IMG/VR virus record: IMGVR_UViG_3300021400_001287
Span: 27,209 to 91,208 of that record
Source of the DNA: a virus
Taxonomy: Duplodnaviria; Caudoviricetes
Length of the DNA stretch: 64,000 bases
Strand: one strand, 5' to 3'
This document shows, piece after piece, positions 1 to 64,000 of this stretch (position 1 is its first letter; every line of letters begins with the position of its first letter). The notes beneath the pieces were generated by a model. The model did no database searches. It was not told where the DNA came from and worked only from the letters and a program-made list of their open reading frames with translations. A program made the translations under genes and the position numbers.

Positions 1-445
1 GATGCCCGTATTCATACGGCTGAATGACTTGATCGTAGGGCGGCAGTCCAACGAGTTTCAGCGGTGTCGGATTCTCGATACAAATTCTCGGGCAGTCCGC
101 ATTGTATATTGCCATGAAGAACGCCTTCACTTCCATGGCTTTCGCGTATCGTTCCGGCTGAATTTCTCCCTTCACCCGCATTCGCACAGCCGACGAGTTT
201 GCCATGTAGGTGCAGGGCGGATGGGCAATGATCAAATCCCAGGTGCCGTCGATGATCACGCGTTCGCCAGTCATCGTGGTGAACGAGCAGTTCCCGTTTA
301 TGATCGGCAAAACGTCGCCGAGAATGTGCCATTCCGGATGACCGCCGCTGGGTTCCTGCATGTCGCAACTGTACGCTTCATGACCGCGTTCCCGCATGGC
401 GATGCACACCGCTTGGCTCTCTTCACAAGCAACCAGAACTCTCAT
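1..445 (-). CDS. C5-cytosine DNA methyltransferase, phage type (3' end runs off the window)
   Basis: Not in the ORF track; translated by hand from ATG 445: MRVLVACEESQAVC...WDLIIAHPPCTY...CIENP...IQPYEYGH, which contains the catalytic PC motif and the ENP motif. Confidence 0.85.
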   Translation of the reverse strand, partial: MRVLVACEESQAVCIAMRERGHEAYSCDMQEPSGGHPEWHILGDVLPIINGNCSFTTMTGERVIIDGTWDLIIAHPPCTYMANSSAVRMRVKGEIQPERYAKAMEVKAFFMAIYNADCPRICIENPTPLKLVGLPPYDQVIQPYEYGH

Positions 446-671
446 TCAAACGTCCTCCTGTGCAGGATCGTGTCGCCACTGTCTTCATCCTTTTCCCAGT
501 CGCGCTCGATCAACTGGATTTCCGTGTAAATTTCGGCGTTGCGTTCATTGAACAAGTTGTACATACGCACCGCATCGCTGTATTCGCCATATTCATAGAG
601 CTCCACACCTCCGTCACGACGGGCAAAGCGGACAAGCCACGATATATTAGGTAACATCAAACCATCTCCTC

Positions 672-1451
672 TCAATAGTCGACAGCTTCTTGGCGGGTGA
701 TAAAGAAATGGATTCCCGGTGCGCATTCGTGTGTGCGGTCGGTGTCGAAATTATCAACGCTCACCGTTTCGCCAACGCGGTAATAGAAATTTGAGTCATA
801 TTGGCTTACAGCCAAATCAATTTCGGAGCTGCTTCCGTCAAGGCTTTCGATGGCAAGCACAACGGCTTTGTCACACCGGCACTTTCTGCCAAACGCACTG
901 GAACGACGGGCATCTTCCGGGATTTGTAGTTTTACAATCACTCGTCTCAAAGAATTGCTGTCTAAAATAGCATGTGCCACCTTCCAGCCAACAAATGCGC
1001 CGGATTCCGGGCAAGCAAGCGGGAAAAACTTTGCGACCAGTTCGGGCGGCAGGTCGGCTCCGTACAGGTCGGCTCCGCGCAGGTCGGCTCCGCGCAGGTT
1101 GGCTTCGTACAGGTCGGCTCCGCGCAGGTTGGCTCCGTACAGGTTGGCTTCGCGCAGGTTGGCTCCGCGCAGGTTGGCTTCGTACAGGTCGGCTCCGCGC
1201 AGGTCGGCTTCGTACAGGTTGGCTCCGCGCAGGTCGGCTCCGTACAGGTTGGCTTCGTACAGGTCGGCTCCGCGCAGGTCGGCTCCGTACAGGTCGGCTC
1301 CGCGCAGGTTGGCTTCGCGCAGGTTGGCTCCGTACAGGTTGGCTTCGTACAGGTCGGCTTCGTACAGGTCGGCTCTTTCGCCGCCGTCCTCGTTGTTCAA
1401 CCATTTCAAATGCTTTTCCAGAATTCCCTTCAGTGTATCCAAATTCATCAT
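672..1451 (-). CDS. Pentapeptide-repeat protein with a C-terminal DUF5758-like domain
   Basis: About 21 A(D/N)Lxx repeats followed by 'FVGWK...[25 protein letters not shown]...[15 protein letters not shown]'. Confidence 0.9.
1051..1372. repeat. 15-bp coding tandem repeat (pentapeptide array)
   Basis: The unit AGGT(C/T)GGCT(C/T)CG(TA/CG)C is repeated about 21 times. Confidence 0.95.
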
Positions 1452-4361
1452 TCAGATCATCTCCTTCCAATTAATGTCGTTCTCGTTTGCGTATTCCGCC
1501 ATCATGTCTATTGCCGACTCGTCGAATTCGTATTCGCAGTGAGCGTTGAGACTGGCGAAGAGCAATTCCCGCTGGTGATCGGTGAGCGGGATCTCATATT
1601 CGCGAGCTTCTTCCGTCTGCCCACGATCGCCGACATACTCGAATGTGATGCAATTCTCGCATCCCGGCCAGACGCCATATAACGTGACGAAGAAGCGATA
1701 GTAGCCCTCGCTATCGAATTCCCCCGACTCGTCGAAGCAGGGCAGATGTCTATCCCGTTTACGTATCTCATCCGCCATTCGGTTCAGCGGCTCCGTATCG
1801 AACAATTCCAATGTGAGCGTGGGGGAGACGATAGGGAAACTGTCAAATATCTGACTATAGGACAGCCACGGTTCGGTTTCACGGACGGGTTTCAGATTGA
1901 GCACTTCGTTGTCAGTCAGCATTGATAACCACCTCCATCAAGTCGTTCGGGTTGAATTCCGGCCACGTCACTTCCGGTGTGTACGTTGCCATCTTGCCAT
2001 TCTGGAAATAGTCGCGGCTCTCGTCTTCAACATAGCCATTGGAATAGTCAACTTCAATGAGCGCTTCCGGGAATTCCGTTGACAAGTCAATGAGTTCGTT
2101 GAGCGAGATGCTCCAGTTGACATCGTTGACGCCATCGAAGTGCAACACGCCGCTCTCAACGGTGTAGCCCATCGCAAATGCCCATCTCAAATCCCCGTCA
2201 TGCTCTTCGTAAATCCAGCGCTGAACCGCATTCCACTTTCCTCGGGGCAAATTGCTGATGGTCATGTAGGCATGCATGTAATTGCTCACTCAAAATCCCT
2301 CCGATCAAAAATTCTCGTTATGAATGACACAAACTCCAGATTATTCATTCTATGCGGCAACATGTGTCTCAGATTGTGTCGATTTGCTCTCATTTTCTCC
2401 GTCAACTTTTTCCACCAGACCGCCGCTCATGTCAAATAAACTCATCTTATCGAATTTCCAGTCATAGTACGGGCGGAGGGAGATGGGCGGCATGTATACA
2501 TCCAATTCTGCAAGTTTATACACAGCAACTTGCAAATGGATTCCGTCTTCATGAAAACGTTTCATCAGCCGACGGATTCCGTAGATGTTGAACACAGCCG
2601 AGTGAGTGTCGCCATTCTCATTCCATCTCGTCAGATACTTCTTCATCGTCTCTCCTCCATTCTCCGGTAAACACCGTGATCGTGCATCCATCCGACGAGA
2701 CATATTCCACATTCGGGTATTCCCGGATGATCTGCTTCTTCTGTTCCGGGTAGCTGATGTCAAAGTTGCGCTTGATATGGTAGATTCTCATTCAAAAATC
2801 AGTCCTTTCAATTCACAGTTGCGATAGAGCCATGTTCCAGCGTCATAGGCTGGCACTTGGTAAAACTTTGCCGGGCGGATAGCGTCACTTGCGTAATAAA
2901 CAAACGCTTGATCATATTTTCTGCGATCGCGTTCCCGCCGAGCACGATATTCTGCTTCACGACGAGTGCAACGTTCAAAATGCTGCGACACCAGCCAAGA
3001 TATGTCGGCTTTGTTATCCGCCCAAGCTAAGTCATAAACGTTGGAAAAGTCTCCCCAACGGATGAAGTACGTCTTCATTTCAAAGCCTCCTTAATCCGTA
3101 ATTCTCCAGTAGTAGTCCAGCTCTTCGCCCTTCAAATGCGTTTCCGCGTAGTCTCTGGCCTCTTCCCACAACTTGCTATAGACACGGGCAATTTCCGCGT
3201 GATCTCCGCCATCATCATACCATTGCCATATCTTGTGGTTCAGCACCATGACCAGCTCGGTCAGGTATTTGTAGTCGGTTTTCCATTCTCCGAACGCCCG
3301 CTTATATGTGTCTTTGATAGCCGGGATGCCGCCGCATTTTTCTGCGATGGTGAAGTCAGTCCAGAACGTGGTGAAGCACTCGTAATCAAACAGTTTCATA
3401 ATTCCACCTCCACAATTCTCCAATCGTTGCAGTCATAACAAGCGCACATTCGCTCCCGGCTGATCACTGCGCTATACGACTCGTTCGCCCACTCGTCCCG
3501 CCCATCATAGTCCCAGCATTCATCAGCGAACAATTCCTGCATGTGAGCAAACGCTGCTACAGGCGTGTCATGCACACCATCCAACCCCAAGCCATTCTCG
3601 GTATCAGAAATCAGAATGTACTTTTTCATCCTCACCCTCCATTCTCAGCGCCACATAGCCGTTTCCCAGCAGTCACGCCGCATTCACCCCCTCTTGAATT
3701 GAATCCCAGTCTGTGTCGCTCATTGCGCCCATGCTGTGCATCTCATACAACTCAAACCAACACTGAGCCAAGTACAACTCATCATGCCAGTCGGCGTACA
3801 GTTCATCGAATGGAACAATGTGTGTGGTGTCGCAGTTGATGATGAAGCGGCGCAATTCCCCGAACGGGACAGTCATTCCGCGATTGGTAATTTCATCGGC
3901 AACGAAGACGCCGAACGAGAACAGATGCTCACCATGCATTCCAGACGCGGCAGCTTTGCAACAGTCATTCCACTGGGCGATGAGCAGACGGTCGGGCAGG
4001 TAGCGAACGAGTGACTTGTGCCAAATTTTCATTGTCAGCCTCCATTCAACTCTTAAAGACAATTCCAAATTTCTGATAGTGTTTACGATAACTTTACCAT
4101 TCTCCGGTGTACTCGCCATTCCGTCTGGCTTTCTGGTATGCGGCATTCCGTGTCGGGGACGGTGTCGAGACGTACTGGATCCCAGCATTCGTCCGCCCGG
4201 CAAACCATTGCCCACCATCCTTCGGACTGTCAGCGCCGATGGAGTACACATGCCCGTCATCGAAAGAGAAGGCGTACCAGCCCTCGCCGATCTTCTTGAT
4301 AGCAGTCTTGAAATTGGATTCCAGCATATTGCCTACCTCACTCTTCGGTAGTTCGCTACGC

Positions 4362-5120
4362 TCACTTCATAAGTTCTGCGATGTCGAACGGGCCATTGCA
4401 GTAGCAATTCATGCACGTTGCGCATTTCCGGCCACCGCAGTTGATCTCAACACCGTTCATTTCCGCGTACTCTTTGGTGTACACAGTGAACCGATGATCG
4501 ACGACGGGCATCCACTCTTCCGGGATGTCAACGGGGTGGTTGGTATACAGAGAAGAGACGATGAACTTCATGTTCTCGGGCTTTCCGTATTCCAGCTCGA
4601 ATGCGTGCATCCAGATATTCACGTTCTTCGTCCAAACGGCAAACTGAATGTGCGGATGACTACGAATGATGCGGAGATAATTCCGCGCACAAGTGATGGA
4701 CGCAACATCGCCGAAGGACTCGACACGGGCATAGCCGTTCGACGTCGGCCAGGACAGAATTTTCCACGAATCTTCCGAGATGAGAAAGCCGTTGAGAATC
4801 CGGTAATTCGTTTCCAGCGCTTGCGTCAGTTCCGAATATCTGGATGCAGTCGTTGCCGCGTAGCAATGGTGACAGATGCTGTCCGGGTCTTTTGCTCTCT
4901 GCTGGCAGATGGGATTCATCAGCACAGAAGTCGACACCGACCAGAAGCCCTCCAATTTCCCGGACATGGCCGACACATTCACCGCTTGCACCAGCCGCAA
5001 TTCGTCCAAGATGGACTTGCATCCCAAAGAAATAAGCGCCATCCGTTCAAGATAGCGCTTGTTGTCCTTGGCGTGATCCCGCCATTCAGAATAGTTGGTT
5101 TCCCCGTTGATGAATTTCAT
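4362..5120 (-). CDS. Gp88-like Cys-rich protein (radical-SAM-like fold)
   Basis: 'KLEGFWSVSTS...NPICQQR...SICHHCYA', 'RVESFGD', 'FAVWTKN', and C-terminal 'NCGGRKCATCMNCY'. Confidence 0.6.
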   Translation of the reverse strand: MKFINGETNYSEWRDHAKDNKRYLERMALISLGCKSILDELRLVQAVNVSAMSGKLEGFWSVSTSVLMNPICQQRAKDPDSICHHCYAATTASRYSELTQALETNYRILNGFLISEDSWKILSWPTSNGYARVESFGDVASITCARNYLRIIRSHPHIQFAVWTKNVNIWMHAFELEYGKPENMKFIVSSLYTNHPVDIPEEWMPVVDHRFTVYTKEYAEMNGVEINCGGRKCATCMNCYCNGPFDIAELMK

Positions 5121-5170
5121 TTCAGTACCTCCAATATCAAAGTCAGTCAAATTCCGGGCAAAAAAAGTCG

Positions 5171-5683
5171 TTAAGCGGATTCAAGAATCTTGGCAACAGC
5201 GGGAATGGGGTTTCCTGCATCGCGTTCGGGCTGATTCTTACGAGCAACGAAACGGAAATGGCGCTTTGCACCAGCAACACGCATAGATGCCAGTGTCGTT
5301 TCGTCGGGCTGTTTGCCGACATATTTCAAGACGGTCATATAAGTGAACCCCGTCTTTTTAGCAATTTCCACATTACTATATCCGAGTCCCCGCAATTCCA
5401 GCATGATCGGAATATAATACGCCCGTCTCTGTTCGGCACGTTCACGATTAAGTCTCTGGTTGAGTTCCCGCATGCACTTTCTCCGTAGCTCCGCACTGTT
5501 CTTCGTGTGCATGGAGATTGTGTTCACGCTCACCCCAAACATTTTCCCGATCTGTTCGCATGTCATACCATTATCACGGAGAGTCTGCCAGGCTTTGTAT
5601 TTCTGTTCTTTCGGGTCGGTGTCGTTGGGCAGCACGATAACGGGAGTGGACACAAACTGAGACTTCTTGATGATCTTTTCCAT
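5171..5683 (-). CDS. Double-HTH DNA-binding protein
   Basis: Two HTH-like segments: 'GMTCEQIGKMFGVSVNTIS' and 'GYSNVEIAKKTGFTYMTV'. Confidence 0.7.
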   Translation of the reverse strand: MEKIIKKSQFVSTPVIVLPNDTDPKEQKYKAWQTLRDNGMTCEQIGKMFGVSVNTISMHTKNSAELRRKCMRELNQRLNRERAEQRRAYYIPIMLELRGLGYSNVEIAKKTGFTYMTVLKYVGKQPDETTLASMRVAGAKRHFRFVARKNQPERDAGNPIPAVAKILESA

Positions 5684-8610
5684 GATGATACCTCACTTTC
5701 AAATTCTCGTATTCAGATAGACAACATAGGTTTTATAGCAAAACTCATTCGCCACTCATTTCAACATACATGCGACGCTTTCCGTCAGCTGAAGCACGAC
5801 AGATTCCCTCCCCACACAATTTTCTTGCATTTGAGTTTAAATTGCTTGCGATATCTCTGTTTCGCTTCACGAACCGAGTAGTCCATGTAGGTGATAGTGT
5901 CGAATTCCCCGACACGAATCTGGAATCCCAGATTGCAGCGCATGATTGTTCCATACAGCATGAATTACAACTCCTTTCATCGACTGAGCATGTCGTAGAC
6001 TTTTGGCGTCTCATAGCGGAGCATTCCGCCATCCCACATGGGGGAGAGATAGCCGTCAACCATAGGCTGGTTGTCCAATTCCGCACGGCGAACCCATGCG
6101 CCGCGCTTGCGTTCCGCAGTGAGATCGGCAGTATGTTTGCCATTGCACCACGCAGCTTCAACTTCCGAGACGGGCATAATCTGACCGTCCAACTTTCCGC
6201 CAACAAACTGTGCCATCATCATAAGTCACACCTCCACCCACTCATTGATCGTGTCTGACACATTCCCGTATTCCCGCATGATTTCTACAATTCTCCTCAA
6301 ATCTTTGCGGGGGATGGGGAAGTAGAGCCAACCATGCCCATACTCATAATCTTTGCCGTCCCAGATAGTTTTGCGCAGACCAATGGAGTCCAGATATTCG
6401 CAGACCGCTTTATACTCATACCGATTCCCGGCAGATTCCCACTTGCGAACCATGTATTCCTGTCTCGGAGTACCCGCATGCATCGTATTGAGATGGTACT
6501 TACGCCACAGTTCCCGGATTTCCGCAAACAGCGGACTCTTGATCGGCATATCTTCCAGACACTGACCACCCATGACAATATCGGAATGAATGTTATTCCA
6601 CACATTGCCACACACTGAGAATTCCAGACGGCGCGGCGTATATTTCCCGGTATACACGCGCTCTTTGCCGTTCATCGTGAACGTAGGTTCGCCACCAATG
6701 ACACGCAGTTCCATTTCCACATCGCAAGCATTGATGCGTCGAGTTCCATAGAGAGCGACTTTCCCGAAATTGATCTTTGCACGTCCGATAACATTGTTCT
6801 TCATAATTCACACCTCCAAATTATTCTGATTGGCAATTTTCGACACCAAATGGGACACCAAATCCCGGTATTCATCGTTCGCCGCGGCAATGGCTTCCCG
6901 CTCAGCTTTGGCAGATTTCCGGGAACATTCGTGAATGCAGAGCTTAGTTCCCGAAAACGCAATGAAGCTGACCATGTTCCGCTCCACCGTGATCGGGCAA
7001 ATGCGGACGTAATACCCACGGGATTCCTGCTTGCAGGTGAAGCAATTCCACCCGCCTTTGCTGTAATATAGTTCAACCTCGATGAATTTCCCGGCAATGT
7101 TCGTCGGGATACGACGGGCTTCCAGTTTCTCGAATTTGATTTCAGTCATTCCAATTTCCTCCATTCAAAATGCTTCGTGAGTATAGATATTGCCGTCAAG
7201 CTGGATTTCCACGACACCATCCAAATACACAGAGACAGTGCTGTCCTCCATCGCATGACGAATCCCGCCACACCAGCCGAGATAAATTCCCAGCATGAAA
7301 AGCAGGACGACGCCGGACATGAGCAGCTACTTACGCATATTAGAGCACCTCGCAATCGTCGAAGTCGAGAATTCCCAGATGGCGCAATTCCCAGACGAAA
7401 GCGCCGTTGCACTTCGCGCCATTCGGCAGAGCGTAGACGATTTCCGTGTGCAACTGGGGCGGGACGTGATACTGGGTCGAAGTTGTGTAATACATCCAAA
7501 ATTCCTCCATTCAATTCTACAATTATAGTTGGCAACACCAACTATTAAGCCAAGAAAAACTTGAGCTCGCCGTCGTTGTTGAGCCAGCGAATCCCGCAAT
7601 CGAAATTGCGTTCATCCGTGATGCGGTACTCGTTGCCGTTGACGTGTTCGATAGTGAACAGCTTCCCGTGAATGACGACGACCGACTTCTTACCGGTTAC
7701 AGCTTCCCGAATTTTCCCGGTAATGAACGCGAAGATAGCATTTGCCATGATAGTACCTCGACTTTCTCCCATTTAACGCATGAGTGCAATATTGCCGGAT
7801 TCCAGCTCGTGCGCTGGTTTCCCGACATAGAGCGGGGATTTCCCCGCATTAAAATTCGTCGTCGTCGCGATAGTAGTCGGCACACATGTTCTCCCACTCT
7901 TCCGCACACAGAATATCGTATCCTGTGGCGTCATAGATCAAACGGAGCCTGTCGCCCCATGGGATGTCTGAGCCCTTTTCCGACATGGAGAGCATATCAC
8001 CCCATGCGGCAGAATAGATCAACGTATCACCCATGTAGACACGGGCGGCAATGCGGTTTCCAAAATCCCCGCATGACGTGTCGTCAATGACGACACAGAT
8101 TCCGTCATCAAAATCGATGATGATATGGGGCTGATAATAGCCACCACCGTCGTGGCAATTTTCCGGATCGTAGTATTCATTCATGTTGGTTTCCGCGATG
8201 TTGATAATCTTCATGTTGACCACCTTTCCGCCATTTCTCGCATGGCTGCAATATTAGCCGGATATGGGTTCACGCGCCCATTTCCCGACATAAAATCCCC
8301 GCATAGAACTTATATGCGGGTTGGTTGGTTTAGATAGCTCGACCAGTGGCTTCCGCGAAGGCTATATCACGACGGCTATTCTCATGGCTAACAGTTTCCC
8401 CGTCAGAGAAGAAGATAGCCGCATGGGGATAGGTTTTCCGCACGTGCTCCACGTGCTGGGGGCGGACTTCCGCGAAGGTGGCAGTTTCGCCGACAATCTT
8501 CTCGCCGTCCCACACCCAGTCGCAGAAGTACTCGTATCCGCGTTTCCGCAGATAGGTGAATGCCTTATCGTACTCTGTTTTATTAAATTCCATGCTTATA
8601 CCTCCATAAG

Positions 8611-8664
8611 AAAAAGCCCTGCATTTTGCAGGGCATAGAAAAAAGGCATGGTTTACCCATGCCT
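8611..8664 (-). terminator. Two tandem intrinsic terminators
   Basis: On the minus strand: GGCATGG-gtaaa-CCATGCC-TTTTTT, then GCCCTGC-aaaat-GCAGGGC-TTTT. Confidence 0.7.
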
Positions 8665-9158
8665 TAAATCTTCAGAAACGTGTAGTAATAACCCTCTTGC
8701 GTGTACCGGCGATTACCGATAACACACCCGTCGACAACAGACCTATCGGTCATAGTGGTATCGCGTTGAGGCTTACTTCGACGCCTGTCGAAAGTTTGTG
8801 GTCTTCTATCATGCGGCCCCATGGTATCAGCGTCACTATTTGACGCGCGATAAACAGGCGCATGTATCCGGTCGATAGGCAAACTATCCGCATATCTTGC
8901 GAACGTTCGCCCGATAGAAGAAGTCGCCGCGTCTACTGTAAAAGAGTAAACTTCACCTGTTTCAACATCCATTGCGTTGACACGAAAAGACGTATACGCG
9001 CACACACGCGGATCGTTCACCCACAAAAAACGGGCGCACTTATCGCGTGTTACTTGCTTGCCATAAATTGCAAATTTAGGCAAGCGCACACGCCCAGCGT
9101 CAAGCGAGTGACTGAATGAAACAGCTTGCTTCAATTCAAGCACACTTAACACCTCCAT
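8664..9158 (-). CDS. Hypothetical early protein
   Basis: 164-aa ORF followed by terminators; the true start may be a few codons downstream (GGAGG overlaps the first codons). Confidence 0.65.
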   Translation of the reverse strand: MEVLSVLELKQAVSFSHSLDAGRVRLPKFAIYGKQVTRDKCARFLWVNDPRVCAYTSFRVNAMDVETGEVYSFTVDAATSSIGRTFARYADSLPIDRIHAPVYRASNSDADTMGPHDRRPQTFDRRRSKPQRDTTMTDRSVVDGCVIGNRRYTQEGYYYTFLKI

Positions 9159-9201
9159 AATAATTTCAATCGGTTTATATGGGCACTCTCAAGTCCACCT
9201 A

Positions 9202-9972
9202 TTACTTGTTATTGGTCTCATTGCGTGCCTGCAAAACTTCGATAATGCACAACACACACTCGTTCATGACTTGCCTGCTTTTTGCGTCCTGTTTTTGCGC
9301 GTATCCATCGCGGAAAACATGACGCCCATTCGCGGCGCTTATCACGTCTTTAATCATGCCGTTGTTGATATTGCAGGAATATGGCAAAATGCCGTCTTTG
9401 TCGGATTCAGTCCACCAAGCTTTTACAAAGTCCAACATCGCGTCTTTTGTTTCCTTTGCTTTGCCTGTTTTCGCAGTCTTATACATTGTCTCAATGTAAG
9501 ACTGACAATTAGTTGTCTTGTCTCCATGGATAACGGCAACAATAACACTAACAGTCATGGCAGCAGGTTTCGCAATGGGCTTCAACATATCACGCAATGC
9601 AATAGCACGATTTTTCGCCGCTTGAAAACCATCCTCAGCGCGTTTCACGGTTTCGGGCGTCAGGCCCTTTGTCGCTTCCTTCTTATCGTCGGCGCTAACA
9701 TTGCTCATATCGGCAATGAGTTTTTCAACTGCTTTTAATTCAGCGTTGTACCATTCGCCTTTAATCGCGGCGTCAAACTTTGCCGTATCCGTATGAGTGA
9801 CGGGAGCAAAGGGCTTTTCACTCTTTGCCACCGCGCCGAAAACGTCGAATTTGTACAGACGCTTGCTATTCACAAGCCATTCGGCCGTAAGCGTGCGCGG
9901 CGTTTCGCCTTTAATGGTTTCGACAAAAGCAGGATTTAGGGACGCGCTAACAAAAGTTTCGTAGTTTTTCAT
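9202..9972 (-). CDS. Hypothetical protein, first gene of the leftward early transcript
   Basis: RBS GAAAGAGAGG before ATG 9972 (MKNYETF...); K/A-rich. Confidence 0.75.
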   Translation of the reverse strand: MKNYETFVSASLNPAFVETIKGETPRTLTAEWLVNSKRLYKFDVFGAVAKSEKPFAPVTHTDTAKFDAAIKGEWYNAELKAVEKLIADMSNVSADDKKEATKGLTPETVKRAEDGFQAAKNRAIALRDMLKPIAKPAAMTVSVIVAVIHGDKTTNCQSYIETMYKTAKTGKAKETKDAMLDFVKAWWTESDKDGILPYSCNINNGMIKDVISAANGRHVFRDGYAQKQDAKSRQVMNECVLCIIEVLQARNETNNK

Positions 9973-10278
9973 GGTACTAACCTCTCTTTCATCTTGTAAA
10001 AACTTGTTCGCTGTGTTACAATAATGGAGAGTGCCCATAAAAACCGATTGATTGACAATTCGCACACATGGGCAAACTGTCGTTAATTGGTCTAACGTCC
10101 ATACGGCTTCACGGTTTGCTATTCGCCGCGCTTGCACTCGTGCAAGATTGCGTCAACTCGTGACGCTCGTTGCGCCTTGCTTGCCGGTTCGCCGTGTGGT
10201 TAAGTTGTCAAGGTTCATTGTCGGTCGTTCGTGTTCGGTCTGTCGGTCGGTCGTGCTCTCTTTCCTGTTGACGGTTAT

Positions 10279-10307
10279 AGGATAACACATTGTACAATGG
10301 TTGTCAA
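10279..10307 (-). promoter_or_regulatory. SigmaA-type leftward early promoter with a palindromic operator in the spacer
   Basis: TTGACA-17 bp-TATCCT with a TGn extended -10; the spacer contains the perfect palindrome CATTGTACAATG (10288-10299). Confidence 0.75.
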
Positions 10308-10383
10308 TTACAGAAGTATGAACAAATTGTTACAAAAGTATTTCAGATAAAGAACATGTGTTCATTGTAAAGGATGTGTAAAG

Positions 10384-10593
10384 ATGGAAAACAATAAACA
10401 GAATAGCAAGTATGAAAAAATAGAATACAACAATGAATATAATAAAACGCATTACCAACAAATAAAATTTTTAGCACCAATTGAAAAACAATTTAATTAT
10501 CGTTTAAAAGTGTTATCTATTGGAACACACAAGAGTAAAAACCAATTATTGATAGAAGCTGTTGAAATGTTACTTGAAAAGTATGACGCATGA
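10384..10593 (+). CDS. Small ribbon-helix-helix-like regulator
   Basis: 69 aa, 'YNNEYNKTHYQQIKF...KSKNQLLIEAVEMLLEKY'; divergent from the early promoter. Confidence 0.6.
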   Translation: MENNKQNSKYEKIEYNNEYNKTHYQQIKFLAPIEKQFNYRLKVLSIGTHKSKNQLLIEAVEMLLEKYDA

Positions 10594-10862
10594 TACATTG
10601 CTATTCATTGCATAGTCTATCTCATTTCAATCTACAATGATAATAAAACATTGCATAATGTCGATAGAATTATATTACATCGCTCATTCTATAAACGCAA
10701 ACAATTATAAATGCGCCAGGTTTTCAATGTTTGCTCATATGCGCGCGCGTAATATAATCGGAAGCGATTCAGCCGGGAGACAAAAACACGACACATTGAC
10801 AATATTGCAATGTGATACACAACAGATAATAAATGCAGTGGATTGATGAAAGCCAGGAACGG

Positions 10863-11729
10863 AGACACTTTAGCATACTAAAGCGACACTAACTATATTT
10901 CATCGAATGCGGCAATATGCTATCACTGCAATTATGCAATAAATAATGGCAATGATAGACAAAATAACATGAACACAATAGACGATGAATTAGTGATAGA
11001 TGAATGAATAGATAATGAGTGAAGAAGTAGTGTAGACACTTTAGTATGATAAAGTGACACTAACTACTTTTCAAAGAATGGGATAGAATGTAATGTCAAT
11101 GAATTACAGAAAATAGTATGGATGAATAGAACATCTAGTATTAGATACTAGATATATGAGTATGTTACTACAAAAAGAGATAGTAGCATAAAGACTAAAC
11201 AAATAAGTTAAGTGTTAACGGACTAAACAAAAAGAGTAAAGAGACTAAACAAATATGCTAAGTTGAAAAGACTAAACATAAAAGCTAAGTCGACACTAAA
11301 CAAGTTTGTTTAACTATGGTATATAGCAAATATGTTTAGAGTGGTGGATATAGCAAATTAGTTAAGTGAAGCGAATATGCTAAGAGTGGGGAAGTAAAGC
11401 AAATGTGTTTAGTATTCTGACACGATGTCAGTATAGCAATTCTGCTTAGCATCCCTACTTAGCAAATATGCTTAGAAAATACACAAAACAATGTCAACTA
11501 GTTTTTGATACTAGCTGCACCAAACTTACTGTTTTGTGTAGTTTACGTTTACAAACCATCCCAAACCCCAGCCGACCCTATGCCTATCTCTTTCCCACTC
11601 TCTTCCACTCACCTTCCTCCTTCCACTTTTCTCACTTCATTGCCCATCATCTCTCATATTGCCATCCACTCAGATAAATGAGTTTTCAAAGGAAAGGGTT
11701 AGTGTCGACTTTAGTATGCTAAAGCGACT
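10863..11729. repeat. Repeat-rich AT-rich non-coding region (origin or packaging/terminus candidate)
   Basis: 47-bp direct repeat (10863-10909 and 11034-11080), an inverted partial copy (11698-11729), and five ACTAAACA copies at ~11194-11302. Confidence 0.7.
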
Positions 11730-12360
11730 CTTTTCCCTTCCCATTTACGTTCAATTTTACCGTCCCGATCATCTGGAATTATCTCCAAAAATAGAATACT
11801 CCACATAACTTTCACTAACATGTCATCTACTTCCAGTGCAATTTATTCCATTTTCAAAGCAATGTGTCGATTTAAATTTAATATAAAGTTTACATTCATA
11901 CACTCTCAAAAATTTCAGATCGTCCATATGAGTATAGTAGAGGTTGGTTGACCGAAGCCCAGTCAGTCATCAAAACTCGTTTCCCTGAAATCCCGTTTTC
12001 GTTCAATATATTATTATACTATATAACTAAGATGATCTTAACCAAGTTAGAACGATCAGCTGGGATACAGATGACCGTATCTCAGTTACTAGAACCTAGA
12101 GATCAGCTAGACTACAGTCGACCTCTAAAGAGCTATTACTCAAGAACCAAGTTATGTACAATTTCTCTTTCTCTAATAACTAAAACCTTAATAGAGTCGA
12201 CTTAGATGTACAGGTTAACTGTATTACGGTTACTACATATAGGGGAAAGTTGGTTGAAGATTTGAGTGTATCCATGTATACAACGCAAGCGGAGCAGCCA
12301 GGAGCGAAGCGAGTGGCAGCAAAGCGAGTGGCTGCGGAACGCGGTATCGGCGACTACACA

Positions 12361-12705
12361 ATGGAGCTGGAGCGGATTCTTACTCAGTTCCGTGATGCCG
12401 AATCAGCTCTCTCGATGGCGCACACCGAATTGAAGCAATGCGACGACAGGACCCAGGACATCCTCCACGACTTGGAGCTCAACGACCACACATACCATGA
12501 ACGTGGCAAACTGACCACCGAACTCGTCGAAATACGTCGCCGTCGTCGTGTCGCCAAGGATACCATCGAATTGCTCAACCCACTCTGTACCTGGCTCACC
12601 AACAACAGCAAATCGATCTACATGTTAGAGTCAGTGTTGGGTGAGATGAGGAAGGTCGACATTAAACGAGCGAATCGTCAGTATTGGCCTAAATGTAAGC
12701 AATGA
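12361..12705 (+). CDS. Coiled-coil hypothetical phage protein
   Basis: 'TQDILHDLEL...LVEIRRRRRVAKDTIELL'; start uncertain. Confidence 0.6.
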   Translation: MELERILTQFRDAESALSMAHTELKQCDDRTQDILHDLELNDHTYHERGKLTTELVEIRRRRRVAKDTIELLNPLCTWLTNNSKSIYMLESVLGEMRKVDIKRANRQYWPKCKQ

Positions 12706-13040
12706 CAGAGCGAGTTCCGAGCGAAGCGAGAGCGAGCGAACCGGATGTATTGGCCGAAGTACGAACGATGAGTGAGCACACCGGACGGAGTGCTATTGAT
12801 GGTGTACCGCATTTCGCCGTAGACCGGAGTGAATCCAATGCGCACACCTGCGACACCGTCTCTTTTCATCGATGGCAAGTGTCGCGTGGTGGATCGACGA
12901 CATAACCTCTGTTTAACGTGGTGTTCGAAAACTGTTCACCAAGCATTGGGAGCAAAAGTCTTGCAATTCGACACCGACCGTGTTACAATGGCACTCGCAC
13001 CGGAGAGGACTCGGTGACATTCGACTAGAGGAGTGACGCT

Positions 13041-14252
13041 ATGGAGTTTACGGATGCTCGATTTGGTAAGTTGCGTGTGGTCGAACGGTACGGTAAGAAG
13101 TGGTTCTTGGCGCACGACGTCATGAAATCGCTTGGTGTGTCGAATCCCTACTTGTTGACTAGTAAGGTCAGCCCCGAGGACAAGACGTATGTGTATGTGA
13201 ACGTGACGGCTGGAACGCCCAGGATGATCGGTTTGACTGAGGACGGGCTCAAGACGCTGGTGTATCGCACACATAAAGATGGGCGCGACGAGTACGCGGC
13301 GTGGTTGCGGGATGAAGTGCTCCCGAAGGTGCGCGGATCGGATGCAATGTTGCCCGCGATAAAACAGGTCGACACCGCCCCGGATCGTGTCGAAGCACCG
13401 ACCGTCTTCCATAATGATGAGTTCGGGGACTTGCGCACGATCATCATTGATGGTAAGTATTGGTTCGTTAGCAAAGATGTGGCTTTGAGTCTCGGGTATT
13501 CGAATCCGAGAAAAGCCATCATCGATCATGTGGATGCTGAAGACAAAATGGATGGAGTAACGATTCGTGACTCCATGGGCAGAGAACAGAATCCCACTTT
13601 GATCAATGAATCTGGCATCTACAGTTTGATCCTTTCGAGTAAGCTCCCGAAAGCCAAAGAGTTTAAGCGCTGGGTTACCAACGAAGTTCTCCCGTCGATC
13701 CGCAAACACGGCGTGTACGCCACACCGCAGGTGACCACCGACGATACTATTGAATTGCTCCGCAAAGCGGCTGACCTTCTCGAAGCCCAGTGTAAACTGA
13801 CCGGTGAATGGCGCAACAAGAACGCGGAGTTAGTGGCTAAACTCGATGACACAACCTATGACCTCGTGGTTGCAAAAGATGAAGTGCGTCGTATGCGCGA
13901 ACAGTATTACAAAGCGACCGATGAAGTCGAATCTCTTCAGAATCAGATCGAAGCCTATCGCAAAGAATTTTCTCATCGCAAAGAATTCACGTCCTTCATC
14001 AATTCCTGTGTCCGCTCTTTTGTAGGTGCCAGTTGCGGACAGTACATTATGCCTACCGGCTGGAGTGAATATTATCGTCGTCTCACCGATGCTCTTGGTG
14101 ATGACGTGCGCAAACGTGGACGCCAGCCGTACATTGACGCTATTACCGACGAAGAACTCCCCATCGCTATGAAAGTTGCGGCGGAGATGGGAACCGGCGA
14201 GCTGGTTGCCCGTCTCATGAGCGACACCATCCGGAACGCGATCGCCGCGTAA
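13041..14252 (+). CDS. Antirepressor with two BRO-N domains
   Basis: 'FGKLRVV...WFLAHDV' and 'FGDLRTII...WFVSKDVALSLGYSNPRKAI...INESGIYSLILSSKLPKAKEFKRWVTNEVLPSIRKHG'. Confidence 0.9.
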   Translation: MEFTDARFGKLRVVERYGKKWFLAHDVMKSLGVSNPYLLTSKVSPEDKTYVYVNVTAGTPRMIGLTEDGLKTLVYRTHKDGRDEYAAWLRDEVLPKVRGSDAMLPAIKQVDTAPDRVEAPTVFHNDEFGDLRTIIIDGKYWFVSKDVALSLGYSNPRKAIIDHVDAEDKMDGVTIRDSMGREQNPTLINESGIYSLILSSKLPKAKEFKRWVTNEVLPSIRKHGVYATPQVTTDDTIELLRKAADLLEAQCKLTGEWRNKNAELVAKLDDTTYDLVVAKDEVRRMREQYYKATDEVESLQNQIEAYRKEFSHRKEFTSFINSCVRSFVGASCGQYIMPTGWSEYYRRLTDALGDDVRKRGRQPYIDAITDEELPIAMKVAAEMGTGELVARLMSDTIRNAIAA

Positions 14253-14386
14253 GAGCAATGAAAGGGAGCTGTTGGGACCTCCCAAATCGGTAAGGCATCA
14301 CGACTCCCTTTCGTATCGGGGCGGGCACCCCGTCCGCCCCGCGTATTCCCATTTTAGGACCAAATACCATATCGGAGTGTTCAATA

Positions 14387-17300
14387 TGATCAAAGATATG
14401 AAGGTCGCCCAGTGTGACCTGTGCGGTTGCATTGTCCCTGCGGTGTACGCATACAGCCAGCAGGATGAAGAGAGTTGGTATACGCATCCGAAAGACTGGC
14501 ATGTGTCGCCAGCAAATTATCAGATTTTGTTATGCCCGAAGTGCTGGGCGAAGATGGAGGATCAACATGGAAGAGAATAAACGCGAAGAGATCGAGCTTG
14601 ATCCGATCAATATCATCATGGCGATCCCGAAAGAGACTGTGTCGATGGAGCTCATCGTCAAGATCATGCGCGGCAACATGATCCAGACTGTCGGCAAACA
14701 GTACACCATCGGCGACATCCACGACATGCGGCAAGACTTCCTGGATAACGTCGAATTCGGCGACGACTACAAAGCGAGCTATGTGTTGACCGAGGAAGGC
14801 GAACGATATCTGGAGGAACGCGAAAATGACAGAGATCATTAACATGAAGATCCGCAACACGAGCCTTACGATGGCAGATCACGGTGTGCTTACATTTTAC
14901 ATATCTCTCGAAGGTGACGGGCACGGTCTTATATACGGTGGCTATATAATCGGCAATGGATACTTGGGCGCGAAAGAATTCCACGGCAGTGTCAATGGTA
15001 TTGAGGCACTCATGCGGATCATGGACACAGTCGGTGTCGAACGCTGGGAAGATTTGTCCGGTAAATACGTTCGTGTCGTGCGTGACGGATGGGGGAGTAC
15101 GATCTCTAAGATCGGCAACATCATCGAAGACAAATGGTTCGATGCAGAGGAGTTCTTCAGCGATGACCATAACACGTAAAGCTGCCGTCATCGTGCGGGG
15201 CGATGAGATATTGTGTGCGCGTGGATTCGTGCCGATCGAGAAGATATCGACACGAAACAAGATTCGAATATACGATTCCGTGTCGAGAGCTGAGAGTGCA
15301 ATAAAGCATGGTTACTTCGATGGTGCAAAAGCGATAGAAGTCATCGAGTCGATCGAAATGCCGGGAGGGACGAGCTGGTGAGCGAATTCAGAGATGTGTG
15401 TCTGGAAATTAAGCATCTATGCGAGACTTCCACATGTAGCGAATGCCCGATGAATGACGCTCAAATTTGCAAACTGCCTCCAAATGCTTGGACTGACGTT
15501 CTCCTCGATAAAGTAGATGACGTCATGGAAATGCTTCAGAGTTTGCCCACAATTGGGCAATATCTCGAAGAGAGTGGCGTCATCAACTCGGACAGTGACG
15601 ACAGAACGGTAGTGCAGACACTTTATCAAACTAAAGTACCGATGGAGTGGGTAAAATGAAGATTATCTTTCTCGACGTCGACGGCGTGCTGAATAATTTA
15701 TTGTGGGCGAGACGGATGTTTGACGAAGGTGTTAACGTATTCGCTAAAGATATGCTCGAATACCGGGCGATCGAATTGCTCAAACGAATTATTGATGCAA
15801 CCGGAGCCGACGTCGTCATCACGTCGACCTGGCGCATGCGCGCGGTACAAATGACGCATCTTCTCGACCAACTGGCACGCTTCGACATTTATCCGATCGC
15901 CGTGACGCCCAGACTCAATACGGATCGCGGCGACGAGATATCCGCGTGGATGCAACATTATGACGTCGAGTCATATGTCATCTTGGATGATGACTCGGAC
16001 ATGGATGAACACATGGATCATCTGGTGCAGACATCGTTTGAACATGGACTTCAACGCGAACACGTAGAGAGAGCAATAGAGATATTGAATGGGGTGAATT
16101 AACTTGGTGGACAATGAGCTTATTACGAAGGCCGATGTTAAAGCGCTAATTCGCAGTGGAGTGGCAACAGAGACGTATGCCGATCAAGATTACGTATGTG
16201 CGTTGATCGACGATCTCTTGCCCGTCGACGCCGCGCAGGTGATACATGGACGGTGGATCACAAATGACGATTGTGGTGAATTGGAATGTCCTATATGTGG
16301 AGGCGTTCAGATCGAACACGGTATGTTCTGCACATGGTGCGGGGCGAAGTGTGACGGAGGTGTTCAAGATGATGATTAAGATTTTTACGAAGGGCAACGA
16401 CGGCAAAATTACTATGACACCCGAAGAGCTCAAGAGTTTGCTCGATGAAGCGTATTGGGAAGGATACAGAGCTAATAACCAAACCATCACATACACCACG
16501 CCGACCTATCGCCCGTACGTGTGGGATGGATCGACGATCACGTTGAACACGGAAGCAAACAGTACGGTGTTTGTGGGTAACATGGAGAGCTAATGATGCA
16601 GGACGATGATCTGATCTCGCGGGCGGCGGCTCGGGACATAATAAATACATGGGGAAGACTCGCAACTGAGGACGTCCGCATGGATTTGCTACATCACGAC
16701 TTGAATGCGCTCCCCGCCGTTGACGCCGTGCCAGTGATCCACGCCCATTGGATCGAATTCTACGAGGACATCATGTGTAGTCATTGCAAAGCGACGTACT
16801 ATGATGATATTGTTGACACGTACCACGACCGCGTCGATTATCGCAGATATGTCGGCTTGGAACATTGTCCGCATTGTGGATCCATTATGGACGGAGGCGA
16901 TGAGGATGAGGTTGGTTGACGCCGATGCACGAGTTACGGTTCAGAGTTTCGATATCGAACACGAAGAGTACGAACACACCGAGATGAGCGTCGAAGAAGC
17001 GCTGGATTTTGCAACAGACGAAGGATGCCCTCCGGTTATGGACGCGATCCCGGTCGCTTGGCTGAATAATATAATGATTTTGGCTGAAACAAGCAATATT
17101 CAGCTGTACCATGCGATATATATGGTGACTTCTGAATGGAAACGCTGGAAAGAAGCGGTCGACAAATGGGAGGCCGGGATCAACACGATCATGGAAGCGT
17201 ATGGAGAATAAAGTCATAAACGGGTTGCGGTGTTGCATCGAACATGGAGTGCTTGGCGGTAAGAGTTGTCGTGGACAAAATAATTTGCTTATCGCTGAAG

Positions 17301-20300
17301 ATACGTTTGGGTGCCCGTATAGAGACTGCGATTATTGCGCCGAGGAATTGGCTCGCGACGCATCGGCTTTGATAGAGCAATTGGGTCGTCTGGTTGAGAC
17401 GTACTCAAATATGCTGGACTGGTATTCGGAGAGATATGATCGATGAAGAAGATTGAATTGTTCGTCTGTGATCATTGCGGTACGCAGTATGATACACAAG
17501 AGCAGTGTAAGCTGTGCGAATCGACACATTGCCCGCCGAAAGAGATTAAGCTGTGTCGATACATGCCATACAAGAGCGCCAAGAGATATCCGATCATGGT
17601 GCAAATTGAGATGTCCGATGGGAAGATGGTGACGTATAAGCGATGACGCGGAGTGAAGTAATTAAAGCGTTGCGGAATTGTGCCGATTGCAGTGGTTGTA
17701 AAGGTTGTGCATTCTATGACTTTAACGACGGACAAGCGCGTTGTGTAATCATGTTGTTGTCGTTGGCAGCTGACATGTTAAGCGAAATACCGTTGCGTTG
17801 CGGTAATTGTACTTGGTATATCGATGGCAAGTGTACGATGCCGCACAGAGATGTCGATTTAAAACCGGATGACTATTGCTCGATGGGGGCGTGGCACAGT
17901 GCGTAAGATTAAAGATTGGCTCATTCACCGTCTCGGCGGATACACGAAAGATGAGCAACTTTGCCGTCCGATACAATTCGTTCGTCGAGAAGTACCCATT
18001 CGGACGTTAAAGGCGCAAGTCATCGTGGGGCAAGATCACGATGGTACCGATCCGGAGATTATGTTGAAACGCAAAATTGCCGATGCAATAATGACTGCCG
18101 TCCCTTCGCCGATTGCATTCGAGTGCGAATCATATACGGTGAACGGATACTATGTGTATACCGCCACACTTAACGTGTGCATGCCAACGGAGGAATATAA
18201 TGACGAGTGCTGAGATCATTAAGCTCCTTGATATTCTGATCGGTCGGGTTGAAGCGACGGGAAATGAAGCCAATGATGAGCAAGTCGAAAAGAATCTGAT
18301 GAAGTTAATCGACATCGTTAATGACTGTCTCAACAGTGTGATGTTTGCGGCTGAAACTCGACACAATCTAGGATACAGTGAGCGTCGTATTGGCGAACGG
18401 GCCTTCGCCGCGATGGCAGAGTGGAATGAGTGGCTGAGTGAGCAGGTGAATGGTTAATGAATACATGCATAAAAACACACCGCTGCCACGGCAGCTTGGC
18501 GGCACACGTGTCGGTCCGGTATGTTGAAAACGAATTCAGTAAACAGAAGATGTGGATTATACGGACACCTACGTGCAATTACGCATCTTGGATTACATAT
18601 CTGGACATATCTGGTCCGGACGACATTAAGTATTGCCCGTACTGCGGAGTTGAGTTGAGTGGGGAAGAGATCGGACTACAAGAAGATGGATGAGATAGCA
18701 AATAACGATATCAATGCCGGGTGCCGGAAGATCGTGAACACATCGACACCGGCTAGACGTAGGTTGCGTGATAAATTACGTCGGCAAGCGAGAGCGCGAC
18801 TGGAGATATTTGTAGACCAGATTGTATCGTCGGTTGCAGATGAAGACGTAGAGAGCAAAATGGTTACGGCATTTACACCAACGGTTTGTGTTGAGGTGGT
18901 AGAGTATAATGATTGAGCGTGAGAAAGTTATCAATGGGCTGGAGTGCTGCATCAAGCGCAACCCTGACGATAAGACGAGGTGTGGCGAATGTCCGTATAA
19001 TGGCGCTTGCCTGAACCGATTGAAAGCGGACGCCCTCGCACTGCTGAAAGAGCAGGATAATACGGTATGTACAAAAGAGCGGTGTCCGATGAATGCGAGC
19101 ACAATTTCCGATGACTGCAATATCGAGACGTGTCCGTGGCGAACAGAAGCCGTTGAACCAAGGTTGTCTATAAGCGGGTTGTGGTACGAGTGTCCGGTTT
19201 GTGGAGGACATTTGTTGGCGTATAAAGATTATAAAGATCATTATTGCTCAGGATGCGGAAAGCGGGTGAAGTGGCGTGACTAACCGCGAAGAAGCTGTAA
19301 TCCGGTTGAGAAGTTTCTTGAAAAACAAAGAATACATGGTGTTGGTGCCAAAGACGCTGCTAAGGACCATGTATGACGCGCTGGAACAAGAAGCGGTGTG
19401 TCCTATAACAATTCAGAAAGAAGTTGATTTCAGATCAGAAATTGAATACGTTTCTGCTTGCGGGAATTGCAGACATGAACTTGTACGTTATCCTAAAAAG
19501 TGGAGCTTCTGTCCGGAATGCGGAAGGGCGGTGAAGTGGTGAGCAACGTGAAACTTGTGCGAGAATTGATCCAAAAAACATTTGATTTAGGCGTATTGAC
19601 CGCGTCATTGGCTATGGCTGATAGTTCCCATAATGCAGAATGGGTGAAAAGCGGATGTAAGATTAGAGATGAAGCCGGTAGCGAAATTGAAGAACTCGCC
19701 AAGAAGATCGTGTTGAGGATGGTGGTCGATGATGAGTGACTTCGTACGGATCATGCGTGGGTGGACAGCGATGTGTGAAGATGTCGACAGTTGCTCCGTT
19801 TGCCCAATGCGAGACAAATCTGTCTGTCATTGTCATGTGCAACAGCGGACTATGGCAAGAATAGTTGATATTGAACAAGATGTCGAAAGTTGGCTGAAAG
19901 ACCACCCGTTGCCTTCGACACCGACTTGGATTAAATGGCTGAGTGAGCATGGCATTATCGACAGCATCGAAGATGGCAATGTGAAGCTGTTGCCCGTGGC
20001 GTACTACCCGATGGACGAAGAGATAGCGGCAAAGTTGGGGGGGGTAGAAAATGGCTGAGTTTCTCATCTGGGGTGCGTTGCTGATCGTCGGTCATGAGTT
20101 GGACCTCCTTGTGAAAGAACTGCGACTGATACGTGAAGATACGATCCGATTGGTCCGCTGGTATGAGGGGGATGAATGCAAATGATCGTGTTGGACTTCG
20201 AGATGCCGAAGAAGTGCGATGATTGCCCGCTGTGCGTTTGCTACTGTCGATGGAGCGGCGATCCGGGCGACGAATTCTGCGGCTGCACCAAGGACTCCGT

Positions 20301-21759
20301 CAATACGCTCTGGGCACGGCAACCTGACTTTTGCCCGATTACAGAATTTGAGCCCCGTATTAAGACGACAATGCCCCTCTAAATTTACCCTACCAAGTAG
20401 TCGTCCGAGCGGAGAAAACGCAAGCACGGTATTGACAATCATTAAATAGCAATAAAGGATGTGAATGGGTTTGATAAAGCTCGATAACGAGTATTTTGTG
20501 ACAGCGGATACGCGGTCGTTTGTGCTGAATCGGAAGTACAAACCCGAAGCCCCGAAGAAGAGCGACCTGAAGCCGAGAGAGACAACTGAATCCGTTGTCG
20601 GGTATTACAGCAACATCGCCCATTTACTTAACGCGTACCGCAAAGAGCAGATGCTCAAGTGGGTCGCTGGTGAGAAACTGACGCTGGAGCAACTGTGTGA
20701 CAGGATCAACGAGATGGACGCGACGCTCACCAAGAAGCTGGCGAAGTTGCAACAGATGGATCTTGGCGACGATGCGAAACCGAGGAGGCGGGGTAAGAAT
20801 GAGAATGCGGAACAGACGGCCTCGTGATGCTTAGTAGCTTTGCGAAGGCAGGTATAACAATAACAATACAACAAACTGGAGGACAAGATTATGATCCATG
20901 TGAAGAAGACCGAAAACGGCGTGATGGGATTTGGTTCGATCGAAACCAAGGAAGACGTTGAGAAGCTGATCAAGAACCTGGTCGAGATTCTGAGTTGTGC
21001 TGAAGAAGAGCCGGAACCCGAAGTCGAACCTGCTCCCAACGATGATCTGTTCGATGCGCTGGTAGATGCGCTCGGCTGGGGCGAAGACGAAGAATGCGAC
21101 TACGATGAGTGCGAGTGCGAGTGTGAAGACGAAGACGCGGACGAAGACGAGCGCGATGGTCTGCCTCACGTCGTGTCTGTCGGCTACACGCATGACTCCG
21201 ACGAAGTGGTGATCATGAACGACCGCGACACCAAGTGGGGTCTTGCGGAAGCGTTTCTGCGTGCTGCCGCGAAAGTGTGGCCTATTGAAGATGGGGAAGA
21301 CGAGAGACTGAAGGGCGCGTTGCTGGAACTGGCGGGTGTTGCCCATGAGCATGTGGACCCCGACGACTGAATTCGACACGGCAACTGAGCCGTTTGTGTT
21401 GCTTGTAGACTGGGGCGGTAGTCTGCGTCTGGTGGAGCGGAAAGCTATTAAGAATGCGACGAAAGCTGGACCGTACTTCATCGGCGTGGACACGCCGCCC
21501 ATCAAACAAGAAATTGTACTGGAGGACAAGAGTCATGACCGAACTTGTACAACAGATCGAGAACCAGTGGATGACCTACAATGCAGCGATAATCAACCAT
21601 TTGCATCCGGACAAGGAGAAGCAGAGGCTGGCGAACATCATGATCAATAATATGACTGATATCCTTGCCGCACTTCGGGCGTACGAACCCGCGACCGACG
21701 TGATCATCACTGGAGATAAAGACGAGCCGCCCCGCAAGACCAGGAAGAAGGCCGACTGA
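14387..21759 (+). other. Cluster of about 25 short rightward middle genes, many with CxxC zinc ribbons
   Basis: ATGA/TGATG-coupled ORFs such as 16104-16379, 16593-16919, 17443-17646, 18909-19283 and 19276-19542; those checked end in TAA/TGA. Confidence 0.8.
15656..16102 (+). CDS. HAD-superfamily phosphatase (Swiss-army-knife RNA-repair-like HAD domain)
   Basis: 'IIFLDVDGVLN', 'VVITSTWR', 'RGDEI', 'YVILDDDSDM'. Confidence 0.85.
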   Translation: MKIIFLDVDGVLNNLLWARRMFDEGVNVFAKDMLEYRAIELLKRIIDATGADVVITSTWRMRAVQMTHLLDQLARFDIYPIAVTPRLNTDRGDEISAWMQHYDVESYVILDDDSDMDEHMDHLVQTSFEHGLQREHVERAIEILNGVN

Positions 21760-22187
21760 TGGCGAGCGTAAAGTTTGAATTGCGGAACGAGGGCAAAGGA
21801 TTGCATGAGTGGGATTACGTCCCGCTTTCTGAACCGAGGATCGTGAAGATGTAGATTGAAAATCGCTCTAAGCTCGACCGCACGTACACAATGAAGCTGT
21901 ATGACAGCAGTCCATTGGTCTCTCAAGGTGTAGCTCCGATGTCCGAGCCGGTTACGGTCACATACTTGGACTTGGATCGTCTCATCAGCAAATGCGAGCT
22001 GACGAAACTGGAGCAGCTCGTCCTGGACTTGTTGATGCGCGGATACACGCGGAGTGATATCCGGGACGACACGAACTTGACAATGGAGACAATTGTTTCA
22101 TTGTTGACCTCGGCAGTTGAGAAAATCGTGGAAATGAACGAGTACGAATGGCACAGAAGTCATAGACAGATACGTCGTGACACATAA
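21759..22187 (+). CDS. Sigma-region-4-like HTH protein, putative late regulator; in-frame TAG at 21852
   Basis: ATG overlaps the upstream TGA; 'IVKM*IENRSKLD' continues in frame into ORF 21891-22187, which ends 'LTKLEQLVLDLLMRGYTRSDI...AVEKI'. Confidence 0.65.
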
Positions 22188-22228
22188 ACCTCGTTGTCGT
22201 TTAATATATATAGGATGAGGGGATTTAG

Positions 22229-22942
22229 ATGGCAAGCACATTGCGCATCGTTGATCTGAATGGAAAAGTCATCAACGTGGTCAAGGGACAAGACCAAACA
22301 TGGCGCGAAGTCGTGTCGAGAGCAAACCTGCCGGCGCGTTTTGAGTTTTGCCTCCGCCATTGGATGAGCGATGATCCCATCGACACGGCGACAGAGGAAC
22401 ACATCAAACAATACCTCGATCGTGTCGGGTATCTGCTCATTCAAGACAAGCCAGATTCGACCATTTTGACAGATTACAAAGAGTTGCGCGATAAAGTGGC
22501 GCTGATCCCTGTGTCTGGGTTGCCCCAGCTAGAGAATTTGTTTTACGGCAGCCTGGACGAAATGACAGATAGCAATGTCGTGCCGGGCAGAGAGTCGTCC
22601 GAGCGGATGACCAAAGTCGAAGCAAAAGTGTATGGCGCGTTGATGCGACCGAAGAAGATCCCGAAGACGATCACGAAGCTGCAAGAGAAGCGCAAGCGAA
22701 TTGATCAAATGCGGGCAACTTATCCTGGCGTCGTGACGGAGTTCATTCGTGTCGACACAAATAATGAGTTTGAGTATCATGGTGTGCGGTATAAGGTTTC
22801 TTGGAAGCAATATGAGCCGAAGGTAGTATGCGGCGATCTGCTGTATGACATGGATCACATCGTGTGCATTATGGCAGATGACGGTGCGCATTTTTACGAC
22901 GAAGATTTCGTCGAGGTAACGGATCACGTCTGTGTGGCGTGA
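22229..22942 (+). CDS. Hypothetical protein immediately upstream of the suppressor tRNA
   Basis: 237-aa ORF with an RBS and no internal TAG. Confidence 0.75.
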   Translation: MASTLRIVDLNGKVINVVKGQDQTWREVVSRANLPARFEFCLRHWMSDDPIDTATEEHIKQYLDRVGYLLIQDKPDSTILTDYKELRDKVALIPVSGLPQLENLFYGSLDEMTDSNVVPGRESSERMTKVEAKVYGALMRPKKIPKTITKLQEKRKRIDQMRATYPGVVTEFIRVDTNNEFEYHGVRYKVSWKQYEPKVVCGDLLYDMDHIVCIMADDGAHFYDEDFVEVTDHVCVA

Positions 22943-22948
22943 CCCCAA

Positions 22949-23028
22949 CGGGGCGTAGTAGAATTGGCATATACGGGGGACTCTAAATCTCCGCCGTTTT
23001 ATGGGTTCGAATCCCATCGCCCCGACCA
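22949..23028 (+). tRNA. Amber suppressor tRNA (anticodon CUA) with a tRNA-Leu-type body
   Basis: Acceptor CGGGGCG/CGCCCCG + A73 + CCA; D arm GTAG-AATTGGCAT-ATAC; anticodon arm GGGGA-CT CTA AA-TCTCC (CTA at 22983-22985); 8-nt variable region; T arm ATGGG-TTCGAAT-CCCAT. Confidence 0.95.
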
Positions 23029-23047
23029 AAGGAAGAAGGTGGACGGT

Positions 23048-24184
23048 ATGGACAGGAATGCGGTATTGGCTATTTTGAATAAAGTGACTGGCGCTTCGGA
23101 TTAGGACTGGAGCGAGATCGCGGAGCTCTATCATCTCGACATGCACCCGGATACCCTGCGTAAAGCTGGTGCCGGTGTGAAGATGGTGGCTGATGCTGGA
23201 CTATTGGCTGTACCGAACACGGAAAATAAATACCGTGACGAATACATCGCGAAGAAGCAATTCTTCGACCAGCGTCGTGAGTACAACGCGGTCTTGGCCC
23301 GAGAAGCACGGGGAGATCATCTGCTGGAGTGTCTGCGTGAGTCGGCTGAGAAGCTGAATGAGCAGATGCCTTTGCTCAATAAAGGTGGAGCATCGACACA
23401 GACTTCGACGACGGAGGCTGTGTTGGTGTTGACCGACTGGCATTACGGTATGGTTGCCAACAACGTATGGAACAAATATGACACGAACATCTGCAAAGAG
23501 CGACTGGAAGAGCTTCGACAAAAGGTTGCCTATAAGCTGGCTCTCCATGATGTGACAATACTCCATGTGTTGGTGTTGGGTGACATGGCGAACGGTGCTA
23601 TCCATGTGACGAGTCGTGTCGCGGCTGAAGAGCACGTGGTAGATCAGCTGATGCAGGTCAGCGAACTTATCGCTGAGTTCGTGGATGACTTGGCCAATCG
23701 AGTACAATACACTCAAATCTATTGCACCTACGGCAATCACATGCGGACGGTCCCGAACAAGAAGGACTCTATCCACGCGGACAATATGGAACGGATTATT
23801 CCGTGGTGGCTGGCACAGCGCTTTAAGACGCGTGACGACGTCGTGGTAGCTGAGACCGGAAAAGACGAGATGCTCCGGGCTGTGGTGTGCGGCGCTGAAG
23901 TTTGCGCGGTGCATGGCGATCTGGATGGTGGCAAAGACGCGGCGCTGGCTCTGAGCCAGATGTACGAGCGGGCTTTCGGTCGGAAGATGCAGTATCTCTT
24001 CACCGGTCACTATCATTCAATGCTCGATACGGAGAACTACGGCATCACGTCGATCCGGGCGGGCGGGATGTGTGGCGTCGATGAGTACGCGAAGAACGCG
24101 CGATTGTTTTCGACACCGTCTCAGACATTGGCAATATTTGATCGTGGCGAGCTGGACGCACTGTATCATATCCGGTTGAGGTGA
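23048..24184 (+). CDS. Metallophosphoesterase/exonuclease (calcineurin-like); TAG at 23102
   Basis: Motifs DWHYG, LGD, GNH, HGD and GHYH; N-terminus MDRNAV...SD*DWSEI is in frame. Confidence 0.85.
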
Positions 24185-24188
24185 TAAC

Positions 24189-25052
24189 ATGGCAAAGAAA
24201 AGTCCTGAAAAGATGTGTCTGCGTTGCCATGAGATCAAGCCGTAGGATGAGTTCTATCACAACCGCGGTTGGGCGGAACAGCAGTACGCTGATACGGTGT
24301 GTCGCGAGTGCGCCAGATCATTGGTGCATTGCAAAGACGACGCTCGTAAATATTGCTGGGATAACAATCGCGTCTGGAATGACAAGATATGGGACGCCGC
24401 CCATAACAAAGCGATGTACATGCTGGCGAACAACAAAGAGTACCTCAGCAAAAATACATCGAAAAAGAGAAAAGACGAAATTGAGCTGGCTTATACGTCA
24501 ACTCAATTTTTTGCTGTCATGAACACCGCGCCGCTGTATCGGTTTGTGGAGAACCGAGACGATGAGTACGATCCGGACTCTGTAGCCGGTACGACCCAGG
24601 AACTCGGCACCACACGGGATGACGACGAACTGGTCTGGAGCGACGAGTGGAATGGCATGTACAAGAAGCGGGAGCTTCGGTATCTGGATGATTATTTCCA
24701 ACGGTTGCAAGATGAATTCGTCATCGACAACGTAAACCGTGAGGACTACGCCCGACGGGTGGCGAAGGCGTCACTGGAAGCCGATAATAAATACCAGAAG
24801 ATGCGGCAGGGCACTGGCACAGCGAAAGAGTGGCAGGAAGCTCAGAGCATGTTTGACATGCTGAGCAAGTCAGCGTCGTTTGCTGAGAGCCAGAGAAAAG
24901 AAGTCGCCAACACGTCGACGAACGCGTTGTCCACTATCATCATGGACATCGAACTCAACCACCACAATGAGATGCCCAAGGTGACATTTGAGAAAGACGA
25001 CATCGATCTCATACTCAGAGACTTTGGCTTTACCGGGGAGGCTATCGCGTAA
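24189..25052 (+). CDS. Zinc-finger protein, probable terminase small subunit; TAG at 24243
   Basis: 'CLRCHEIKP*DEFY...CREC': the two CxxC halves join only by readthrough; directly upstream of terL. Confidence 0.7.
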
Positions 25053-26707
25053 TGCCCCGTATCGATCAAGTTAAAGATATCAAGAATTACGCGCAGTGGT
25101 GGACTCAGATATAGTTCTGGCGGACGCACCTGGACGTGTTTATTCAGCAATACTTCAGTGTGAAGCTGAAAGACACGCAGCAAGTCATCGCGAGAGCGGT
25201 CGGTCTGGCGAGTAACAGTCGGATCGTGAAAAGCCGCGGATATGGCAAAACATGGCTGATCGCCTGGTGCGCTGTGGCGATTGCAATCTTGTATCCCGGC
25301 ACCTCGATCGGTGTCGTGTCGGCCACTGCCGCTCAAGCGACACTGGTCTTGAAAAAGATCAAGAAGTTCACGCGGCAATATTCAATCCTGGCCGGCGAGA
25401 TGGTGTCGACCGGCAAAGACTTCGTTCGTATCTCGAAGGATAAAGGTTACTGTGAGTTTTTGAACGGCTCGTCCATCGAGTCGTTTTCGATCAACCAGGT
25501 TGTTGGTGAGCGTACCAAGGTGCTGATCATTGACGAAGCGCCCAGAGCTAACGAACAGGATATCAAGAAGAACGCCGAGCCGACGCTGAACACAACGCGT
25601 GACTGTTGTATCCAAGGTGGTTACGATGACTTCAGCTCGAAGATCATCTATATTACCTCCGCCTGTTTGAAGAGTAACTTCTTCTACAGGGACTTCGTGA
25701 AAGCCTATGAAGCGATGCGGAGTGGCGACCCGACATCATTTGCGTGTGTGTTGAATTATCAGAGCGCCGTGCGATGCGGGTTGACGAAAGCCAGTTATTT
25801 TGAAGGTCGGAAGAAAGCGTTGCCGGAGAGCGTATTTGCCACGGAATATGGCAGTTACTTCCTCGGCGCTGAAGCCGGTACGCTGTTCCCGTTCGACTTG
25901 ACGGACACCGTGCGGACACTTCGCCGCGTTGAAGCGAAACAGCCGAAGAACAGCAAATGCTGGTACATCATATCTATTGACTTGGCCAGTTCCGATGCGA
26001 AGGGCGCGGACAACGCTGTGCTGGTGGTCATCAAGTGCGTGGACAAAGAAGACGGCACCGTGATGAAGAACGTGGTGTACATCCGATCGTATCACGGCTG
26101 GCGACTGAACGCGTTGGCAAATGAAGTGCGCAAAGTCTATGTTGCGTTCCCCGGAACAGTGCGTATTATCTACGACGCGAAGGGATTGGGCTTTTCGTTT
26201 GCACAATTCTTCTCCGAGCCGTGGATCGACGACGCAACCGGTAAAGAGTATGAGCCGTGGACAGACGAGCATACCGCGATCCCCGGCGCGAATCCAATAT
26301 TGTTTGCCTTCAAAGCGACGCCGGTGTTGAATGTGCAACTGGTATCTACGTTGCGCGTGGCGTTGGAGCAAAAAACAGTGGCGTTCCCGGTGCCAAGCAC
26401 GGATATCGACGACGTGATGGTGTCGGAGGAAGATGACGACGAAGGCGAGAAGATCGTCCGGCTGTCGATGGAGGAGAGTGCCATTTATCTGGAGGCCGAC
26501 GCTTTGCAAGTGGAGCTTGGATCCATCGTATCAAAGAGTACGATGGCCGGCAACGTCGTTTACGATACCGAAAAGAAAAATCAACACAAAGACAGATACT
26601 CGGCGCTGGCGATGGGCGTATGGTACATCAGCCAGGTCGAGGACGATAATAAACGCCGGTTGCGGAACCGGGGCAATGCTTGCATTGGCATTGTTGACAG
26701 CTTTTGA
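25052..26707 (+). CDS. terL: Terminase large subunit; TAG at 25112
   Basis: Walker A 'SRGYGKT', Walker B 'LIIDEA', nuclease 'SIDLA' and 'HKDRYSALAM'; ATG overlaps the upstream TAA. Confidence 0.93.
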
Positions 26708-26721
26708 TGGGAGGAAAAAGT

Positions 26722-28302
26722 ATGGCGGCATTTTGGAGACGGGGGAATAAGACGCAGCCCGTTGAGCCCCCGAAAGTCCGTCCCGCCGTATGCGTGAGCG
26801 GCGAGGAAGCCAAGGTTGATGTTGGGCTGACTTATGACAACTCCAATATCACGATGGCAGCTTGGATGCCCGGAGTGGACTACCGCGCCATTCTGATGGA
26901 CAAGCAAGCGCACATCTATGACCTGTACGCCTAGGCGGACTACTTCGTCGACGCGGATCCCATTTTTCGTGGCATCATCAAAGGTGTTTACACGCCGTTC
27001 AGTGTTTCTGAATGGCGGTTGGAGGGCACCAATGACCGGGTCAAGGAAAAATACGAAGACTATTATCTGCGCATTCACTTGCGGGATAAGATGTGGTCGA
27101 TCTTTTATCAGTACTTCAAGTATGGGCAAGTGTTCGTTTACTTGAAGGATGATGGAGATATTATTACATTGCCGCCTCATCGGTGTCGTATTGCGAACGT
27201 GATGGTGGCTGGCGAACCCATTGTGGAGTTCAATGCGTTGCAGGTGGCCATTGACCTTGGCTATCGCAAATACGATTCGCTCCAAAAATGGTTAGAGGAC
27301 GACAAATTCGAGGTGAGGATGAGAGGCTATCCCCCCGAAGTAACGACCGCCCTGAAAGATGGCAAAGAGTGGGTTCAGCTGAACCCGATGAGGACGTTCG
27401 TTTTGCAGGACATCAAAGAAGACTGGTTGCGATATGCTATACCATTGATCGCGGCGGCACTGCTTGCGCTTCAGAAAAAAGCCATGATCTCGAATTACGA
27501 GAACTCGACTTTGAATATGATGGTGCATAGCTTCCTCCACGTCCAGTACGGTGACGCGACCAAGAACGCTGATTTCCTGCCGAACCAAAACGAGCTTCAA
27601 GCTCTGAACACTCTGTTCAAAGCGGCCATGTCGAAGAATGGCACTGGCATCGCGACCACGAACGTGTTTGCGAAAGCACAGTTCATTCAGCCGGACATCA
27701 ACGACCTGTTCGACAACGACCTGTACTCCAATGTCAACAACGAGATTCTCTCGGCTGGCGGCATCAGCGGTATCATCGTGAACGGGTTGGCAGAAGACGG
27801 ATCGAGCTTCGCCAGCGCTCAAGTCTCCATGCAGACGGCGGCGTTGCGCATCAAACAAGCGCGGGACAACTTCTGTGAATTAATGAACAAGATCAACGTG
27901 CGTCTCAACGGCGGCATCCTGCCTCGGAGCAAAGACGAGAACGTGCCTACGTTCAAGTTCCCGCCGGTTGATCTGACGGGGAGCGGTAAGTTCTATGAGA
28001 CTTGCCTCAACCTGTGGAAATAGGGCGTGCTGAGTACCCGGACCATGATGGACGCTCATGGGTTCGACATGGAGCAGGAATTCAGACGGCGCACCGATGA
28101 AGACGATAGCGGCGTTACGAAAACCATGTCGCCACGTCAAGAGACGCAAAACGAGGAGAGCGACACAAACCAAAGCACCGACACCGACGTCAGCAAAAAG
28201 GTCGGTCGACCGACACTTACCAATGACGAACGGCAAAGCGATCCGGCTGATGCTTTGACTGGACGGCAACCGAAACCGAGCTCTCCGGATGGATCACTTT
28301 AA
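26722..28302 (+). CDS. Portal protein; TAGs at 26932 and 28021
   Basis: Three same-frame ORF fragments separated only by TAG; ~526 aa, located after terL; GGAGG RBS. Confidence 0.85.
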
Positions 28303-28353
28303 TCACACTGTCGGCTCCTCCTAGCCGACGGAATGATAAATGAGGTGGCAAAC

Positions 28354-29664
28354 ATGCAGAAATTTGTTATGGCCGCTTCGGACATTTCTCTGGATTATCC
28401 GCAGAGTAATGAAATTTACTTTTCTGTAACAATGCGGATGCTGACAACGGAAACCAACTAGAATGGCGTCCGTCTGACCGCTGGTTTTATCGACGATATT
28501 GCAACGCATGCGGAAGAATATGTATGTATGCCGCTGTGTGCCGACGTGGATCGGCTGGCTCGCGGCTTGGACATCGGCCTCACTCACATGTATGATGAGC
28601 AACGGCAGGTGTTCGAAGCGCCGCAGGTCGGCAGTTTTTTTGAGGTGCATAGAGAAGACGACGAGCACGGAGTTAGCTTGGTCGGCACGGCTAGAATTAA
28701 CAAGCGCAATGCCAATGTGACTGATAAGATCATCGAGATGTTCAACACCAACCGGCTCAAGTTCAGCTTTGAAATTTGGGCGAGTGAGGTGTACGAAGAG
28801 GACGGAGTGACGGTGGTTGACGCCGCGCCGGGTAACCGGTTGACGGCGATGGCTATCGTTACCACGCCGGCTCTCCCCGCTGCTGTGGCTCTGAACCTGG
28901 CGGCGGAGGTGGATATTGACGCGTTCCGTGGCAAAGTCTATGACTTGCTGTGGACGAAGTATCCGAGCGAGTGCTGGAACGTTGTCTGGATGGGTTTGGA
29001 TTACGCCGTTATTTACTTTTCTGAGCACGGCAATATGGTACGCATTGCGTATCGTATGGATGGTGACAAACTCGTCGAGACGGAGGAATACGAAGTTGGC
29101 TTCGCACGAATTGACGAGGTGAGTGACAACATGAATATTACGCTGGCAACCGCCGAGGTGACCAACGTGGAGACCCCCGATGTGAACGAGGTGTCCGCTG
29201 TTGCCGATGCGGTTATCAATACTGACACAGTGGAGACTCCCGCTGTGGAAACCGAGACTGCTGCTTGCGGCGATCCCGAAAACGCGGCTTGCGATGACAA
29301 GACGGCGGAGGTCGAAAACGACATCGATGACGACATCAAAGACGAGTCGGACGACGATGCCCATGACCTGGAAGAGATGCGTCGAGAGCTGGAGCGCGTG
29401 AACGCTGAACTGGCTCGATACAAGGCGGCTGAAGAAGCTGCGAAGATGGCGGAGAAGCGTGCCGCCGCAAAAAAGTACGCGGAGCGTGAACACCTGAATC
29501 TGGAAGCGGAAGACGTTAAAGCGGCGATCGATAACGCCGACTATGAAGCGCTTGCTGCTGCCGTGATGGCGAAGCCCGCGGACGACAAGAATGAAGAAGC
29601 CTACCGTGTTACCGCGGAGATCAAGCTGTCTCCCTATGGCAACATGTTCGAGAAGGCGAACTGA
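28354..29664 (+). CDS. Prohead protease/scaffold; TAG at 28459
   Basis: 'N*NGV', 'FSFEI', acidic coiled-coil C-terminus; GAGGTG RBS. Confidence 0.8.
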
Positions 29665-29678
29665 GGAGGATATGCAAT

Positions 29679-30116
29679 ATGGCTGGTTACATGACTAAGC
29701 TGGTCGGCTCTGATGGCATTTACGACGGCAGCTACAAGGCTGGCGAAGTGCTGACCAATGGTATTTTTGTCAACATCGCTGCGGATGGCACCGTGAAGAA
29801 GCTCACCGGCGCTGGCAGCATCGAGATGCGCGTTCGCGAGAAGACCACTCTGTGGGGTCTGCCCGCTGTGATTCTGGACGTCGTCCTTGAGGGCGATGGT
29901 ACTGCGTACTTTGTGGAGCAGGTCGAGCCCGGCGTTCGTGAAGAGTGGAACGACATCGCGAATGAGATCAAGATCGGCGAGTTCGTGCGTATGCACAAGC
30001 CTCTGCTGGGCGAGCAGCTGATCATGAGTGTTACTTCCGAAGTGCTGGCGACTCTGGCTGAGGGCGACACTGCGAAGCCCGCTGCCGGTGGTACCATTGC
30101 GAAGAAGTCTGCCTAA
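29679..30116 (+). CDS. Capsid decoration/stabilising protein (probable)
   Basis: 145 aa between scaffold and capsid genes; strongly biased codon usage. Confidence 0.6.
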   Translation: MAGYMTKLVGSDGIYDGSYKAGEVLTNGIFVNIAADGTVKKLTGAGSIEMRVREKTTLWGLPAVILDVVLEGDGTAYFVEQVEPGVREEWNDIANEIKIGEFVRMHKPLLGEQLIMSVTSEVLATLAEGDTAKPAAGGTIAKKSA

Positions 30117-30131
30117 GGAGCGTGAAATATA

Positions 30132-31127
30132 ATGGAAACCATCACCAAGGACATGAATATTGTTAAGGCGTAGGCTGCTGACGCCCGCCACGAGTCTCTT
30201 GACTCTAACGTCCGCGAGAACATGAACAAGGTCGTTCATGAGCTGGCAGCGGATCGTAACCCCATGAACCTGTATCAGATCGGTCAGCTGATGGCCTTCA
30301 CTGTTGAAGAGCTGGAGCGCCCCATGACCAACTGGCTGGATCTCGTTGCCGATCATAAGCGCATTGGCGCTGGCGACGAAGCCGCTTTCCGCACCACCGC
30401 GAACGGCATCCGCGCCGTCATCCAGGCCAAGGCTGGCACCACTCCCCGCAGCCGCGTTGCCGACAAGCAGATTGTCGTTGACACCGTTGCCGTGTCTGTG
30501 CGTCCCGCTGTGAACCTGCTTGAGCTGGCCTCCGGTAAGATCAACTTCGGTGACCTGGCCATGTATGCCGCTGTCGAGCTGGCCAACAAGAAGACTCAGT
30601 ATGTGCAGCAGGTGCTCGACGCCGCCGCGACTTCCTTCGCCTCTCCTTTCTACGGCTCTGGCGCTGGTATCGTTGCCGCGACCTTTGATCCCATGGTGCA
30701 GCACTGGATGCGCACCGGTGGCGCTGCGATTATCGGTGACATCGCTGCCGCACAGAAGCTGGCTCCTCTGACTGGCTTCACCGCCTCCACCAACTCTCAG
30801 TGGGGCAATGGCATTATCGAGGAGTTCAATCGCACTGGCCGCATTGGCACCTACAAGGGCGCCCAGGTTGTGCAGACTGTGAACCCCTATCTGCCTGACG
30901 ACGTGACCCCTGTGCTGAATATCAGCAAGCTGTATATCGTGCCCACCACGATGAACACTGATGCCCGCAGCCTGAAGGTCGTCGAGCAGGGTGGCGTGAT
31001 CTCCGTGGAGAACACTTCCATCAACGAGCTGACCTACGAGGTCCGCATGGACGAGCACTTTGGTGCCGCCGTCGTGTACGGTGTGCAGCCCACTGTGTCC
31101 GTGTACTACGACTCTACTCTGGGTTAA
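30132..31127 (+). CDS. Major capsid protein; TAG at 30171
   Basis: RBS AAGGAG; METITKDMNIVKA*AADARHE is in frame with the 301-aa ORF; highly biased codons; followed by hairpins (~31138-31198). Confidence 0.88.
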
Positions 31128-31227
31128 TGCTAAATGTTGGTCGGCAGAGAGACCTTAAACCTCTGACCATCGGCGGGGCTCTTTACTGAGCTCCGCCTAC
31201 TATTTATGCGAAAGGTGAAGGTTTGAT

Positions 31228-31656
31228 ATGGCTGACAGGGTACGAATTATCAACGAGAGCACGCATGATGTCGGTCTCGTTAATCAGAATGGCATTGAAT
31301 ACAACATCCGTCCTGGCACGTTCATCACGTTGACGAAGGACGACTGTGAATATATGGTGGCAATTGCTCCGAAGCTGTTTGCCCGTGAAACACGTGGTGC
31401 TGAACTGCGCATCGACAATGAAGAGCTGGCGAAGGATTTGAATATTGTTGCGCCCGGTGATCCAACACCGGCTTCTGAATCGGTCATCCGGAAGGCGTTA
31501 GGCGGCTCGGTGAACTCGATCAAGAAGTATGTTGCCGAGATCGAAGATGCGTACACCATTGACGCGATTGTTCAGGTTGCGCACAAGATGGATCTTCCGG
31601 TGAGCAAAATGAACGTGCTCAGGGAAGCCTTCCCGAACAAGTTTATCAACGACTAA
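31228..31656 (+). CDS. Hypothetical head-associated protein
   Basis: 142-aa ORF after the capsid gene. Confidence 0.7.
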   Translation: MADRVRIINESTHDVGLVNQNGIEYNIRPGTFITLTKDDCEYMVAIAPKLFARETRGAELRIDNEELAKDLNIVAPGDPTPASESVIRKALGGSVNSIKKYVAEIEDAYTIDAIVQVAHKMDLPVSKMNVLREAFPNKFIND

Positions 31657-31673
31657 AAGTGGGGTGCAGGGCG

Positions 31674-32111
31674 ATGACAGATTAGACGACATGGATGGAC
31701 GACCTGTATCTGGATGTCCAATGGCAACGCATCCCCGTGGCGATGACGAAGATCGAAGAGATGCAACTCCTGTCTCGTTGTTTTGTACACGGCCTCGAAT
31801 CTATGTTTATCGCCACTGGCAAAGCGATGCAATTTGACGCGGACTGGCTGACGTTTTCGGACGAAGGCGTGCTTGTCTCAACGACCCAGGACTTGAAAAT
31901 AGACGAGCTCCGGTACGCGTTTTTGAAGGCGAAAATCGAATTCTTCAAGCGGGTCCAAACTGACGTGAACAACATCGTTGGCTACACCACCGACGCTTTG
32001 ACTGTGACAAACGCGGACAAACCGTATCAAAACTTATCACAGACGATCGAAGGTCTGGAGAAAGAATTGCGTCAGATTTTCTACACGATGATCCGACATG
32101 CTTATCTGTGA
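31674..32111 (+). CDS. Head-tail adaptor (probable); TAG at 31683
   Basis: MTD*TTWMDDLY...; assigned by position. Confidence 0.6.
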
Positions 32112-32121
32112 GGTGAGCGGG

Positions 32122-32379
32122 ATGATTGTGAAAGAAACACTTGCGACACGAAGCGGAGGCAAACAAGTCGTCATGACGCCGTTCAACGACTATTGCGATC
32201 ATCTGAGGGTGGACGTATTCAAAGCGCTTGGCGACGTCGAAGCAATGTGCGAGATGATGACTGGACAGTGTCGATGCGATTGGACAGAAAATGAAGTCGA
32301 AGCGTATAGCAAAGTGCGGTCGCGGCTTTTGAACCTGGCTGGCGCTGTGGCGCGTTAGCCCCAGAACTAGGAGGGGTGA
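32122..32379 (+). CDS. Small hypothetical protein; TAGs at 32356 and 32368
   Basis: Readthrough gives 'AVAR*PQN*EG' ending in TGA just before the next ATG. Confidence 0.6.
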
Positions 32380-32381
32380 CG

Positions 32382-33122
32382 ATGCAGAAACCAGCGGTCG
32401 TGCCGGCGAACTAGACGCCGAGCAATCGGACTTTTTACTAGCCGCCCACCATTCAGAGTGACTATACAAATTTGCTATGGCAAGATCATCCGCATTTCAC
32501 AGAGACGTTTGAGCTGGTCCATAGTTGGATTGAACATTTGCGTACAGATGACCCTTAGTATATTCGCGCTACGTACTTCCCTGTTGACTGGAAGAGTAAG
32601 GTCGGCAATTCCGACGCGAGCGCGAACTTCAAGACGGATTGGAACAATCTGATCTGGAAAGGGGACTATATCATCCGCGATGGCGGGGAGATATTGCTTC
32701 TTACTTGGGATGTCAAAGAGCACATGAACAACCAAGCGACACAGGCTCAGATATGCAATTTGAAGCTGACGCTGGTTCGGCATGTTCAAGCTCAAGCAGA
32801 TGAGCGCGGCTTCATGGAAGTACCGGCTCATGACGAGTATGTGCTTTATGAGCACCCGGCGACGTTCTCGCCGTACGCTGGTCGCCCGGACTACATTGCG
32901 ACGGCGAACGTGCCAGGTATCAATGCAGACGCTTTGATGAGCGGACAAATCCAGTTCAATGAAGAGACGAAGAAGATGACCATTAACGACGAGTTTGAGT
33001 ACGGCGGATTTACGTATCGACTGATCAACGTGGACTGGTCTGAAGTCAACTACGATAACACGGCTGGCATCATCAATTTCAACTGTAAACGAGTGGCAGG
33101 TGGTATGAATGCTCCAGATTGA
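32382..33122 (+). CDS. Head-closure-like protein; TAGs at 32412, 32439 and 32556
   Basis: GGAGGGG RBS + ATG 32382, in frame with ORF 32694-33122; readthrough fills an otherwise empty ~300-bp gap. Confidence 0.7.
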
Positions 33123-33675
33123 TGAAGCGGCTGATTTCAAGTTCAATTCTTCGACTCTGATGAATCGGTTGCGGCCAGTTCTTGTACCCGCTATTGAAAC
33201 GGCGGCAGATCAATATATCAAAAAAATGGGGCAACACGCCAAAGAAACGACAGCGGTTGGCAAAACGGGGCAAGGAGCTCCCGGCGCTCGGGAATGGCGT
33301 TCAGATGTCGGTAATGACCTAAAACGCATGAACCTTCAAGTGTCCGTTGATGCCATTGAAATTGATGTTGGTATCTATGGTGATGAATCTTTGCAAAAAC
33401 GCGTTGAAGTCATCAACACTGGTTCTGGTAATAAAGCTGGTGGGGCAGCAATGGAATATGGCCCCTATGGTCGTAGTGTTTGGAACGACGATTTAAGCGG
33501 GCGGACCACTAGCAAGACGACACGAACTGGAGATATGCCGGATGGATTCAACAATACCGGTAACCAATTTGCTCAGAAAGCCAAGGATGAAATGGAGAAT
33601 GAAAAAGAGCGGATTGTGCAACACGCGTTGCGCCATATATCACCAACATTGTTGGAAGGTGTTATTCATCAGTGA
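33109..33675 (+). CDS. Neck/tail-completion protein (probable)
   Basis: 188-aa ORF; assigned by position. Confidence 0.55.
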   Translation: MLQIDEAADFKFNSSTLMNRLRPVLVPAIETAADQYIKKMGQHAKETTAVGKTGQGAPGAREWRSDVGNDLKRMNLQVSVDAIEIDVGIYGDESLQKRVEVINTGSGNKAGGAAMEYGPYGRSVWNDDLSGRTTSKTTRTGDMPDGFNNTGNQFAQKAKDEMENEKERIVQHALRHISPTLLEGVIHQ

Positions 33676-33690
33676 AAGGAGGAGAGCCCA

Positions 33691-34161
33691 TTGATCGTGA
33701 CAAAAAGCTGGGCGGATAGATGGAACGATATCCAGCGCGATGTGCTCTTCCCCGATGAAGAGCTCAAGCAGTTGATGATGATTCCGGACGGCACGAACAT
33801 CGTGACATGGATCCGGAAGTATTTCGTTTCAGAGGCGCTTTGCACCGAGTTGGTGACAGATGAAGATGTCCGTGTGCTTTGGTATGAAGATCAGAGTTCA
33901 CATACAAACAACCCGTTGATCAACAACCGCAAGATGTGCTTTGATATATATGTGAAACAAGCCCACAACAACGACGCAACAAACGACTTATTCGTTAGCC
34001 GTGGAAAACTCATTGCGCAAAAATTACAAGAGATCTTGACATTCCCGGCGACTGTTGGGCGTGTAAAATTTTTCTATGTCGACGACTACGACGTCGGCAC
34101 AAAGATGGTCGGATACGTACGACACCATTTGGTCGTGTCGTATCTGGCTGGACATGCGTAA
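33691..34161 (+). CDS. Tail terminator (probable)
   Basis: 156-aa ORF with TTG start and GGAGGAG RBS, preceding the major tail gene. Confidence 0.55.
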   Translation: MIVTKSWADRWNDIQRDVLFPDEELKQLMMIPDGTNIVTWIRKYFVSEALCTELVTDEDVRVLWYEDQSSHTNNPLINNRKMCFDIYVKQAHNNDATNDLFVSRGKLIAQKLQEILTFPATVGRVKFFYVDDYDVGTKMVGYVRHHLVVSYLAGHA

Positions 34162-34234
34162 TAACAACACAGCCAGCGATAGGAGGAGCCGACTGTGACG
34201 TTATATATCGACTCTTATTAAGGAGGAAAACTGT

Positions 34235-35074
34235 ATGGCTTATATTAAGACCCCTATGGGCTTTGTGTCCAACGCACCTCATATTTAGTTCCAGCGTTGT
34301 GACGGAGCTCGCTTTTACAGCGATACCGGTACTGCTGGTAGCATGACCAATACGGACAACTCGACCGCTGTTTACGGTGGCTGGGCGAAGTCTCCTATCG
34401 GTTATATTGAGGGCGACTCCACCATGGAAATTTCTTACACCGACGCGATGTTCTATCAAGACATGTTCTCCGTGTCCAGCGCCGGTACTGAGGTGACCAC
34501 GAAGGATACCGCGGTGCGTGGCGGCGGCGTTTACACCGTTAAGACCGGTCCGATCGTCGAACTGCCGTTCCAGGTGAAGCTGGACACCATTCAGATTCAC
34601 GGCTTTGATGTGTAGGGTACTGGCACCGCCGCTGCTGGTAAGCCTGTTGCCGCGTATGACAGCACCAACAAGAAGACTACGATTACCTTTGCTTCTGGCG
34701 ATGTGGCGGTTGGCGACGACCTGATCGTGACTTATGAGCGCCGTGTGGCCAGCGCCGATGTGGCTACGATTACCACTAATGGCAGTTCTTCTCGTGGCAG
34801 TCTGACGATGACTTGGGCTGTTATGAGCGATGGCAGCGACTGCTCTCAGGCTTCGATCGTTGGTTTCCTGCATCTGCAAGTGCCTCGCGTCATGGTTACC
34901 ACCCGTGCGTCTCTGGACACTTCCCGCGGCACGGCTGCGACACCTAATATCGTGTTTGCTGCCATCGACGCCCACCGTGGTGATCAGAAGTGGTACGATC
35001 TGATTTGGGAACCCCTGGAGGATGGTGCTATCAGCACTGATTACGCCGAGGGCGACTTTGTTTGGGATATTTAA
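34235..35074 (+). CDS. Major tail tube protein; TAGs at 34286 and 34613
   Basis: AAGGAGG RBS; three in-frame fragments; biased codons; terminator hairpin at ~35083-35114. Confidence 0.8.
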
Positions 35075-35131
35075 CCCGACAGATGGGGCTGGGTAACACC
35101 AGCCCCTTTATTTTGTAAAGGAGAGGTCACG

Positions 35132-35880
35132 GTGAAGGTTAAGAAGGTACCGGATATTGGCATGGCGGAGAAAGAACTGCCGATGGTTGGCGCACCGGAG
35201 AACACAGTTACTGTGGCGGGGTCGCTGATTGAAATCAAGCCGACCAAGCTCAAGTATTTGCGCAACGGAACGGCGAATTTTTTTCGGCTCATCGAACGGA
35301 TGAGCATACTCGACATTGTGCAATTGCCGTCTGGCGCGTTCGGCGAAGATGACGATCGTGATGGTGACAAAGCCATGATGGATTGGCTCATTGCCGCGAC
35401 GGATAACCCGGAGTTTGTGCAAGAACATTACGATGAATTTGACACAGAGCAGATCCTGCGCGTGTGTGATATTTTTAAGCGAGTCAACAAATTCGTGAAA
35501 GAAGACGACTCAAAAAACGCAGTAACCCCGGCGGAGGCATAACGATCGACCGGGGAATGGCGCTCATTGCCGCGCATCTGGGCATTATAGACGAAGATGC
35601 AATTTTGGACATGACCTTTGACTGGTTTAACGAAGTGCTCGAAGTATTGGGTGAAGTGGTAAACTACAACGCCGTGGTGAATTACGCGGGCAACTCATTC
35701 TGCGAAAAGTCGTGGGACATGATCCTGGATAACAATCCGATGTTGAAGGGGCAGATACTGACATCTGACCAGCGTTCGTGGGAACAGTTTTTCAACACGG
35801 CAAAAATTCGGACGATAACCAAAGGAGAACGGAAAAATGGAGAAGAAAATGGTGGTTTTGGGGCAGGAGGTTTCGGTTAA
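35132..35880 (+). CDS. Tail assembly chaperone pair (G/GT-like) joined by a -1 frameshift
   Basis: ORF 35132-35542 has the slippery site A AAA AAC (35512-35518) and a downstream CCCCGG...CCGGGG stem; the -1 frame is open to 35880. Confidence 0.8.
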
Positions 35881-36376
35881 AAACCACGTCGGCTATCAAC
35901 AGAAGATGGACGCGGCGGAGGAGTATGTTGCGATGTCGGCAGTGTTCGATGAAGAGCATGGGCTCTGCTATATGTCTCCGTATGAAGAAGCCGTGAAGAA
36001 ATACATGAAGCTCAAGACGTATACTGGACTTGACATGAGCAACTACAACGGCATCGACGGTCTGTGCCGATTGATGGACGACATCGACGAGGTGCCCATC
36101 GACGAGTTCGAAGGATTCGTTGACGACGACTGGGTGATCATTTACAACCTGGCTTACGTGATCTATTGTAACGTGTCGGATGTGTTCGAAAAAGAGCATT
36201 CTCTTGAACATCGCGTTAAGACCAGTTTCGGTTTCCTGCTGGACGGTAAAGACTTGACTCAGACATTGGCGGAAGCGCGTGAAGTCAACGAGCAGATGAT
36301 CGACCATCTCGGCGCGATCGCTAAGACGAAAACACAGCCTATCGATATGGCGCAGTATGCAAAGAAGCGCAAGTAA
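35837..36376 (+). CDS. Hypothetical tail-region protein
   Basis: 179-aa ORF with AAGGAG RBS. Confidence 0.7.
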   Translation: MEKKMVVLGQEVSVKNHVGYQQKMDAAEEYVAMSAVFDEEHGLCYMSPYEEAVKKYMKLKTYTGLDMSNYNGIDGLCRLMDDIDEVPIDEFEGFVDDDWVIIYNLAYVIYCNVSDVFEKEHSLEHRVKTSFGFLLDGKDLTQTLAEAREVNEQMIDHLGAIAKTKTQPIDMAQYAKKRK

Positions 36377-36399
36377 TATGAAGTGAGGAGTGACGCTGA

Positions 36400-39300
36400 A
36401 TGGCGGACAATCTGGTATAGGGGAAACTGCGGTTTGATACGTCGTAGATTGATAAACAATTGTCCGACGTCACGGCGAAGCTAAACGAAGTCAAGAAGAT
36501 AGCGGCGCAAGCGAAACAAGTTGCCGGTGCGACAAAAACCGCGTCGCGGTCATCTGCCTCCAAGAGTGCGTCAACATCTGCGGACAAAGAGCAGTTGCGT
36601 ATTATCAGAGAACTGAAGACATATACAACTGATTTAACAAAAGCGCAACGTGAATATGTCACAGCACTCAAGACGGGCAATGCTGAAAACGTGAACTATT
36701 GGAGCAATGAGACCAATAGAATAAAGGCATCTATCGATGCCCATAAAGAACAGGCGTCTGCGATCGACATGAGCCGCAACAACAGGGCTAAGTTGAACAA
36801 AATTATTGCCGATACTGAAGCGGCTGAACGAAAGCAAACTGCTGCGGCTCAAAAGTCAATCGATAAGCTCCATGAGCAAAAGACAGCCACGCAACAAACC
36901 AGCAAAGAGATGCAACAGCTTGTGACACAGGCCGAGCGTTGGATTGCCACGATGGTCGTCATGCGTGGACTCCGTAATGTATGGAACGGTATGACGGAGT
37001 ATGCCAGGAGCTACTACGACGCAATGAACGAGATTCGCATCGTGACCGGCTATACCGAAGAGCAAGCGGAGCGACTTGGCGCGTCTTATCGTGCTTTGGC
37101 GGCAGACATGAGTGTCAGCTCGCAAGAGATCGCCAAAGCGGCCGTGGAATACTGGCGTCAGGGCTTGGATGAGAGCGAAGTTGAGCAGCGGCTGAAGTAC
37201 ACGACTGTGTATGCCAAGATCAGCGCGATGGACTTCCAGCAAGCTGCTGAACTGATGACAGCAGCGACGAACTCGATGGGCATGTCTGCTGATCGTGTTG
37301 CCGATGTGTGGGCGTATCTGGGTGACGCTTCCGCTTCCGGTGCGGATGAAATTGGTATTGCCATGCAGAAAGTATCCGCTGTTGCCGACCAAGCCGGTAT
37401 CTCGTTTGAATGGCTTGGATCTTACATCGCGACATTGTCTGAAAAAACGCGACTGGCTCCCGAGGCGATCGGCACGGCCATGAACTCCATCCTGTCGAGA
37501 TTGCAACAGATCAAACAGAAGGGTTTCAATGACGAAGATGTTTACAAAATCAACGATATCGCGAAAGCTCTCGGTTCGCTAGAAAAGCCAATTGCTCTCA
37601 TGGATGAAGCAACGGGTGAGTGGCGTAACTTCCCGGACATCCTGAACGACATTGCCGATCAGTGGGGCAACTTGACCGACAAAGAGCAAGCGTACATCGC
37701 AACGACTATGGGCGGCACCCGTCAGCGCAACTTCTTGCTGACTCTGCTTAACGATTTGAGCAAGTCGGCTGAAGGCGGTAGTCGTGCTTGGGAACTGTAT
37801 GCCGGTGCGCAGAACGCGGCTGGTGTCGCGATGGAGAAATATGCCATTTACGAAGAGAGCGTCGAAGCGGCGCAGGGCAGATTGAACGCGGCGCTGGAAG
37901 AGTTCTATTCTATCCTGATGAACGGCAATATTATTCGTGGGTTTTACGATATGCTGACCTCGATTGTGCAAACGGTAAACAATGCCGCAGATTCGATGAA
38001 TGGGCTTAATGTTAAGTTGGCTCTTGTGTCTGGCGGTGTTGTTCTTCTTGCCGGTGGAATCAGCAAAATTGTCGGAACAGCTAAAGCTGCGGCGGCTGCG
38101 ATGACGGCGACTGGTGCGGCGGCTGGAGCGGCAGCTGGCGGTGTTTCATTGTTGAATTTGGCGCTCACAGCTACGGTTGCCGGTGTCGTTATCGGCGGGT
38201 TGTTAACGTTGGCCGGTACTTTTACGAATCTTGAAGCTAAAGCAAAAGAAACAGCAAAAGCGGTTGCCGAGTTCAATAAAAAGCTGGACGAAAACAATTC
38301 GATGGCGCATAAAATGAACGACGAATCCGAGGAGATTAAACGCCTTGGGTCAAGCTATGGCAATGCTCAGTCTGATGTGGACACCTTCCTACAGAAGCGA
38401 GAAGCACTAATGAAGCAGTTCCCGGAGCTGAAGGGACGACTGACGACAGAAGTAAACAGTGTTGATGATCTGGCCGCTGGATACAGCGAGATGGCCGAAG
38501 CCCTCGACAAGGTATCTGAAAGCTATATTAGAGCAAACACTTACCAAGCCATTGGTGGACTAAAAGAAGCTCGAAATAATTTAGGGAATGCAAGACTCGC
38601 TTATTATGGCGGAAGCAATAATAATACGCTTTATCAGTTGCGACGGGTGAACAGAGACAATACGCTCTATGAAGGTGTACATGCAAACTCATCCGTCAAC
38701 TTAAAAAATGCGTCCATTCAAGACCTCCAAGAAATGGAGACGCTGGCCCAACAATACATCCAAGCTATGGAGAACGACTTGGATGCAAACATAAAAGTAT
38801 ATGACAATAAAACGATTGCGAACATTAGAGCCAGAATTGCCGAGTGGCGCACCTTGCTATACAACGGTGTTGAAAAAGAATTGTTCGAAAAGCAAGCAGA
38901 AGCAAATAGTCGAATAAAAGAGAGCGTTAAAACTTTTGTAACAGCTGCGCTGGATTCTGTACGAAATCCAGATATTCCGGTTCAGGATATACCAAATCTA
39001 ATCGACGCCATCATGGGTCTCGATTGGGACGACCGGATGTATACAGACGAAGGTGTTATAGAGACTCGTATCGACATGATCGTGTCCACATATTTGGATG
39101 CAATTGCCAATGCCCGTGATAAAATTAATCAAGCAATTGATGAACTTGACGGAGAGATGCCCAATATACTTGGCAATGTGAATCTCAAGAATCGTCCCAA
39201 GGTTAGCTCGTCTGCGTTGGATCGTGCTGGCTGGGGTGGTGGAGATGGAGATTATGCAACGATATTGTCTCAGACGTATAGCGCTGGTATTGGTGGACGT

Positions 39301-42300
39301 GCCAATGGTTATGACTGGCAATTTGACAAAAATGTTGTTATCGATGTGACGCCGATTCTTCCTGACGGTACTGTACTGAGTCCATATGAACTTGAACAAT
39401 ATCTCGACGGCATCATAAATAGTGGACTCGACTTGATGGAAGCCGACAAAACAGATAACGGTGGCAAGGGGCTTTTGCTTAGAGTTTCGGATGTTAAAGG
39501 CACGCTCGATGAAGCCTATGCGGAAGCGGAACAATTCACCGAAGAACTGCATAATCTGCAAGCTGATTATTACGACGAAAGTGCCCAAGGCATCACTGAC
39601 GCGTGGGTTCAAAGCATGGTTACTTCTCTTCGTGAGTCGCTGGTAAGCGATGCTCAAATCGCAGAAATCATGTGGCCATATTTCGAACAGCTTGGTGTTG
39701 CATATAAAGACATGATTGCCCAACTGTTCGGCAATAGTGAGGTGGGTGCTGGCGGCAGTGGCGGTGGGACGACGGATTTCGATGCACAACTTTCTGAAGC
39801 CTTTGCCCTTCTCGAAAGAGTCCAGACGTTGCGCGAATCCATTACCGAAATGGTAGAATCCAGCACTTTGAGCGAAAGCATTCTCGATGCCTTGAAAGCT
39901 CTCTTTACACCAGAAGATTGGCAAGCTCTCTTGGATAGTGCCGCCGACGAAATGGGCAACCTCGATTTTTCTTTGCTCATTGATGCGTTACGCAATGCCT
40001 TAGCCGAAGCCGAATCTGAGATGGAGGGCAACACGCTCATCGCGGCTCTTGGTCTGGGCGAAGACAGCGAAGCGGCAGTCCAAGCGGCCATCGATAAACT
40101 GGCTGAAGCTGCTGATGTCGATTCGTTGGCTAAGATTTGGGAATCTCTTCCGCAGAAAACCAAAGACGCGATGGGTGAAGCCGGCCAGCAGATCGAGGAC
40201 CTGCTTGCGTCAACAGCAAAAGACGCCGAAGACAGCGCAACGAAAATAGAGAAAGCGCTCCAACGCATTAAGCGTGCAGCGGAGATGAAAGACCTCATCG
40301 ATACCAACAAAGTATGGGAAGACTTGGATGGCATCATTGACGACTTGACGTCTACTATGGACAAAGCCATGGGTGCTATCTCTGATATCAATGATAAGCT
40401 GAACGACGCTGGCACAGCGGCTGGCGCACTGGAAGCGGCAATGGCTGGCGACCAGAGCGCAATCGAGTATTTGGCCGGTGTCACTGGCTTGGCTGCGGAT
40501 ACATTGGCAAACGACCTGTCTCCTGCCGAATTGCTCGTTGCGGAGATGGGCGACCAAGCCATTGCGTCGATGGAATATCTCGCCAATATGCTCATCACAC
40601 TGAACGCTATTCAAGTAGACCCGAGCGGCAAACTCGTTGCCATCGGAAGTATTGAAGAAGCGGCAAACAGCGCGGGCATGACCGTGGCGGCTCTGGCCTC
40701 CTTCCTTGCTTCCATGAACGGTGCAGGGTTGAACTTTACGACCGGGCCTACCGGCATGCATATTACGACCAAAGTGCCGAAGATTACTTGGACTGGCGGT
40801 AAGAGCGGGGGCACGAAGAGGAGCTCCGGCGGCGGTGGCGGTCGAAAGAGCGGTGGCGGAGGTGGCGGTGGCAGCGCCAAGAATGCCGTCTCTGATCTCG
40901 TGGAGTCTATGCTGGACGAATTCGACCGTGTGAACTCGCTACGGGATCATCGACGCGAACTGGCTCAGATGGGGCAAAGTTACCATGAAGCCCGCGGAGA
41001 AATCCAGGGCGTCATTGCTTATTTGCAGATGGAGCGGGACATCGTTGAAGAAGACACGGCGGCGCTTGAAGCGTATGTTGCTCAATTGGAAGCTCAGATT
41101 GAAGCAAACCGTGCTATCGTGACGACCGAAGCGGCCGGGTCGAAAGCCTACAACCAGGCAATGATCGACCTCGACAAGCTCCAAGAAGAACATCAAAAGT
41201 ACAGCAAAACGCTCATACAAAATAGAACAGACGTTGAAAACCTGACCGACGCGATCAAGAAACAATATGACAAGATTCGTCAGATGGAGATCGACCTGCG
41301 CAACACGATCCTTGAAGCCATTGAAGACCGAGAAGCGGCAAACGAGCGCATGCTCTCTGGCCGTATCGCGATGGAAGACGAGATCATGGATCGGATCAAG
41401 AAGCGGTATGAAGCCGAGCGCGATCAGATCATCGAAACTCAGAATGCCCGGAAGAGCGCACTGGAAGACGAGATCAACCAGATTGACGAACTGCTTGAAC
41501 AACGGAAGAAGCTGGCCGAGCAGGAAGACAAGATGCAGGAAATTGCCGAGCTTGAAACACAGATCGCCCGTATCAGCGCCGATCCGACACGACAGAAAGA
41601 AGCATTGCAACTGCGCCAGAAATTGGCCAAGTTGCGTGAAGACATGGCTTGGGATACAGCGGAAGCGGAAGCCCAGGCACAGAAAGACAGCATCAAGAAG
41701 CAGATCACCAGCATCGAAGACTACATTCAATACGTGCAGGACTATTACGAAGATCTCTTCAAACATCCGCAGAAGCTCATCGAAGAGATGCAAGAGATAC
41801 TGACGTGGACGGATGACCAGATCATTGCGTGGCTGAAGAAAAACACGGAGAACTATTATGACCAGACTGAAGCCGTGCAACGCAAAATGGTCAACGAGTG
41901 GCAAGAGACGCTGGATGATATGCGCGATACGATCCGCACTCACTGGGAAGAGGTAGAGACGATCATCGCGGGCGGTGCCGATAATATCATTAACTTCTTG
42001 ACGACATACAGCCAGAAATATCGCGAAGCGGGCAAACTGCAAGCTGAAGCCTATGTGGACGAATGGAAGCAACAGCTGAAAGATTTGGAGAACGCCTATA
42101 AACAAGTGAACGCCAATATTCAAAGCTATGACTATGTGAAAACGACGAAGGTCGACTCTGGGTCCGGCGGTGGCGGCGGGAGCTCTGGCGGCAGCGGTGG
42201 TAGTAGTGGCAGCAGTAAGACTGTGGCGACGCCGAAGAAGACATACTATCGATGGGAATATGCGAACACAAGTGGCGGCTGGGTGACAAGTACGAAGAAT

Positions 42301-42792
42301 GTTGTCAACCAGTCGGCGTTTGATGGTGCAAAGAAAAGAGCTATGGAATACTGGTCGAAATACGGTGGCAATATGGCTCCGATTATTTTGCAACAAATTG
42401 CCGCCGCGACAATGACAAAGCCGGGTAAATATTTGAGACCAGGAACGCCGCTTTACGAATATAAGACCGGTGGCATGAGTATGACAACCGGTCTGGCATG
42501 GCTGGACGGCACCAAGTCTCGACCAGAGCGCATTCTGTCTTCGTATCAGACCGAACTGTTTGAGGACATGATCAACACGTTACACCAGATCCGGTCTGTG
42601 TCGACTGGTGGTATTATGTCTGCACCGAAACTGGCTGCTGGCAGCATGCTTCCGAACATCGACACAATTAACATCACGGTGGAGCAACTGAATAGTGACA
42701 CCGATTATGACGACGCCGCGGAACGGCTGGTGGGCGCTTTTTATAAGAAAGTCGCTCGGACCAGACCCGTTGGTGGTATTCAAGGATGGTAA
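36400..42792 (+). CDS. Tape measure protein (~2130 aa); TAGs at 36418 and 36445
   Basis: TP901-like TMP core, hydrophobic segments and long coiled coils; GAGGAG RBS before ATG 36400. Confidence 0.93.
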
Positions 42793-42846
42793 TACGGGAG
42801 GAGTTCTTCGGAGCTCCTCCTCGCTCTCATTAAAGGAGGATGACAC

Positions 42847-43953
42847 ATGGGAGGCTTTAGCTACCGTGGCAAAAATATCGGAGACTTCGGCGAAATTTAT
42901 TATGCCCCGGACGCCTCCGAGCGCGGCGAATACGCGTTGCCCTATAAAGTAGATGAACAAGAGATCAATGGTCGAGATGGCGCGTATTACTATGGCAACC
43001 ATGTGGAGCCGCGTGAATTTAACTTGCGTTGCTATTATGAAGAATTAACACAACAAACAAAAGAAGATATTATACGCTGGTTCGGGCGCAATACAAAAGG
43101 ACGACTGATTTTTGATGAGCGCAACTATGTATACTACGACGTTATCCCGAACGCCCGCGTTGAATTTGACGACTACCGTGGCATGACATGTAACGGTTTA
43201 CGATATAAAGGGATTTTGACGATCCACCTGAAGGCGTATTGTCCGTTCGGTAAATTGATGGCCAGCGCTCTGGTAAACAATGTGCCAGTGCTGGGAGTGA
43301 ATGCCTATGTTGATATATCTATTCTCGGCGAAGGCACAACGGCGGCTGACGACGAGACTCTTATTCTATTAAGTTATCGAGAACCGAGCAAACAGTACGA
43401 CCTAACAGCCACGTCGTTTTATATATATAATCCGGGGACAGAGGCAACGCCATTGCGAATCCGGCTGGCCGGTGACGCGGAGAATGGCACGATCACCAAT
43501 GTGACAAACGGTAAACGGTGCGTCGTCAAAGGGATGACGCAAGGAAACACGACGAACGTCGGCAAGAGCCTTTACATCGACGCGGATACCGGCAGAGTGA
43601 CTTTGGTCGGTACGCTCGATACACAATTGGCTTTTGAGATGCACGACTACGGCTATATCTGGCTGGATCCTTGTACGCCGTTTGTTCGCGAGATTGAAGT
43701 GGCATATACAAATGGTAGTAAAGTCGTCACATCGGCCCAAGCGTTTACGGAAGAGATGACGGGGCAATTCATCTGGCTGAATAACAAGTGGCACAAAATT
43801 GCACAATATAACGGCGTGAGCGGCATCACATTAGCTGATGCGATGGATGCAACCGGCAGCGAAACAACGCAAATTGTGACGATGAACGAGTTGACGTTTG
43901 ACGGATTCACGTTGACGAAACTTGAATTTGACTATACTCCGAGAATGCGGTGA
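42847..43953 (+). CDS. Distal tail protein (Dit)
   Basis: 'MGGFSYRG...GRDGAYYYG...PREFNLRCY...GRLIFDE'; follows the TMP. Confidence 0.85.
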   Translation: MGGFSYRGKNIGDFGEIYYAPDASERGEYALPYKVDEQEINGRDGAYYYGNHVEPREFNLRCYYEELTQQTKEDIIRWFGRNTKGRLIFDERNYVYYDVIPNARVEFDDYRGMTCNGLRYKGILTIHLKAYCPFGKLMASALVNNVPVLGVNAYVDISILGEGTTAADDETLILLSYREPSKQYDLTATSFYIYNPGTEATPLRIRLAGDAENGTITNVTNGKRCVVKGMTQGNTTNVGKSLYIDADTGRVTLVGTLDTQLAFEMHDYGYIWLDPCTPFVREIEVAYTNGSKVVTSAQAFTEEMTGQFIWLNNKWHKIAQYNGVSGITLADAMDATGSETTQIVTMNELTFDGFTLTKLEFDYTPRMR

Positions 43954-46604
43954 TCAATATGGGTTATGGCAATATTATCTCCCTCGATGTGTACGGCATC
44001 GGAAGACAGACCAAAGTCTGTTCTTTGTATAGCTCCGAAGGCGAACAGATCGGCTCTGCTCACAGCATCAAGCGGACTCGTGAAATGAATGGCTGGAAAG
44101 AGCTGACGTTTACATTGCCGGTGAAGGTGAATGGCGACATCAACTGGCGCATGCAATTCATGACCAACGAATATGAATTGCGTGTGATCGATGGTGCGGA
44201 AACAGACTGGTTTCGGTTATCGGAGCCAAGCGATGTGGACGATGGCATTAAGGCTGAGATCAAAGTGACGGCTCCGCATTGCTCGGTCATTTTGAAGAAA
44301 CGCAATTTGTTTATGGCGTTTACCGACGAGAATGGCATTGGCACCTTGGCAGAGTTGGCTACCAAAGCGCTGGATGGCACGGGGTGGACATTGGGCGAGT
44401 GCGACACCATTCTTGAGTCGGATGGCGTGACGGAAAAAGTGCGCACGTACAATTGCAGTGAGAAGACCGGCGCGTACCAGATGATCCAAGATCTTTGCGA
44501 CAAATTTGTGGCGTATCCGGTGTTTCACGGCGACACGATGACGGTGGATTTGTTGGCGAGAGCCAATCATGTGGGCATGCTCGAAATGATGCTCGACAAA
44601 AACTTGGCGCAGATGACGCGAACCAGAGATTCGAGTGACCTGATCACCAGACTGTATGTGCAAGGTGAGTACGGCGATCTGGGGTACATTGGCATCGACG
44701 ACGTGAACCCCACGGGCTAGAGCTATCTGTTAAACTTTGACTATTACCGCAGTATTGGCGCTTTGACACAAGAGCAAGAGAATGCCATTGATGCGTATTT
44801 GGCGACTGCTCCGACTATTAAGAGCCAGATATCCACGAAGACGGCAACGAACGAAGCCAATATTACCACGTTACAAATAAACTGGGGCGCACAGGGATAT
44901 GTAGTATATCCCGTCGTGAATGGATCGTATGCTACACCTGTTTATGGCAGTGGTGCGACCGAGGCCAACGCGATGGCGGTAGGTGACACCGTTGCATCAG
45001 TACAAGCGGATGGCACATATACTTATCGAACTGTCGCGGCATAGGTCCCGGTCACTGGTGAGCAGTGGGCAGTAAAATTCGTGACGCCATGTGCTGGTAC
45101 GTTGGGCGGCAAAGAAGTTGCTGTTGAAGCGAAAGAACAGACGATCCGCACATTGACCGCACAAAAAGCAGCGGCACAAAGCGATAAAGAAAAAGCAAGT
45201 TTGCAAACACAGATCGACGAAACAACCGCTATTCTCGCCGACATTCAAGCGGAAGCCTACGCGTTGATGCTCACGTGTATTAACTTAGCGCTGACCATCG
45301 GCACAACAACGGCAGAGATCGAAGTGTTGCAATCCGATCTTCTCGGAGCAGAAGCGGCATTTTCTCAGGCGATGGGTGATATGTTGCAAGATGGTTACTA
45401 TAGTGACGAAACCTATGGGCCCGGCCAAGAGCAAGCGCTGTACAACGACTCGGTTGAGATGTTGAAAATTCTTTCAGCTCCGCAAAACACATATGAGCTG
45501 AGAGAAAAAGACATTGCCAACATCCCGGGGTACGATGACGAAATATATACAATGAACATGGCCGTTCATTTTTATGATGAACTGTTTGAGATAAACGACT
45601 ATGGCTTCGTGTCCGAGATATCTGAATACCTCGATCGAGACAATACGAGAACAGTAGAAATTCGCACGGACGAACTGAATATCCAAGGTAAGTCATTTGC
45701 ATCATTCTTGGGCCGTATTACCGACGCTGCTCAGATTATCAAAGACGAGCAGAGTATTTACGACCGCGCAAGAGCATTGTCACAAAACGGCACACTCGGT
45801 ACGCACAAGCTCGAAGGCATGATCGACGTGTTGCAAAACCGACTGCTGTCTACCATGAGTAATTGGTATACTGATGACAACGGCAACTTGATGTTCGTGT
45901 CGGCCGACGAGACCAACGCGATGATGTTGAGCGGCAACGGCTTTATGGTAGCCAATGGGAAAAATGAAGATGGCGGTTGGCGTTGGCGCACGTTCGGCAC
46001 AGGCGAAGGTTTCACCGCCGATCTTATCACTGCCGGTATCCTGAGAGCTGGGATCATCACAATTCTGGGTAGCGATCAGTTTTTCTGGACAGGCGACAAT
46101 TTGTACGTCATCGACACAACGCATGATTAGAATCAGATTCGGATTGGCCGTTATGACGGCGTGCATCTCGGTATTGGCTACACCAATGATGGAGGGCAAA
46201 CGTGGCAAAATGCCATTGGCTTTGATGGCGTACATTTGTCTGCCGGTGACTCGCAGATATTAGAGACGGCCGGCATGGGTGGTCGCAACTATTTGCGACA
46301 CAGCCGGAATTTGGTGGACGCGACAATCATCACGGCTGAAACGCCGACGGCTCGTATGACACTGAGAACACTGGCCAATAAGACACTTGGCGCGATGGCG
46401 ACGATGACGGTGGCAAGTCCGGCAAGCAGCGCGACCGATAACATTGGGTTGTCGTTGACCGACGCAAACGAATCCACAATGACCTTCCTTGAGTGGCAAC
46501 AGCTGATCAACGGATTTGGCGTGGGCAGTAATATGGAAAAGATAGATGAAGCGCTTACCGTAACATATGACGCTGAAACGGAGACTTTGACATTTGGGGG
46601 ATGA
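43950..46604 (+). CDS. Tail hub/spike (Tal-like); TAGs at 44718, 45042 and 46128
   Basis: Four same-frame fragments; 'LITRLYVQG', 'WRWRTFGTGEGFTADLITAG'. Confidence 0.85.
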
Positions 46605-49099
46605 GCACGATGCCTGAAGCGGCAAATTTTACTTTTAATAATACAACCTACGCGGTCAAAGACGCAACGGCACGTGCTGAGATACAAGATATCAACGTGG
46701 CGCTGGGCAGATCGGACGAGACGAATTATCGTCCGTTTGGTCTGTTTTACGCCAATTATACCGGCCCCAATATCCGAGCGTCAATTCGCCAAAGCGCAGA
46801 TGTCATTGCCAAATACGATGTGGCAGTGTTTGCATATGCGCCGAATCTCGAAAGCTCATGTCCAGCAGATGACATGGCCATCATTCAACTCGCGAAGACA
46901 ATCAATCCGAAGTTGCGGATTTACAGCTATATTACCGCGGCGTCTGACCATAATGGGTACACACTCAACGCGGACGGATCATGGGAGAATAGTCCGGCGC
47001 AGCAAGCCAACGTCGAGCGCATCTACAATCGACACGAACTTATCCAATACTTTCACGACCTGAAGCATGTGGGTGGCATTCGGATGGGGCAATATGACGT
47101 AGACGGCTACGAGATTATGGAGGGCGGCTTCGCTTTTGATGGCGCATTCCTGGACGAATTTGGCGCTGATGTGTCAACAGACGCAAAACACTATCAAGGC
47201 GGCAAAGACGGCAGTGGCAACTGGCGCTGGGACACGGCGGCGGATAAGTGGAATGATATCGTGGCTGAGGCCCATCGTTGTGGATGCAACTTGATAAACA
47301 ACACGTGGGAGAGCACACAAATGCTGGCAGAATGTACCGAGTTGACCAGCAATGATATGGTGTTGATCGAAACGTGTGAGTTTATGGGTGACGAAAACGT
47401 AGAAAACGACACCGACTTTTACTGGACGACATACGCAAGCGAAAAACGTATCTTCGATTTTGTTAATTCGGAATACTATGCGTTGCGCAAACCGAAAGTC
47501 GTGTCATATAGTACACTAAACGTAAATGCTTCAGCGGAATTAAAACAACGGGCTTTTACGTGGGCAGTATACAACACGTTGGCTATGGGTGGACATTACG
47601 TCTATGTATCTGGTACCGAAGGCTTGCAGATGCCGGATGAAACGAAAATGTTTAAAGTACCAGAAAACGGCGTTTACACTTACACTCACGAAGAAAAAGG
47701 ACGTTATAAGCTGACGGCGAACGGTCACACGGTGGAGACGATCCGCGAGAACACAGATGCCGTGAGTTTGGCGACGGCTGAGAATTTTGCCCGCGTTTAC
47801 ATAAAGATAGATGGCAACATCATACAAAACGCGTTTACGTCTGCTCCAGAACTGGAGTATGACTTGAGCGCTCGCATGAGCGGTGTTGAGAAAAATGTTG
47901 CCGACGCTTTGGCAAACACCAAGAAAAACGCGAGCGAATATGTCCGCTTGCAGATTGATGACTGGACAACAACTGTGACGCCGTCGGATTTTGAGAATTT
48001 GCTTCCACGGCAATTCAACACGGTGAGCGCCATCAATATGACTGTTACGGGTGAAGCAACCTACGACGTGACAGCAACAGTTGCCAATGGGTGGGGTTGG
48101 GCAAACCATTCGTTTAGCGCTGAAACGTTGGCTCCGTTCCTAGGTAAGACGCTGGAATTCGGTTGTTCTTCGATTACGACGACTGGTTTCAGTGACTTTG
48201 GCAACGCCGAAACAACGGGTGCTGTGTTGATGTTCGTCTAGGTTGACAATACGAAGTATTGCATACAGAAGAACACGAACAATGCGTCTGCGACGGGGAA
48301 TGTCAGCGGTATCAACATTCAAGTGACGATACCGGCGAATGCAGCGTCGATGACGGTGGGGTGGCAATGTTACGGTGTTACGGACGGCGTGAGTTTTGCC
48401 GTGTATGACCTATATCTCGCCGACATTCATAGTGTTGATGAGGCTTCAGCGAAAAAGTTTTTCACGAACGTGTTTCCGATCAACGCGAATAATGCGAGTG
48501 CCGTCAATCCGGTGCTGACGTCACGAACAGACGCACTTGGACACCGCGTGTTTGATGTCAACGGTAACGTGACGTTAGACTGGGGCGTGTGGCGACAAGA
48601 CTTCACGGGGACGGCATTGGAGCCGTTCAAAGGGCACACGCTGGAGCTGGGTTGTGCAAACTACAAGATATATAACTCGGACACGACGGTGTATACGGGG
48701 TCGGATTTGCCGTTGATCCTTGGCGCGGCATGGAACACGACCAATAAACTATTCCCCACGACAAACAACGCTTCGCGTGTGGGCAACACGACTGGTTTGT
48801 GCATTCAATATACCGTGCCGACCGATGCGGAGCAATTCAGCGTGGGTTGGCAGGGCGGTGCCAGTATCAATGGATTGACATTCGAAGTTGAAGGGCTGTA
48901 CCTCTATGACCTGGACGAAGACAACGTCATCATTCGCGGTAGAGACTTAGCGAACTCATGGCTGAGAATATGTCGAGTGACCGAAGCCATGCTGGTGGCA
49001 GATCCGACGTTGCTGGGGAATTGCCTCTATATTACCGATGCTGGCAATATGTTCATTACTGACTATAGTGGCACTCGGACAAACATCATTACCCATTAA
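46601..49099 (+). CDS. Tail-associated glycoside-hydrolase-like protein with C-terminal carbohydrate-binding-like repeats; TAG at 48239
   Basis: 'AKTINPKLRIYSYI...FDGAFLDEFG...LINNTW...VLIE' resembles a TIM-barrel GH; 'KTLEFGC/HTLELGC...VGWQ' segment occurs twice. Confidence 0.6.
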
Positions 49100-49112
49100 A
49101 GGAGGGCTCGAT

Positions 49113-49286
49113 ATGCCGTATGTAAAGACAATTTGGGCAACGGGCGACTTGATCACGGCCGAAGGCATGAACAACGTGGAAGACGGTGTGGCTGATGCCG
49201 TAGAAAGCGCAGAGACCGCGCTGGACCGCGTGGAGAATATACAGATGACCATTAACGCCGATATGGAACTGGTGGTGACAATCTGA
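49113..49286 (+). CDS. Small tail protein
   Basis: 'MPYVKTIWATGDLITAEGMNNVEDGV'; GGAGG RBS. Confidence 0.7.
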   Translation: MPYVKTIWATGDLITAEGMNNVEDGVADAVESAETALDRVENIQMTINADMELVVTI

Positions 49287-51508
49287 TGATTGCATTGGAG
49301 CAGGTGACACGGACAGCACCAAATGGGCTTACCGCCCAGATGTTGAAGGTGTCTGGGGCGACAGAAGGCGAAGGTATCCGGTTGACGTCGTAGGCTTACC
49401 CAGAAGATAAACGGATGGTTTTTTCGGTGTGGTGGGAGAGTGAGACGGCGACAACCGCAGAAGTAACGGTGTTGGGCAAAACAGACACAGCAACGGTGAC
49501 GACCGAATGGTCCCGTTATTACCTCTCCAATGACAACCCCAGCGGACTATACGTCACAATCATGCCTGGATCGTCAGCAACTATTTATCTGTACATGGCG
49601 CAGCTGGAGCTAGGCGATCGACCGAGCGACTGGCGCGTTGCTCCCGAAGACACAGATGCAGACATTAATAATGTGCAAAGCACGTTGTCTGCGTCGATCG
49701 ATGTGGTGTCGGGGCAAGTGACTGAGCAAGCGACGGCTATCAACAACTTGACCGGACGCGTCAGCACGGCGGAGGAAAAGATAACACCAGAAGCTATCGT
49801 GAACACGGTGCGGACCAGTACGGCCTATCAAGCTGATTTGGATACACTTTCTGACGCGGCGACTGCTGCTCAGTCGACTGCCGATGACGCGGCTGCTGCT
49901 GCTGCTGCGAACGGCCAACGTATTACCGAACAGCAAACACAAATTACCCAGAACGCCACGGCTATTACGCAAAAAGCGGATCAGATAGCCGTTGATAGCT
50001 TGGGCACCAGAGTGACGAACGCCGAGGCTGAGCTGACGACACAAGCGACGCAAATTGCAGCCAAGGTATCTCAGACAGATTTCAATTCACTCGAAGATCG
50101 TGTTGAGGTTGCCGAGACAGTGATCAAAGAAACTCCGGGCGGTGTAGAAGTTATCGTGAGCGGTACGACCAAACTGAAGGGCGTGACCACGACCAATGAG
50201 ACAACTGTTGAAATAACGGACAGTGAGTTTAATGTGTCGACCGAGACGATCAATTTTGCTGCCGGAGATGGCGAAACATTTAAACTCGACAATGATGGTG
50301 GCAGCATGCAACATTTGACCGTGCATGACAAGCTATTTGCACCCAATATGGCAGAAAAATACATGGGCCCCACAACGATCACTGTTGGTGCGGGTGGCAC
50401 ATATAATAGTTTACAAGCTGTCTTTGACACACTGAACAACAAAGTACTCGTCGATGAAATAGAGATATCGCTTCGTAGCGACTGTTATGAGTACGCAACA
50501 TTATGTGGTGTCTTTGGCAGTGGTACGATCCATATCACTGGCAATTACACAATTAACGGTGGACTCACGATCAATAGCTGTGGTGTGCGTATCATGTTGA
50601 GCCCAGATATAGCTTGCCCGACTGGCAGCATATCTCCGGCACTCATGATAACGTATTGCCAAAGCGTTACAGCGTCTGCTGTCACAATGCGTGGCAACGG
50701 CAGCGGTATACTTGTCTCGGTCACCGCGTCGAAATTAGCTCTGTACGGGTGTGAATTCTACAATGCGGACTATGCTATTTACGCGCAAGAGAATACGGAC
50801 TTGTGTTGCGTCGATTTGGCCGGTGACATCAACACCGCATCGTTAATGTGTTCGTTGAGCTCCATTATTTGGAGCGGCACTCGTCCCAGTGCTGGTGTTT
50901 ATGAAGTGGAGCCGTGTCTGTATAAGTGCAATGGATCCGATCCGAATGACATTGAAACCTGTCCGTCGGATAGTGGATCCGGTGGCACACAACCGTCACC
51001 GCCGTCGCAAGTGTATGAAGCATCGCTCTCCGCGACACTGACTGGATCCAACTATGGCACGTCTAGCTGGATGAGTGAACAGAGCATGCGTCAAGGTGTC
51101 TATGGTACGACGCAGTACGCCGGATGCATGTGGTTTAATACATCTACTATTTCGGGGAAAACCATCAAGAGCGCTATCTTGACACTGAAGCGTGTGTCTG
51201 GTACGGGTGGATCATCGGCGGTGAATGTGAACTTGTACACGATCACACTGACTGGAAAGAGCGGGAACCCGAAGACCAATGCGACCAGTTACGGATCCCT
51301 TGGTACCATCTCTAACGGTGAAATCCAAGACTTTTCGACCAGTGGACTTTTGTCCGCTGTACAAGCGCTGGCGGATGGCACGGCGAAGGGACTCATGATA
51401 TATGCAAATGACCCAAATCCTACCGGCAATAGACAATACAGTGCTAACTATTCTAAGTTCGATGGAACAGATGGCGTGGTTCCTGTATTAACTGTGAGTT
51501 ATCAATAA
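49286..51508 (+). CDS. Minor tail/fibre protein; TAG at 49391
   Basis: 'QLELGDRPSDWRVAPED', a coiled coil and a beta-helix-like region; ATG overlaps the upstream TGA. Confidence 0.75.
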
Positions 51509-51522
51509 GAGGGTGAATTGAG

Positions 51523-52077
51523 TTGCGAGAAGTAGCTTTCTACGGAAGACGGGCTATTCCAAACGTCTTTCAAATTGGCGTTGAAATGGACAACGGGGTC
51601 GAACAGATCCAGTTCGTTTTGCCGGCTATTATTCCGAATCAAGTTGCCACATTGTATTTGCAAAATGGCGACTATGCCGATGCCGTCATTCTGACGAACG
51701 GACTTTGGGAAGTGACGCACACAACGACTCAGCATGGCGGCGCATACGACTGTTATGTAACGCTGACGGACGGAGACACTTTGCTCTGGCATAGCGAAGA
51801 CTTCACGGCGACGGTGTACGACTTGCCAAATGTTGAAGGGCAAATTGAGCAAGAGTATCCGACCGCTGTCCAGCAAGCGATGAATGCCGCCGCGCAAGCT
51901 ATTGTTGCGAATGACAATGTGCAAGTCGCGAAGACAGAGACGCTGGCTGCAAGAGATGACGCGGTGACTGCTGCGAATGAAGCGAAGGAGATGCAAGAGC
52001 AGATCACACAGATCGAGTTTGCTATCACTAATGACATGGACCTGACCGTTAATGTTGGATGGGAGGTAAGCCCGTAA
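51523..52077 (+). CDS. BppU-like upper baseplate protein
   Basis: 'IGVEMDNGVEQIQFVLP...LWEVT...LWHSEDF'. Confidence 0.55.
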   Translation: MREVAFYGRRAIPNVFQIGVEMDNGVEQIQFVLPAIIPNQVATLYLQNGDYADAVILTNGLWEVTHTTTQHGGAYDCYVTLTDGDTLLWHSEDFTATVYDLPNVEGQIEQEYPTAVQQAMNAAAQAIVANDNVQVAKTETLAARDDAVTAANEAKEMQEQITQIEFAITNDMDLTVNVGWEVSP

Positions 52078-52316
52078 TGGAAAAGAGAGATATTCCGACC
52101 GGACGCTTTATGACACAGACTTTGGATGAGATCGACTATGTCCAGGATGGTGTCGTGTATCATGGTGTCTACACAAGCAATGTTTAGGTTGGCGACGCGA
52201 ATGAGCTGGAGCTGCTGACCGGATATGTACCGGGGACAATTGCACACACCGCGGGATGGAAGAAGATGTGGGAACTCGACACCGACGGGGAGACATGGGT
52301 CCCCATTTAGGAGTGA
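52077..52316 (+). CDS. Small tail-associated protein; TAGs at 52185 and 52308
   Basis: Absent from the ORF track; 'SNV*VGD...PGTIAHTAGWKKMWELDTDG..WVPI*E'. Confidence 0.7.
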
Positions 52317-52322
52317 TGACGA

Positions 52323-52478
52323 ATGACCGCAGAAACGATTTACGCGATGCTGGCAGGGAAACTAACTCCTATGCTGAAAGATCTGACGACTGAAGCGTTA
52401 CAGCAAGACTTGGCCGATGTCGTGTCCGGTATCACGTTTACGATCAATAACGATATGGAACTGGAGGTCGAAATATAA
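52323..52478 (+). CDS. 51-aa tail-associated protein
   Basis: Coupled by TAATG to the next gene; ends ITFTINNDMELEVEI. Confidence 0.65.
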   Translation: MTAETIYAMLAGKLTPMLKDLTTEALQQDLADVVSGITFTINNDMELEVEI

Positions 52479-54559
52479 TGGCGACTGTGAATTTGGGACG
52501 AGTCGGTTTTGTGCCGAAGGGAGAATACGTTGCGGCGACAGCGTATGAAAAGTATGACATTGTGAGCTACAATGGCAGCAATTACGTGGCGTAGGTCGCG
52601 GTGACCGGCGTGACGCCGGGAACGGATGCCACCAAGTGGAAGCTCTTCATTGATAATTCGGCTGCTGCGGCGGCGACGACCGCCGCGAACACTGCTGCGA
52701 ATGCGGCTAATACGGCGGCTACCAATGCAACGAATGCGACCGGGTATATTGCCGATCCGTATGACGCTACGAAGACCTACGCCGTTGGCGACTACGTTAT
52801 CTACAATGGCAAACTGTATCGGTGCAATACTACCATTTCTACGGCTGAAGCGTGGACGGCGATGCACTGGACGGAGACGCAGGTGGGGGATGACGTTGGA
52901 GAGTTAAAGAGCGCTTTTTTAAATAAAGAACCTATTAACTGGTTTGATAAAACGACAGCAATTAATGGTAAAAATTTTAATTATTACGGTGATTTAAGTA
53001 CAAATGGTATAATGTTTGCCGCATATGTTCCAGTTTCAGCCGGCAAATATACTTTTCAAGTGTCGTACATAGATTTAGGCGGAAACGCAACAAGAATCCA
53101 CTTGTATGATGCGAACAAAGGATATCTATCTTCGGTTAATGGAACAGTGATAGGAGGATCGACTAATTACCCCATTATTACAATCGAAATCGCTAATGAA
53201 AGTGCAAAATTTATAGGAATAAGTTATCGCCTGAATGAAATAAATAATTTTATGGTTGTCAAAGGCGAAACGTATCCTGAAATATATTCCGAATATTTTG
53301 ATCCATTTTCGGAACTACACAATGTTACTGTGCGCCCGGAGGATGTTATCGGTTTAACTGATACATGTAAAATTGTAAACAATTTGCATGAAACTGTAAA
53401 TGATATTCTTGTATCATATTTGAACATTTTTAATCGAGCAAATATAAACACTCCCGGTTATTTGAATGGTGGAAACATTGTTGGCACATCAGGTGTTACA
53501 TATGATTACATTGAAATAACTCACTATGGTGAATATATTTCTAATTGCGTTGCAAAAACATTATATGGAAATGCGTATAATAACTGCGTTGCATTTTATA
53601 ATGCTGAAAAAACATATCTTCGTAATGCGGCAATAACAATAATCTCAGATAATGGGAATAATTCTGTCGGTACATTTAAAATTGAAAATGATGTAAAATA
53701 TATAAGAGTTACCATTTATTCTACAAACGTTGCTAATACGGCAATGATTGTATTTGGTACAACATTGCCTGATTACTATATTGATAATGGAGAAACAAAC
53801 GTTTCTACTGTTGACTTCATCGAATCAATTAAAGGGAATGTTCTTTTTGGCAAAACCGCTATTTTTGATGGTGATTCCATATGTGCGAGCAGTACGGACG
53901 TTAGTGGCAATGGAGCTTATGCGGGTAGAATTTCAGTTGCAAACGCCATGATTATCCATAACTATGCTGTTGGCGGTGGAACAATCACCAGTGAAACCTA
54001 TTCCGGATCTACTCCTAAACATTGGATAGTTGATAGCATTGATAGTGTATATAATGCTCACCCGGATGCTGATTATATTATACTTGAGGGTGGAACGAAT
54101 GATGCCGATGTTATCGGAAGCATCATTAATGGGAATACACCTGAACGGTTTGGCAGTTATAGCATGACCGATTTTTCTGGTGATTATGATGACGAAACGT
54201 TCTGCGGTGCAGTTGAATTGCTGATTTACAAGGCAATCAATTATTGGCCATCTAAGAAAATCGGTTTTGTTATTGCCATGAAAATGGGAAAAACGAGCAA
54301 CGGATATACGCCGGAAACTAACAACCGGAGGGCGTACTTTGAAACCATCATGGATATCTGCGATAAATGGGGTATCCCGTACCTGAATCTCTGGGATAAC
54401 TGTTACATGAATCCGAGCCTTGATGTGTGCTATGACAGCACGATGAGACCTCAAGAGAACGTTGCAGCTAATAAAATGTATCAAGATGGTCAGCATCCTG
54501 CCCCGAGGGGCTATGACTATATCGCACCGATAATCGGTGAGTGGATGAAAACGCTGTAA
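52478..54559 (+). CDS. Receptor-binding/tail fibre protein with a C-terminal SGNH hydrolase; TAG at 52592
   Basis: N-terminal 'NLGRV...YDIVSYNGSNYVA*' and CBM5/12-like 'YAVGDYVIYNGKLYRC'; SGNH blocks GDSI, GG, GGTND and DGQHP. Confidence 0.85.
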
Positions 54560-54755
54560 TGTAAAGGACACTTTAACTCTCTATCCCACCCATTGATAGG
54601 TGCAACAGCGGGAGAGAACTTGCTTCTCTCCCGTGATACTATTTTGACATTTAACAGACCGTTGCGAACGGTGCAAAAATGTTAATGACTTCTTGATAGT
54701 GTCGATGCTACATCTCCGTTTACAATAATGGCAACTACATACGGAGGTGTTTTCA

Positions 54756-55742
54756 ATGAGTATTGCGGCGAAGAGCACATTCATCAAGAACCTCTCCCAG
54801 AAGTTGGGCGACACGTTGACTGTCAATGAAATGTCCGCGTTGACTTCTGCATTGGCAGAAGAACTCAGTCAATTCGAGATGGAGCATAATTGCAATGACA
54901 AGCCGGACGTTGAAACTGGTGAATTGCTGGACGAGTTTCTGGCAGCGAAAGAAGTTGAAGGTAAGTCGCCGAAAACAATTGCTCACTACAAGTACATTCT
55001 GACCCGTATGTTCAAAGATATCGACCTTCCGATCCGCGATATCATGATATTCAGTCTGCGTCGATATCTTGCAAAACTCAAACAGCAAGGTATGCAGGAT
55101 GTCACAGTCGAAGGGATCCGTTCTATTATCTGCTCGTTCTTTGGGTGGGTGCATCGCGAGAATCTGATCGACATTAACCCTGCTGGGAATCTTGGGCCTA
55201 TCCGTTGCGAGAAAAAAGTTAAGAAGCCCCTGAGTAGTGTCGACATCGAGACGCTGAAAGAAAACTGTACGACAATTCGCGATAGAGCAATAGTGAGTTT
55301 GCTCCTGTCGACTGGATGCCGCATCAGTGAGATATGCGGGCTCAATCGGGACAGCATTGACTTCGCCAATTTGGAATGTGTCGTACTTGGGAAGGGAAAC
55401 AAGCAACGCACTGTGTTCATTGACGAAGTGACGGCGATGTTGGTGAAGCGATATTTGTTCTCGAGAGAAGATCAGTATGAAGCGCTATTCGTTGGCAAAG
55501 GTAGTAGCCGGCTCACTCCGGGCGGCATCCGGTTGATGCTCAACAAAGTAGCCAATGTTGCCGGTGTAGATCATGTTCATCCGCATCGCTTCCGGAGGAC
55601 ATTGGCAACGAATTTGGTCGACCACGGCATGCCGATCCAGGAAGTGGCAAACATTTTAGGGCACGACAAATTGGAGACGACCATGAAATATGTGTACGTG
55701 AACAAGACGAATGTTAAGAACGATTATCGAAAATATGCATAG
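54756..55742 (+). CDS. Tyrosine recombinase (XerD-like) next to the tail fibre
   Basis: 'TGCRISE', 'GKGNKQR', 'HPHRFRRT', 'LGH', 'TMKY'; ends at a TAG, with a TAA six codons later. Confidence 0.92.
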   Translation: MSIAAKSTFIKNLSQKLGDTLTVNEMSALTSALAEELSQFEMEHNCNDKPDVETGELLDEFLAAKEVEGKSPKTIAHYKYILTRMFKDIDLPIRDIMIFSLRRYLAKLKQQGMQDVTVEGIRSIICSFFGWVHRENLIDINPAGNLGPIRCEKKVKKPLSSVDIETLKENCTTIRDRAIVSLLLSTGCRISEICGLNRDSIDFANLECVVLGKGNKQRTVFIDEVTAMLVKRYLFSREDQYEALFVGKGSSRLTPGGIRLMLNKVANVAGVDHVHPHRFRRTLATNLVDHGMPIQEVANILGHDKLETTMKYVYVNKTNVKNDYRKYA

Positions 55743-55749
55743 GAGGATA

Positions 55750-56769
55750 ATGATGGATAAGATATTTACCTCCATTGACTATTGCGTCTGGCTGGAAGAC
55801 CAAGTTGCGGCCAAACGGCCGTATTGGTATGGTACGACTTTTCAGCCGTGTACGCAAGCGTAGTTGGACCGTAAGGCCAGACAGTATCCAGACCATTATA
55901 CCGCTAACAGAATGTATCGTTACGAAGCTGATATTCGGAACGAACAAATTTGCGGCGACTGTGTGGGCGGTGCTATCAAAGGTGCCGCGTGGACTGACCT
56001 AGGGCAGCACAAAGTCGTCTACGCGTCGAATGGTGTGCCAGATCGAAGTGCTGATGGTATGTTCAAGTATTGCAAATCCATTGGGGCTGAGTACGGCAAC
56101 ATTTCGACTATACCGGATCGACCAGGCATTGCTGTCAGAATGGCCGGGCACGTAGGTGTCTATGTTGGCAATGGCTACGTGGTTGAATGGCGGGGCTTTA
56201 AGTACGGTTGCGTAAAAACATAGCTCGAAGGTCGCGGGTGGACAGACTGGTATGAGTTGCCATGGGTCAATTATGGCGAAGCAGAGATCGAGCCCAACAA
56301 CGATGTGAAAGCAATTCTTGGCCGTCGACTACTGAAGGTGGGGCGCAAAGGTGACGATGTTGCTCTGCTTCAAGAGCTGCTCAATGAGCAAGGATTCGAT
56401 GCTGGTATCGTCGATGGGGAGTACGGTAAAAATACTCGCGACGCGGTGAGACGTCTCCAAGAAGCCGCTGGTATTGACGTAGATGGGCAATTCGGCGAAG
56501 AGAGCTTGAAGGCGCTGATGTCGTTGCTGGCAGAAAAGAATGTGGAAGACAATGTGACAACGGACGAAGAGAAACGGGTCGTCATCGTAACGGCGAGCCA
56601 TGCTGCGAATATCCGTGCCGGTGCGGGGACGAATTACCCCATTCTGACTGTGGCAAAATGTGGAACAAAGTTGCCATACGTTGCTGTAGCGGACAACGGC
56701 TGGTTTGCTGTTCAACTTGACGGGCAAATCGGCTGGATCAGCAATAAAATGGCGGAGCTGGGGGAATGA
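55750..56769 (+). CDS. Endolysin (NlpC/P60-like catalytic domain, PG-binding domain, SH3b); TAGs at 55861 and 56221
   Basis: 'PYWYG...DCVG...GHVGVYVGNG', 'GDDVALLQELL...DGEYGKNT', 'NIRAGAGTNY...GWIS'. Confidence 0.9.
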
Positions 56770-56772
56770 CGT

Positions 56773-57084
56773 ATGACGTAGTATCAATGGCTGTGTTTAT
56801 TCGGGATCCCAACGTTGCTGACCGCGTAGGTCAGCTACTTGATCAAACGCGTAAGAGATACAGCCAAAGAGACGAACGCAATTGCTGCTGGCGTTCAAGC
56901 ATTGCTACGGGCTCAGTTGCGAAAAGAATATGAAAGATGCTATAAGCAAGGATACGCGACGCTGAATGATCGTGACGACTTTGAAAACTGTTGGACGCAG
57001 TACCATGCGCTTGGCGCAAATGGTGTCATGGACGATGTTCGCAAAAAGTTTTTTGACTTACCGATAGGGGGCGAAGAACAATGA
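56773..57084 (+). CDS. Lysis-cassette membrane protein; TAGs at 56779 and 56827
   Basis: MT*YQWLCLFGIPTLLTA*VSYLIKR...GVQALLR...YHALGANGVMD. Confidence 0.8.
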
Positions 57085-57335
57085 TCAATTGGAAAGTACG
57101 TTTGCGGAATAAGCAGTTCTGGGTTTCTCTGATCCCAGCCATGCTGTTGCTCATCCAGTCGGTGGCATGGTTGTTTGGATATCAGCTGGATCTTGGTGAG
57201 CTGGGTAACCGACTGTAGACCGTCGTAGATGCTTTGTTCGCTGTGCTGGTGATCCTCGGCATTGTGGTCGACCCAACGACCGAAGGTGTGGGCGACTCTC
57301 AGAGAGCGCTGACCTACGAAAACCCGTCAAGATAA
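57081..57335 (+). CDS. Holin, phiLC3 family; TAG at 57216
   Basis: Absent from the ORF track; MINWKVRLRNKQFW...LGNRL*TVVDALFAVLVILGIVVDPTTEGVGDS. Confidence 0.92.
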
Positions 57336-57345
57336 AGTAAAATTA

Positions 57346-57377
57346 CCCCGTCATTTTCGACGGGGTTTATTTTTTTT
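57346..57377 (+). terminator. Intrinsic terminator ending the late operon
   Basis: ACCCCGTC-attttc-GACGGGGT followed by TTATTTTTTTT. Confidence 0.85.
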
Positions 57378-57533
57378 GCCAAAAAATAAAAAAAGACCCG
57401 GCAGTGACGCCGAGTCTGATAGTATACGCTGGTAACACACGGCGCACTCCTTTCTGTTCAGAATTTGTGCAAAGATCAGAGGATTTAACAAGAAAAATGT
57501 GGCGATTGTTCGTGGATTTTTGAGCAGTTCGTC

Positions 57534-57611
57534 TTGACAATACCATCTAGCTGTTGTACAATACAACTCATGGAGCGGTATCGAAGTGGTCATAACGGCC
57601 CTGACTCGAAA
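57534..57611 (+). other. attP: promoter plus 5' half of tRNA-Ser(CGA)
   Basis: TTGACA-17-TACAAT, then GGAGCGGTATCGAAGTGGTCATAACGGCCCTGACTCGAAA; tRNA similarity stops at the anticodon loop; ~120 bp from the integrase 3' end. Confidence 0.8.
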
Positions 57612-57732
57612 GTAGAACAGGGCTGTTATTAATGATGCAGATCTTGGAGAGTTTGACATAAAAGTCAGGCTCTCTTTTGTTTGATATTGTTATTGTCAAG
57701 TTGGCAGAACTCACAAAATTCGTTGTGTAATA

Positions 57733-58893
57733 TTACGTCAATTGTGCAGAAGTTGCTCCAGTTACAGCTTGGAATTTAGCTCCAGCTTCTAGAATGTTTT
57801 CGACCTTGGTATGTGTGTAAGTATTTAGTGTAACTGATATATCTGCATGCCCTAGAATAGTCTGGATTGTCTTTGGATCTACGCCAGCATTATTGAGCAT
57901 CGTAGCATATGTATGCCTGAATATGTGGCAACTAGCTCCATGTAGATCAATATTCGATCCGATATGTGTCCATATCGCTAGGAAGGCACTTCTTGTAAGA
58001 GGGGCGCTACCTCCAAATATAAAACCAGACTCTTCAAATGGAGCGAGATATTTAAGCAACCTCGGATCTAGTGGTATAGACCGAAAACCCTTCTTCGACT
58101 TTGGCGTACCAACAATAGGGCTGTTATCTGGGTAGGTGACATTGCGATTGACGTGGATAACGTTTTCATGCAGATCGATGTCCTCCCACTTCAAGCCGGC
58201 AACTTCACCTCGACGCATCCCAGTAAAGCAAAAGAGCGCTAACATACGGCGATCATTAACACGTTCCAATATCGGAATGGAATTAATGATAGCTTCAAAG
58301 TCTTGTTGATCGAGAGCGTCGCGTTCTTTGACTTCGTCCGACGGATATTTTAAGAGCTTCTTATCGACTGGATTCTTTTCGAGCAATTCATCACGTATTG
58401 CCAGATGAAACATCTGGTCTAATATAATGATAGACTTGCGTAACGTTGACTTTGCCGTATCTGCGTGATTGTTTAGAAACTCTTGGATATCCGTAAGATG
58501 AATGTCTTGGACTATTGCATCTCCGAATGTGGGGTAGAGGAGCTTATCGAGCTGGTAACGATAGTCTCGTTTTGACATTTCTTTCAATCCGCTCTTGTAA
58601 GTCGTAAACCATTTCTCACCAAGCTCCTTGAAGTTAGTCTGCTTTTTCGGTGCTGTCGTTGCGAAATTCATGAACTCAGCAATACGCCCCGACTCAACGT
58701 AGGCTCTCACGATCGCGTCGTTCAATTCATCGTGTGTCTTGCCTTGGACCCACCGATAGGATCCGTCTAGCATCTTAACTCGTTGTCTGTGTAACATAGC
58801 TCCTTCGCGCTGTGTGTTACCTATGTAACTATCAAGGTACGTAAAAATGTTGCCGAACGAATCAGACAATATCTCTCTTACCTCATTATACAC
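57733..58893 (-). CDS. int: Tyrosine integrase
   Basis: 'TGMRRGE', 'TPKS', 'HIFRHTYAT', 'LGH', 'NTYTH'; no TAG; the start may lie downstream (MLHRQRVK). Confidence 0.93.
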   Translation of the reverse strand: MYNEVREILSDSFGNIFTYLDSYIGNTQREGAMLHRQRVKMLDGSYRWVQGKTHDELNDAIVRAYVESGRIAEFMNFATTAPKKQTNFKELGEKWFTTYKSGLKEMSKRDYRYQLDKLLYPTFGDAIVQDIHLTDIQEFLNNHADTAKSTLRKSIIILDQMFHLAIRDELLEKNPVDKKLLKYPSDEVKERDALDQQDFEAIINSIPILERVNDRRMLALFCFTGMRRGEVAGLKWEDIDLHENVIHVNRNVTYPDNSPIVGTPKSKKGFRSIPLDPRLLKYLAPFEESGFIFGGSAPLTRSAFLAIWTHIGSNIDLHGASCHIFRHTYATMLNNAGVDPKTIQTILGHADISVTLNTYTHTKVENILEAGAKFQAVTGATSAQLT

Positions 58894-58909
58894 GTTAGCG
58901 CCGTTTTCG

Positions 58910-59536
58910 TCAAGTATCTATACATTTCGCATATTGCTTCATCTCCTGAGTCAATGCTTTTTCTATCGGCCATTTCAGTATGTAGATTCTTTTCTTTAAC
59001 GCTCTTTGAGGTATACCGGTAATGGCCGACCATTCTCGTAGCGTATGTGTTTCACCGTTGTACTCATATCTTGGCGTATTGGTTTGGTTGCTGTTTTGCT
59101 CAGAATACGTTGCCCATCTGCAATTCTCTGGGCAATAATTGCCGTTGACATCAACACGATCGATTGTCAAATTGTCACAATAGCCATGAGATAGAGCCCA
59201 TTGTTTGAATGATAGGTAGTCTGCCCATTCCTCGCAAACAGTAATGCCACGTCCACCGTAACGGCTATACGCATGATTGTTCGGTGAAGAACATCTGTTT
59301 TTCATATCAGCCCAGATTTGATAAAGCCGATGGTATTTGCCTTTCTTTGAATCACCGTGAGTGATAAAGCACCCGCACGAATGAGAGTGACCGTTCACCA
59401 AATTGTACACACGCACTTCTTTTGTCGTGCCACAATCGCACTGGCATATAGCATATTCACCACGACGGTTTTGTCTCTTAGGAGCAATATCCTATACTGT
59501 CCATTTAGAAAAGCGCTGTCCAATAATATCGCTCAT
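58910..59536 (-). CDS. HNH homing endonuclease; TAG at 59492-59494
   Basis: GAGGAGG RBS; MSDIIGQRFSKWTV*D...CQCDCG...SCGC...YGGRGITVCEEW...TIDRVDVNGNYCPENCRW. Confidence 0.88.
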
Positions 59537-59805
59537 CCAATCGCCTCCTCGATCATCTCTAGTTTCCTGCGTGACGAATGAATTGTGTCTTGCACTTATC
59601 GTCGCACATCGGTACAACAGTATCCTTCAAAACTATAGTTTCTCTTCGCCCCGCAAGGGGGCTTATTTTTTTACCCGTTCGGGGGCAATATCGCTTTTTC
59701 TTGATATATTATGCCAGATCGGGTATGATATATTCAACCGGCATCGCAACAGCCTTTGTCACCCGTCCTTGGCCCAACTCCAAATAAGTTCCGGGAGGTG
59801 ATATA

Positions 59806-59949
59806 ATGCTGCCGATGAATTTTCGTGTAGCGATATGGGGCATATAGCTTGGCTAGAACACATTGCCCACCGTGTTGCATCGCAAAGTTCGTGAGAACAG
59901 TCTCTGGCATGTTGCTACCAAAGTCTGTGAAACGTTACTGATGCTGTAA
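59806..59949 (+). CDS. 47-aa hydrophobic peptide (type I toxin-like); TAGs at 59845 and 59854
   Basis: GGAGGTG RBS 5 nt upstream; promoter TTGATA-17-TATGAT (59701-59729); MLPMNFRVAIWGI*LG*NTLPTVLHRK... Confidence 0.5.
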
Positions 59950-60007
59950 TACGGCTCGCACTAAAACTGGCTGTGTGCCGAAGCACCGCGATGCCGGGTT
60001 GAATTAA

Positions 60008-60114
60008 AGTGTGGGTGTGGATTTGCACCACACAAGTCGAGATGGACGTGGGTCTGACGTCTCGGATCACTCCCACAGCTTTGCCATTGCGTCTACCTAT
60101 TCCGCCACCACACT
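60008..60114 (-). ncRNA. tRNA-like RNA with an expanded central domain
   Basis: Acceptor AGTGTGG/CCACACT, D arm GCGGAATAGGTAGACGC, T arm TGTGG-TGCAAAT-CCACA, ~55-nt insert, no encoded CCA. Confidence 0.65.
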
Positions 60115-60115
60115 A

Positions 60116-60192
60116 TGGAGCCAGCGATGGGATTTGAACCCATGACTCCGGGTTTACAAGACCCGCACTCTAGCCAACTGAGTTACGCTGGC
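60116..60192 (-). tRNA. tRNA-Thr(UGU)
   Basis: GCCAGCG/CGCTGGC acceptor, CGGGT-CT TGT AA-ACCCG anticodon arm, TTCAAAT loop, encoded CCA. Confidence 0.93.
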
Positions 60193-61073
60193 AAGATACC
60201 AGATGCACAGAAACGGCACGTAAGCCACGGTCGTTCTGAATCTGGCGATTTATCAAGATACTCGGTATAGTGCTCGATATCTGTTGCTCCGATCTGTGTC
60301 AAAAATTCGATCATCTCATTCATGAACAACAACGTTCCATCACATGTGCAATATAGATGCAAACATCGGTCTTCATCAAGATAAGCGTCGTGGTGATCCA
60401 GGAACTCTGTCACAGTCATCGAGTATAACCTCCGGTTTTACTTTTGCTCGTCTCACGCCCCAGATGAGCATCTTACACAATAGTCTCGTATCAAAGAGAC
60501 TGTGTCGATACCATCGTTTCGCTTGTCTATATTTATCGTTCATAGCTCGATCTCCTCAAATACACCATCTGGGCCCCACCGATAAGCATGTTCGCCACAT
60601 ATAACAATTATCTCGGCTGGATGATGCTTTCTATATTTGAGTTTCTGTCTATATCGATCATTCATCTGGGCCACAACTTTCTCACCAATCGGACCCAATA
60701 ACGCAACGTGAGTTTCCATTGGTATTTAAAGTCTTGTTTGCCATATTTATGGCAACTTCTCTCTACCAAGCGAAAGCGATCGTTCATACAACACCATCTC
60801 CGCTTCGATGTGTCTCATGAGTTTGGAAAAGTATAACTTGCACAACGCATCGTCGTCATCGTGATAAACCCATATGACACGCGCTACTGCTCGCGCCACT
60901 TGTCTACCTCTCATGTTCGGCATCTTTCTCCTCCGGCCAGTACTTTTCTCTCCCATACTTCGTGTTGCGCAAATTTCTGTACTTGTCTCTCATCGGACAT
61001 TTCGTCGACTGTCGGTTGCATCCATCACACCATAGAGCTGACTTCGACCATGCAACACATTTACGACGACGTT

Positions 61074-61409
61074 TCATATGGCAACCAAATCGGGGTGATC
61101 GTAGATATTGCCGACAACTTCCAGATTGCTGTCCTCAAGTGAATAACGACGCGGATACATCTTATTGTCTCGTTCGTATTTGCAAATAAAAGCACTGTCT
61201 TCAAATGATACGGGACAGTTTTTGATTTGACCGGTGTATATCCGTTTTCTTACAATGTCACCTTCATAGATAGCAACGCCATGTTTGTCGCGACAACCGG
61301 TGAATTGCCCGAGAGTAAATACGTCGCCATCCGGCAATTTCTCACCGATGGTAAAATACAGCCATTTACTATGATCTTTGCTCTTGATCCGAAAAGTCAA
61401 GTCTCTCAT
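61074..61409 (-). CDS. YopX-family protein
   Basis: 'LGQFTGCRDKHGVAIYEGDIV...EVVGNIYDHPDL'. Confidence 0.9.
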   Translation of the reverse strand: MRDLTFRIKSKDHSKWLYFTIGEKLPDGDVFTLGQFTGCRDKHGVAIYEGDIVRKRIYTGQIKNCPVSFEDSAFICKYERDNKMYPRRYSLEDSNLEVVGNIYDHPDLVAI

Positions 61410-62422
61410 ATTTCTCCTCCGGGTGCTTGTCTCTCATCTTATACCGTCTATTTCTCTCACACCAAGTACACGATCCGTGGTTCCGACACGTCGCATCTAC
61501 CGCTTTCGCTTTGCTGTACGGTCGTCTCTTTTCTTTGCCATGTCGAATTGTTTTGTCCAAACTCACGCAATACCCACCGACATTCGCCGTTCTTTGTCCC
61601 AGGCGTACGTCTCGATCAGGATGTCCGGACCGCCATGTCTGTCGAGATCACACCACACACACACAATGCAATCGGGGAGATCGTCATACCCGTTACAAAC
61701 CCACGCAACGGTCGCATCGTACAACTCGCCGATGATCTGGATACTCGGTTCAGAGCCATACATCTCTTTGAAATAGTCCATCAAGAACTGCTTCACGTCT
61801 TCGTTTTTATCGATAAACCCGCGATACTTGGTACGCCACTCTTCTTTGGTTATCGTAATACTTTTCTTCATTCTGCCACCCTCTCAAACAACACGGAATT
61901 AAACCAGTATCTCAGCCCCTGGACTTTGATGTGACTCTCGTTTTTGCCAATCTGGATTGTGTCGACCACATATGTATTGCCACGTGCCAGATACTTTTCA
62001 GCCATTATCTGTGCAGATTTGGTACCATTCGTCGGAAACACGTACCGGATCTTGTCGTTGCGTCTGGAAAACAGAGCATTGTGCAATTCGCCAGCGCATT
62101 CAGCGCAACGCCATTTGTCGCTCGGCATGAACTCAATTTCGACACCGTCCAGTTCTCGTCCGCAAACAGAGCAATTCAGCATAACCCATCCTCCAATTAT
62201 CTTTGAAAAGTGTTGAAATTACGTATGGAAAAGTGTTGAAAAGTGCAAAAACTCGTACGAAAAAATGTACCGGATGCCACCTTTGCTGACGCCGTCCGGT
62301 GCGGCGGACACATCATCTATCATTGCCACAGCAAGGTCGACTCGTCGAGATATATCGTTTCACCCGATCGGTGCAATGCTGTGGACCCGCTTCTGGATTG
62401 TGTCGAGTCCATGTCACGAGGT

Positions 62423-62704
62423 TTATTCCATCAGACATCTCGTCTCGTCTTCTACGACCATGTTCTCCCACTTCTTGTACACGTCCAGGTACGTCTCTCG
62501 CTTATCGCCATTGTGCGTCACTTCATAATAGATGCCGTCACGGACATTGGTCGACACGAGCGCTTTCCAATTTTGCAATGTCTTACAGAACCAGACGATG
62601 AAGATGTCACTCATCTCCAGCGGCGGATCGGTCACGTCACGGTGATTATTGAAATAGTTGTGAACAACGCGCTTGGCCATGTTTAGCATTTGCTCATCTG
62701 TCAT
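62423..62704 (-). CDS. DUF6275-like phage protein
   Basis: 'IVWFCKTLQNWKALVST...YYEVTHNGDKRETYLDVYKKWEN'. Confidence 0.8.
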   Translation of the reverse strand: MTDEQMLNMAKRVVHNYFNNHRDVTDPPLEMSDIFIVWFCKTLQNWKALVSTNVRDGIYYEVTHNGDKRETYLDVYKKWENMVVEDETRCLME

Positions 62705-63212
62705 GTTGTTCTCCTTTACCCAACGGGATACACAATAGCTCCGCTCCAATTCGACCATGCCCAACCAGACTATATTGCAACGACGGTTTGATGTGGATGA
62801 CATCTGTCCGCAGCGCAGTGCATGTATTCGGGAATATTTTCACACTGCATCCACCAGCCAGCACGTAGAACACGATGTCCACGTTATGATAGACAGGTGT
62901 CTCTTCATACGGCGCAAGTCGCAAAAAGTACGGCGACCGCGCTCCCGCATCTGGAGCGATGTCAGCAATTTGCCCGTCGAATTGGAACTCTTCTTTTGAA
63001 AATACAAACTGTTCTTTCATCGGCTCCTTGAAGAAGTCGACCATGGAAACCTGCAATGCCGACAGTATACGCGAGAGTGTGTCGACCGTAGGACTGACGA
63101 CGCCGCGTTCGATCATCGAAATGAACTCACGCGAGACACCGCATTGTGTTGCCAACTCGTCCATAGTTAACCCACGCGCCAGTCGCATTGCTCTCATCTT
63201 TTCACCGATCAT
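62694..63212 (-). CDS. XRE-family HTH plus degenerate cupin regulator
   Basis: 'IGEKMRAMRLARGLTMDELATQCGVSREFISMIERG..SPTVDTL' plus a cupin-like 'FYVLAG...IHI' segment. Confidence 0.75.
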   Translation of the reverse strand: MIGEKMRAMRLARGLTMDELATQCGVSREFISMIERGVVSPTVDTLSRILSALQVSMVDFFKEPMKEQFVFSKEEFQFDGQIADIAPDAGARSPYFLRLAPYEETPVYHNVDIVFYVLAGGCSVKIFPNTCTALRTDVIHIKPSLQYSLVGHGRIGAELLCIPLGKGEQHDR

Positions 63213-64000
63213 GTCACTCGTCACCAAACGGATGGTTGTGCGCAAACTCACCGGGAGCCACTTCAGCCACGTACTTCTCGATGAACTCGATCATCTCATC
63301 TTCTTCGGGGAAGAACGGGTCTCTGCCAGCATGAGCCATTTCGCCGAGGCAATTCATCATCAGCTGACCGAAACGCCAGTCGGGGACTCTGCTCCATGCA
63401 GCGGCAAGCCGGTTACAAAACTTATAGATTCTTTTTTCGTCTCGCATATTTACCTCCGCGAATTACATCTACGACCAGAATAGCGCCAAGAACGACGATC
63501 AATAAGAACAGTACCGGCAACACATACTGGATGAAGAAGTCGATCCACCAGACCAGATCCATTTTAAATATCAAAGCCATAGTCGACCTCCGTTAAGCAC
63601 TTCTTGCAGATAAACTCGTTTGTGTCGATCACTTCATACCCCAAGCTCTCATACTCGCCACAGACACTGCACTGTCTCACCTTGACAACGTCGGCGCTGT
63701 GGCAATATGGACAACCGTCCCACGACGGTGGATCGGCATCCGGCTCAAGCTGCCATCGTATAAATACTTGCGGTCGTACAGATATTGCACCACAATTAAG
63801 ACACCGGATCATCGGGCTCCTCCATCGGGTCGATCAGATCGAGGACATCAGCGTCCCGCGTGATACGCCAGCCAGTGCCGTGTTCCACCCATCTCTGAGC
63901 GACGAAATTGCCAAAGTCTTCTAACCCCAGCCGGCGTCGCAACATATTTGCTACGACCGACGGCAGATGATATGCCGAACTGCTGGCAAGATCAGTAGCC

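What the first reader, a model, noticed from the sequence alone, without database searches (positions are those of the whole stretch)
21759..59949. Stop-codon reassignment TAG -> Leucine (not Gln) across the phage late genes
Seen: about 34 in-frame TAGs split otherwise intact terminase, portal, protease, capsid, tail, TMP, fibre, endolysin, holin and HNH genes, while TAA/TGA do not interrupt them. Positions: 21852, 23102, 24243, 25112, 26932, 28021, 28459, 30171, 31683, 32356, 32368, 32412, 32439, 32556, 34286, 34613, 36418, 36445, 44718, 45042, 46128, 48239, 49391, 52185, 52308, 52592, 55861, 56221, 56779, 56827, 57216, 59494(-), 59845, 59854. Inference from family patterns I recognise: the gaps sit where Leu is expected, e.g. 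zinc finger KP[L]DEFY, D[L]DWSEI, protease N[L]NG, capsid VKA[L]AA, portal LYA[L]ADY, HNH KWTV[L], NPTG[L]SYLLNFDY, SNYVA[L], holin GNRL[L]TVV, and a TM helix LLTA[L]VSYLI. Established: reported phage recodings are TAG->Gln (code 15) and TGA->Trp (code 4); TAG->Leu (codes 16/22) is known from algal mitochondria. I know of no characterised phage example, but cannot check the literature. A few sites (VKT*LEG, DTS*IDK) would fit Gln/Lys equally well.
Basis: partly seen in the sequence, partly recalled or inferred. Interest (0 to 1): 0.97.

Follow-up and report, generated by a model that had tools for sequence, protein, structure and literature searches.

The report
Phage reads TAG stop as leucine
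A complete 91-kb phage from ruminant gut bacteria writes about 32 TAG "stop" codons inside its virion and lysis genes and carries its own TAG-reading tRNA, and comparison with hundreds of relatives shows that TAG stands for leucine, not the glutamine that all published recoded phages and annotation pipelines assume.

Summary
Observation confirmed, interpretation supported. All 34 listed positions are TAG. 32 lie in credible genes; 59845 and 59854 lie in an unsupported 47-codon ORF.

The window is part of a circular 91.1-kb SPbeta-like phage genome from ruminant gut metagenomes. A tRNA with anticodon CUA sits at 22949-23028.

I fetched about 130 related loci and 390 homologous proteins and tallied what relatives have at the window's TAG columns.
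- Relatives show Leu 42%, Lys 9%, Ile 8%, Gln about 3%. This matches the window's own Leu codons and not its Gln codons.
- A Codetta-like log-odds over 24 sites gives Leu +18, Ile -17, Gln -46.
- Some columns are invariant Leu: portal 83/83, holin 102 L, 11 I, 6 V.
- Relatives carry 421 in-frame TAG against 7 TGA or TAA, mostly opposite the window's Leu.
- 37 of 40 recoded relatives score best as Leu. One, L088, scores Ser and has a Ser-like suppressor.

The suppressor tRNA has bacterial tRNA-Leu identity marks but a short variable loop. The phage has no release-factor or synthetase gene.

No paper found reports TAG to Leu in phages, and the public record translates TAG as Gln. This scan noted a Leu-type suppressor once before, on other DNA (e1-4048619). 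No protein-level evidence exists yet.

The parts
22949..23028 (+). Phage amber-suppressor tRNA. Anticodon CUA, encoded CCA end, A73, U8:A14, A15:U48, G18G19 and an 8-nt variable loop. It lies between the sigma-like gene block and the exonuclease-like gene.
   Evidence: ARAGORN. Rfam tRNA 50.3 bits. Sequence. Alignment with Leu and Gln tRNAs. Relatives L001 and L002 carry a tRNA-CUA at the same syntenic place.
21759..22187 (+). Sigma-factor-like late regulator. TAG at 21852 (codon 32).
   Evidence: PHROG sigma factor, E 1e-8. At the column relatives have L in 22 and TAG in 16.
23048..24184 (+). Exonuclease or metallophosphatase-like protein. TAG at 23102.
   Evidence: phrog_284 exonuclease, E 6e-58. 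Pfam Metallophos. Column K 18, L 17, R 5, M 5; the standard-code relative L003 has L.
24189..25052 (+). Cys-rich protein of phrog_3314 (unknown function) in the packaging-gene block. TAG at 24243.
   Evidence: Column L 70 of 78.
25052..26707 (+). Terminase large subunit. TAG at 25112 (codon 21).
   Evidence: Pfam Terminase_6N. 532 homologues. The closest full-length homologues have L at the column; distant ones have W, H, I or Q.
26704..28302 (+). Portal protein. TAG at 26932 and 28021.
   Evidence: PHROG portal. Column 26932: L 83 of 83, plus TAG in 5 relatives. Column 28021: K 36, A 14, E 12.
28333..29664 (+). TAG at 28459.
   Evidence: Column R 28, L 24; the close relatives L001-L003 all have L.
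30132..31127 (+). Major capsid protein (YonB-like). TAG at 30171 (codon 14).
   Evidence: The syntenic homologues in L001-L003 carry Pfam YonB. Column L 16, I 16, M 10.
31659..33122 (+). Three head-tail connector genes: 31659-32111, 32098-32379 and 32376-33122. TAGs at 31683, 32356, 32368, 32412, 32439 and 32556.
   Evidence: Columns: 31683 I/L/V; 32356 L 10 of 10; 32412 mixed; 32439 P/I/V; 32556 I/V. 32368 has no informative homologue.
34235..35074 (+). Tail tube protein (YomU-like). TAG at 34286 and 34613.
   Evidence: PHROG virion structural protein. YomU_Tube on relatives. Columns: 34286 D/E/W/I/V; 34613 variable. These two sites do not look Leu-like.
36400..42792 (+). Tape measure protein. 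TAG at 36418 and 36445 (codons 7 and 16).
   Evidence: PhageMin_Tail on the syntenic genes of L005-L007. Only L005 aligns here, and it has TAG at both sites.
43950..46604 (+). Tail endopeptidase-like protein (YOMG_N / Prophage_tail). TAG at 44718, 45042 and 46128.
   Evidence: Pfam. Columns: 44718 L 24 of 25; 45042 D/L/I mixed; 46128 Q 2, L 1, R 1. L005 has CAG at 46128.
46601..54559 (+). Distal tail and fibre genes: 46601-49099, 49286-51508, 52059-52316 and 52478-54559 (CBM5/12 + GDSL). TAGs at 48239, 49391, 52185, 52308 and 52592.
   Evidence: Pfam. Few homologues are available: 48239 Q (L005 only); 49391 L; 52185 L/M; 52592 K 2, D 1, L 1. 52308 is the penultimate codon of its ORF.
55711..56769 (+). 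Endolysin (PG_binding_1 + SH3_3). TAG at 55861 and 56221.
   Evidence: Pfam. Columns: 55861 L 8 of 8; 56221 K 4, R 2, Q 1, N 1.
56773..57084 (+). Small membrane protein upstream of the holin. TAG at 56779 and 56827.
   Evidence: 719 homologues. Columns: 56779 L 15, T 11, V 10, W 8, I 7; 56827 V 19, I 19, L 17, F 9.
57081..57335 (+). Holin (Phage_holin_1). TAG at 57216 (codon 46), in a transmembrane stretch.
   Evidence: Pfam E 3e-28. In 119 standard-code homologues the column is L 102, I 11, V 6. The public translation of this gene has Q there (P0241).
58910..59617 (-). HNH endonuclease. Minus-strand TAG, seen as CTA at 59492-59494.
   Evidence: PHROG HNH endonuclease, E 6e-70. The single aligned relative has L.

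Best explanation
The phage uses TAG as a leucine codon in its late genes. These are the sigma-like regulator and the packaging, head, tail and lysis genes, plus an HNH endonuclease.

The phage's own tRNA with anticodon CUA (22949-23028) is charged with leucine by the host leucyl-tRNA synthetase. That enzyme does not read the anticodon, so the tRNA can outcompete release factor 1 at UAG. This charging step is inferred, not shown.

The tRNA is a tRNA-Leu derivative with a shortened variable arm. It is a paralogue of the phage's own short tRNA(CAA); CAA to CUA is one base change.

Most TAGs lie in the first 50 codons of a gene. Without the suppressor these proteins are aborted early, so the tRNA acts as a translational gate on late and lysis functions. 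This is the gate proposed for code-15 phages, but with Leu.

Shown here: the TAGs are real, specific and conserved; the tRNA exists; and the residue expected at TAG columns is Leu. Inferred: charging by LeuRS, competition with RF1, and the gating role.
For: (1) Residues at TAG columns: L 42%, K 9%, I 8%, Q about 3% (n = 704). This is like the window's own Leu codons and unlike its Gln codons.

(2) Log-odds over 24 sites: L +18.1, I -16.8, V -23.0, Q -45.8. 17 sites favour L over Q, 5 favour Q and 2 tie. The control recovers the true residue in 199-200 of 200 resamplings per residue tested.

(3) Invariant or near-invariant Leu columns: 26932 (83/83), 21852 (22/22 plus 16 TAG), 24243 (70/78), 44718 (24/25), 32356 (10/10), 55861 (8/8) and holin 57216 (L 102, I 11, V 6).

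(4) Reciprocal test: the 421 in-frame TAGs of relatives align to the window's L 176, M 35, T 29, V 28, I 27 and Q 5. 37 of 40 recoded relatives score best as Leu.

(5) tRNA: A73, U8:A14, A15:U48, G18G19, and the D-arm AGAATTGGCATAT identical to the phage tRNA(CAA). It is unlike the phage tRNA-Gln, which has G73. Relatives L077-L080 carry class II tRNA-CUA closest to tRNA-Leu(UAG).

(6) Established knowledge of Leu identity. In E. coli it rests on A73, A15-U48, G18G19 and A20a, not on the anticodon or the long arm (PMC9976931). A bacterial LeuRS charges a type I tRNA-Leu(CAA) in Streptomyces coelicolor (PMC6614811).

(7) The genome has no release-factor or class I synthetase gene.

(8) 18 of 31 late-gene TAGs lie within the first 50 codons, against 13% of Leu codons (p = 6e-9).
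Against: Only 8 of the 21 tblastn-tallied columns have Leu as the plurality residue, against 63% of true Leu columns. Several columns are polar: 28021 K/A/E, 34286 D/E, 56221 K/R, 46128 Q/L/R.

The closest relative, L005, has CAG (Gln) at 46128 and 48239. That is what synonymous drift under TAG as Gln would give. It also fits a C-to-T transition at a tolerant site.

The tRNA lacks the long variable arm of bacterial tRNA-Leu, and plain sequence identity does not place it with any isotype.

No peptide, aminoacylation or host data exist. One early gene (2341-2763, minus strand) may still end at TAG, so the change may be conditional suppression and not full reassignment.
Confidence: 0.85

Rival explanations
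1. Ordinary code 15: TAG is read as glutamine, as in crAss-like, Lak, Garnet and Topaz phages and as the public annotation of this record assumes.
For: The public translation of the holin has Q at the TAG (P0241). L005 has CAG at two of the window's TAG sites. Five columns favour Q over L. All published cases are Gln.
Against: Log-odds Q is -45.8 against L +18.1. Q makes up about 3% of residues at TAG columns, against 40% at true Gln columns. Invariant Leu columns would become Gln, including one in a holin transmembrane stretch. The tRNA has A73 and a Leu-like D-arm, unlike the phage's own tRNA-Gln with G73.
Confidence: 0.03
2. TAG is read as another aliphatic residue (Ile, Val or Met), or ambiguously because more than one synthetase charges the suppressor. 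It therefore only looks Leu-like in alignments.
For: Several columns are I/V-rich (31683, 32439, 32556, 56827). Short suppressors of relatives resemble tRNA-Ile(GAU) in plain identity. Kienbeck et al. 2024 predicted an Ile isotype for 10% of phage suppressor tRNAs (PMC10879173). A third of the columns are polar.
Against: Ile trails Leu by 35 log units, Val by 41 and Met by 52. True Ile columns give I 50%, V 18%, L 12%, which is not what is seen. IleRS, ValRS and MetRS depend on their anticodons, which CUA does not provide (established tRNA identity rules; PMC9976931).
Confidence: 0.09
3. The TAGs are not translated. The genes are pseudogenes, or the TAGs are assembly or sequencing errors.
For: None beyond the fact that no protein data exist.
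Against: Only TAG interrupts genes (421 TAG against 7 other stops in relatives). Sites are shared by independent assemblies from other studies. Homology continues across every site. A cognate tRNA-CUA is present. An RNA-library contig carries TAG 34286 unchanged.
Confidence: 0.01

Closest known systems
Code-15 recoded gut phages (crAss-like, Lak, Garnet, Topaz and others; Borges et al. 2021/2022, Peters et al. 2022, Cook et al. 2024)
   Same: The host presumably uses the standard code. The phage encodes a tRNA-CUA. In-frame TAGs are concentrated in structural and lysis genes. A role in timing late gene expression has been proposed.
   Different: The amino acid is Leu, not Gln. TAG use is sparse (31 in 11,258 late codons) and strongly N-terminal. 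The phage is an SPbeta-like, integrase-bearing phage of ruminant-gut Clostridia.
NCBI genetic codes 16 and 22 (chlorophycean and Scenedesmus mitochondria, TAG to Leu)
   Same: The same codon takes the same amino acid.
   Different: Those are organelle genomes with a fixed, genome-wide code (from my own knowledge). Here a virus imposes the meaning on a standard-code cell with one tRNA, probably only late in infection.
Leucine-inserting amber suppressors of E. coli (supP/Su6, tRNA-Leu CAA to CUA), from classical genetics recalled from memory
   Same: The logic is the same one-base anticodon change on a tRNA-Leu body, and it works because LeuRS ignores the anticodon.
   Different: Those are laboratory mutants of a class II tRNA. 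This is a natural phage gene with a short variable loop, conserved across a phage clade.
Type I tRNA-Leu(CAA) of Streptomyces coelicolor (Fan et al. 2019, PMC6614811)
   Same: It is a bacterial-system tRNA-Leu without the long variable arm that LeuRS still leucylates.
   Different: It is a cellular tRNA that reads a normal Leu codon. Recognition there depends on a special LeuRS domain, and whether Clostridia LeuRS behaves alike is unknown.

Membership tests
Phage stop-codon recoding by a phage-encoded suppressor tRNA | In-frame stops of one kind only inside conserved genes, with homology continuing across them | tested here: met
   31 TAGs in 20 late genes. Relatives have 421 TAG against 6 TGA and 1 TAA. 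Alignments span the sites.
Phage stop-codon recoding by a phage-encoded suppressor tRNA | A phage tRNA with the matching anticodon | tested here: met
   tRNA-CUA at 22949-23028. Syntenic copies in L001 and L002. 21 distinct tRNA-CUA genes in the clade.
Phage stop-codon recoding by a phage-encoded suppressor tRNA | Recoded codons enriched in late, structural and lysis genes | tested here: met
   Within the window, credible internal TAGs lie at 21759-57335 and in the HNH gene. Early-region Xs are mostly start-extension artefacts. Early genes outside the window were not checked.
Genetic code 15 (TAG = Gln) | The residue at TAG is glutamine | tested here: not met
   Log-odds Q -45.8 against L +18.1. 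Q is about 3% of residues at TAG columns.
Genetic codes 16/22 (TAG = Leu) | The residue at TAG is leucine | tested here: met
   By comparative inference only. No peptide data.
Genetic codes 16/22 (TAG = Leu) | TAG is never used as a terminator in the genome | tested here: inconclusive
   All 119 read-through ORFs end in TGA (69) or TAA (50), but that follows from how they were built. Gene 2341-2763 (minus strand) has TAG two codons before TAA and may stop there.
Bacterial tRNA-Leu (LeuRS substrate) | Discriminator A73 | tested here: met
   A73 is present in all Leu-scoring suppressors. The Ser-scoring L088 has G73.
Bacterial tRNA-Leu (LeuRS substrate) | Hinge elements U8:A14, A15:U48, G18G19 and A20a | tested here: met
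   Read from the Rfam alignment and alignment A4. The list of elements comes from PMC9976931. The A20a numbering is my inference.
Bacterial tRNA-Leu (LeuRS substrate) | Long (class II) variable arm | tested here: not met
   The variable loop is 8 nt. The arm is not needed for charging in E. coli (PMC9976931), and type I tRNA-Leu exists in S. coelicolor (PMC6614811). L077-L080 suppressors keep a class II arm.
Bacterial tRNA-Leu (LeuRS substrate) | Aminoacylation with leucine | not testable with these tools
   Needs an in vitro charging assay or mass spectrometry of a reporter.
tRNA-Pyl (ARAGORN's label) | Atypical tRNA-Pyl fold (tiny D loop without G18G19, 3-nt variable loop) and pyl genes | tested here: not met
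   The tRNA has a canonical cloverleaf with G18G19, a TTCGAAT T-loop and an 8-nt variable loop. The fold criteria are from my own knowledge. ARAGORN names any CUA tRNA 'Pyl'. pylS was not searched.

The most novel reading that the evidence does not exclude
Amber recoding in phages is not tied to glutamine. A whole clade of SPbeta-like phages of ruminant-gut Clostridia reads TAG as leucine; at least 37 sampled relatives score that way. At least one lineage (L088) reads TAG as serine.

Each lineage uses a suppressor derived from a tRNA whose synthetase ignores the anticodon, and several of these tRNAs have since lost the class II variable arm. If this holds, current pipelines that assume code 15 mistranslate every such phage, and the amino acid chosen in a viral code change is set by synthetase recognition rules.
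Probability: 0.75. Interest if true: 0.85.

Novelty: new variant of a known kind. Interest (0 to 1): 0.8.

Why it matters
Every published phage stop-codon recoding that I could find is TAG to Gln or TGA to Trp. One paper notes, from tRNA prediction alone, Trp-, Ile- and Tyr-type suppressors. Gene callers offer only codes 4 and 15.

Annotation. A Leu meaning, and Ser in a sister lineage, changes how these genomes must be translated. The public record of this very phage puts Gln into a holin transmembrane stretch.

Evolution of the code. It shows that viral code changes follow the synthetases that ignore the anticodon.

Tools and open questions. It offers natural short tRNA-Leu(CUA) scaffolds of interest for suppressor engineering. 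It also makes the amber-gate idea for late genes testable in a phage whose sigma-like late regulator is itself gated.

Tried and rejected
- Greedy coding-density comparison under codes 11, TAG-sense, TGA-sense and TAA-sense did not discriminate at 50% GC.
- A single-protein scan of IMG/VR with the terminase found nothing. An alignment query was needed.
- Pfam gave no hit for many late proteins.
- Plain pairwise identity of the suppressor to about 130 phage tRNAs did not place it with any isotype. A D-loop motif count was only suggestive: Leu 7 of 10, suppressors 8 of 21.
- A promoter and terminator scan around the tRNA was not above chance.
- MFE folding of the tRNA alone did not give the cloverleaf. 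The Rfam alignment did.
- Laying contigs of other ruminant samples could not show base by base whether the TAGs are kept, because most differences were not listed.
- Pyrrolysine was rejected on tRNA shape.
- Pseudogenes and assembly error were rejected on TAG specificity and conservation.
- Seven literature searches found no phage TAG-to-Leu report. This is absence in the held library only.


Full report
**What the DNA is.** The window is bases 27209-91208 of a 91,208-bp record whose first 108 bases repeat at its end. It is therefore a complete, circularly closed genome of about 91.1 kb. The record is an IMG/VR virus entry with direct terminal repeats.
- Genes run on the minus strand up to about window 11.3 kb, on the plus strand to 57.3 kb, and on the minus strand again after that.
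- The plus-strand late block holds the following genes:
  - a sigma-factor-like gene;
  - an exonuclease-like gene;
  - terminase, portal and a YonB-like capsid;
  - a YomU-like tail tube, tape measure and a YOMG-like tail protein;
  - fibre genes;
  - an endolysin, a small membrane protein and a Phage_holin_1 holin.
- The YonB, YomU, YomW and YomX families were seen on the syntenic genes of relatives. This marks an SPbeta-like structural module.
- An integrase follows on the minus strand.
- Relatives occur in Clostridia MAGs (Christensenellales-like and Acutalibacteraceae). Near-identical DNA occurs in goat and bovine gut metagenomes from several studies.

**The observation.** Every listed coordinate is a TAG. 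'59494(-)' is the first base of a minus-strand TAG in the HNH endonuclease gene.
- With TAG read through, the late block gives 31 genes and 11,258 codons. They hold 31 in-frame TAGs in 20 genes, all ending in TAA or TGA.
- 59845 and 59854 lie in an unsupported 47-codon ORF, so I set them aside.
- The TAGs are specific and conserved. At the same columns relatives have 47 stops, all TAG. Over all aligned genes relatives have 421 in-frame TAG against 6 TGA and 1 TAA.
- Independent assemblies share many of the sites (L005 at 97% identity over the tail-protein fragment that found it, plus L001 and L002).
- Contigs from an RNA library of the source sample match late genes exactly, including TAG 34286. 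DNA carry-over in that library is not excluded.

**Which amino acid.** I gathered homologues from five sources:
- 532 terminase relatives;
- 141 tail-protein relatives;
- 2866 holin relatives;
- 719 relatives of the small membrane protein;
- about 130 genomic loci with 10-kb flanks.

Each TAG-bearing protein, with X at the TAG, was aligned by tblastn to all loci. The residue opposite each X was kept when at least 6 of the 20 flanking positions matched.
- The pooled spectrum is L 42%, K 9%, I 8%, W 6%, R 5%, Q about 3% (n = 704).
- In the same alignments, the window's own Leu codons give L 52%, I 9%, M 8%, V 8%. Its Gln codons give Q 40%, E 11%, K 8%.
- A Codetta-like score (sum over sites of the log of column frequency over background) for 24 sites gives L +18.1, I -16.8, V -23.0, M -33.8, K -40.9, Q -45.8.
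- Drawing 18 random sites of known residue recovered the right residue in 199-200 of 200 trials for each of L, Q, K, I, V, M, E and W.
- Several columns leave little room for doubt:
  - portal 26932 is L in 83 of 83 relatives and TAG in 5 more;
  - 21852 is L in 22 and TAG in 16;
  - 24243 is L in 70 of 78;
  - 44718 is L in 24 of 25;
  - 55861 is L in 8 of 8;
  - holin 57216 is L 102, I 11, V 6 in 119 standard-code homologues.
- The two TAGs in the small membrane protein fall in hydrophobic columns.

**Reciprocal test.** The relatives' own in-frame TAGs align to the window's L 176 times, then M 35, T 29, V 28, I 27 and Q 5.
- 48 of the first 103 loci have two or more in-frame TAGs.
- Of 40 loci with four or more, 37 score best as Leu. 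TAG to Leu is therefore a property of the clade, not of one genome.
- L088 scores Ser. Three of its four TAGs sit at near-invariant Ser columns, and it carries an 88-nt class II tRNA-CUA with G73 that is closest to tRNA-Ser.

**What does not fit neatly.** Only 8 of the 21 tblastn-tallied columns have Leu as the plurality residue, against 63% of true Leu columns.
- Some columns are polar: 28021 K/A/E, 34286 D/E, 56221 K/R, 46128 Q/L/R.
- The nearest relative, L005, has CAG at 46128 and 48239.
- The polar pluralities are often single-step neighbours of TAG (AAG, TGG, CAG). The TAGs also crowd into gene starts: 18 of 31 lie in the first 50 codons, against 13% of Leu codons (p = 6e-9).
- My reading is that TAGs are selected for position and arise wherever one mutation gives a tolerated Leu. 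Some arise synonymously from TTG at conserved Leu sites, others as missense changes at loose sites. This reading is an inference.

**The tRNA.** The gene at 22949-23028 scores 50 bits as a tRNA.
- It has anticodon CUA, an encoded CCA, C1-G72, A73, U8:A14, A15:U48, G18G19 and an 8-nt variable loop.
I found a tRNA cluster outside the window with short tRNA(CAA) (76 nt) and tRNA(UAA) (78 nt), plus tRNA-Gln(UUG).
- The suppressor shares the D-arm 13-mer AGAATTGGCATAT and A73 with the tRNA(CAA). It differs from the tRNA-Gln, which has G73 and another D loop.
- Class II tRNA-Leu genes of relatives have the same GGAAT(T)GGCAGA D loop. The suppressors of L077-L080 keep a class II arm and are closest to tRNA-Leu(UAG).
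- PMC6614811 shows that a bacterial LeuRS charges a type I tRNA-Leu(CAA).
- The genome has no release-factor or class I synthetase gene, so host LeuRS must do the charging. Charging itself is not shown.

**How it likely works.**
1. Early genes in the window are almost free of internal TAG.
2. Once the suppressor is made and leucylated, UAG in the late messages is read as Leu in competition with RF1.
3. Before that, ribosomes stop within the first few dozen codons of the sigma-like regulator and of most packaging, head, tail and lysis genes.
4. This is the late-gene gate proposed for code-15 phages, here with Leu.

**Literature.** The papers I could read report only TAG to Gln and TGA to Trp for phages:
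- Borges et al. preprint;
- Cook et al. 2024;
- Peters et al. 2022;
- an infant-gut phage study.

Kienbeck et al. 2024 predicted suppressor isotypes Gln, Trp, Ile and Tyr, and no Leu. Seven searches found no phage TAG-to-Leu report. The public translation of this phage's holin has Gln at the TAG (P0241), so the record was evidently called with code 15. This scan has one earlier follow-up, on other DNA, that also proposed a Leu-type suppressor in a prophage (e1-4048619). I did not test it.

**Verdict.** It is a new variant of a known kind, namely phage amber recoding with a different amino acid, across a clade and with a Ser-reading sister lineage. Direct protein or charging evidence is the missing piece.

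Noticed in passing
L088:7811-7898 and its aligned late genes: Relative L088 (about 44% terminase identity) has 4 in-frame TAGs. Three sit at near-invariant Ser columns (81/99, 75/75, 46/49). It also carries an 88-nt class II tRNA-CUA with G73 that is closest to tRNA-Ser(UGA). This looks like TAG read as Ser in the same phage clade.
   Followed up: partly
L085 (aligned late genes): L085 has 8 in-frame TAGs whose columns give no clear residue (Y, R, D, A, S, G). No suppressor tRNA lies in the 21.6 kb held.
   Followed up: no
window 57081-57335: The public protein for this holin (P0241) has Gln at the TAG. The record was evidently annotated with code 15, and all 119 homologues have L, I or V there.
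   Followed up: yes
window 21759-23028: The first TAG-bearing gene of the late block is sigma-factor-like (PHROG). It lies two genes upstream of the suppressor tRNA. Its TAG column is Leu in 22 relatives and TAG in 16. The late transcription regulator may itself be gated by the tRNA.
   Followed up: partly
window 21759-57335: 18 of 31 late-gene TAGs lie in the first 50 codons (median codon 43), against 13% of Leu codons (p = 6e-9). This fits selection for early termination when the suppressor is absent.
   Followed up: yes
L131 (genome 16000-18600, outside the window): A tRNA cluster holds class-I-like short tRNA(CAA) of 76 nt and tRNA(UAA) of 78 nt, plus tRNA-Met and tRNA-Gln. It also holds an odd 'tRNA-Tyr(AUA)' and a tRNA-like gene with a 4-base anticodon (caaa). 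Bacterial-type tRNA-Leu without the long arm is itself unusual.
   Followed up: partly
window 2341-2763 (-): This early gene has TAG two codons before a TAA. TAG may still act as its terminator, with a back-up stop behind it.
   Followed up: no
genome 378-24431 (outside the window): Seven larger early-arm ORFs have a TAG within their first 35 codons when read from the longest start. Whether these lie inside the true coding regions was not checked.
   Followed up: no
window 46128 and 48239 vs L005: The 97%-identical relative L005 has CAG where the window has TAG at these two sites, and shares TAG at 8 others.
   Followed up: partly
L003:7267-7857: The standard-code relative L003 has six ordinary tRNA genes (Met, Ser, Ser, Lys, Thr, Thr) at the syntenic place where recoded relatives carry the suppressor.
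   Followed up: no
window 60116-60192 (-): A tRNA-Thr(UGU) gene lies near the integrase (57733-58932, minus strand). It may relate to the attachment site.
   Followed up: no

What the first reader, a model, noticed from the sequence alone, without database searches (positions are those of the whole stretch)
22949..23028. Phage-encoded amber suppressor built on a tRNA-Leu scaffold, placed at the entrance to the late module
Seen: a complete cloverleaf with CUA anticodon and CCA. It has A73, a 3-bp D stem with G13.A22, A14-A15, G18G19-C20-A20a and U48. These match bacterial tRNA-Leu features and not tRNA-Gln (G73, weak 1-72 pair). The loop CT-CTA-AA is one substitution from Leu(CAA). Established: bacterial LeuRS largely ignores the anticodon, so the host enzyme could charge it and no phage synthetase would be needed (none is seen in this window). 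The 8-nt variable region is unusually short for a Leu tRNA. The gene lies 20 bp upstream of the run of TAG-containing packaging and structural genes. This independently supports Leu as the TAG residue.
Basis: partly seen in the sequence, partly recalled or inferred. Interest (0 to 1): 0.92.

Follow-up and report, generated by a model that had tools for sequence, protein, structure and literature searches.

The report
Phage amber suppressor tRNA reading TAG as leucine
A 91-kb uncultured gut-type phage carries a real, conserved tRNA with a CUA anticodon built on a leucine-tRNA body. Its late genes use the stop codon TAG where relatives have leucine, a stop-to-leucine recoding that the phage papers I could search do not report (they give only glutamine and tryptophan).

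Summary
ARAGORN and Rfam both call a tRNA with anticodon CUA at 22949-23028 (+), with encoded CCA, ending 19 nt before the first TAG-containing gene.

Seven related phage contigs, found through the portal protein, carry the same tRNA at the same place. Thirteen distinct family members show 98% pairing and compensatory changes in 18 of 20 stem pairs. The anticodon loop, the D loop, U48 and A73 do not vary.

The body carries the E. coli-type leucine identity set: A73, U8-A14, A15-U48, G18G19 with A20a, and a 3-bp D stem with G13/A22. In a panel of 83 tRNAs this D-arm motif occurs only in tRNA-Leu and in these suppressors. Three relatives keep a true long variable arm; the window's copy has 8 nt.

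TAG behaves as a leucine codon. Of 50 columns where one genome has TAG and another a sense codon, 34 are mainly Leu and none mainly Gln. Two conserved columns in distant standard-code homologs are Leu in 100/105 and 80/105 sequences.

No synthetase or release factor gene is in the phage record, so charging by host LeuRS is inferred, not shown. TAG codons cluster in the first 25 codons of late genes.

Verdict: a new variant of phage stop-codon recoding.

The parts
22949..23028 (+). Amber suppressor tRNA, anticodon CUA, leucine-type body, 8-nt variable region, encoded CCA
   Evidence: ARAGORN. Rfam RF00005 at 50.3 bits. Conserved at the same place in 7 relatives. Covariation in 18 of 20 stem pairs.
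22983..22985 (+). Anticodon CTA (reads UAG), inside the invariant loop CUCUAAA
   Evidence: The loop is invariant in 13 distinct family members.
22229..22942 (+). 237-aa ORF of unknown function that ends 6 nt before the tRNA. It has no in-frame TAG and is syntenic in the relatives.
   Evidence: No Pfam or PHROG match.
21759..22187 (+). 142-aa ORF with TAG at 21852 (codon 32); weak PHROG 'sigma factor' match
   Evidence: The TAG is conserved as TAG in 6 relatives. phrog_5767, E = 1e-08. No Pfam match.
23048..24184 (+). First gene after the tRNA: exonuclease/phosphoesterase-like, TAG at codon 19 (23102)
   Evidence: phrog_284, E = 6e-58. Weak Metallophos match. The TAG column is TAG in 6 relatives and Leu in L001.
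25052..26707 (+). Large terminase, TAG at codon 21 (25112)
   Evidence: Pfam Terminase_6N and phrog_2. The column is Leu in 5 relatives and in the 8 closest database homologs.
26704..28302 (+). Portal protein, TAGs at codons 77 (26932) and 440 (28021)
   Evidence: phrog_2739. Codon 77 is Leu in 100 of 105 homologs. Codon 440 is a variable column.
30132..31127 (+). Major capsid protein (YonB family), TAG at codon 14 (30171)
   Evidence: PF27364 in the homologs. The codon is TAG in all 7 relatives. Standard-code homologs have L 29, A 24, M 7, I 2, V 2, F 1.
43950..46604 (+). Tail protein (Prophage_tail domain), TAGs at codons 257, 365 and 727
   Evidence: Pfam PF06605. Codon 257 is Leu in 80 of 105 homologs.
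55711..57084 (+). Endolysin-like gene (TAG at codons 51 and 171), followed by a small ORF that may be a holin (my guess; PHROGs list its families as unknown function) with TAG at codons 3 and 19
   Evidence: PHROG endolysin families. TAG positions.
23048..57335 (+). Late module: 28 ORFs. 19 of them carry 29 in-frame TAGs in total, and none ends in TAG.

Best explanation
The gene encodes a functional amber suppressor tRNA of leucine identity.

**Origin (inferred).** It is a tRNA-Leu whose anticodon is CUA instead of CAA and whose long variable arm has shrunk to 8 nt.

**Charging (inferred).** Bacterial LeuRS reads A73, the U8-A14 and A15-U48 tertiary pairs and the G18G19/A20a geometry, and does not read the anticodon. 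The host enzyme would therefore charge this tRNA with leucine. No phage synthetase is involved.

**Decoding (supported by comparison).** The charged tRNA reads UAG as leucine in the exonuclease-like, packaging, head, tail and lysis genes that follow it.

**Role (inferred).** These genes carry 29 in-frame TAGs. Twelve of them lie in the first 25 codons, so without the suppressor translation stops after a short peptide. The tRNA thus acts as a single switch, or gate, for late and lytic functions. The large replication genes and the integrase read normally in the host's standard code.

**Shown here:** the tRNA, its conservation and covariation, its Leu-type features, TAG/Leu equivalence in alignments, and the absence of a synthetase or release factor gene.

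**Not shown:** the charging enzyme, the timing of tRNA expression, and the gating role.
For: **1. A real and selected tRNA.**
- Rfam scores it at 50.3 bits.
- The same gene lies at the same place in 7 relatives that were found through the portal protein, not through the tRNA.
- Across 13 distinct sequences, 98.1% of cells are paired and 18 of 20 pairs have changes on both sides. None of 500 shuffles reaches this, and slid controls give 38-51% paired.
- The anticodon loop, G13-A15, G18G19C20, U48 and A73 are invariant.

**2. A leucine body.**
- The D arm matches the tRNA-Leu genes of a Clostridiales genome nearly base for base: GAAUUGGCAUA here against GAAUCGGCAUA in its Leu(GAG).
- The motif occurs in 7 of 13 tRNA-Leu and 0 of 57 other tRNAs.
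- Three related CUA tRNAs of 84-85 nt keep a base-paired variable arm, as in class II tRNA-Leu.
- The same phage has a 76-nt tRNA(CAA) with an identical D loop, and a 78-nt tRNA(UAA) with a similar one. Both have A73.

**3. Published identity rules.**
[quoted passage not shown] Truncated forms remain active (PMC9976931).
- A natural short-arm tRNA-Leu is charged in Streptomyces (PMC6614811).

**4. TAG = Leu.**
- Portal codon 77 is Leu in 100 of 105 homologs.
- Tail codon 257 is Leu in 80 of 105 homologs.
- At 36 columns where a relative has TAG, the window has L 26, I 4, M 1, Y 2, and T, H, D once each. Background Leu is 6.8%, giving P = 6e-23.
- Over 50 mixed columns, the BLOSUM62 sum is L +133, I +74, M +68 and Q -87.
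- TAG exchanges with CTG, TTG, CTT, CTC, CTA and TTA roughly in step with their usage.

**5. No alternative machinery.** Searches for PF00133, PF13603, PF00749 and the RF-1 domain find nothing in the 91-kb record, while the control genomes are positive.

**6. The gate.**
- 12 of 29 TAGs lie in the first 25 codons, P = 8e-08.
- TAG is almost never a true stop: 1 of 54 ORFs in the replication arm and 2 of 26 in the early region.
- The large replication genes have no in-frame TAG. The integrase has none if it starts at the standard-code GTG at 58893.
Against:
- tRNAscan-SE isotype models were not available.
- The long variable arm, the hallmark of bacterial tRNA-Leu, is missing from this copy.
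- PMC6614811 reports that E. coli LeuRS charges only long-arm tRNA-Leu when offered the Streptomyces short-arm species. The host enzyme may therefore need special features.
- U35 of any CUA anticodon is a GlnRS determinant in E. coli, and this copy has G2-C71 and G3-C70, so some mischarging cannot be excluded.
- Several TAG columns are variable or polar: portal 440 (E/K/Q), tail 727 (N/D/S), and 34613.
- The host is unknown.
- Raw sequence identity to host tRNAs does not separate Leu from Ser(CGA).
- The record is only 75% complete by CheckV, although it has terminal repeats. A synthetase elsewhere in the genome is unlikely but not excluded.
Confidence: 0.85

Rival explanations
1. The tRNA is charged with glutamine, as in genetic code 15 of crAss-like and Lak phages. 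GlnRS would recognise U35 of the CUA anticodon, as it does for many E. coli amber suppressors.
For: TAG to Gln is the reassignment reported for TAG-recoded phages (10.1101/2021.08.26.457843; PMC9523058). This copy has G2-C71, G3-C70 and G10. The one identified host genome of a related suppressor has a GlnRS-type domain. Five of 105 portal homologs have Q at codon 77.
Against: Gln is the majority residue in 0 of 50 mixed columns, and its BLOSUM sum is -87 against +133 for Leu. Only 1 of 54 codon pairs opposite a window TAG is a Gln codon. A73 is invariant instead of G73. The 1-72 pair is G-C or C-G, never U-A. The 2-71 and 3-70 pairs vary freely.
Confidence: 0.03
2. Decoding is ambiguous or partial. 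The tRNA is charged mainly with Leu but also by other synthetases, or it competes poorly with release factor 1. TAG sites would then give a mixture of residues and truncated products, and the low yield would itself be the regulatory point.
For: No release-factor gene or anti-RF function is seen in the record. Several TAG columns tolerate many residues. The short variable region departs from the canonical LeuRS substrate (PMC6614811).
Against: TAGs sit in strongly conserved Leu columns of essential proteins such as portal codon 77 and tail codon 257. The major capsid protein, needed in hundreds of copies, has a TAG conserved in all 8 genomes. That argues for efficient and accurate decoding.
Confidence: 0.08
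3. The inserted residue is another hydrophobic amino acid (Ile, Met or Val) rather than Leu.
For: Ile is the window residue at 4 of the 36 columns where a relative has TAG. Column 24243 is I/V/L in the relatives. A published isotype prediction assigned some phage suppressor tRNAs to Ile (PMC10879173).
Against: Leu outnumbers Ile 34 to 5 as the majority residue. The tRNA lacks the class I D arm seen in the tRNA-Ile and tRNA-Val genes of the panel, and has the Leu-specific motif. IleRS, MetRS and ValRS depend on the anticodon (established knowledge, PMC9976931).
Confidence: 0.03
4. It is a pyrrolysine tRNA, as ARAGORN labels it, or a decayed gene in a defective prophage whose TAG-interrupted genes are pseudogenes.
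For: ARAGORN prints 'tRNA-Pyl'. Under the standard code the late genes are fragmented.
Against: The label follows from the anticodon alone. The tRNA has canonical G18G19, a TTCGAAT T loop and an 8-nt variable region, unlike tRNA-Pyl (my knowledge of tRNA-Pyl). No synthetase of the three families searched is present. Only TAG interrupts the genes, never TAA or TGA. The interruptions are conserved across 8 genomes with intact flanking protein sequence. The tRNA shows compensatory evolution.
Confidence: 0.01

Closest known systems
Suppressor-tRNA-driven stop-codon recoding in gut phages and prophages (code 15, TAG to Gln; code 4, TGA to Trp; Borges et al., 10.1101/2021.08.26.457843; Peters et al., PMC9523058)
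   Same: A phage-encoded suppressor tRNA is present. In-frame recoded stops are concentrated in structural and lysis genes. TAG is depleted as a true stop. The integrase and replication genes are readable in standard code. The phage is temperate (it has an integrase) and its host is presumed to use the standard code.
   Different: The residue is Leu, not Gln or Trp; that preprint states that only those two reassignments were seen in phages whose code differs from the host's. The tRNA body is tRNA-Leu-like. No theta ribozyme follows it: there are only 19 nt to the next gene, and Rfam finds nothing else there. No release factor or synthetase gene is present.
E. coli supP (Su6) amber suppressor: tRNA-Leu with anticodon CAA changed to CUA; also laboratory suppressor forms of phage T4 tRNA-Leu (from my own knowledge, not checked here)
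   Same: A leucine tRNA with anticodon CUA that inserts Leu at UAG, because LeuRS ignores the anticodon. It is one base change from Leu(CAA).
   Different: Those are mutants of class II tRNAs with a long variable arm, found by genetic selection, and they act as weak suppressors in a standard-code genome. This one is a natural, conserved gene with a shortened variable region, serving a genome that uses TAG as a sense codon.
Type I (short variable loop) tRNA-Leu(CAA) of Streptomyces coelicolor (PMC6614811), and animal mitochondrial tRNA-Leu
   Same: A tRNA of leucine identity without the long variable arm, charged by a single bacterial-type LeuRS. U8-A14 and the D/T elbow are important.
   Different: The Streptomyces tRNA reads a sense codon and has a 5-nt variable loop, and its LeuRS does not use A73. 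Here A73 is invariant, the loop is 6-9 nt in the short-arm family members that encode CCA, and the anticodon reads a stop codon.
UAG to Leu codes outside phages: chlorophycean and Scenedesmus mitochondria (NCBI tables 16 and 22), chytrid mitochondria (PMC6131824), phyllopharyngean ciliates (PMC11687900)
   Same: The same codon takes the same new meaning.
   Different: Those are whole-genome codes of organelles or eukaryotic nuclei. This is a virus that recodes part of its genome inside a host that is presumed to use the standard code.

Membership tests
tRNA (Rfam RF00005) | Cloverleaf scoring above the curated gathering score | tested here: met
   50.3 bits against a cut-off of 29, E = 8e-08. 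ARAGORN also calls it.
Bacterial tRNA-Leu (E. coli-type LeuRS identity set) | Discriminator A73 | tested here: met
   A73 is present and invariant in 13 distinct family members. All 4 tRNA-Leu of the Clostridiales genome have A73.
Bacterial tRNA-Leu (E. coli-type LeuRS identity set) | U8-A14 and the A15-U48 Levitt pair | tested here: met
   U8, A14, A15 and the last variable-region base U48 are invariant. They are named as determinants in PMC9976931 and PMC6614811.
Bacterial tRNA-Leu (E. coli-type LeuRS identity set) | G18G19 in the Leu register with A20a, in a 3-bp D stem closed by G13/A22 | tested here: met
   The motif GAAUNGGC(A/U)NA is in all family members; A20a is in 10 of 13 and U in 3. 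The motif occurs in 7 of 13 tRNA-Leu and 0 of 57 other tRNAs.
Bacterial tRNA-Leu (E. coli-type LeuRS identity set) | Long, base-paired variable arm (class II architecture) | tested here: not met
   The window copy has 8 unpaired nt. Three related CUA tRNAs of 84-85 nt do have a paired arm. The literature says the arm is dispensable for E. coli LeuRS (PMC9976931), but see PMC6614811 for a contrary case.
Bacterial tRNA-Leu (E. coli-type LeuRS identity set) | Is aminoacylated with leucine | not testable with these tools
   This needs an aminoacylation assay or mass spectrometry. Indirect support: TAG aligns with Leu.
tRNA-Gln / code 15 suppressor | G73, a weak U1-A72 pair, and Gln at recoded positions | tested here: not met
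   The tRNA has A73, and the 1-72 pair is C-G or G-C. Gln is the majority residue in 0 of 50 columns.
tRNA-Pyl | Atypical body (very short D loop without G18G19, 3-nt variable loop, no TψC consensus) and linked pyl genes | tested here: not met
   G18G19 and the TTCGAAT T loop are canonical, and the variable region is 8 nt. No synthetase of the three families searched is in the record. The tRNA-Pyl features come from my own knowledge.
Phage stop-codon recoding with a late-gene bias (Borges model) | In-frame stops of one kind only, in structural and lysis genes; suppressor tRNA present; that codon depleted as a terminator | tested here: met
   There are 29 in-frame TAGs in 19 of 28 late ORFs and none of TAA or TGA. 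TAG is a stop in 1 of 54 and 2 of 26 ORFs elsewhere. The large replication genes have none.

The most novel reading that the evidence does not exclude
This is a natural UAG-to-leucine genetic code in a clade of temperate, SPbeta-like gut phages. It is run by a miniaturised tRNA-Leu that the host LeuRS charges. The amber codons sit deliberately at the 5' ends of late, lysis and perhaps regulatory genes, so that one tRNA gates the lytic programme. It would be the first stop-to-Leu recoding known in any virus or bacterium. It would also show that synthetases which ignore the anticodon, such as LeuRS, are a general route to viral code change. Long-arm Leu-type CUA tRNAs in other phages and in a Clostridiales genome hint that the route was taken more than once.
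Probability: 0.75. Interest if true: 0.85.

Novelty: new variant of a known kind. Interest (0 to 1): 0.8.

Why it matters
Phage stop-codon recoding has so far been described as TAG to Gln and TGA to Trp. The explanation given was that GlnRS and TrpRS are unusually easy to hijack.

A conserved TAG to Leu system would show a second logic. Any synthetase that ignores the anticodon can be used, by a single base change in a phage tRNA. LeuRS is one such enzyme; AlaRS and SerRS are others in principle.

It has a practical side. Gene callers that offer only codes 11, 15 and 4 will put the wrong residue into these phages' proteins.

It also gives a natural, compact amber suppressor scaffold of 78-80 nt, with a set of covarying natural variants. 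That is of interest for genetic code engineering and for asking what bacterial LeuRS needs from the variable region.

The strong 5' placement of the TAG codons makes the idea of a code switch as a lytic gate directly testable: delete the tRNA, or supply it in trans.

Tried and rejected
1. **TerL scan of IMG/VR.** The search for related loci with TerL as a single protein found no confirmed relative. Relatives were reached through the portal protein instead.

2. **Cultured relatives.** tblastn of the portal against 50,697 deposited phage genomes gave no match, so there is no cultured relative to lean on.

4. **'Hosts lack GlnRS, hence Leu'.** Rejected. The one host genome identified for a related suppressor has a GlnRS-type domain.

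5. **Nearest neighbour by raw identity.** Comparison with host tRNAs was uninformative, because Ser(CGA) ties with Leu(CAA). A feature motif was used instead.

6. **Other suppressor groups.** A six-frame all-against-all comparison gave a noisy mix of residues from non-coding frames. After restricting to the longest ORFs, the long-arm group gave Leu in 8 of 17 partly redundant columns, and the 76-nt group gave only one usable column. This is suggestive only.

7. **Single-sequence fold.** The MFE structure is not a cloverleaf. I disregarded it in favour of the covariation evidence.

8. **Promoter and terminator scan around the tRNA.** It gave only weak promoter-like hits inside the upstream ORF, and a false 'terminator' that is the anticodon arm. 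No transcription model could be built.

9. **Reading as a prophage with host flanks.** Rejected. The upstream arm holds phage replication genes and the record has terminal repeats.

10. **Literature.** Searches for phage TAG-to-Leu found nothing. The library lacks most subscription journals, so this is not proof of absence.

Full report
**1. The observation**

The stretch 22949-23028 (+) is called a tRNA with anticodon CTA by ARAGORN. Rfam's tRNA model matches it at 50.3 bits against a gathering score of 29, E = 8e-08.

Reading the sequence against the Rfam alignment and the ARAGORN drawing gives these features:
- acceptor stem CGGGGCG/CGCCCCG, so the first pair is C1-G72;
- U8, A9;
- a 3-bp D stem GUA/UAC flanked by G13 and A22;
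- D loop A14 A15 U16 U17 G18 G19 C20 A20a U21;
- anticodon stem GGGGA/UCUCC and loop CUCUAAA;
- an 8-nt variable region GCCGUUUU ending in U48;
- T arm AUGGG-UUCGAAU-CCCAU;
- A73 and an encoded CCA.

The gene ends 19 nt before the ATG at 23048 of the next ORF, and a purine-rich ribosome-binding stretch lies between them.

The single-sequence MFE fold is not a cloverleaf. This is usual for tRNAs.

**2. What the window is**

The window is part of a 91,208-base virus record with direct terminal repeats, estimated 75% complete by CheckV.

The arm upstream of the window, and its first 10 kb, holds phage replication genes:
- a DnaE-type polymerase with an intein;
- a polynucleotide kinase/phosphatase fused to an RNA ligase;
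- a split NrdD;
- ThyX;
- a primase-helicase.

From 23048 to 57335 the + strand carries:
- an exonuclease-like gene;
- large terminase;
- portal;
- a YonB-family capsid protein;
- a tape measure protein;
- tail proteins;
- an endolysin-like gene;
- a small ORF that may be a holin (my guess only).

A tyrosine integrase lies on the other strand at 57736-58932. Pfam families on the relatives (YonB, YomX, YomW, YomU) point to SPbeta-like phages of Bacillota. No deposited phage genome matches the portal.

**3. In-frame TAGs**

With TAG read through, the late region gives 28 ORFs. Nineteen of them hold 29 in-frame TAGs in total, and every one ends in TAA or TGA. Under the standard code the portal falls into three pieces and one tail protein into four. 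Full-length homologs of 520-530 residues align across the breaks.

TAG is almost never a terminator elsewhere in the genome: 1 of 54 ORFs in the replication arm and 2 of 26 in the early region. The large replication genes contain no TAG. The integrase contains none if it starts at the standard-code GTG at 58893.

**4. Which residue TAG stands for**

I fetched seven contigs that carry close portal relatives and compared all late ORFs codon by codon.

*Window TAGs against the relatives.* Where the window has TAG, the relatives have TAG or, overwhelmingly, Leu:
- 25112: L in 5 relatives;
- 26932: L in 4;
- 28459: L in 6;
- 31683: L in 4;
- 24243: L, V, I, I, I, I.

*Relatives' TAGs against the window.* At 36 columns where a relative has TAG and the window a sense codon, the window residue is L 26, I 4, Y 2, and M, T, H, D once each. 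Leu makes up only 6.8% of these proteins, so the binomial P is 6e-23.

*All mixed columns together.* Over all 50 mixed columns, Leu is the majority residue in 34 and Gln in none. A BLOSUM62 sum ranks L (+133) far above I (+74), M (+68) and Q (-87).

*Codons opposite TAG.* They are CTG, TTG, CTC, CTT, CTA and TTA, roughly in step with their usage. So TAG behaves as a seventh leucine codon, not as a recent TTG mutation. It supplies 29 of 833 leucine codons in the late genes.

*Distant standard-code homologs.*

| Site | Residues in homologs |
|---|---|
| Portal codon 77 | Leu in 100 of 105 |
| Tail codon 257 | Leu in 80 of 105 |
| Capsid codon 14 | L 29, A 24, M 7, I 2, V 2, F 1 |
| Terminase codon 21 | Leu in the eight closest homologs |

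Some TAGs lie in variable or polar columns (portal 440, tail 727). That is expected for any codon.

**5. The tRNA is a conserved family with a leucine body**

All seven relatives have a CUA tRNA at the same place, between a roughly 237-aa ORF and the exonuclease-like gene. These were found through the portal, so the tRNA's presence is an independent observation.

A pattern search then found further members in IMG/VR, in metagenomes and in one Clostridiales genome from the human gut. In all there are 13 distinct sequences.

On their alignment, 98.1% of cells pair and 18 of 20 stem pairs show changes on both sides. None of 500 shuffles reaches this, and slid controls give 38-51% pairing.

The invariant positions are T8, G13, A14, A15, T16, G18, G19, C20, the loop CTCTAAA, U48, the T-loop core and A73. 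The first pair switches between C-G and G-C, and pairs 2-71 and 3-70 vary. The acceptor stem is therefore not the conserved signal.

The conserved set is the one published for E. coli LeuRS: A73, A14, A15-U48, G18G19 and A20a. The anticodon and the long arm are dispensable (PMC9976931; listed also in PMC6614811).

In the Clostridiales genome that hosts a related suppressor, the four tRNA-Leu genes carry the same D arm. Its Leu(GAG) has GAAUCGGCAUA against GAAUUGGCAUA here, and no other isotype has this arm. In a panel of 83 distinct tRNAs the motif occurs in 7 of 13 tRNA-Leu, 0 of 57 others, and all the suppressors. Only six of the suppressors were found independently of the motif.

Three family members are 84-85 nt long with a base-paired variable arm, so they are ordinary class II leucine-type tRNAs with a CUA anticodon. 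The window's 8-nt region looks like a shortened form.

The same phage also encodes a 76-nt tRNA(CAA) with an identical D loop and A73. A 78-nt tRNA(UAA) of similar build is there too. The phage therefore appears to rely on short-arm leucine-type tRNAs for sense codons as well. The suppressor's anticodon is one base away from CAA.

**6. Who charges it**

No class I synthetase domain of the Leu/Ile/Val type, no LeuRS-specific domain, no Glu/GlnRS domain and no release-factor domain is found in the record. The control genomes all give hits. Charging by the host LeuRS is therefore the simplest reading, but it is an inference.

The literature supports it in general: minimal E. coli tRNA-Leu without the long arm remains active (PMC9976931). 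It also gives a warning. E. coli LeuRS did not charge the natural short-arm tRNA-Leu of Streptomyces, whose own LeuRS uses a special leucine-specific domain (PMC6614811).

The idea that hosts lacking GlnRS force the choice of Leu did not hold. The Clostridiales genome has a GlnRS-type domain.

**7. How it probably works**

Twelve of the 29 TAGs lie within the first 25 codons of their genes, against 6% expected (P = 8e-08). Ordinary Leu codons show no such bias.

Several of these early TAGs are conserved. Capsid codon 14 is TAG in all eight genomes. A 142-aa ORF two genes upstream of the tRNA has a TAG at codon 32 that is kept in six relatives. That ORF has a weak PHROG 'sigma factor' match.

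Without the suppressor, translation of most late and lysis genes would end after a short peptide. With it, they are read through as Leu. This fits the published model of recoding as a gate on lytic functions (10.1101/2021.08.26.457843), here in a phage that has an integrase.

I could not establish when the tRNA is made. The promoter and terminator scan was uninformative and no read data could be obtained.

**8. Comparison with what is known, and novelty**

Phage suppressor tRNAs and stop-codon recoding are known. The reports I could read give TAG to Gln and TGA to Trp. One states that only these were seen in phages whose code differs from the host's (10.1101/2021.08.26.457843; also PMC9523058, PMC11210395).

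A survey of suppressor isotypes lists Gln, Trp, Ile and Tyr, not Leu (PMC10879173). UAG to Leu is known in some mitochondria and ciliates (PMC6131824, PMC11687900).

Leucine-inserting amber suppressors are classic laboratory mutants (supP of E. coli, T4 tRNA-Leu forms). That statement rests on my own knowledge.

I found no report of a natural phage UAG-to-Leu code, or of a short-arm leucine suppressor. The library omits most subscription journals.

I therefore class this as a new variant of a known kind.

**9. Earlier notes of this scan**

None of these had been checked. My results agree with them. They are not independent evidence.

Noticed in passing
L008:16623-16698 (-) and L008:17036-17113 (-) (same phage record, upstream of the window): Two more leucine-type tRNAs without a long variable arm. 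One is tRNA(CAA), 76 nt, with a D loop identical to the suppressor's, C at position 33 and a G1-U72 pair. The other is tRNA(UAA), 78 nt. Both have A73. The phage seems to keep a whole set of short-arm tRNA-Leu.
   Followed up: partly
L008:18379-18452 (-) and L008:18114-18189 (-): One tRNA has an 8-nt anticodon loop, which ARAGORN reads as the four-base anticodon 'caaa' (Rfam 48.8 bits). Another has anticodon AUA and a mismatched acceptor pair. Both are unusual and unexplained.
   Followed up: no
L008:6242-8473 (-): A 744-aa protein combines a kinase (AAA_33), a phosphoesterase and a T4 Rnl1-type RNA ligase. This is an RNA (tRNA) repair enzyme, in a phage that depends on its own tRNAs.
   Followed up: no
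L008:10342-14040 (-); L008:2711-3811 and 4440-5756 (-): The DnaE-type polymerase has an intein-splicing domain. The anaerobic ribonucleotide reductase NrdD is split into two ORFs with a 194-aa ORF between them, probably an intron or a homing element.
   Followed up: no
window 21759-22187 (+), TAG at 21852: A 142-aa ORF upstream of the tRNA has a weak PHROG 'sigma factor' match, and an amber codon at codon 32 that is kept as TAG in six relatives. A regulator may itself be gated by the suppressor.
   Followed up: partly
window 30171 (capsid codon 14): This TAG is conserved as TAG in all seven related genomes, including L001, whose portal has no TAG at all. It may be the oldest or most strongly selected amber site.
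   Followed up: partly
L010:3078-3161, L013:12053-12137, L022:1498-1581 (-) and identical copies in L012, L023-L025, L030, L033, L034: These are CUA tRNAs of 84-85 nt with a full leucine-type body, including a paired variable arm. They occur in other viral contigs and in a Clostridiales MAG (HRGM_Genome_3369). In the few usable columns TAG aligns with Leu in about half, so TAG to Leu may occur in further phage lineages.
   Followed up: partly
L014:1781-1856 (-), L031:5498-5573 and copies in L015, L018, L029, L032, L035: A third group of 76-nt CUA tRNAs has the same D arm but no encoded CCA. It always sits next to a tRNA-Lys(UUU), inside large tRNA clusters of 80-100 kb viral contigs.
   Followed up: no
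window 60116-60192 (-): A tRNA-Thr(UGU) (Rfam 68.5 bits) lies about 1.2 kb from the integrase gene (57736-58932). It could be a phage tRNA or part of the attachment site. L001 has a tRNA-Thr(UGU) next to its suppressor.
   Followed up: no
window 10001-12000: G+C drops to 36% where the coding strand switches from - to +. This is probably the divergent control region of the phage.
   Followed up: no

Follow-up and report, generated by a model that had tools for sequence, protein, structure and literature searches.

Why would a phage keep in-frame stop codons close to the starts of its virion and lysis genes? The window analysed here, a stretch of 64,000 nucleotides, comes from a phage of an uncultured SPbeta-like siphovirus lineage whose late genes contain in-frame TAG codons. 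The preliminary description had read these TAGs as an amber gate that stays shut until a suppressor tRNA accumulates. We found no close relative of this phage among GenBank phages or in IMG/VR; the comparisons below cover six related recoded genomes and, for alignment, the standard-code syntenic relatives L007 and L008.

The phage has one suppressor tRNA, with anticodon CUA, encoded on the plus strand at 22949-23028 (77 nt plus an encoded CCA). It shows A73, a 3-bp D-stem and an 8-nt variable loop, and its D-loop, AGAATTGGCATAT, is common to a paralogous short tRNA-Leu(CAA) that the phage also carries. As in the classical suppressors (supP/leuX, supF and the T4-type tRNA sets), the anticodon differs by a single base, in a tRNA whose synthetase, leucyl-tRNA synthetase, ignores the anticodon. 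Laboratory suppressors, however, rescue mutations, whereas in this phage the suppressor is needed by essential genes in their wild-type form. The tRNA gene begins 6 nt 3′ of g22229 and ends 19 nt 5′ of the first late gene, and every recoded relative has tRNA-CUA at this same syntenic place, 19 nt 5′ of its first late gene. At the syntenic place in the standard-code relatives we found tRNA arrays without tRNA-CUA. We did not find a plus-strand terminator between the tRNA and the ATG at 23048, so that late transcription should also yield the tRNA.

Gene starts were picked by the SD motif and the opening of the frame, and the late genes that follow all lie on the plus strand. Directly after the tRNA come a metallophosphoesterase/exonuclease-like gene (23048-24184) and a YonG-like gene (24189-25052), each with a TAG at codon 19 (23102 and 24243), and then the terminase large subunit gene terL (25052-26707, 551 aa), whose sole TAG is codon 21 (25112). 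The portal gene (26722-28302) has TAGs at codons 71 (26932) and 434 (28021), a head-module gene (28354-29664) at codon 36 (28459), the major capsid gene of the YonB family (30132-31127) a sole TAG at codon 14 (30171), and a head-tail gene (31674-32111) at codon 4 (31683). A small gene of 85 aa (32122-32379) has its TAGs at codons 79 and 83 (32356 and 32368); both align with Leu in relatives, and the codon-83 TAG overlaps with the SD of the YomX-like gene that follows (32382-33122; codons 11, 20 and 59 at 32412, 32439 and 32556). The tail tube gene of the YomU family (34235-35074) carries codons 18 and 127 (34286 and 34613), while the 2130-aa tape measure gene (36400-42792) has its only TAGs at codons 7 and 16 (36418 and 36445).

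Further downstream, TAG is codon 36 (49391) of tail fibre 1 (49286-51508), whose start lies directly against the stop of a small ORF 5′ of it; codons 37 and 78 (52185 and 52308) of a 79-aa gene (52077-52316); codon 39 (52592) of tail fibre 2 (52478-54559, with CBM5/12 and GDSL esterase domains); codons 37 and 157 (55861 and 56221) of the endolysin (55753-56769, with PG-binding and SH3 domains); codons 3 and 19 (56779 and 56827) of the lysis-cassette gene g56773 (56773-57084); and codon 46 (57216) of the 84-aa holin (57081-57335). The first-TAG positions listed beforehand, from codon 19 after the tRNA to codon 46 of the holin, together with codon 15 of an HNH gene, were all recovered from SD-supported starts, the one difference being the endolysin, where 38 had been given and the count depends on whether ATG 55753 or 55750 is used. 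The exceptions already named hold as well: Tal, or minor tail protein (43950-46604), has internal TAGs at codons 257, 365 and 727 (44718, 45042 and 46128), the large tail gene g46601 (46601-49099) has one at codon 547 (48239), and Dit and several small genes have none. In all, nine of the 31 late genes lack TAG, including Dit and a scaffold-like gene.

A prosaic explanation would be that the true starts lie 3′ of the TAGs, and that the early TAGs stand in leaders that are open by read-through. Indeed, this occurs for the tyrosine integrase (57733-58893, minus strand), which is itself free of internal TAG: extending its ORF to ATG 58932 brings in a TAG at codon 5, but this lies 5′ of the homologous region and was left uncounted as part of a probable false N-terminal extension. 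The codon-5 TAG of the antirepressor, where the profile match begins after the TAG, was left uncounted for the same reason, and the match of the phrog_9653 gene likewise begins after its TAG, probably through the same artefact; Borges et al. met the same thing for integrases (bioRxiv 10.1101/2021.08.26.457843). Elsewhere, the residues 5′ of the TAG align in 19 families with the standard-code L007 and L008, mostly with Leu at the TAG column; in TerL, for example, WWTQI[TAG]FWR faces WWTQILFWR. PHROG profiles span the early TAGs of g56773 (phrog_4105, residues 1-101), tail fibre 2 (codon 39 within the phrog_20680-matched region), GIY-YIG, exonuclease, Erf and HNH, and the motif L-[TAG]-G-[KR]-L..D recurs at the tape measure N-terminus in four recoded genomes. 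The starts 5′ of the TAGs have SD motifs before them, and 3′ of the TAGs we found no start led by an SD motif. In the databases, the gene calls for the TerL proteins closest to this one all lack part of the N-terminus, whereas standard-code TerL genes at a greater distance are called in full. Misplaced starts are thus a very improbable general explanation. The same alignments bear on the meaning of the codon: standard-code relatives have Leu in 53 of 108 cells at TAG columns and Gln in 1, indicating that TAG is read as Leu, not Gln, by the phage tRNA.

The integrase, antirepressor and early genes were said to be free of internal TAG, and this is true of the integrase, the antirepressor and small early genes, but not of four recombination/nuclease genes of the replication arm, namely RuvC-like (its placement is doubtful), GIY-YIG, exonuclease and Erf, which have one early TAG each. 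The HNH endonuclease gene beside the integrase (58910-59536, minus strand) also has one, at codon 15 (59492-59494), which the profile match covers. The adjacent or co-oriented genes for DnaE (1215 aa), SSB, primase-helicase, NrdD, ThyX and ligase are TAG-free. A sigma-factor-like gene 5′ of tRNA-CUA (21759-22187, plus strand; matched by PHROG 5767 only, and weakly) has TAG at codon 32 (21852-21854).

The 31 late genes hold 32 in-frame TAGs against 840 Leu codons. When we moved the TAGs among Leu positions, with the count per gene held fixed, 5.8±1.9 were expected in codons 2-40, where 18 of the 32 are found, and the first TAG lies at or before codon 40 in 15 of the 22 TAG-bearing genes against 5.3 expected; none of 50,000 shuffles reached 18 early TAGs or 15 such genes. 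Using a pool of TTG and TTA only, a pool of all codons, or leaving out the recombinase did not change the result. TAG positions therefore differ strongly from random Leu positions, the opposite of what would have refuted the preliminary description, and TAG does not behave here as a neutral sense codon; its clustering means that selection on it depends on position. There is no sharp rule, since the density declines gradually, from 14-29% of Leu sites in codons 1-20 to 1% beyond codon 160. Sixteen late genes have no early TAG, 12 have one and three have two, a binomial-looking distribution rather than "exactly one". No clear bias was seen in the +4 context of the TAGs.

One could also imagine that TAG, read by a scarce tRNA, is decoded slowly within the first 30-50 codons, which would space ribosomes and tune elongation or co-translational folding. 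TAG is the rarest Leu-decoding codon, and the span of enrichment, about 40 codons, resembles the length of the rare-codon ramp that Tuller et al. reportedly described in 2010. However, while TAG is enriched 10.8-fold at gene starts, other rare codons stand at 0.93-fold and TTA plus CTA are depleted to 0.40-fold, with the same GC content early and late in genes. A single slow codon makes no ramp, and many highly expressed genes, the scaffold-like gene among them, have no TAG. We regard a translational ramp as improbable.

The 5′ clustering is real and extends beyond this window. Each of the six recoded relatives shows the early bias (p between 1e-4 and 2.5e-3), and across 19 gene families 38 of 74 distinct TAG columns fall at or before codon 40, against 15.2±3.0 expected. 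The sites often move between genomes: in TerL they are found at codons 4, 21, 27, 31, 77, 80, 113 and 206. In the tape measure genes, which are 1227-2274 codons long, every TAG lies within the first ~16, and the tube genes have one within codons 3-18 in 6/7 genomes. The capsid TAG occupies the same column, codon 14, in 7/7 recoded genomes and the sigma-like TAG is present in 6/6 recoded relatives, both being Leu in standard-code relatives, so that even the gene with the highest expression keeps its early TAG. Pairwise retention of TAGs is 0.37-0.43, about as high as a neutral codon would show at the same divergence if it had one synonymous exit only (TAG to TTG), and conservation of sites is thus no proof of selection for TAG.

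The explanation that we favour, with a probability of about one half, is that TAG is a conditional Leu codon in a feed-forward gate shaped by position-dependent selection. The tRNA-Leu-derived suppressor would compete with host release factor 1 at each TAG, so that TAG-bearing genes would give full-length product only when tRNA-CUA is abundant. The tRNA gene heads a 34-kb late operon, and from this order we infer that transcription into the late genes also makes the tRNA; in such a coherent feed-forward arrangement, a rise in transcription would bring a steeper rise in output. Leak transcripts, whether weak or internal, would largely yield no full-length protein, and a lag would follow induction until tRNA-CUA has matured. 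Selection would keep TAGs within about the first 40 codons, where a ribosome that loses to release factor 1 stops after a short peptide with little translation wasted. No long fragments of capsid, portal, tape measure or lysis proteins would be made, and, with the bulk of the cistron left untranslated, the early stop may have polar or destabilising effects. The same device could act on the recombination and nuclease genes amid their TAG-free neighbours. In favour of such a gate are the 5′ clustering, its recurrence in relatives, the position of the tRNA, the lasting capsid TAG, the gene-specific placement of TAG in the replication arm, the lack of TAG in lysogeny and replication genes and the precedents cited below. 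Against it stand the late TAGs of Tal, g46601 and portal, the nine late genes without TAG, the binomial-looking counts and the +4 context without clear bias. If co-transcribed with its targets, the tRNA would be no independent key and could only sharpen or delay the response; it could also be expressed constitutively, which would count against gating. The amber-gate interpretation is thus partly supported, through the non-random TAGs, their reading as Leu, the single tRNA and the TAG-free integrase, antirepressor and small early genes; that gating is the selected function is plausible but unproven.

A serious rival, which we consider possible rather than probable, is that TAGs are merely tolerated where abortion is cheap and serve no regulatory purpose. 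A copy of the phage tRNA-Leu(CAA) would have mutated to CUA, and near-harmless TTG to TAG changes would have drifted in. With incomplete suppression, or suppression that is perhaps better near the start, a late TAG would bring waste and possibly dominant-negative fragments and be purged, while an early one, costing a small loss of yield, would persist. Once essential genes contain TAG, the tRNA would be locked in neutrally, and dependence on it would be real. In five genomes compared, TAG:TTG is ~0.8 up to codon 60 and ~0.09 after it, a contrast that would follow if TAGs were neutral near gene starts and harmful further in; the early value is the one that a mutational equilibrium without benefit would give, and speaks against the gate. 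The gradual fall in density, the neutral-like retention, the turnover of sites, the binomial counts and the many late genes without TAG also fit tolerance. However, a loss of yield should hit capsid and tube most, and these are the genes in which TAG is so regularly kept. If suppression were efficient enough for that, it is less easy to see why late TAGs have been so strongly purged from genes for enzymes and low-copy proteins, unless suppression is poor during some phase. Also against tolerance are the restriction of TAG in the replication arm to recombination/nuclease genes and the constant place of tRNA-CUA, which heads the late operon in every relative.

Stop-codon recoding with phage suppressor tRNAs is known from gut phages and prophages (Borges et al. 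2021/2022, bioRxiv 10.1101/2021.08.26.457843; Peters et al. 2022, PMC9523058), and the gating idea itself is already published by Borges et al., who suggested that recoding acts as a lytic/lysogenic switch and restrains late and lytic genes after transcription. Those phages also have in-frame TAG in structural and lysis genes, a phage tRNA-CUA and a TAG-free integrase. In them, however, TAG is Gln (code 15) and is widespread within genes, with no gene-start bias described in the Borges et al. preprint, whereas here TAG-bearing genes have only 1-3 TAGs, and these are about 11-fold over-represented among the first 40 codons. What appears to be new is the bias to gene starts, together with its association with TAG read as Leu.

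The analogy drawn earlier with bldA of Streptomyces is apt, since streptomycete TTA codons are likewise biased to gene starts according to Chater & Chandra, as cited in PMC4255298. Both systems have one dedicated Leu tRNA, tRNA-Leu(UAA) in bldA, whose codon is limited in Streptomyces to a subset of non-vegetative genes. Loss of bldA lowers the level of, or destabilises, UUA-containing polycistronic mRNA (PMC2000904). TTA is, however, a sense codon at which absence of the tRNA leads to stalling, whereas TAG leads to release-factor-mediated termination, and bldA tRNA is chromosomal and developmentally regulated while the suppressor here is phage-borne. Another likeness is the synthetic feed-forward "leak dampener" of Ho et al. 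(2020, NAR, PMC7969014), in which one inducible signal in E. coli drives both the Leu amber suppressor supP (leuX, CAA to CUA) and targets with silent Leu to TAG changes, in one construct right after the start codon, and thereby removes leak. This phage resembles it in its Leu amber suppressor, its early Leu-TAGs and a tRNA beside its targets; the dampener was, however, engineered with a ribozyme-processed tRNA, whereas here co-transcription is read only from gene order. The phage adjoins a tRNA-Thr, as does the Topaz prophage of Borges et al.

The viral contig that contains the window is 91 kb long, and its plus strand from ~21.7 to 57.3 kb forms one long late region. This opens with a sigma-like gene, which matches PHROG 5767 alone and finds no support in PDB, Pfam or NCBIfam, and an unknown gene, followed by a tRNA with anticodon CUA (22949-23028, plus strand), a metallophosphoesterase-like gene, a YonG-like gene and the terminase large subunit (TerL), portal and capsid (YonB family) genes. 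Head-tail genes, the tube (YomU family) and a tape measure of 2130 aa occupy the middle, then come Dit, Tal and two fibres, and a tyrosine recombinase, endolysin and holin close the region. Beyond it, on the minus strand, lie the integrase (57733-58893), an HNH gene and a tRNA-Thr. By the Pfam names attached to its relatives, the late region is an SPbeta-like virion module. The top match among GenBank phages has only 28% identity, searches of IMG/VR with TerL and with the tRNA pattern found no relatives, and no att repeats were found at the prophage ends.

The preliminary description had listed codon positions at which TAG first occurs in these genes and had taken them as concentrated at 5′ ends. 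With starts picked from the frame opening and the SD motif, all of the listed positions reproduce, the sole difference being the endolysin (37 vs 38), which depends on the choice between two adjacent ATGs. The late genes contain 32 in-frame TAGs and 840 Leu codons. When the TAG count of each gene was kept fixed and TAGs were shuffled among Leu positions 50,000 times, 5.8±1.9 TAGs were expected at or before codon 40 and 18 were observed, while 15 genes had their first TAG within that limit vs 5.3 expected. None of the 50,000 shuffles attained either value, so that TAG placement is not random with respect to Leu positions, and the outcome was unchanged with a TTG/TTA-only pool, with an all-codon pool or with the recombinase left out. 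The TAG share of Leu-decoding sites falls from 14-29% in codons 1-20 to 13% in codons 21-40, 5% in codons 41-80 and ~1% beyond codon 160. TAG is the most 5′-enriched of all codons (10.8x in codons 2-40, p<2e-5). Neither a ramp of rare codons nor AT-rich gene starts account for the pattern, since the other rare codons stand at 0.93x, TTG is flat (1.14x), TTA and CTA together are depleted (0.40x) and GC content is equal in early and late portions. The nucleotide following TAG gave no clear signal, being a purine in 53 of 78 cases.

Reading through TAG stretches ORFs upstream, which is the main trap for any claim about early TAGs. We compared the phage with six recoded relatives and two syntenic relatives that use the standard code (L007 and L008). 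In 19 gene families the residues upstream of the TAGs align with standard-code proteins; in TerL, for example, WWTQI[TAG]FWRTHLD lies against WWTQILFWRSHLD. Tape-measure N-termini share the pattern L-[TAG]-G-[KR]-L..D in four recoded genomes, and PHROG profiles span the early TAGs in a lysis-cassette gene (g56773, 56773-57084, plus strand), fibre 2, GIY-YIG, exonuclease, Erf and HNH. Alignment with the standard-code relatives thus rules out an artefact of start calling in the late genes. Such an artefact does hold for the integrase and the antirepressor and probably for phrog_9653 and RuvC, and these four were left out of the statistics. Among TerL homologues in public data, the closest (68-98% identity) are all called N-terminally truncated, while those of ~56% identity are full length.

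The 19 families contain 74 TAG columns, at which the standard-code relatives carry residues, mostly Leu. The 108 standard-code cells comprise 53 Leu, 13 Ile, 8 Tyr, 5 each of Val, Met and Asp, and a single Gln; none is Lys. The tRNA-CUA has A73, a 3-bp D-stem and the D-loop AGAATTGGCATAT, which recurs in a short tRNA-Leu(CAA) of the phage's own tRNA cluster. Because Leu so outnumbers Gln in these cells and the D-loop is common to a tRNA-Leu, TAG encodes Leu and not the Gln of genetic code 15. Pyrrolysine decoding, suggested by the ARAGORN label "tRNA-Pyl", is contradicted by the absence of Lys from the 108 cells and by the tRNA architecture, in which the D-loop has the normal GG, the T-loop reads TTCGAAT and the variable loop is 8 nt long; the label stems from the anticodon alone. 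A D-arm pattern scan of genome contigs for the Leu ancestry of this tRNA returned nearly all random, non-tRNA matches.

The tRNA-CUA was found in all six recoded relatives, at the same site just upstream of the metallophosphoesterase-like gene, and in neither of the two standard-code relatives, which have tRNA arrays without it at that site. Arrays of up to 11 tRNAs stand where the phage has the suppressor alone (in the relatives L003:6002-7793, L006:5354-7588, L007:7267-7857 and L008:6891-7835). Since arrays of relatives occupy the suppressor site, the suppressor seems to have arisen inside a tRNA array that already preceded the late genes. The phage's own cluster, which lies upstream of the window on the same contig (L011), also holds tRNA-Leu(TAA), Met and Gln tRNAs beside the short tRNA-Leu(CAA), a tRNA that ARAGORN reads with a four-base anticodon 'caaa' in an 8-nt loop (18379-18452, minus strand) and one called 'tRNA-Tyr' with ATA by ARAGORN (18114-18189, minus strand).

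The bias recurs in each recoded relative, where the mean relative TAG position is 0.12-0.31 vs ~0.48 expected (p 1e-4 to 2.5e-3). Counting each alignment column once, which removes shared ancestry, leaves 38 of 74 distinct TAG columns at or before codon 40 vs 15.2±3.0 expected (p<1e-4). The sites themselves often differ among genomes: TerL has TAG at codons 4, 21, 27, 31, 77, 80, 113 and 206, and the portal gene at codons 9, 15, 46, 67/71, 95, 177, 354 and 434. Other sites are constant, such as codon 14/15 of the capsid gene (7/7 genomes) and codon 32 of the sigma-like gene (6/6).

We dropped the conservation of TAG as proof of purifying selection. Fourfold sites are near saturation between the compared genomes, with a third-base identity of 0.32-0.43, and retention of ordinary Leu codons roughly equals their frequency. 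TAG is retained in 37-43% of pairs, 8-fold above its frequency. The sole synonymous exit from TAG is TTG, and a rough rate estimate puts neutral retention at ~0.4-0.55, so that the observed retention is no evidence. In a five-genome alignment the TAG:TTG ratio is ~0.8 in the first 60 codons and ~0.09 beyond them, which fits a codon that is neutral early and deleterious late as well as one that is favoured early. The main rival to a regulatory gate, that TAG is tolerated only where abortion of translation is cheap, draws on this ambiguity, and we regard it as possible at odds clearly below even. The firm result is that the fitness effect of a TAG varies with its place in the gene, from which it follows that ribosomes must often terminate at TAG in some phase. 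The claim that this is not neutral recoding stands in that TAG position is strongly biased (38/74 columns, 0/50,000 shuffles); the gate drawn from it is graded lower. Until now, the debate on whether stop-codon recoding in phages is a regulatory device or neutral code drift has relied mostly on the set of genes that hold the recoded codon. A strong positional bias within genes, found again in the relatives, is another kind of evidence. It shows that ending translation at TAG continues to affect fitness, and TAG is therefore a conditional codon, not a fully reassigned one.

An amber gate, in which full-length late proteins appear only once the suppressor is abundant and which keeps the prophage silent, is plausible, with a probability of about 0.5. 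The tRNA ends 19 nt before the ATG at 23048, in late-gene orientation and with no terminator in between, and because of this gene order the tRNA and the late genes would form a coherent feed-forward loop. Sigma-70-like matches were no better than in shuffled sequence, and no promoter was assigned. Strong plus-strand hairpins, GC-rich and with T tails, occur only after the capsid (31172-31197), tube (35085-35106), fibre 2 (54608-54634) and holin (57345-57366) genes and are likely attenuators or terminators subdividing the late operon; the one after the holin is bidirectional.

No internal TAG is found in the integrase, the antirepressor, the small early genes or the replication enzymes, except that five nuclease or recombination genes among the early and replication genes carry it. 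In the replication arm TAG is present only in a RuvC-like gene (where its placement is doubtful), GIY-YIG, exonuclease and Erf, and their co-oriented, partly abutting neighbours (DnaE, SSB, primase-helicase, NrdD, ThyX, RNA ligase/PNK, a methyltransferase and a sigma-70/ECF-like gene) are TAG-free. NrdD is itself in two ORFs (330 and 439 aa; L011:2708-5756, minus strand) around a GIY-YIG homing endonuclease with one TAG at codon 35, a layout reminiscent of an intron that carries a recoded homing gene.

Four points lean towards the gate, none of which is proof. One is the feed-forward gene order at the tRNA, a design also found in the synthetic leak dampener. Early TAGs persist in the most abundant proteins, capsid and tube, so late-phase suppression must be adequate; the strong purge of late TAGs would then be easier to explain with an added phase of poor suppression. 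The confinement of TAG to recombination and nuclease genes beside TAG-free neighbours would also favour a gate, as would, by analogy, the bias to gene starts shared with bldA/TTA. In streptomycetes TTA is biased to gene starts, and only the lineage in which TTA has a regulatory role shows this bias (PMC4255298). As with TTA, TAG here is limited to a subset of genes and enriched at their starts. A fuller version of the gate would be a natural translational AND-gate or timer. In it a tRNA-Leu would have been turned into an amber suppressor and positioned to lead the late operon, and late, lysis and recombination genes would keep one to three TAG=Leu codons within about their first 40 codons, so that complete proteins form only after the tRNA accumulates and failed read-through aborts cleanly. 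We would give this version slightly less than an even chance. If true, it would be the stop-codon counterpart of bldA/TTA, and the first positional signature of phage stop-codon recoding as regulatory and not a neutral code change.

Borges et al. (bioRxiv 10.1101/2021.08.26.457843) described TAG-recoded prophages with TAG-free integrases and suggested that recoding restrains late and lysis genes and acts as a lysogeny switch. The present phage resembles theirs in having TAG in conserved genes at sense-codon columns, a tRNA-CUA and a TAG-free integrase, but TAG is Gln in theirs and Leu here. No positional bias of recoded stops is reported in that work or in the other literature retrieved, our coverage of which is incomplete. 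In the synthetic supP "leak dampener" silent Leu→TAG changes are used, with ambers right after the start codon in one construct (PMC7969014). By its gene order the phage would share the feed-forward design of that circuit; an AND-gate would be its natural version, and the parallel may serve synthetic biology. With one tRNA and about 40 TAGs, the lineage offers a simple, lightly recoded test system for the gate hypothesis. For annotation, gene callers using code 11 cut the N-terminus of these genes, and those using code 15 would put Gln where Leu belongs.

Several further features were observed in the window. The second tyrosine recombinase (54756-55760, plus strand), flanked by the tail fibres and the lysis genes, ends in a TAG (55740) within the endolysin SD and may be the only late-region gene to use TAG as its stop; suppression would append five residues. 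Two small ORFs (…TINADMELVVTI and …TINNDMELEVEI) end in copies of a 41-nt repeat (49248-49288 and 52440-52480, 73% identical). Their stops adjoin the ATG codons at which fibre 1 and fibre 2 respectively start, so that a small-ORF-plus-fibre module occurs twice in parallel. Between the leftward and rightward arms, positions 10800-11800 are AT-rich (36% GC) and dense in repeats and palindromes of the type CTTTAGTATGCTAAAG, and probably serve as operator or immunity sequences, or else as an origin. The leftward arm also encodes a pentapeptide-repeat protein with a DUF5758 C-terminal domain (672-1451, minus strand).

Follow-up and report, generated by a model that had tools for sequence, protein, structure and literature searches.

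The receptor-binding end of the tail fibre of this gut-type, temperate phage sits in a DNA cassette between two short conserved sites, designated L and R, and in relatives with near-identical backbones the cassette is replaced by unrelated sequence at these same points. The sites are conserved at the DNA level, and R is linked to the gene of a tyrosine recombinase. Judged from these comparisons, the locus resembles a common system by which phages exchange host-recognition parts, and we favour, tentatively and with somewhat less than even confidence, the hypothesis that L and R are the recombination sites of the adjacent Xer-like recombinase and that the tip cassette is exchanged like-with-like between co-resident phage genomes. 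The whole stretch of DNA analysed, 64,000 nucleotides long, is hereafter called the window, and the features of the locus are as follows.

52478..54559, plus strand: tail-fibre gene, 693 codons assuming readthrough of the in-frame TAG at 52592-52594
52478..52898, plus strand: constant (anchor) part of the fibre gene, 85-95% nucleotide identity with the related loci L006, L007 and L251
52899..52917, plus strand: left site L, with outer arm GAGAG, core TTAAAG and centre AGCGC
52918..54562, plus strand: replaceable tip cassette, encoding fibre residues 147-693
54563..54581, minus strand: right site R, minus-strand reading GAGAG-TTAAAG-TGTCC-TTT
54608..54634, plus strand: hairpin resembling a terminator (11 pairs, then a T-rich tail), located outside the cassette and kept in L006 and L007
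54635..54755, plus strand: conserved leader of the recombinase gene, upstream of the start at 54756
54756..55742, plus strand: Xer-like tyrosine recombinase, 328 aa, with a SAM-like N domain and a catalytic domain; no TAG codons
55753..56769, plus strand: endolysin (PG_binding_1 and SH3_3), with two in-frame TAG codons
57733..58893, minus strand: lambda-type integrase, the separate integration enzyme of the phage

The order fibre, recombinase, lysin is kept among relatives. In the fibre, the position of the TAG codon is occupied by Leu in a homologue, the constant N-terminal part contains two CBM_5_12-like repeats and the C-terminus is an SGNH/GDSL hydrolase domain. Directly past 52900 the GC content drops from about 0.52 to 0.30-0.34; the cassette as a whole has a GC content of 0.37, its first 900 bp of 0.32, and it is devoid of TAG codons. 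The TAA stop of the fibre gene occupies 54557-54559 and the right site begins 3 bp later. These elements, namely the two 19-nt sites, the GC drop, the spacing between stop and right site and the separate XerD-like gene, were all as described in the original prediction. A weak sigma-70-like match is found at 54651-54680, inside the leader of the recombinase gene, which may harbor a promoter.

Site L reads GAGAGTTAAAG-AGCG-CTTT and is translated in frame as G-E-L-K-S-A-F of the fibre ORF (the site as E-L-K-S-A; core and centre at 52904-52914), and the reverse complement of R reads GAGAGTTAAAG-TGTC-CTTT (core and centre at 54566-54576), identical to L at 16 of 19 positions. They are the sole two site matches in the window, with 0.09 expected in shuffles, and the complete 91,208-bp virus record adds no other. 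Viewed simply as an inverted repeat, the L-R pair does not stand out from chance pairs within the same 8 kb, and its significance derives from its position and from its conservation in relatives. A total of 24 exact core matches were counted in about 1.5 Mb of loci, against about 1.4 expected, and their positions are all consistent. In loci fetched through the recombinase, the [DE]LKSA motif of the fibre is spelt TTAAAGAGCGC in seven of nine cases, across unrelated N-terminal domains, when codon usage predicts approximately 1.2%. The right-site consensus of the relatives is TTAAAG-TGTCC-TTTAAG; the centres of the right sites differ among phages (TGTCC, TGTTA, CCGAT, GTCAC and others), and the centres of L and R differ from each other in every case. 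The AAAG-N4-CTTT dyad that the original prediction attributed to each site is present in the window and common at the right sites of relatives, but it is missing in some loci (e.g. L006) and weak at most left sites.

Beyond the TTAAAG core, the outer 6 nt of L and R agree within a phage (63/90 versus 48.9 +/- 3.4; 0/20,000 permutations, p<5e-5), as would be seen if they formed an overlap region or if partner sites evolved in concert. This result bears on the earlier argument that the differing N4 cores bar recombination of L with R: the cores do differ, but the argument presumes a crossover inside N4, while the right-site centres vary and the outer arms co-vary. The co-variation of the flanks and the complementarity of the two sites in the transcript would also suit an RNA-level element, in which the pair brackets the tip-coding region of the late mRNA for processing or stability and the recombinase is unrelated. 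However, the helix would need to close a loop of 1.5-3.5 kb, G-U-compatible mismatches are not in excess (6/27 versus about 17% expected), the core variants found (TTAATG, TAAAAG and CTAAAG) disrupt pairing, and R tracks the recombinase gene instead of transcript ends, all of which renders this explanation highly improbable.

The distance between R and the recombinase start is 89-644 bp in at least 17 loci, and in L010, where the fibre and recombinase genes are convergent, R is found about 140 bp beyond the recombinase end, i.e. R adjoins the recombinase in both gene orientations. The gene is phage-borne, sited between fibre and lysin, and its 328-aa product is a Xer-like (armless) tyrosine recombinase distinct from the lambda-type integrase of the phage. 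It matches Phage_integrase (PF00589, 1.3e-36) as well as PF13495 and PF02899, reaches 222 bits with NF040815 ('tyrosine recombinase/integron integrase', cut-off 220), and R189, H275-x-x-R278, H303 and Y312 are invariant in 32 homologues; its best solved relatives are XerC-like 4a8e, XerD 1a0p and XerA 5hxy. Identity with the chromosomal XerC/XerD was rejected (174 bits with TIGR02224 versus a cut-off of 335, and 143 with TIGR02225 versus 330), as was identity with integron integrases (53 bits with TIGR02249 versus 265), and a serine-invertase switch of the Gin/Cin/Min type was discarded given that the adjacent enzyme is a tyrosine recombinase. Relatives of the enzyme were found by an alignment-based search instead of with a single sequence; scans of viral contigs for close relatives returned no matches when they started from the recombinase alone, the 740-aa tail protein upstream or the fibre. 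Among GenBank phages no nucleotide match was found, and the best protein match has 39% identity and is annotated just 'integrase'. Distant homologues (37-46% identity) adjoin classic two-tip invertible segments, in which repeats of 12-36 nt flank two convergent tips, and the recombinase family is on this account Rin-like.

The replacement of cassettes was observed in five relatives of two lineages (flank identity of 95%, 85% and 98%), whose unrelated cassettes are in some cases multi-gene. Homology among relatives ends at L, in frame and with LKSA spelt TTAAAGAGCGC, and restarts at R (reverse complement TTAAAGTGTCC). The window, L006 and L007 have flanks 95% identical and three unrelated inserts of 1.65-2.26 kb, with homology stopping at 52914-52917 and restarting at 54562-54566, and L251 (flanks 85%) carries between the same two sites a fourth insert, of five genes. 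Likewise, L246 and L248 encode an identical recombinase protein in flanks 98% identical, one with a BNR tip and the other with a GDSL tip, and the breaks are again at L and R. The expectation that relatives with conserved flanks would switch to unrelated sequence at both motifs was therefore borne out in two independent lineages. Besides the fibre tip, the cassettes of relatives contain chaperone-like or accessory genes, and their GC content is 0.37-0.50 irrespective of a backbone GC content of 0.37-0.64. In L006 and in L017 an extra block lies between direct copies of the R core (two in L006); R' of L006 has the outer arm ACTTAC in common with an internal '+' site and R shares GAGAG with L, an arrangement that a single R-by-R crossover with another DNA bearing a matched pair of its own would be expected to produce.

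Any modular exchange would in part be expected to break at L and R, since these are, respectively, the final conserved motif of the fibre and the first conserved element downstream. Furthermore, L007 and the window differ at 7 of the 24 nt left of L, the window departs from L006 and L007 in the 18 nt right of R, and between L246 and L248 the outer half of R differs at 2/7 positions; exchange tracts reach 7-25 nt past the cores at three junctions, and these differences indicate that some tracts ended outside the cores, an outcome that ordinary homologous recombination would also give. According to such an explanation, general or phage-encoded homologous recombination acting in the conserved flanks would exchange the tips, L would simply mark where the conserved anchor domain ends, and R and the recombinase would have another role (e.g. 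autoregulation) or be left over from an ancestral two-tip switch. It is favored as well by mosaicism inside the cassette, where homology with P0003-P0005 begins near residue 290, and by the single partial case of a tip shared by different backbones (L181/L027), in which the distal part alone is common and does not start at L; no whole cassette was common to different backbones among the 66 tips compared. In addition, four apparently complete phages (G001, G003, G004 and G005, CheckV 100%) have L/R pairs and no recombinase of the window enzyme's family, and G005 has no tyrosine recombinase of any kind. Nevertheless, homologous recombination leaves unexplained the 11 nt of L fixed at the nucleotide level across unrelated N-terminal domains, the non-coding inverted copy with matching outer arms that follows the fibre stop in dozens of phages, and the position of R beside the recombinase in both gene orientations, and an identity of 11-16 nt is too short for efficient RecA-type exchange. 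We thus consider this explanation quite unlikely. The earlier interpretation of cassette exchange is partly supported, by the switching of relatives at the motifs and by the recombinase as conserved neighbor of R, but its mechanistic argument is conjectural.

An ON/OFF switch has also to be weighed, in which the L-R segment would be inverted by the recombinase in the way that related enzymes invert segments with two tips, and cassette replacement would be a by-product of ordinary recombination. With one tip, inversion would leave the N-terminal anchor with a short LKCP... tail, and the tip would be silenced in part of the population. L and R are indeed inverted, their perfect repeat being of 11 nt in the window and of 12-15 nt in L016, L177, L196, L198 and L217, lengths comparable with the range flanking convergent tips beside homologous recombinases, and the match of the outer arms within a phage, together with the invertase context of the homologues, points towards an L-by-R interaction. 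In contrast, read in reverse and in frame, 23 loci give nothing but junk and no alternative tip; in the window this reading stops after 19-28 codons, and a classic two-tip switch was rejected there, given that the 212-aa minus-strand ORF at 53933-54571 is out of frame with L-K. This agrees with the original prediction that inversion would yield a junk ORF and that no second cassette is present. The inverted state was likewise not found: the D-V-x-D/E-L-K context, present in 57 viral contigs, never continues into TGTCC, the 14 matches of a metagenome scan for the inverted-junction pattern are all unrelated zinc-finger genes, and none of the 16 short N-terminal homologues (truncated proteins) read, of 32 found, ends in LKCP, though inversion may still occur at a low rate. 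Several lineages (L007, L031, L173 and L246) keep both cores despite an L-R identity of at most 7 nt, which fits each site working with its own kind, and an OFF state has no evident benefit to the virion. An ON/OFF switch is consequently regarded as unlikely.

Returning to like-with-like exchange, we hypothesize that L and R delimit a replaceable receptor-binding cassette and that the recombinase, belonging to a family of tail-fibre tip invertases, would act at both sites, recombining L with L and R with R between phage or prophage genomes present in one cell. Exchange at L would preserve the reading frame at E/D-L-K-S-A, and the terminator and the recombinase gene would stay outside the cassette. 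Owing to the inverted orientation of L and R, an accidental L-by-R event would result in a reversible inversion and not in a lethal deletion. The binding and cutting of L and R by the recombinase, the position of the crossover and the predominance of exchange over inversion are all inferred; comparative data also lend support to a mechanism of the RMCE kind, in which like-with-like exchange would proceed without L-by-R recombination. More broadly, and with still greater reserve, a natural two-site cassette-exchange system may be common to many otherwise unrelated Lachnospiraceae-type gut and rumen phages, with sites of different centres (L in frame at D/E-LKSA and R after the cassette), a Rin-family recombinase acting in cis or in trans, and whole receptor-binding modules, some multi-gene, drawn from a communal pool without flanking homology.

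The host range of gut phages is set largely by fibre tips, and the movement of tips between phages with little common sequence is poorly understood. If L and R are substrates of the recombinase, they would constitute a defined, portable, frame-keeping junction for swapping receptor-binding modules, which would explain the sharp mosaic boundaries in Clostridia-class phages and represent a route of host-range change apart from inversion switches and diversity-generating retroelements. Concerning annotation, the thousands of 328-aa genes labelled 'integrase/XerD' in Lachnospiraceae prophages probably encode recombinases associated with fibres and not integrases.

One of the closest known systems is the Rin shufflon of Bifidobacterium dnaJ2-integrated prophages (Mavrich et al. 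2018, PMC6109161): next to the gene of the receptor-binding protein the phage encodes an armless, XerD-like tyrosine recombinase, 11-bp rix sites stand between several stored Rv tips, and more than one flipped state was observed. The XerD-like recombinase gene of the window also adjoins a receptor-binding protein gene; however, the locus holds one cassette (1.5-3.5 kb among loci, sometimes multi-gene) instead of two or more stored tips, the variation is between genomes and not within one, and the site sequences are unrelated (TTCCCTAACCC in Rin versus TTAAAG-N5 here). A literature search for a single-cassette exchange system retrieved the Rin paper and nothing on single-cassette exchange. The tail-fibre inversion systems Mu G, P1 C, e14 P and p15B Min (Gin, Cin, Pin and Min), named in the same work (PMC6109161), resemble the locus in having a constant fibre part outside a variable part bounded by inverted repeats, an adjacent recombinase gene and cassettes that can include a fibre-assembly gene. 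They differ in relying on serine invertases with an enhancer and Fis and in carrying two opposed tips per segment, whereas here a tyrosine recombinase accompanies one tip.

In the R64 shufflon, the tyrosine recombinase Rci acts on asymmetric sfx sites that lie in frame in the C-terminal part of the adhesin gene of a plasmid pilus tip (PilV); in each site one arm is conserved along with the spacer and the other arm varies. Several segments, one with a single ORF, invert within one molecule. The enzyme class and the asymmetric sites in frame in an adhesin gene are shared with the present locus, which differs in encoding a phage fibre and in L and R centres that always differ, when the R64 sites share their spacer. 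In the pdif modules of Acinetobacter plasmids, XerC/XerD sites in inverse orientation flank sets of genes that occur in different backbones; the modules carry resistance genes and presumably use host XerC/D and 28-bp dif-like sites, many of their carriers lack a recombinase of their own, and their movement is judged from comparative data alone. Discrete modules bounded by inverted Xer-type sites in different backbones are common to both, but here the left site falls within a coding frame and carriers often have a dedicated phage recombinase. Integrons similarly place a tyrosine recombinase beside an insertion point for exchangeable cassettes, and the extra blocks between direct R-core copies in L006 and L017 are reminiscent of them; in contrast, the sites here are dyads of 11-19 nt and not folded sites of the attC type, no promoterless cassette array is found, and the cassette continues the reading frame of a structural gene. 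Engineered RMCE (heterospecific lox/FRT) places a cassette between two sites that one recombinase recognises but whose centres differ, so that recombination between molecules can join like sites while the flanking pair does not delete the insert; that is a laboratory design, whereas here the crossover position and the incompatibility of L and R are putative.

Both members of the original prediction's site pair, an in-frame site within the fibre gene (G-E-L-K-S-A-F) and its inverted copy just after the stop codon, were confirmed, together with a fall in GC content directly after the left site (from about 0.52 to about 0.31). The elements concerned are:

22949-23028, tRNA with anticodon CTA
52478-54559, fibre gene of 693 codons
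52899-52917, plus strand, left site (L)
54563-54581, minus strand, right site (R), 3 bp beyond the fibre stop and identical to L at 16 of 19 positions
54756-55742, tyrosine recombinase of 328 aa, the gene after the fibre
57733-58893, opposite strand, separate integrase

The fibre ends in an SGNH/GDSL hydrolase domain and carries two CBM_5_12-like repeats ahead of L. No further copy of the site occurs in the window or across the whole genome, a 91,208-bp IMG/VR record with direct terminal repeats of which the window is the final 64 kb. Most late genes contain in-frame TAG codons, including the fibre (52592-52594, codon 39, a position held by Leu in the fibre homologue P0014), and given the CTA-anticodon tRNA the phage therefore decodes TAG as a sense codon in these genes; no TAG was found in the recombinase gene or in the tip cassette, the replaceable DNA between L and R. 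An antisense ORF of 212 codons (53933-54571, minus strand) inside the SGNH-coding part begins at the G of the AAAG of R; it does not share the frame of the fibre junction and is probably spurious.

As a bare inverted repeat the L/R pair is not exceptional, comparable chance pairs being present in the same 8 kb, and the case for it rests wholly on position and conservation. Loci fetched via the recombinase carry no bias towards the site; in these, 7 of 9 fibre [DE]LKSA motifs have the spelling TTAAAGAGCGC, for which local codon usage predicts 1.2%, and these seven sit in quite different N-terminal domains. Likewise, 24 exact core matches, at consistent positions, were observed in about 1.5 Mb of loci against about 1.4 expected. 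From its outer to its inner side, R has the consensus ..tgA.-TTAAAG-TGTCC-TTTAAG and often forms a true dyad, CTTAAAG-GACA-CTTTAAG, with an inner arm that touches or contains the fibre stop codon; TGTTA, CCGAT, GTCAC and TCCGT are further centres. The 6 nt outside TTAAAG vary among phages, yet left tends to match right inside one phage: the two agree at 63 of 90 positions versus 48.9 +/- 3.4 when permuted (0 of 20,000 permutations as high), with 12/12 identity at four loci. An RNA helix formed by L and R could also be read into such agreement and is unlikely; L and R are DNA elements, more than a protein motif, and the co-varying 6 nt may be the crossover position.

The L/R fibre-tip arrangement is a conserved, widespread locus type, and relatives were found to switch sequence at these motifs, as had been predicted, in two lineages. 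In the first, loci L006 and L007 from other genomes share 95% identical flanks with the window (proteins: upstream tail 97%, recombinase 98-99%, lysin 98%); nucleotide homology stops at 52914-52917 and restarts at 54562-54566, and the three inserts between, of 1.65, 2.26 and 1.70 kb, are unrelated. A fourth insert, of 2.24 kb and five genes, lies between the same two sites in L251, with 85% identical flanks. In the second lineage, L246 and L248 encode an identical recombinase protein, one with a BNR tip and the other with a GDSL tip; the left break follows CTAAAGAGCGCT and the right one falls at the R core. In one group of fibre homologues only the first 146 residues are shared, as far as GELKSA or ADLKSA, and divergence follows; a second group shares only distal tip sequence; tips are also mosaic within the cassette. 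The L006 cassette includes a 101-aa nucleoside 2-deoxyribosyltransferase-like gene (5485-5790; phrog_355, 2e-13) and that of L251 a DUF6273 protein and an XkdX-like gene, so the cassette is not always a single tip. In L046 (sites at 4799 and 5255) and L189 (sites 438 nt apart), about 450 bp of the fibre gene is repeated in tandem, which yields two identical left sites with identical 25-aa contexts.

A XerD-like recombinase separate from the integrase had been proposed; the gene is distinct and follows the fibre, but by NCBIfam cut-offs its product is neither XerD nor XerC. The enzyme is Xer-like and armless and has a full set of catalytic residues; its homologues number more than 4,800 and hardly vary in length. 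Related genes occur in rumen and gut genomes of Lachnospiraceae and other Clostridia. Fibre, recombinase and lysin keep this order even in L008, where the integrase is a large serine recombinase. The distance from R to the recombinase start is 89-644 bp; in L010, with fibre and recombinase convergent, R lies about 140 bp beyond the recombinase's end. We consider it probable that L and R are the sites of this adjacent Rin-family enzyme.

ON/OFF inversion of the segment between the inverted sites would join the constant N-terminal anchor to a junk tail (LKCP...) of 19 codons in the window, or 28 with TAG read. In agreement with the prediction that no second tip would result, an in-frame alternative tip was absent in 23 of 23 loci examined. 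The inverted junction TGTCC was found in none of 57 viral contigs with D-V-x-D/E-L-K then WGYSC (centres AGCGC in 48, AGTGC in 7), its 14 matches in the metagenome collection were all unrelated zinc-finger genes, and none of the 16 proteins read, out of 32 short ones sharing the N-terminus, had the LKCP ending. Such switching is doubtful as the main outcome, rare inversion being possible; that the differing N4 cores bar inversion, the central argument of the original prediction, is unproven. We tentatively favour like-with-like exchange between co-resident genomes, since replacement recurs where backbones are nearly identical, cassette GC (0.37-0.50) does not depend on backbone GC (0.37-0.64), and both cores are kept in lineages with left-right identity of at most 7 nt. 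The outer arms of L006 also argue for exchange: R matches L (GAGAG), and a second right-type core, R', matches an internal plus-strand site (ACTTAC). At this single locus, the structure would arise if another DNA bearing a matched pair of its own had crossed over once, R by R; L017 fits this less cleanly.

Several findings, the mosaicism of tips within the cassette among them, speak against a purely site-specific exchange. Mismatches at and beside the sites (7 of 24 nt left of L between L007 and the window, differences within 18 nt right of R between the window and L006/L007, and, for L246 versus L248, 2 of the 7 nt that make up the outer half of R) indicate that some exchange tracts ended outside the cores. 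Moreover, four viral records rated complete, G001, G003, G004 and G005 (loci L173, L195, L200 and L203; record G005 has 42,026 bp), have matched L/R pairs around fibre tips and no recombinase of this Rin-related family, G005 having no tyrosine recombinase of any kind; the sites, if recombinase substrates, must therefore often be served in trans. Homologous recombination, with another role for the sites, would accommodate these observations and is rather improbable.

In L006 the two direct right-type cores flank an accessory block with an RHH gene (5795-6210), and similar blocks occur in L017 (1437-2090), L012 and L063. The gene is on the minus strand and encodes 63-67 aa (PF10723-like in L244/L246); in L017, a Cys-rich 68-aa ORF and a tRNA-like T-arm are also present. 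At 65-75 nt from the recombinase-proximal core there is a plus-strand TTAAAG site, and conservation is seen at the block's right end (AAYTTTGGSM ahead of the GGACA core). The block may regulate the recombinase, move as a mini-cassette, or act as a very small promoter segment that can invert.

Segments of 0.5-0.8 kb with perfect 12-36-nt inverted repeats adjoin recombinase homologues that are 37-46% identical and come from gut genomes, those of Lachnospiraceae among them (L070-L073, L082-L085 and many of L099-L169), with three recurrent repeat families, TTAAACACGAAG, TAAATAGCAATTTA and AAACTCCGCTTT. As two convergent tip ORFs run through the repeats in 7 of 7 cases inspected, these are Rin-like two-tip switches, with the architecture of the Bifidobacterium prophage shufflon Rin, which was the first phage tyrosine invertase to be reported (PMC6109161). 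At 47% identity or more, all classifiable loci show TTAAAG sites and one long cassette instead of two-tip segments. Among tyrosine-recombinase fibre-tip systems the present locus is a novel form: the known ones keep their diversity in the genome, whereas here it lies in the population, with a single replaceable cassette.
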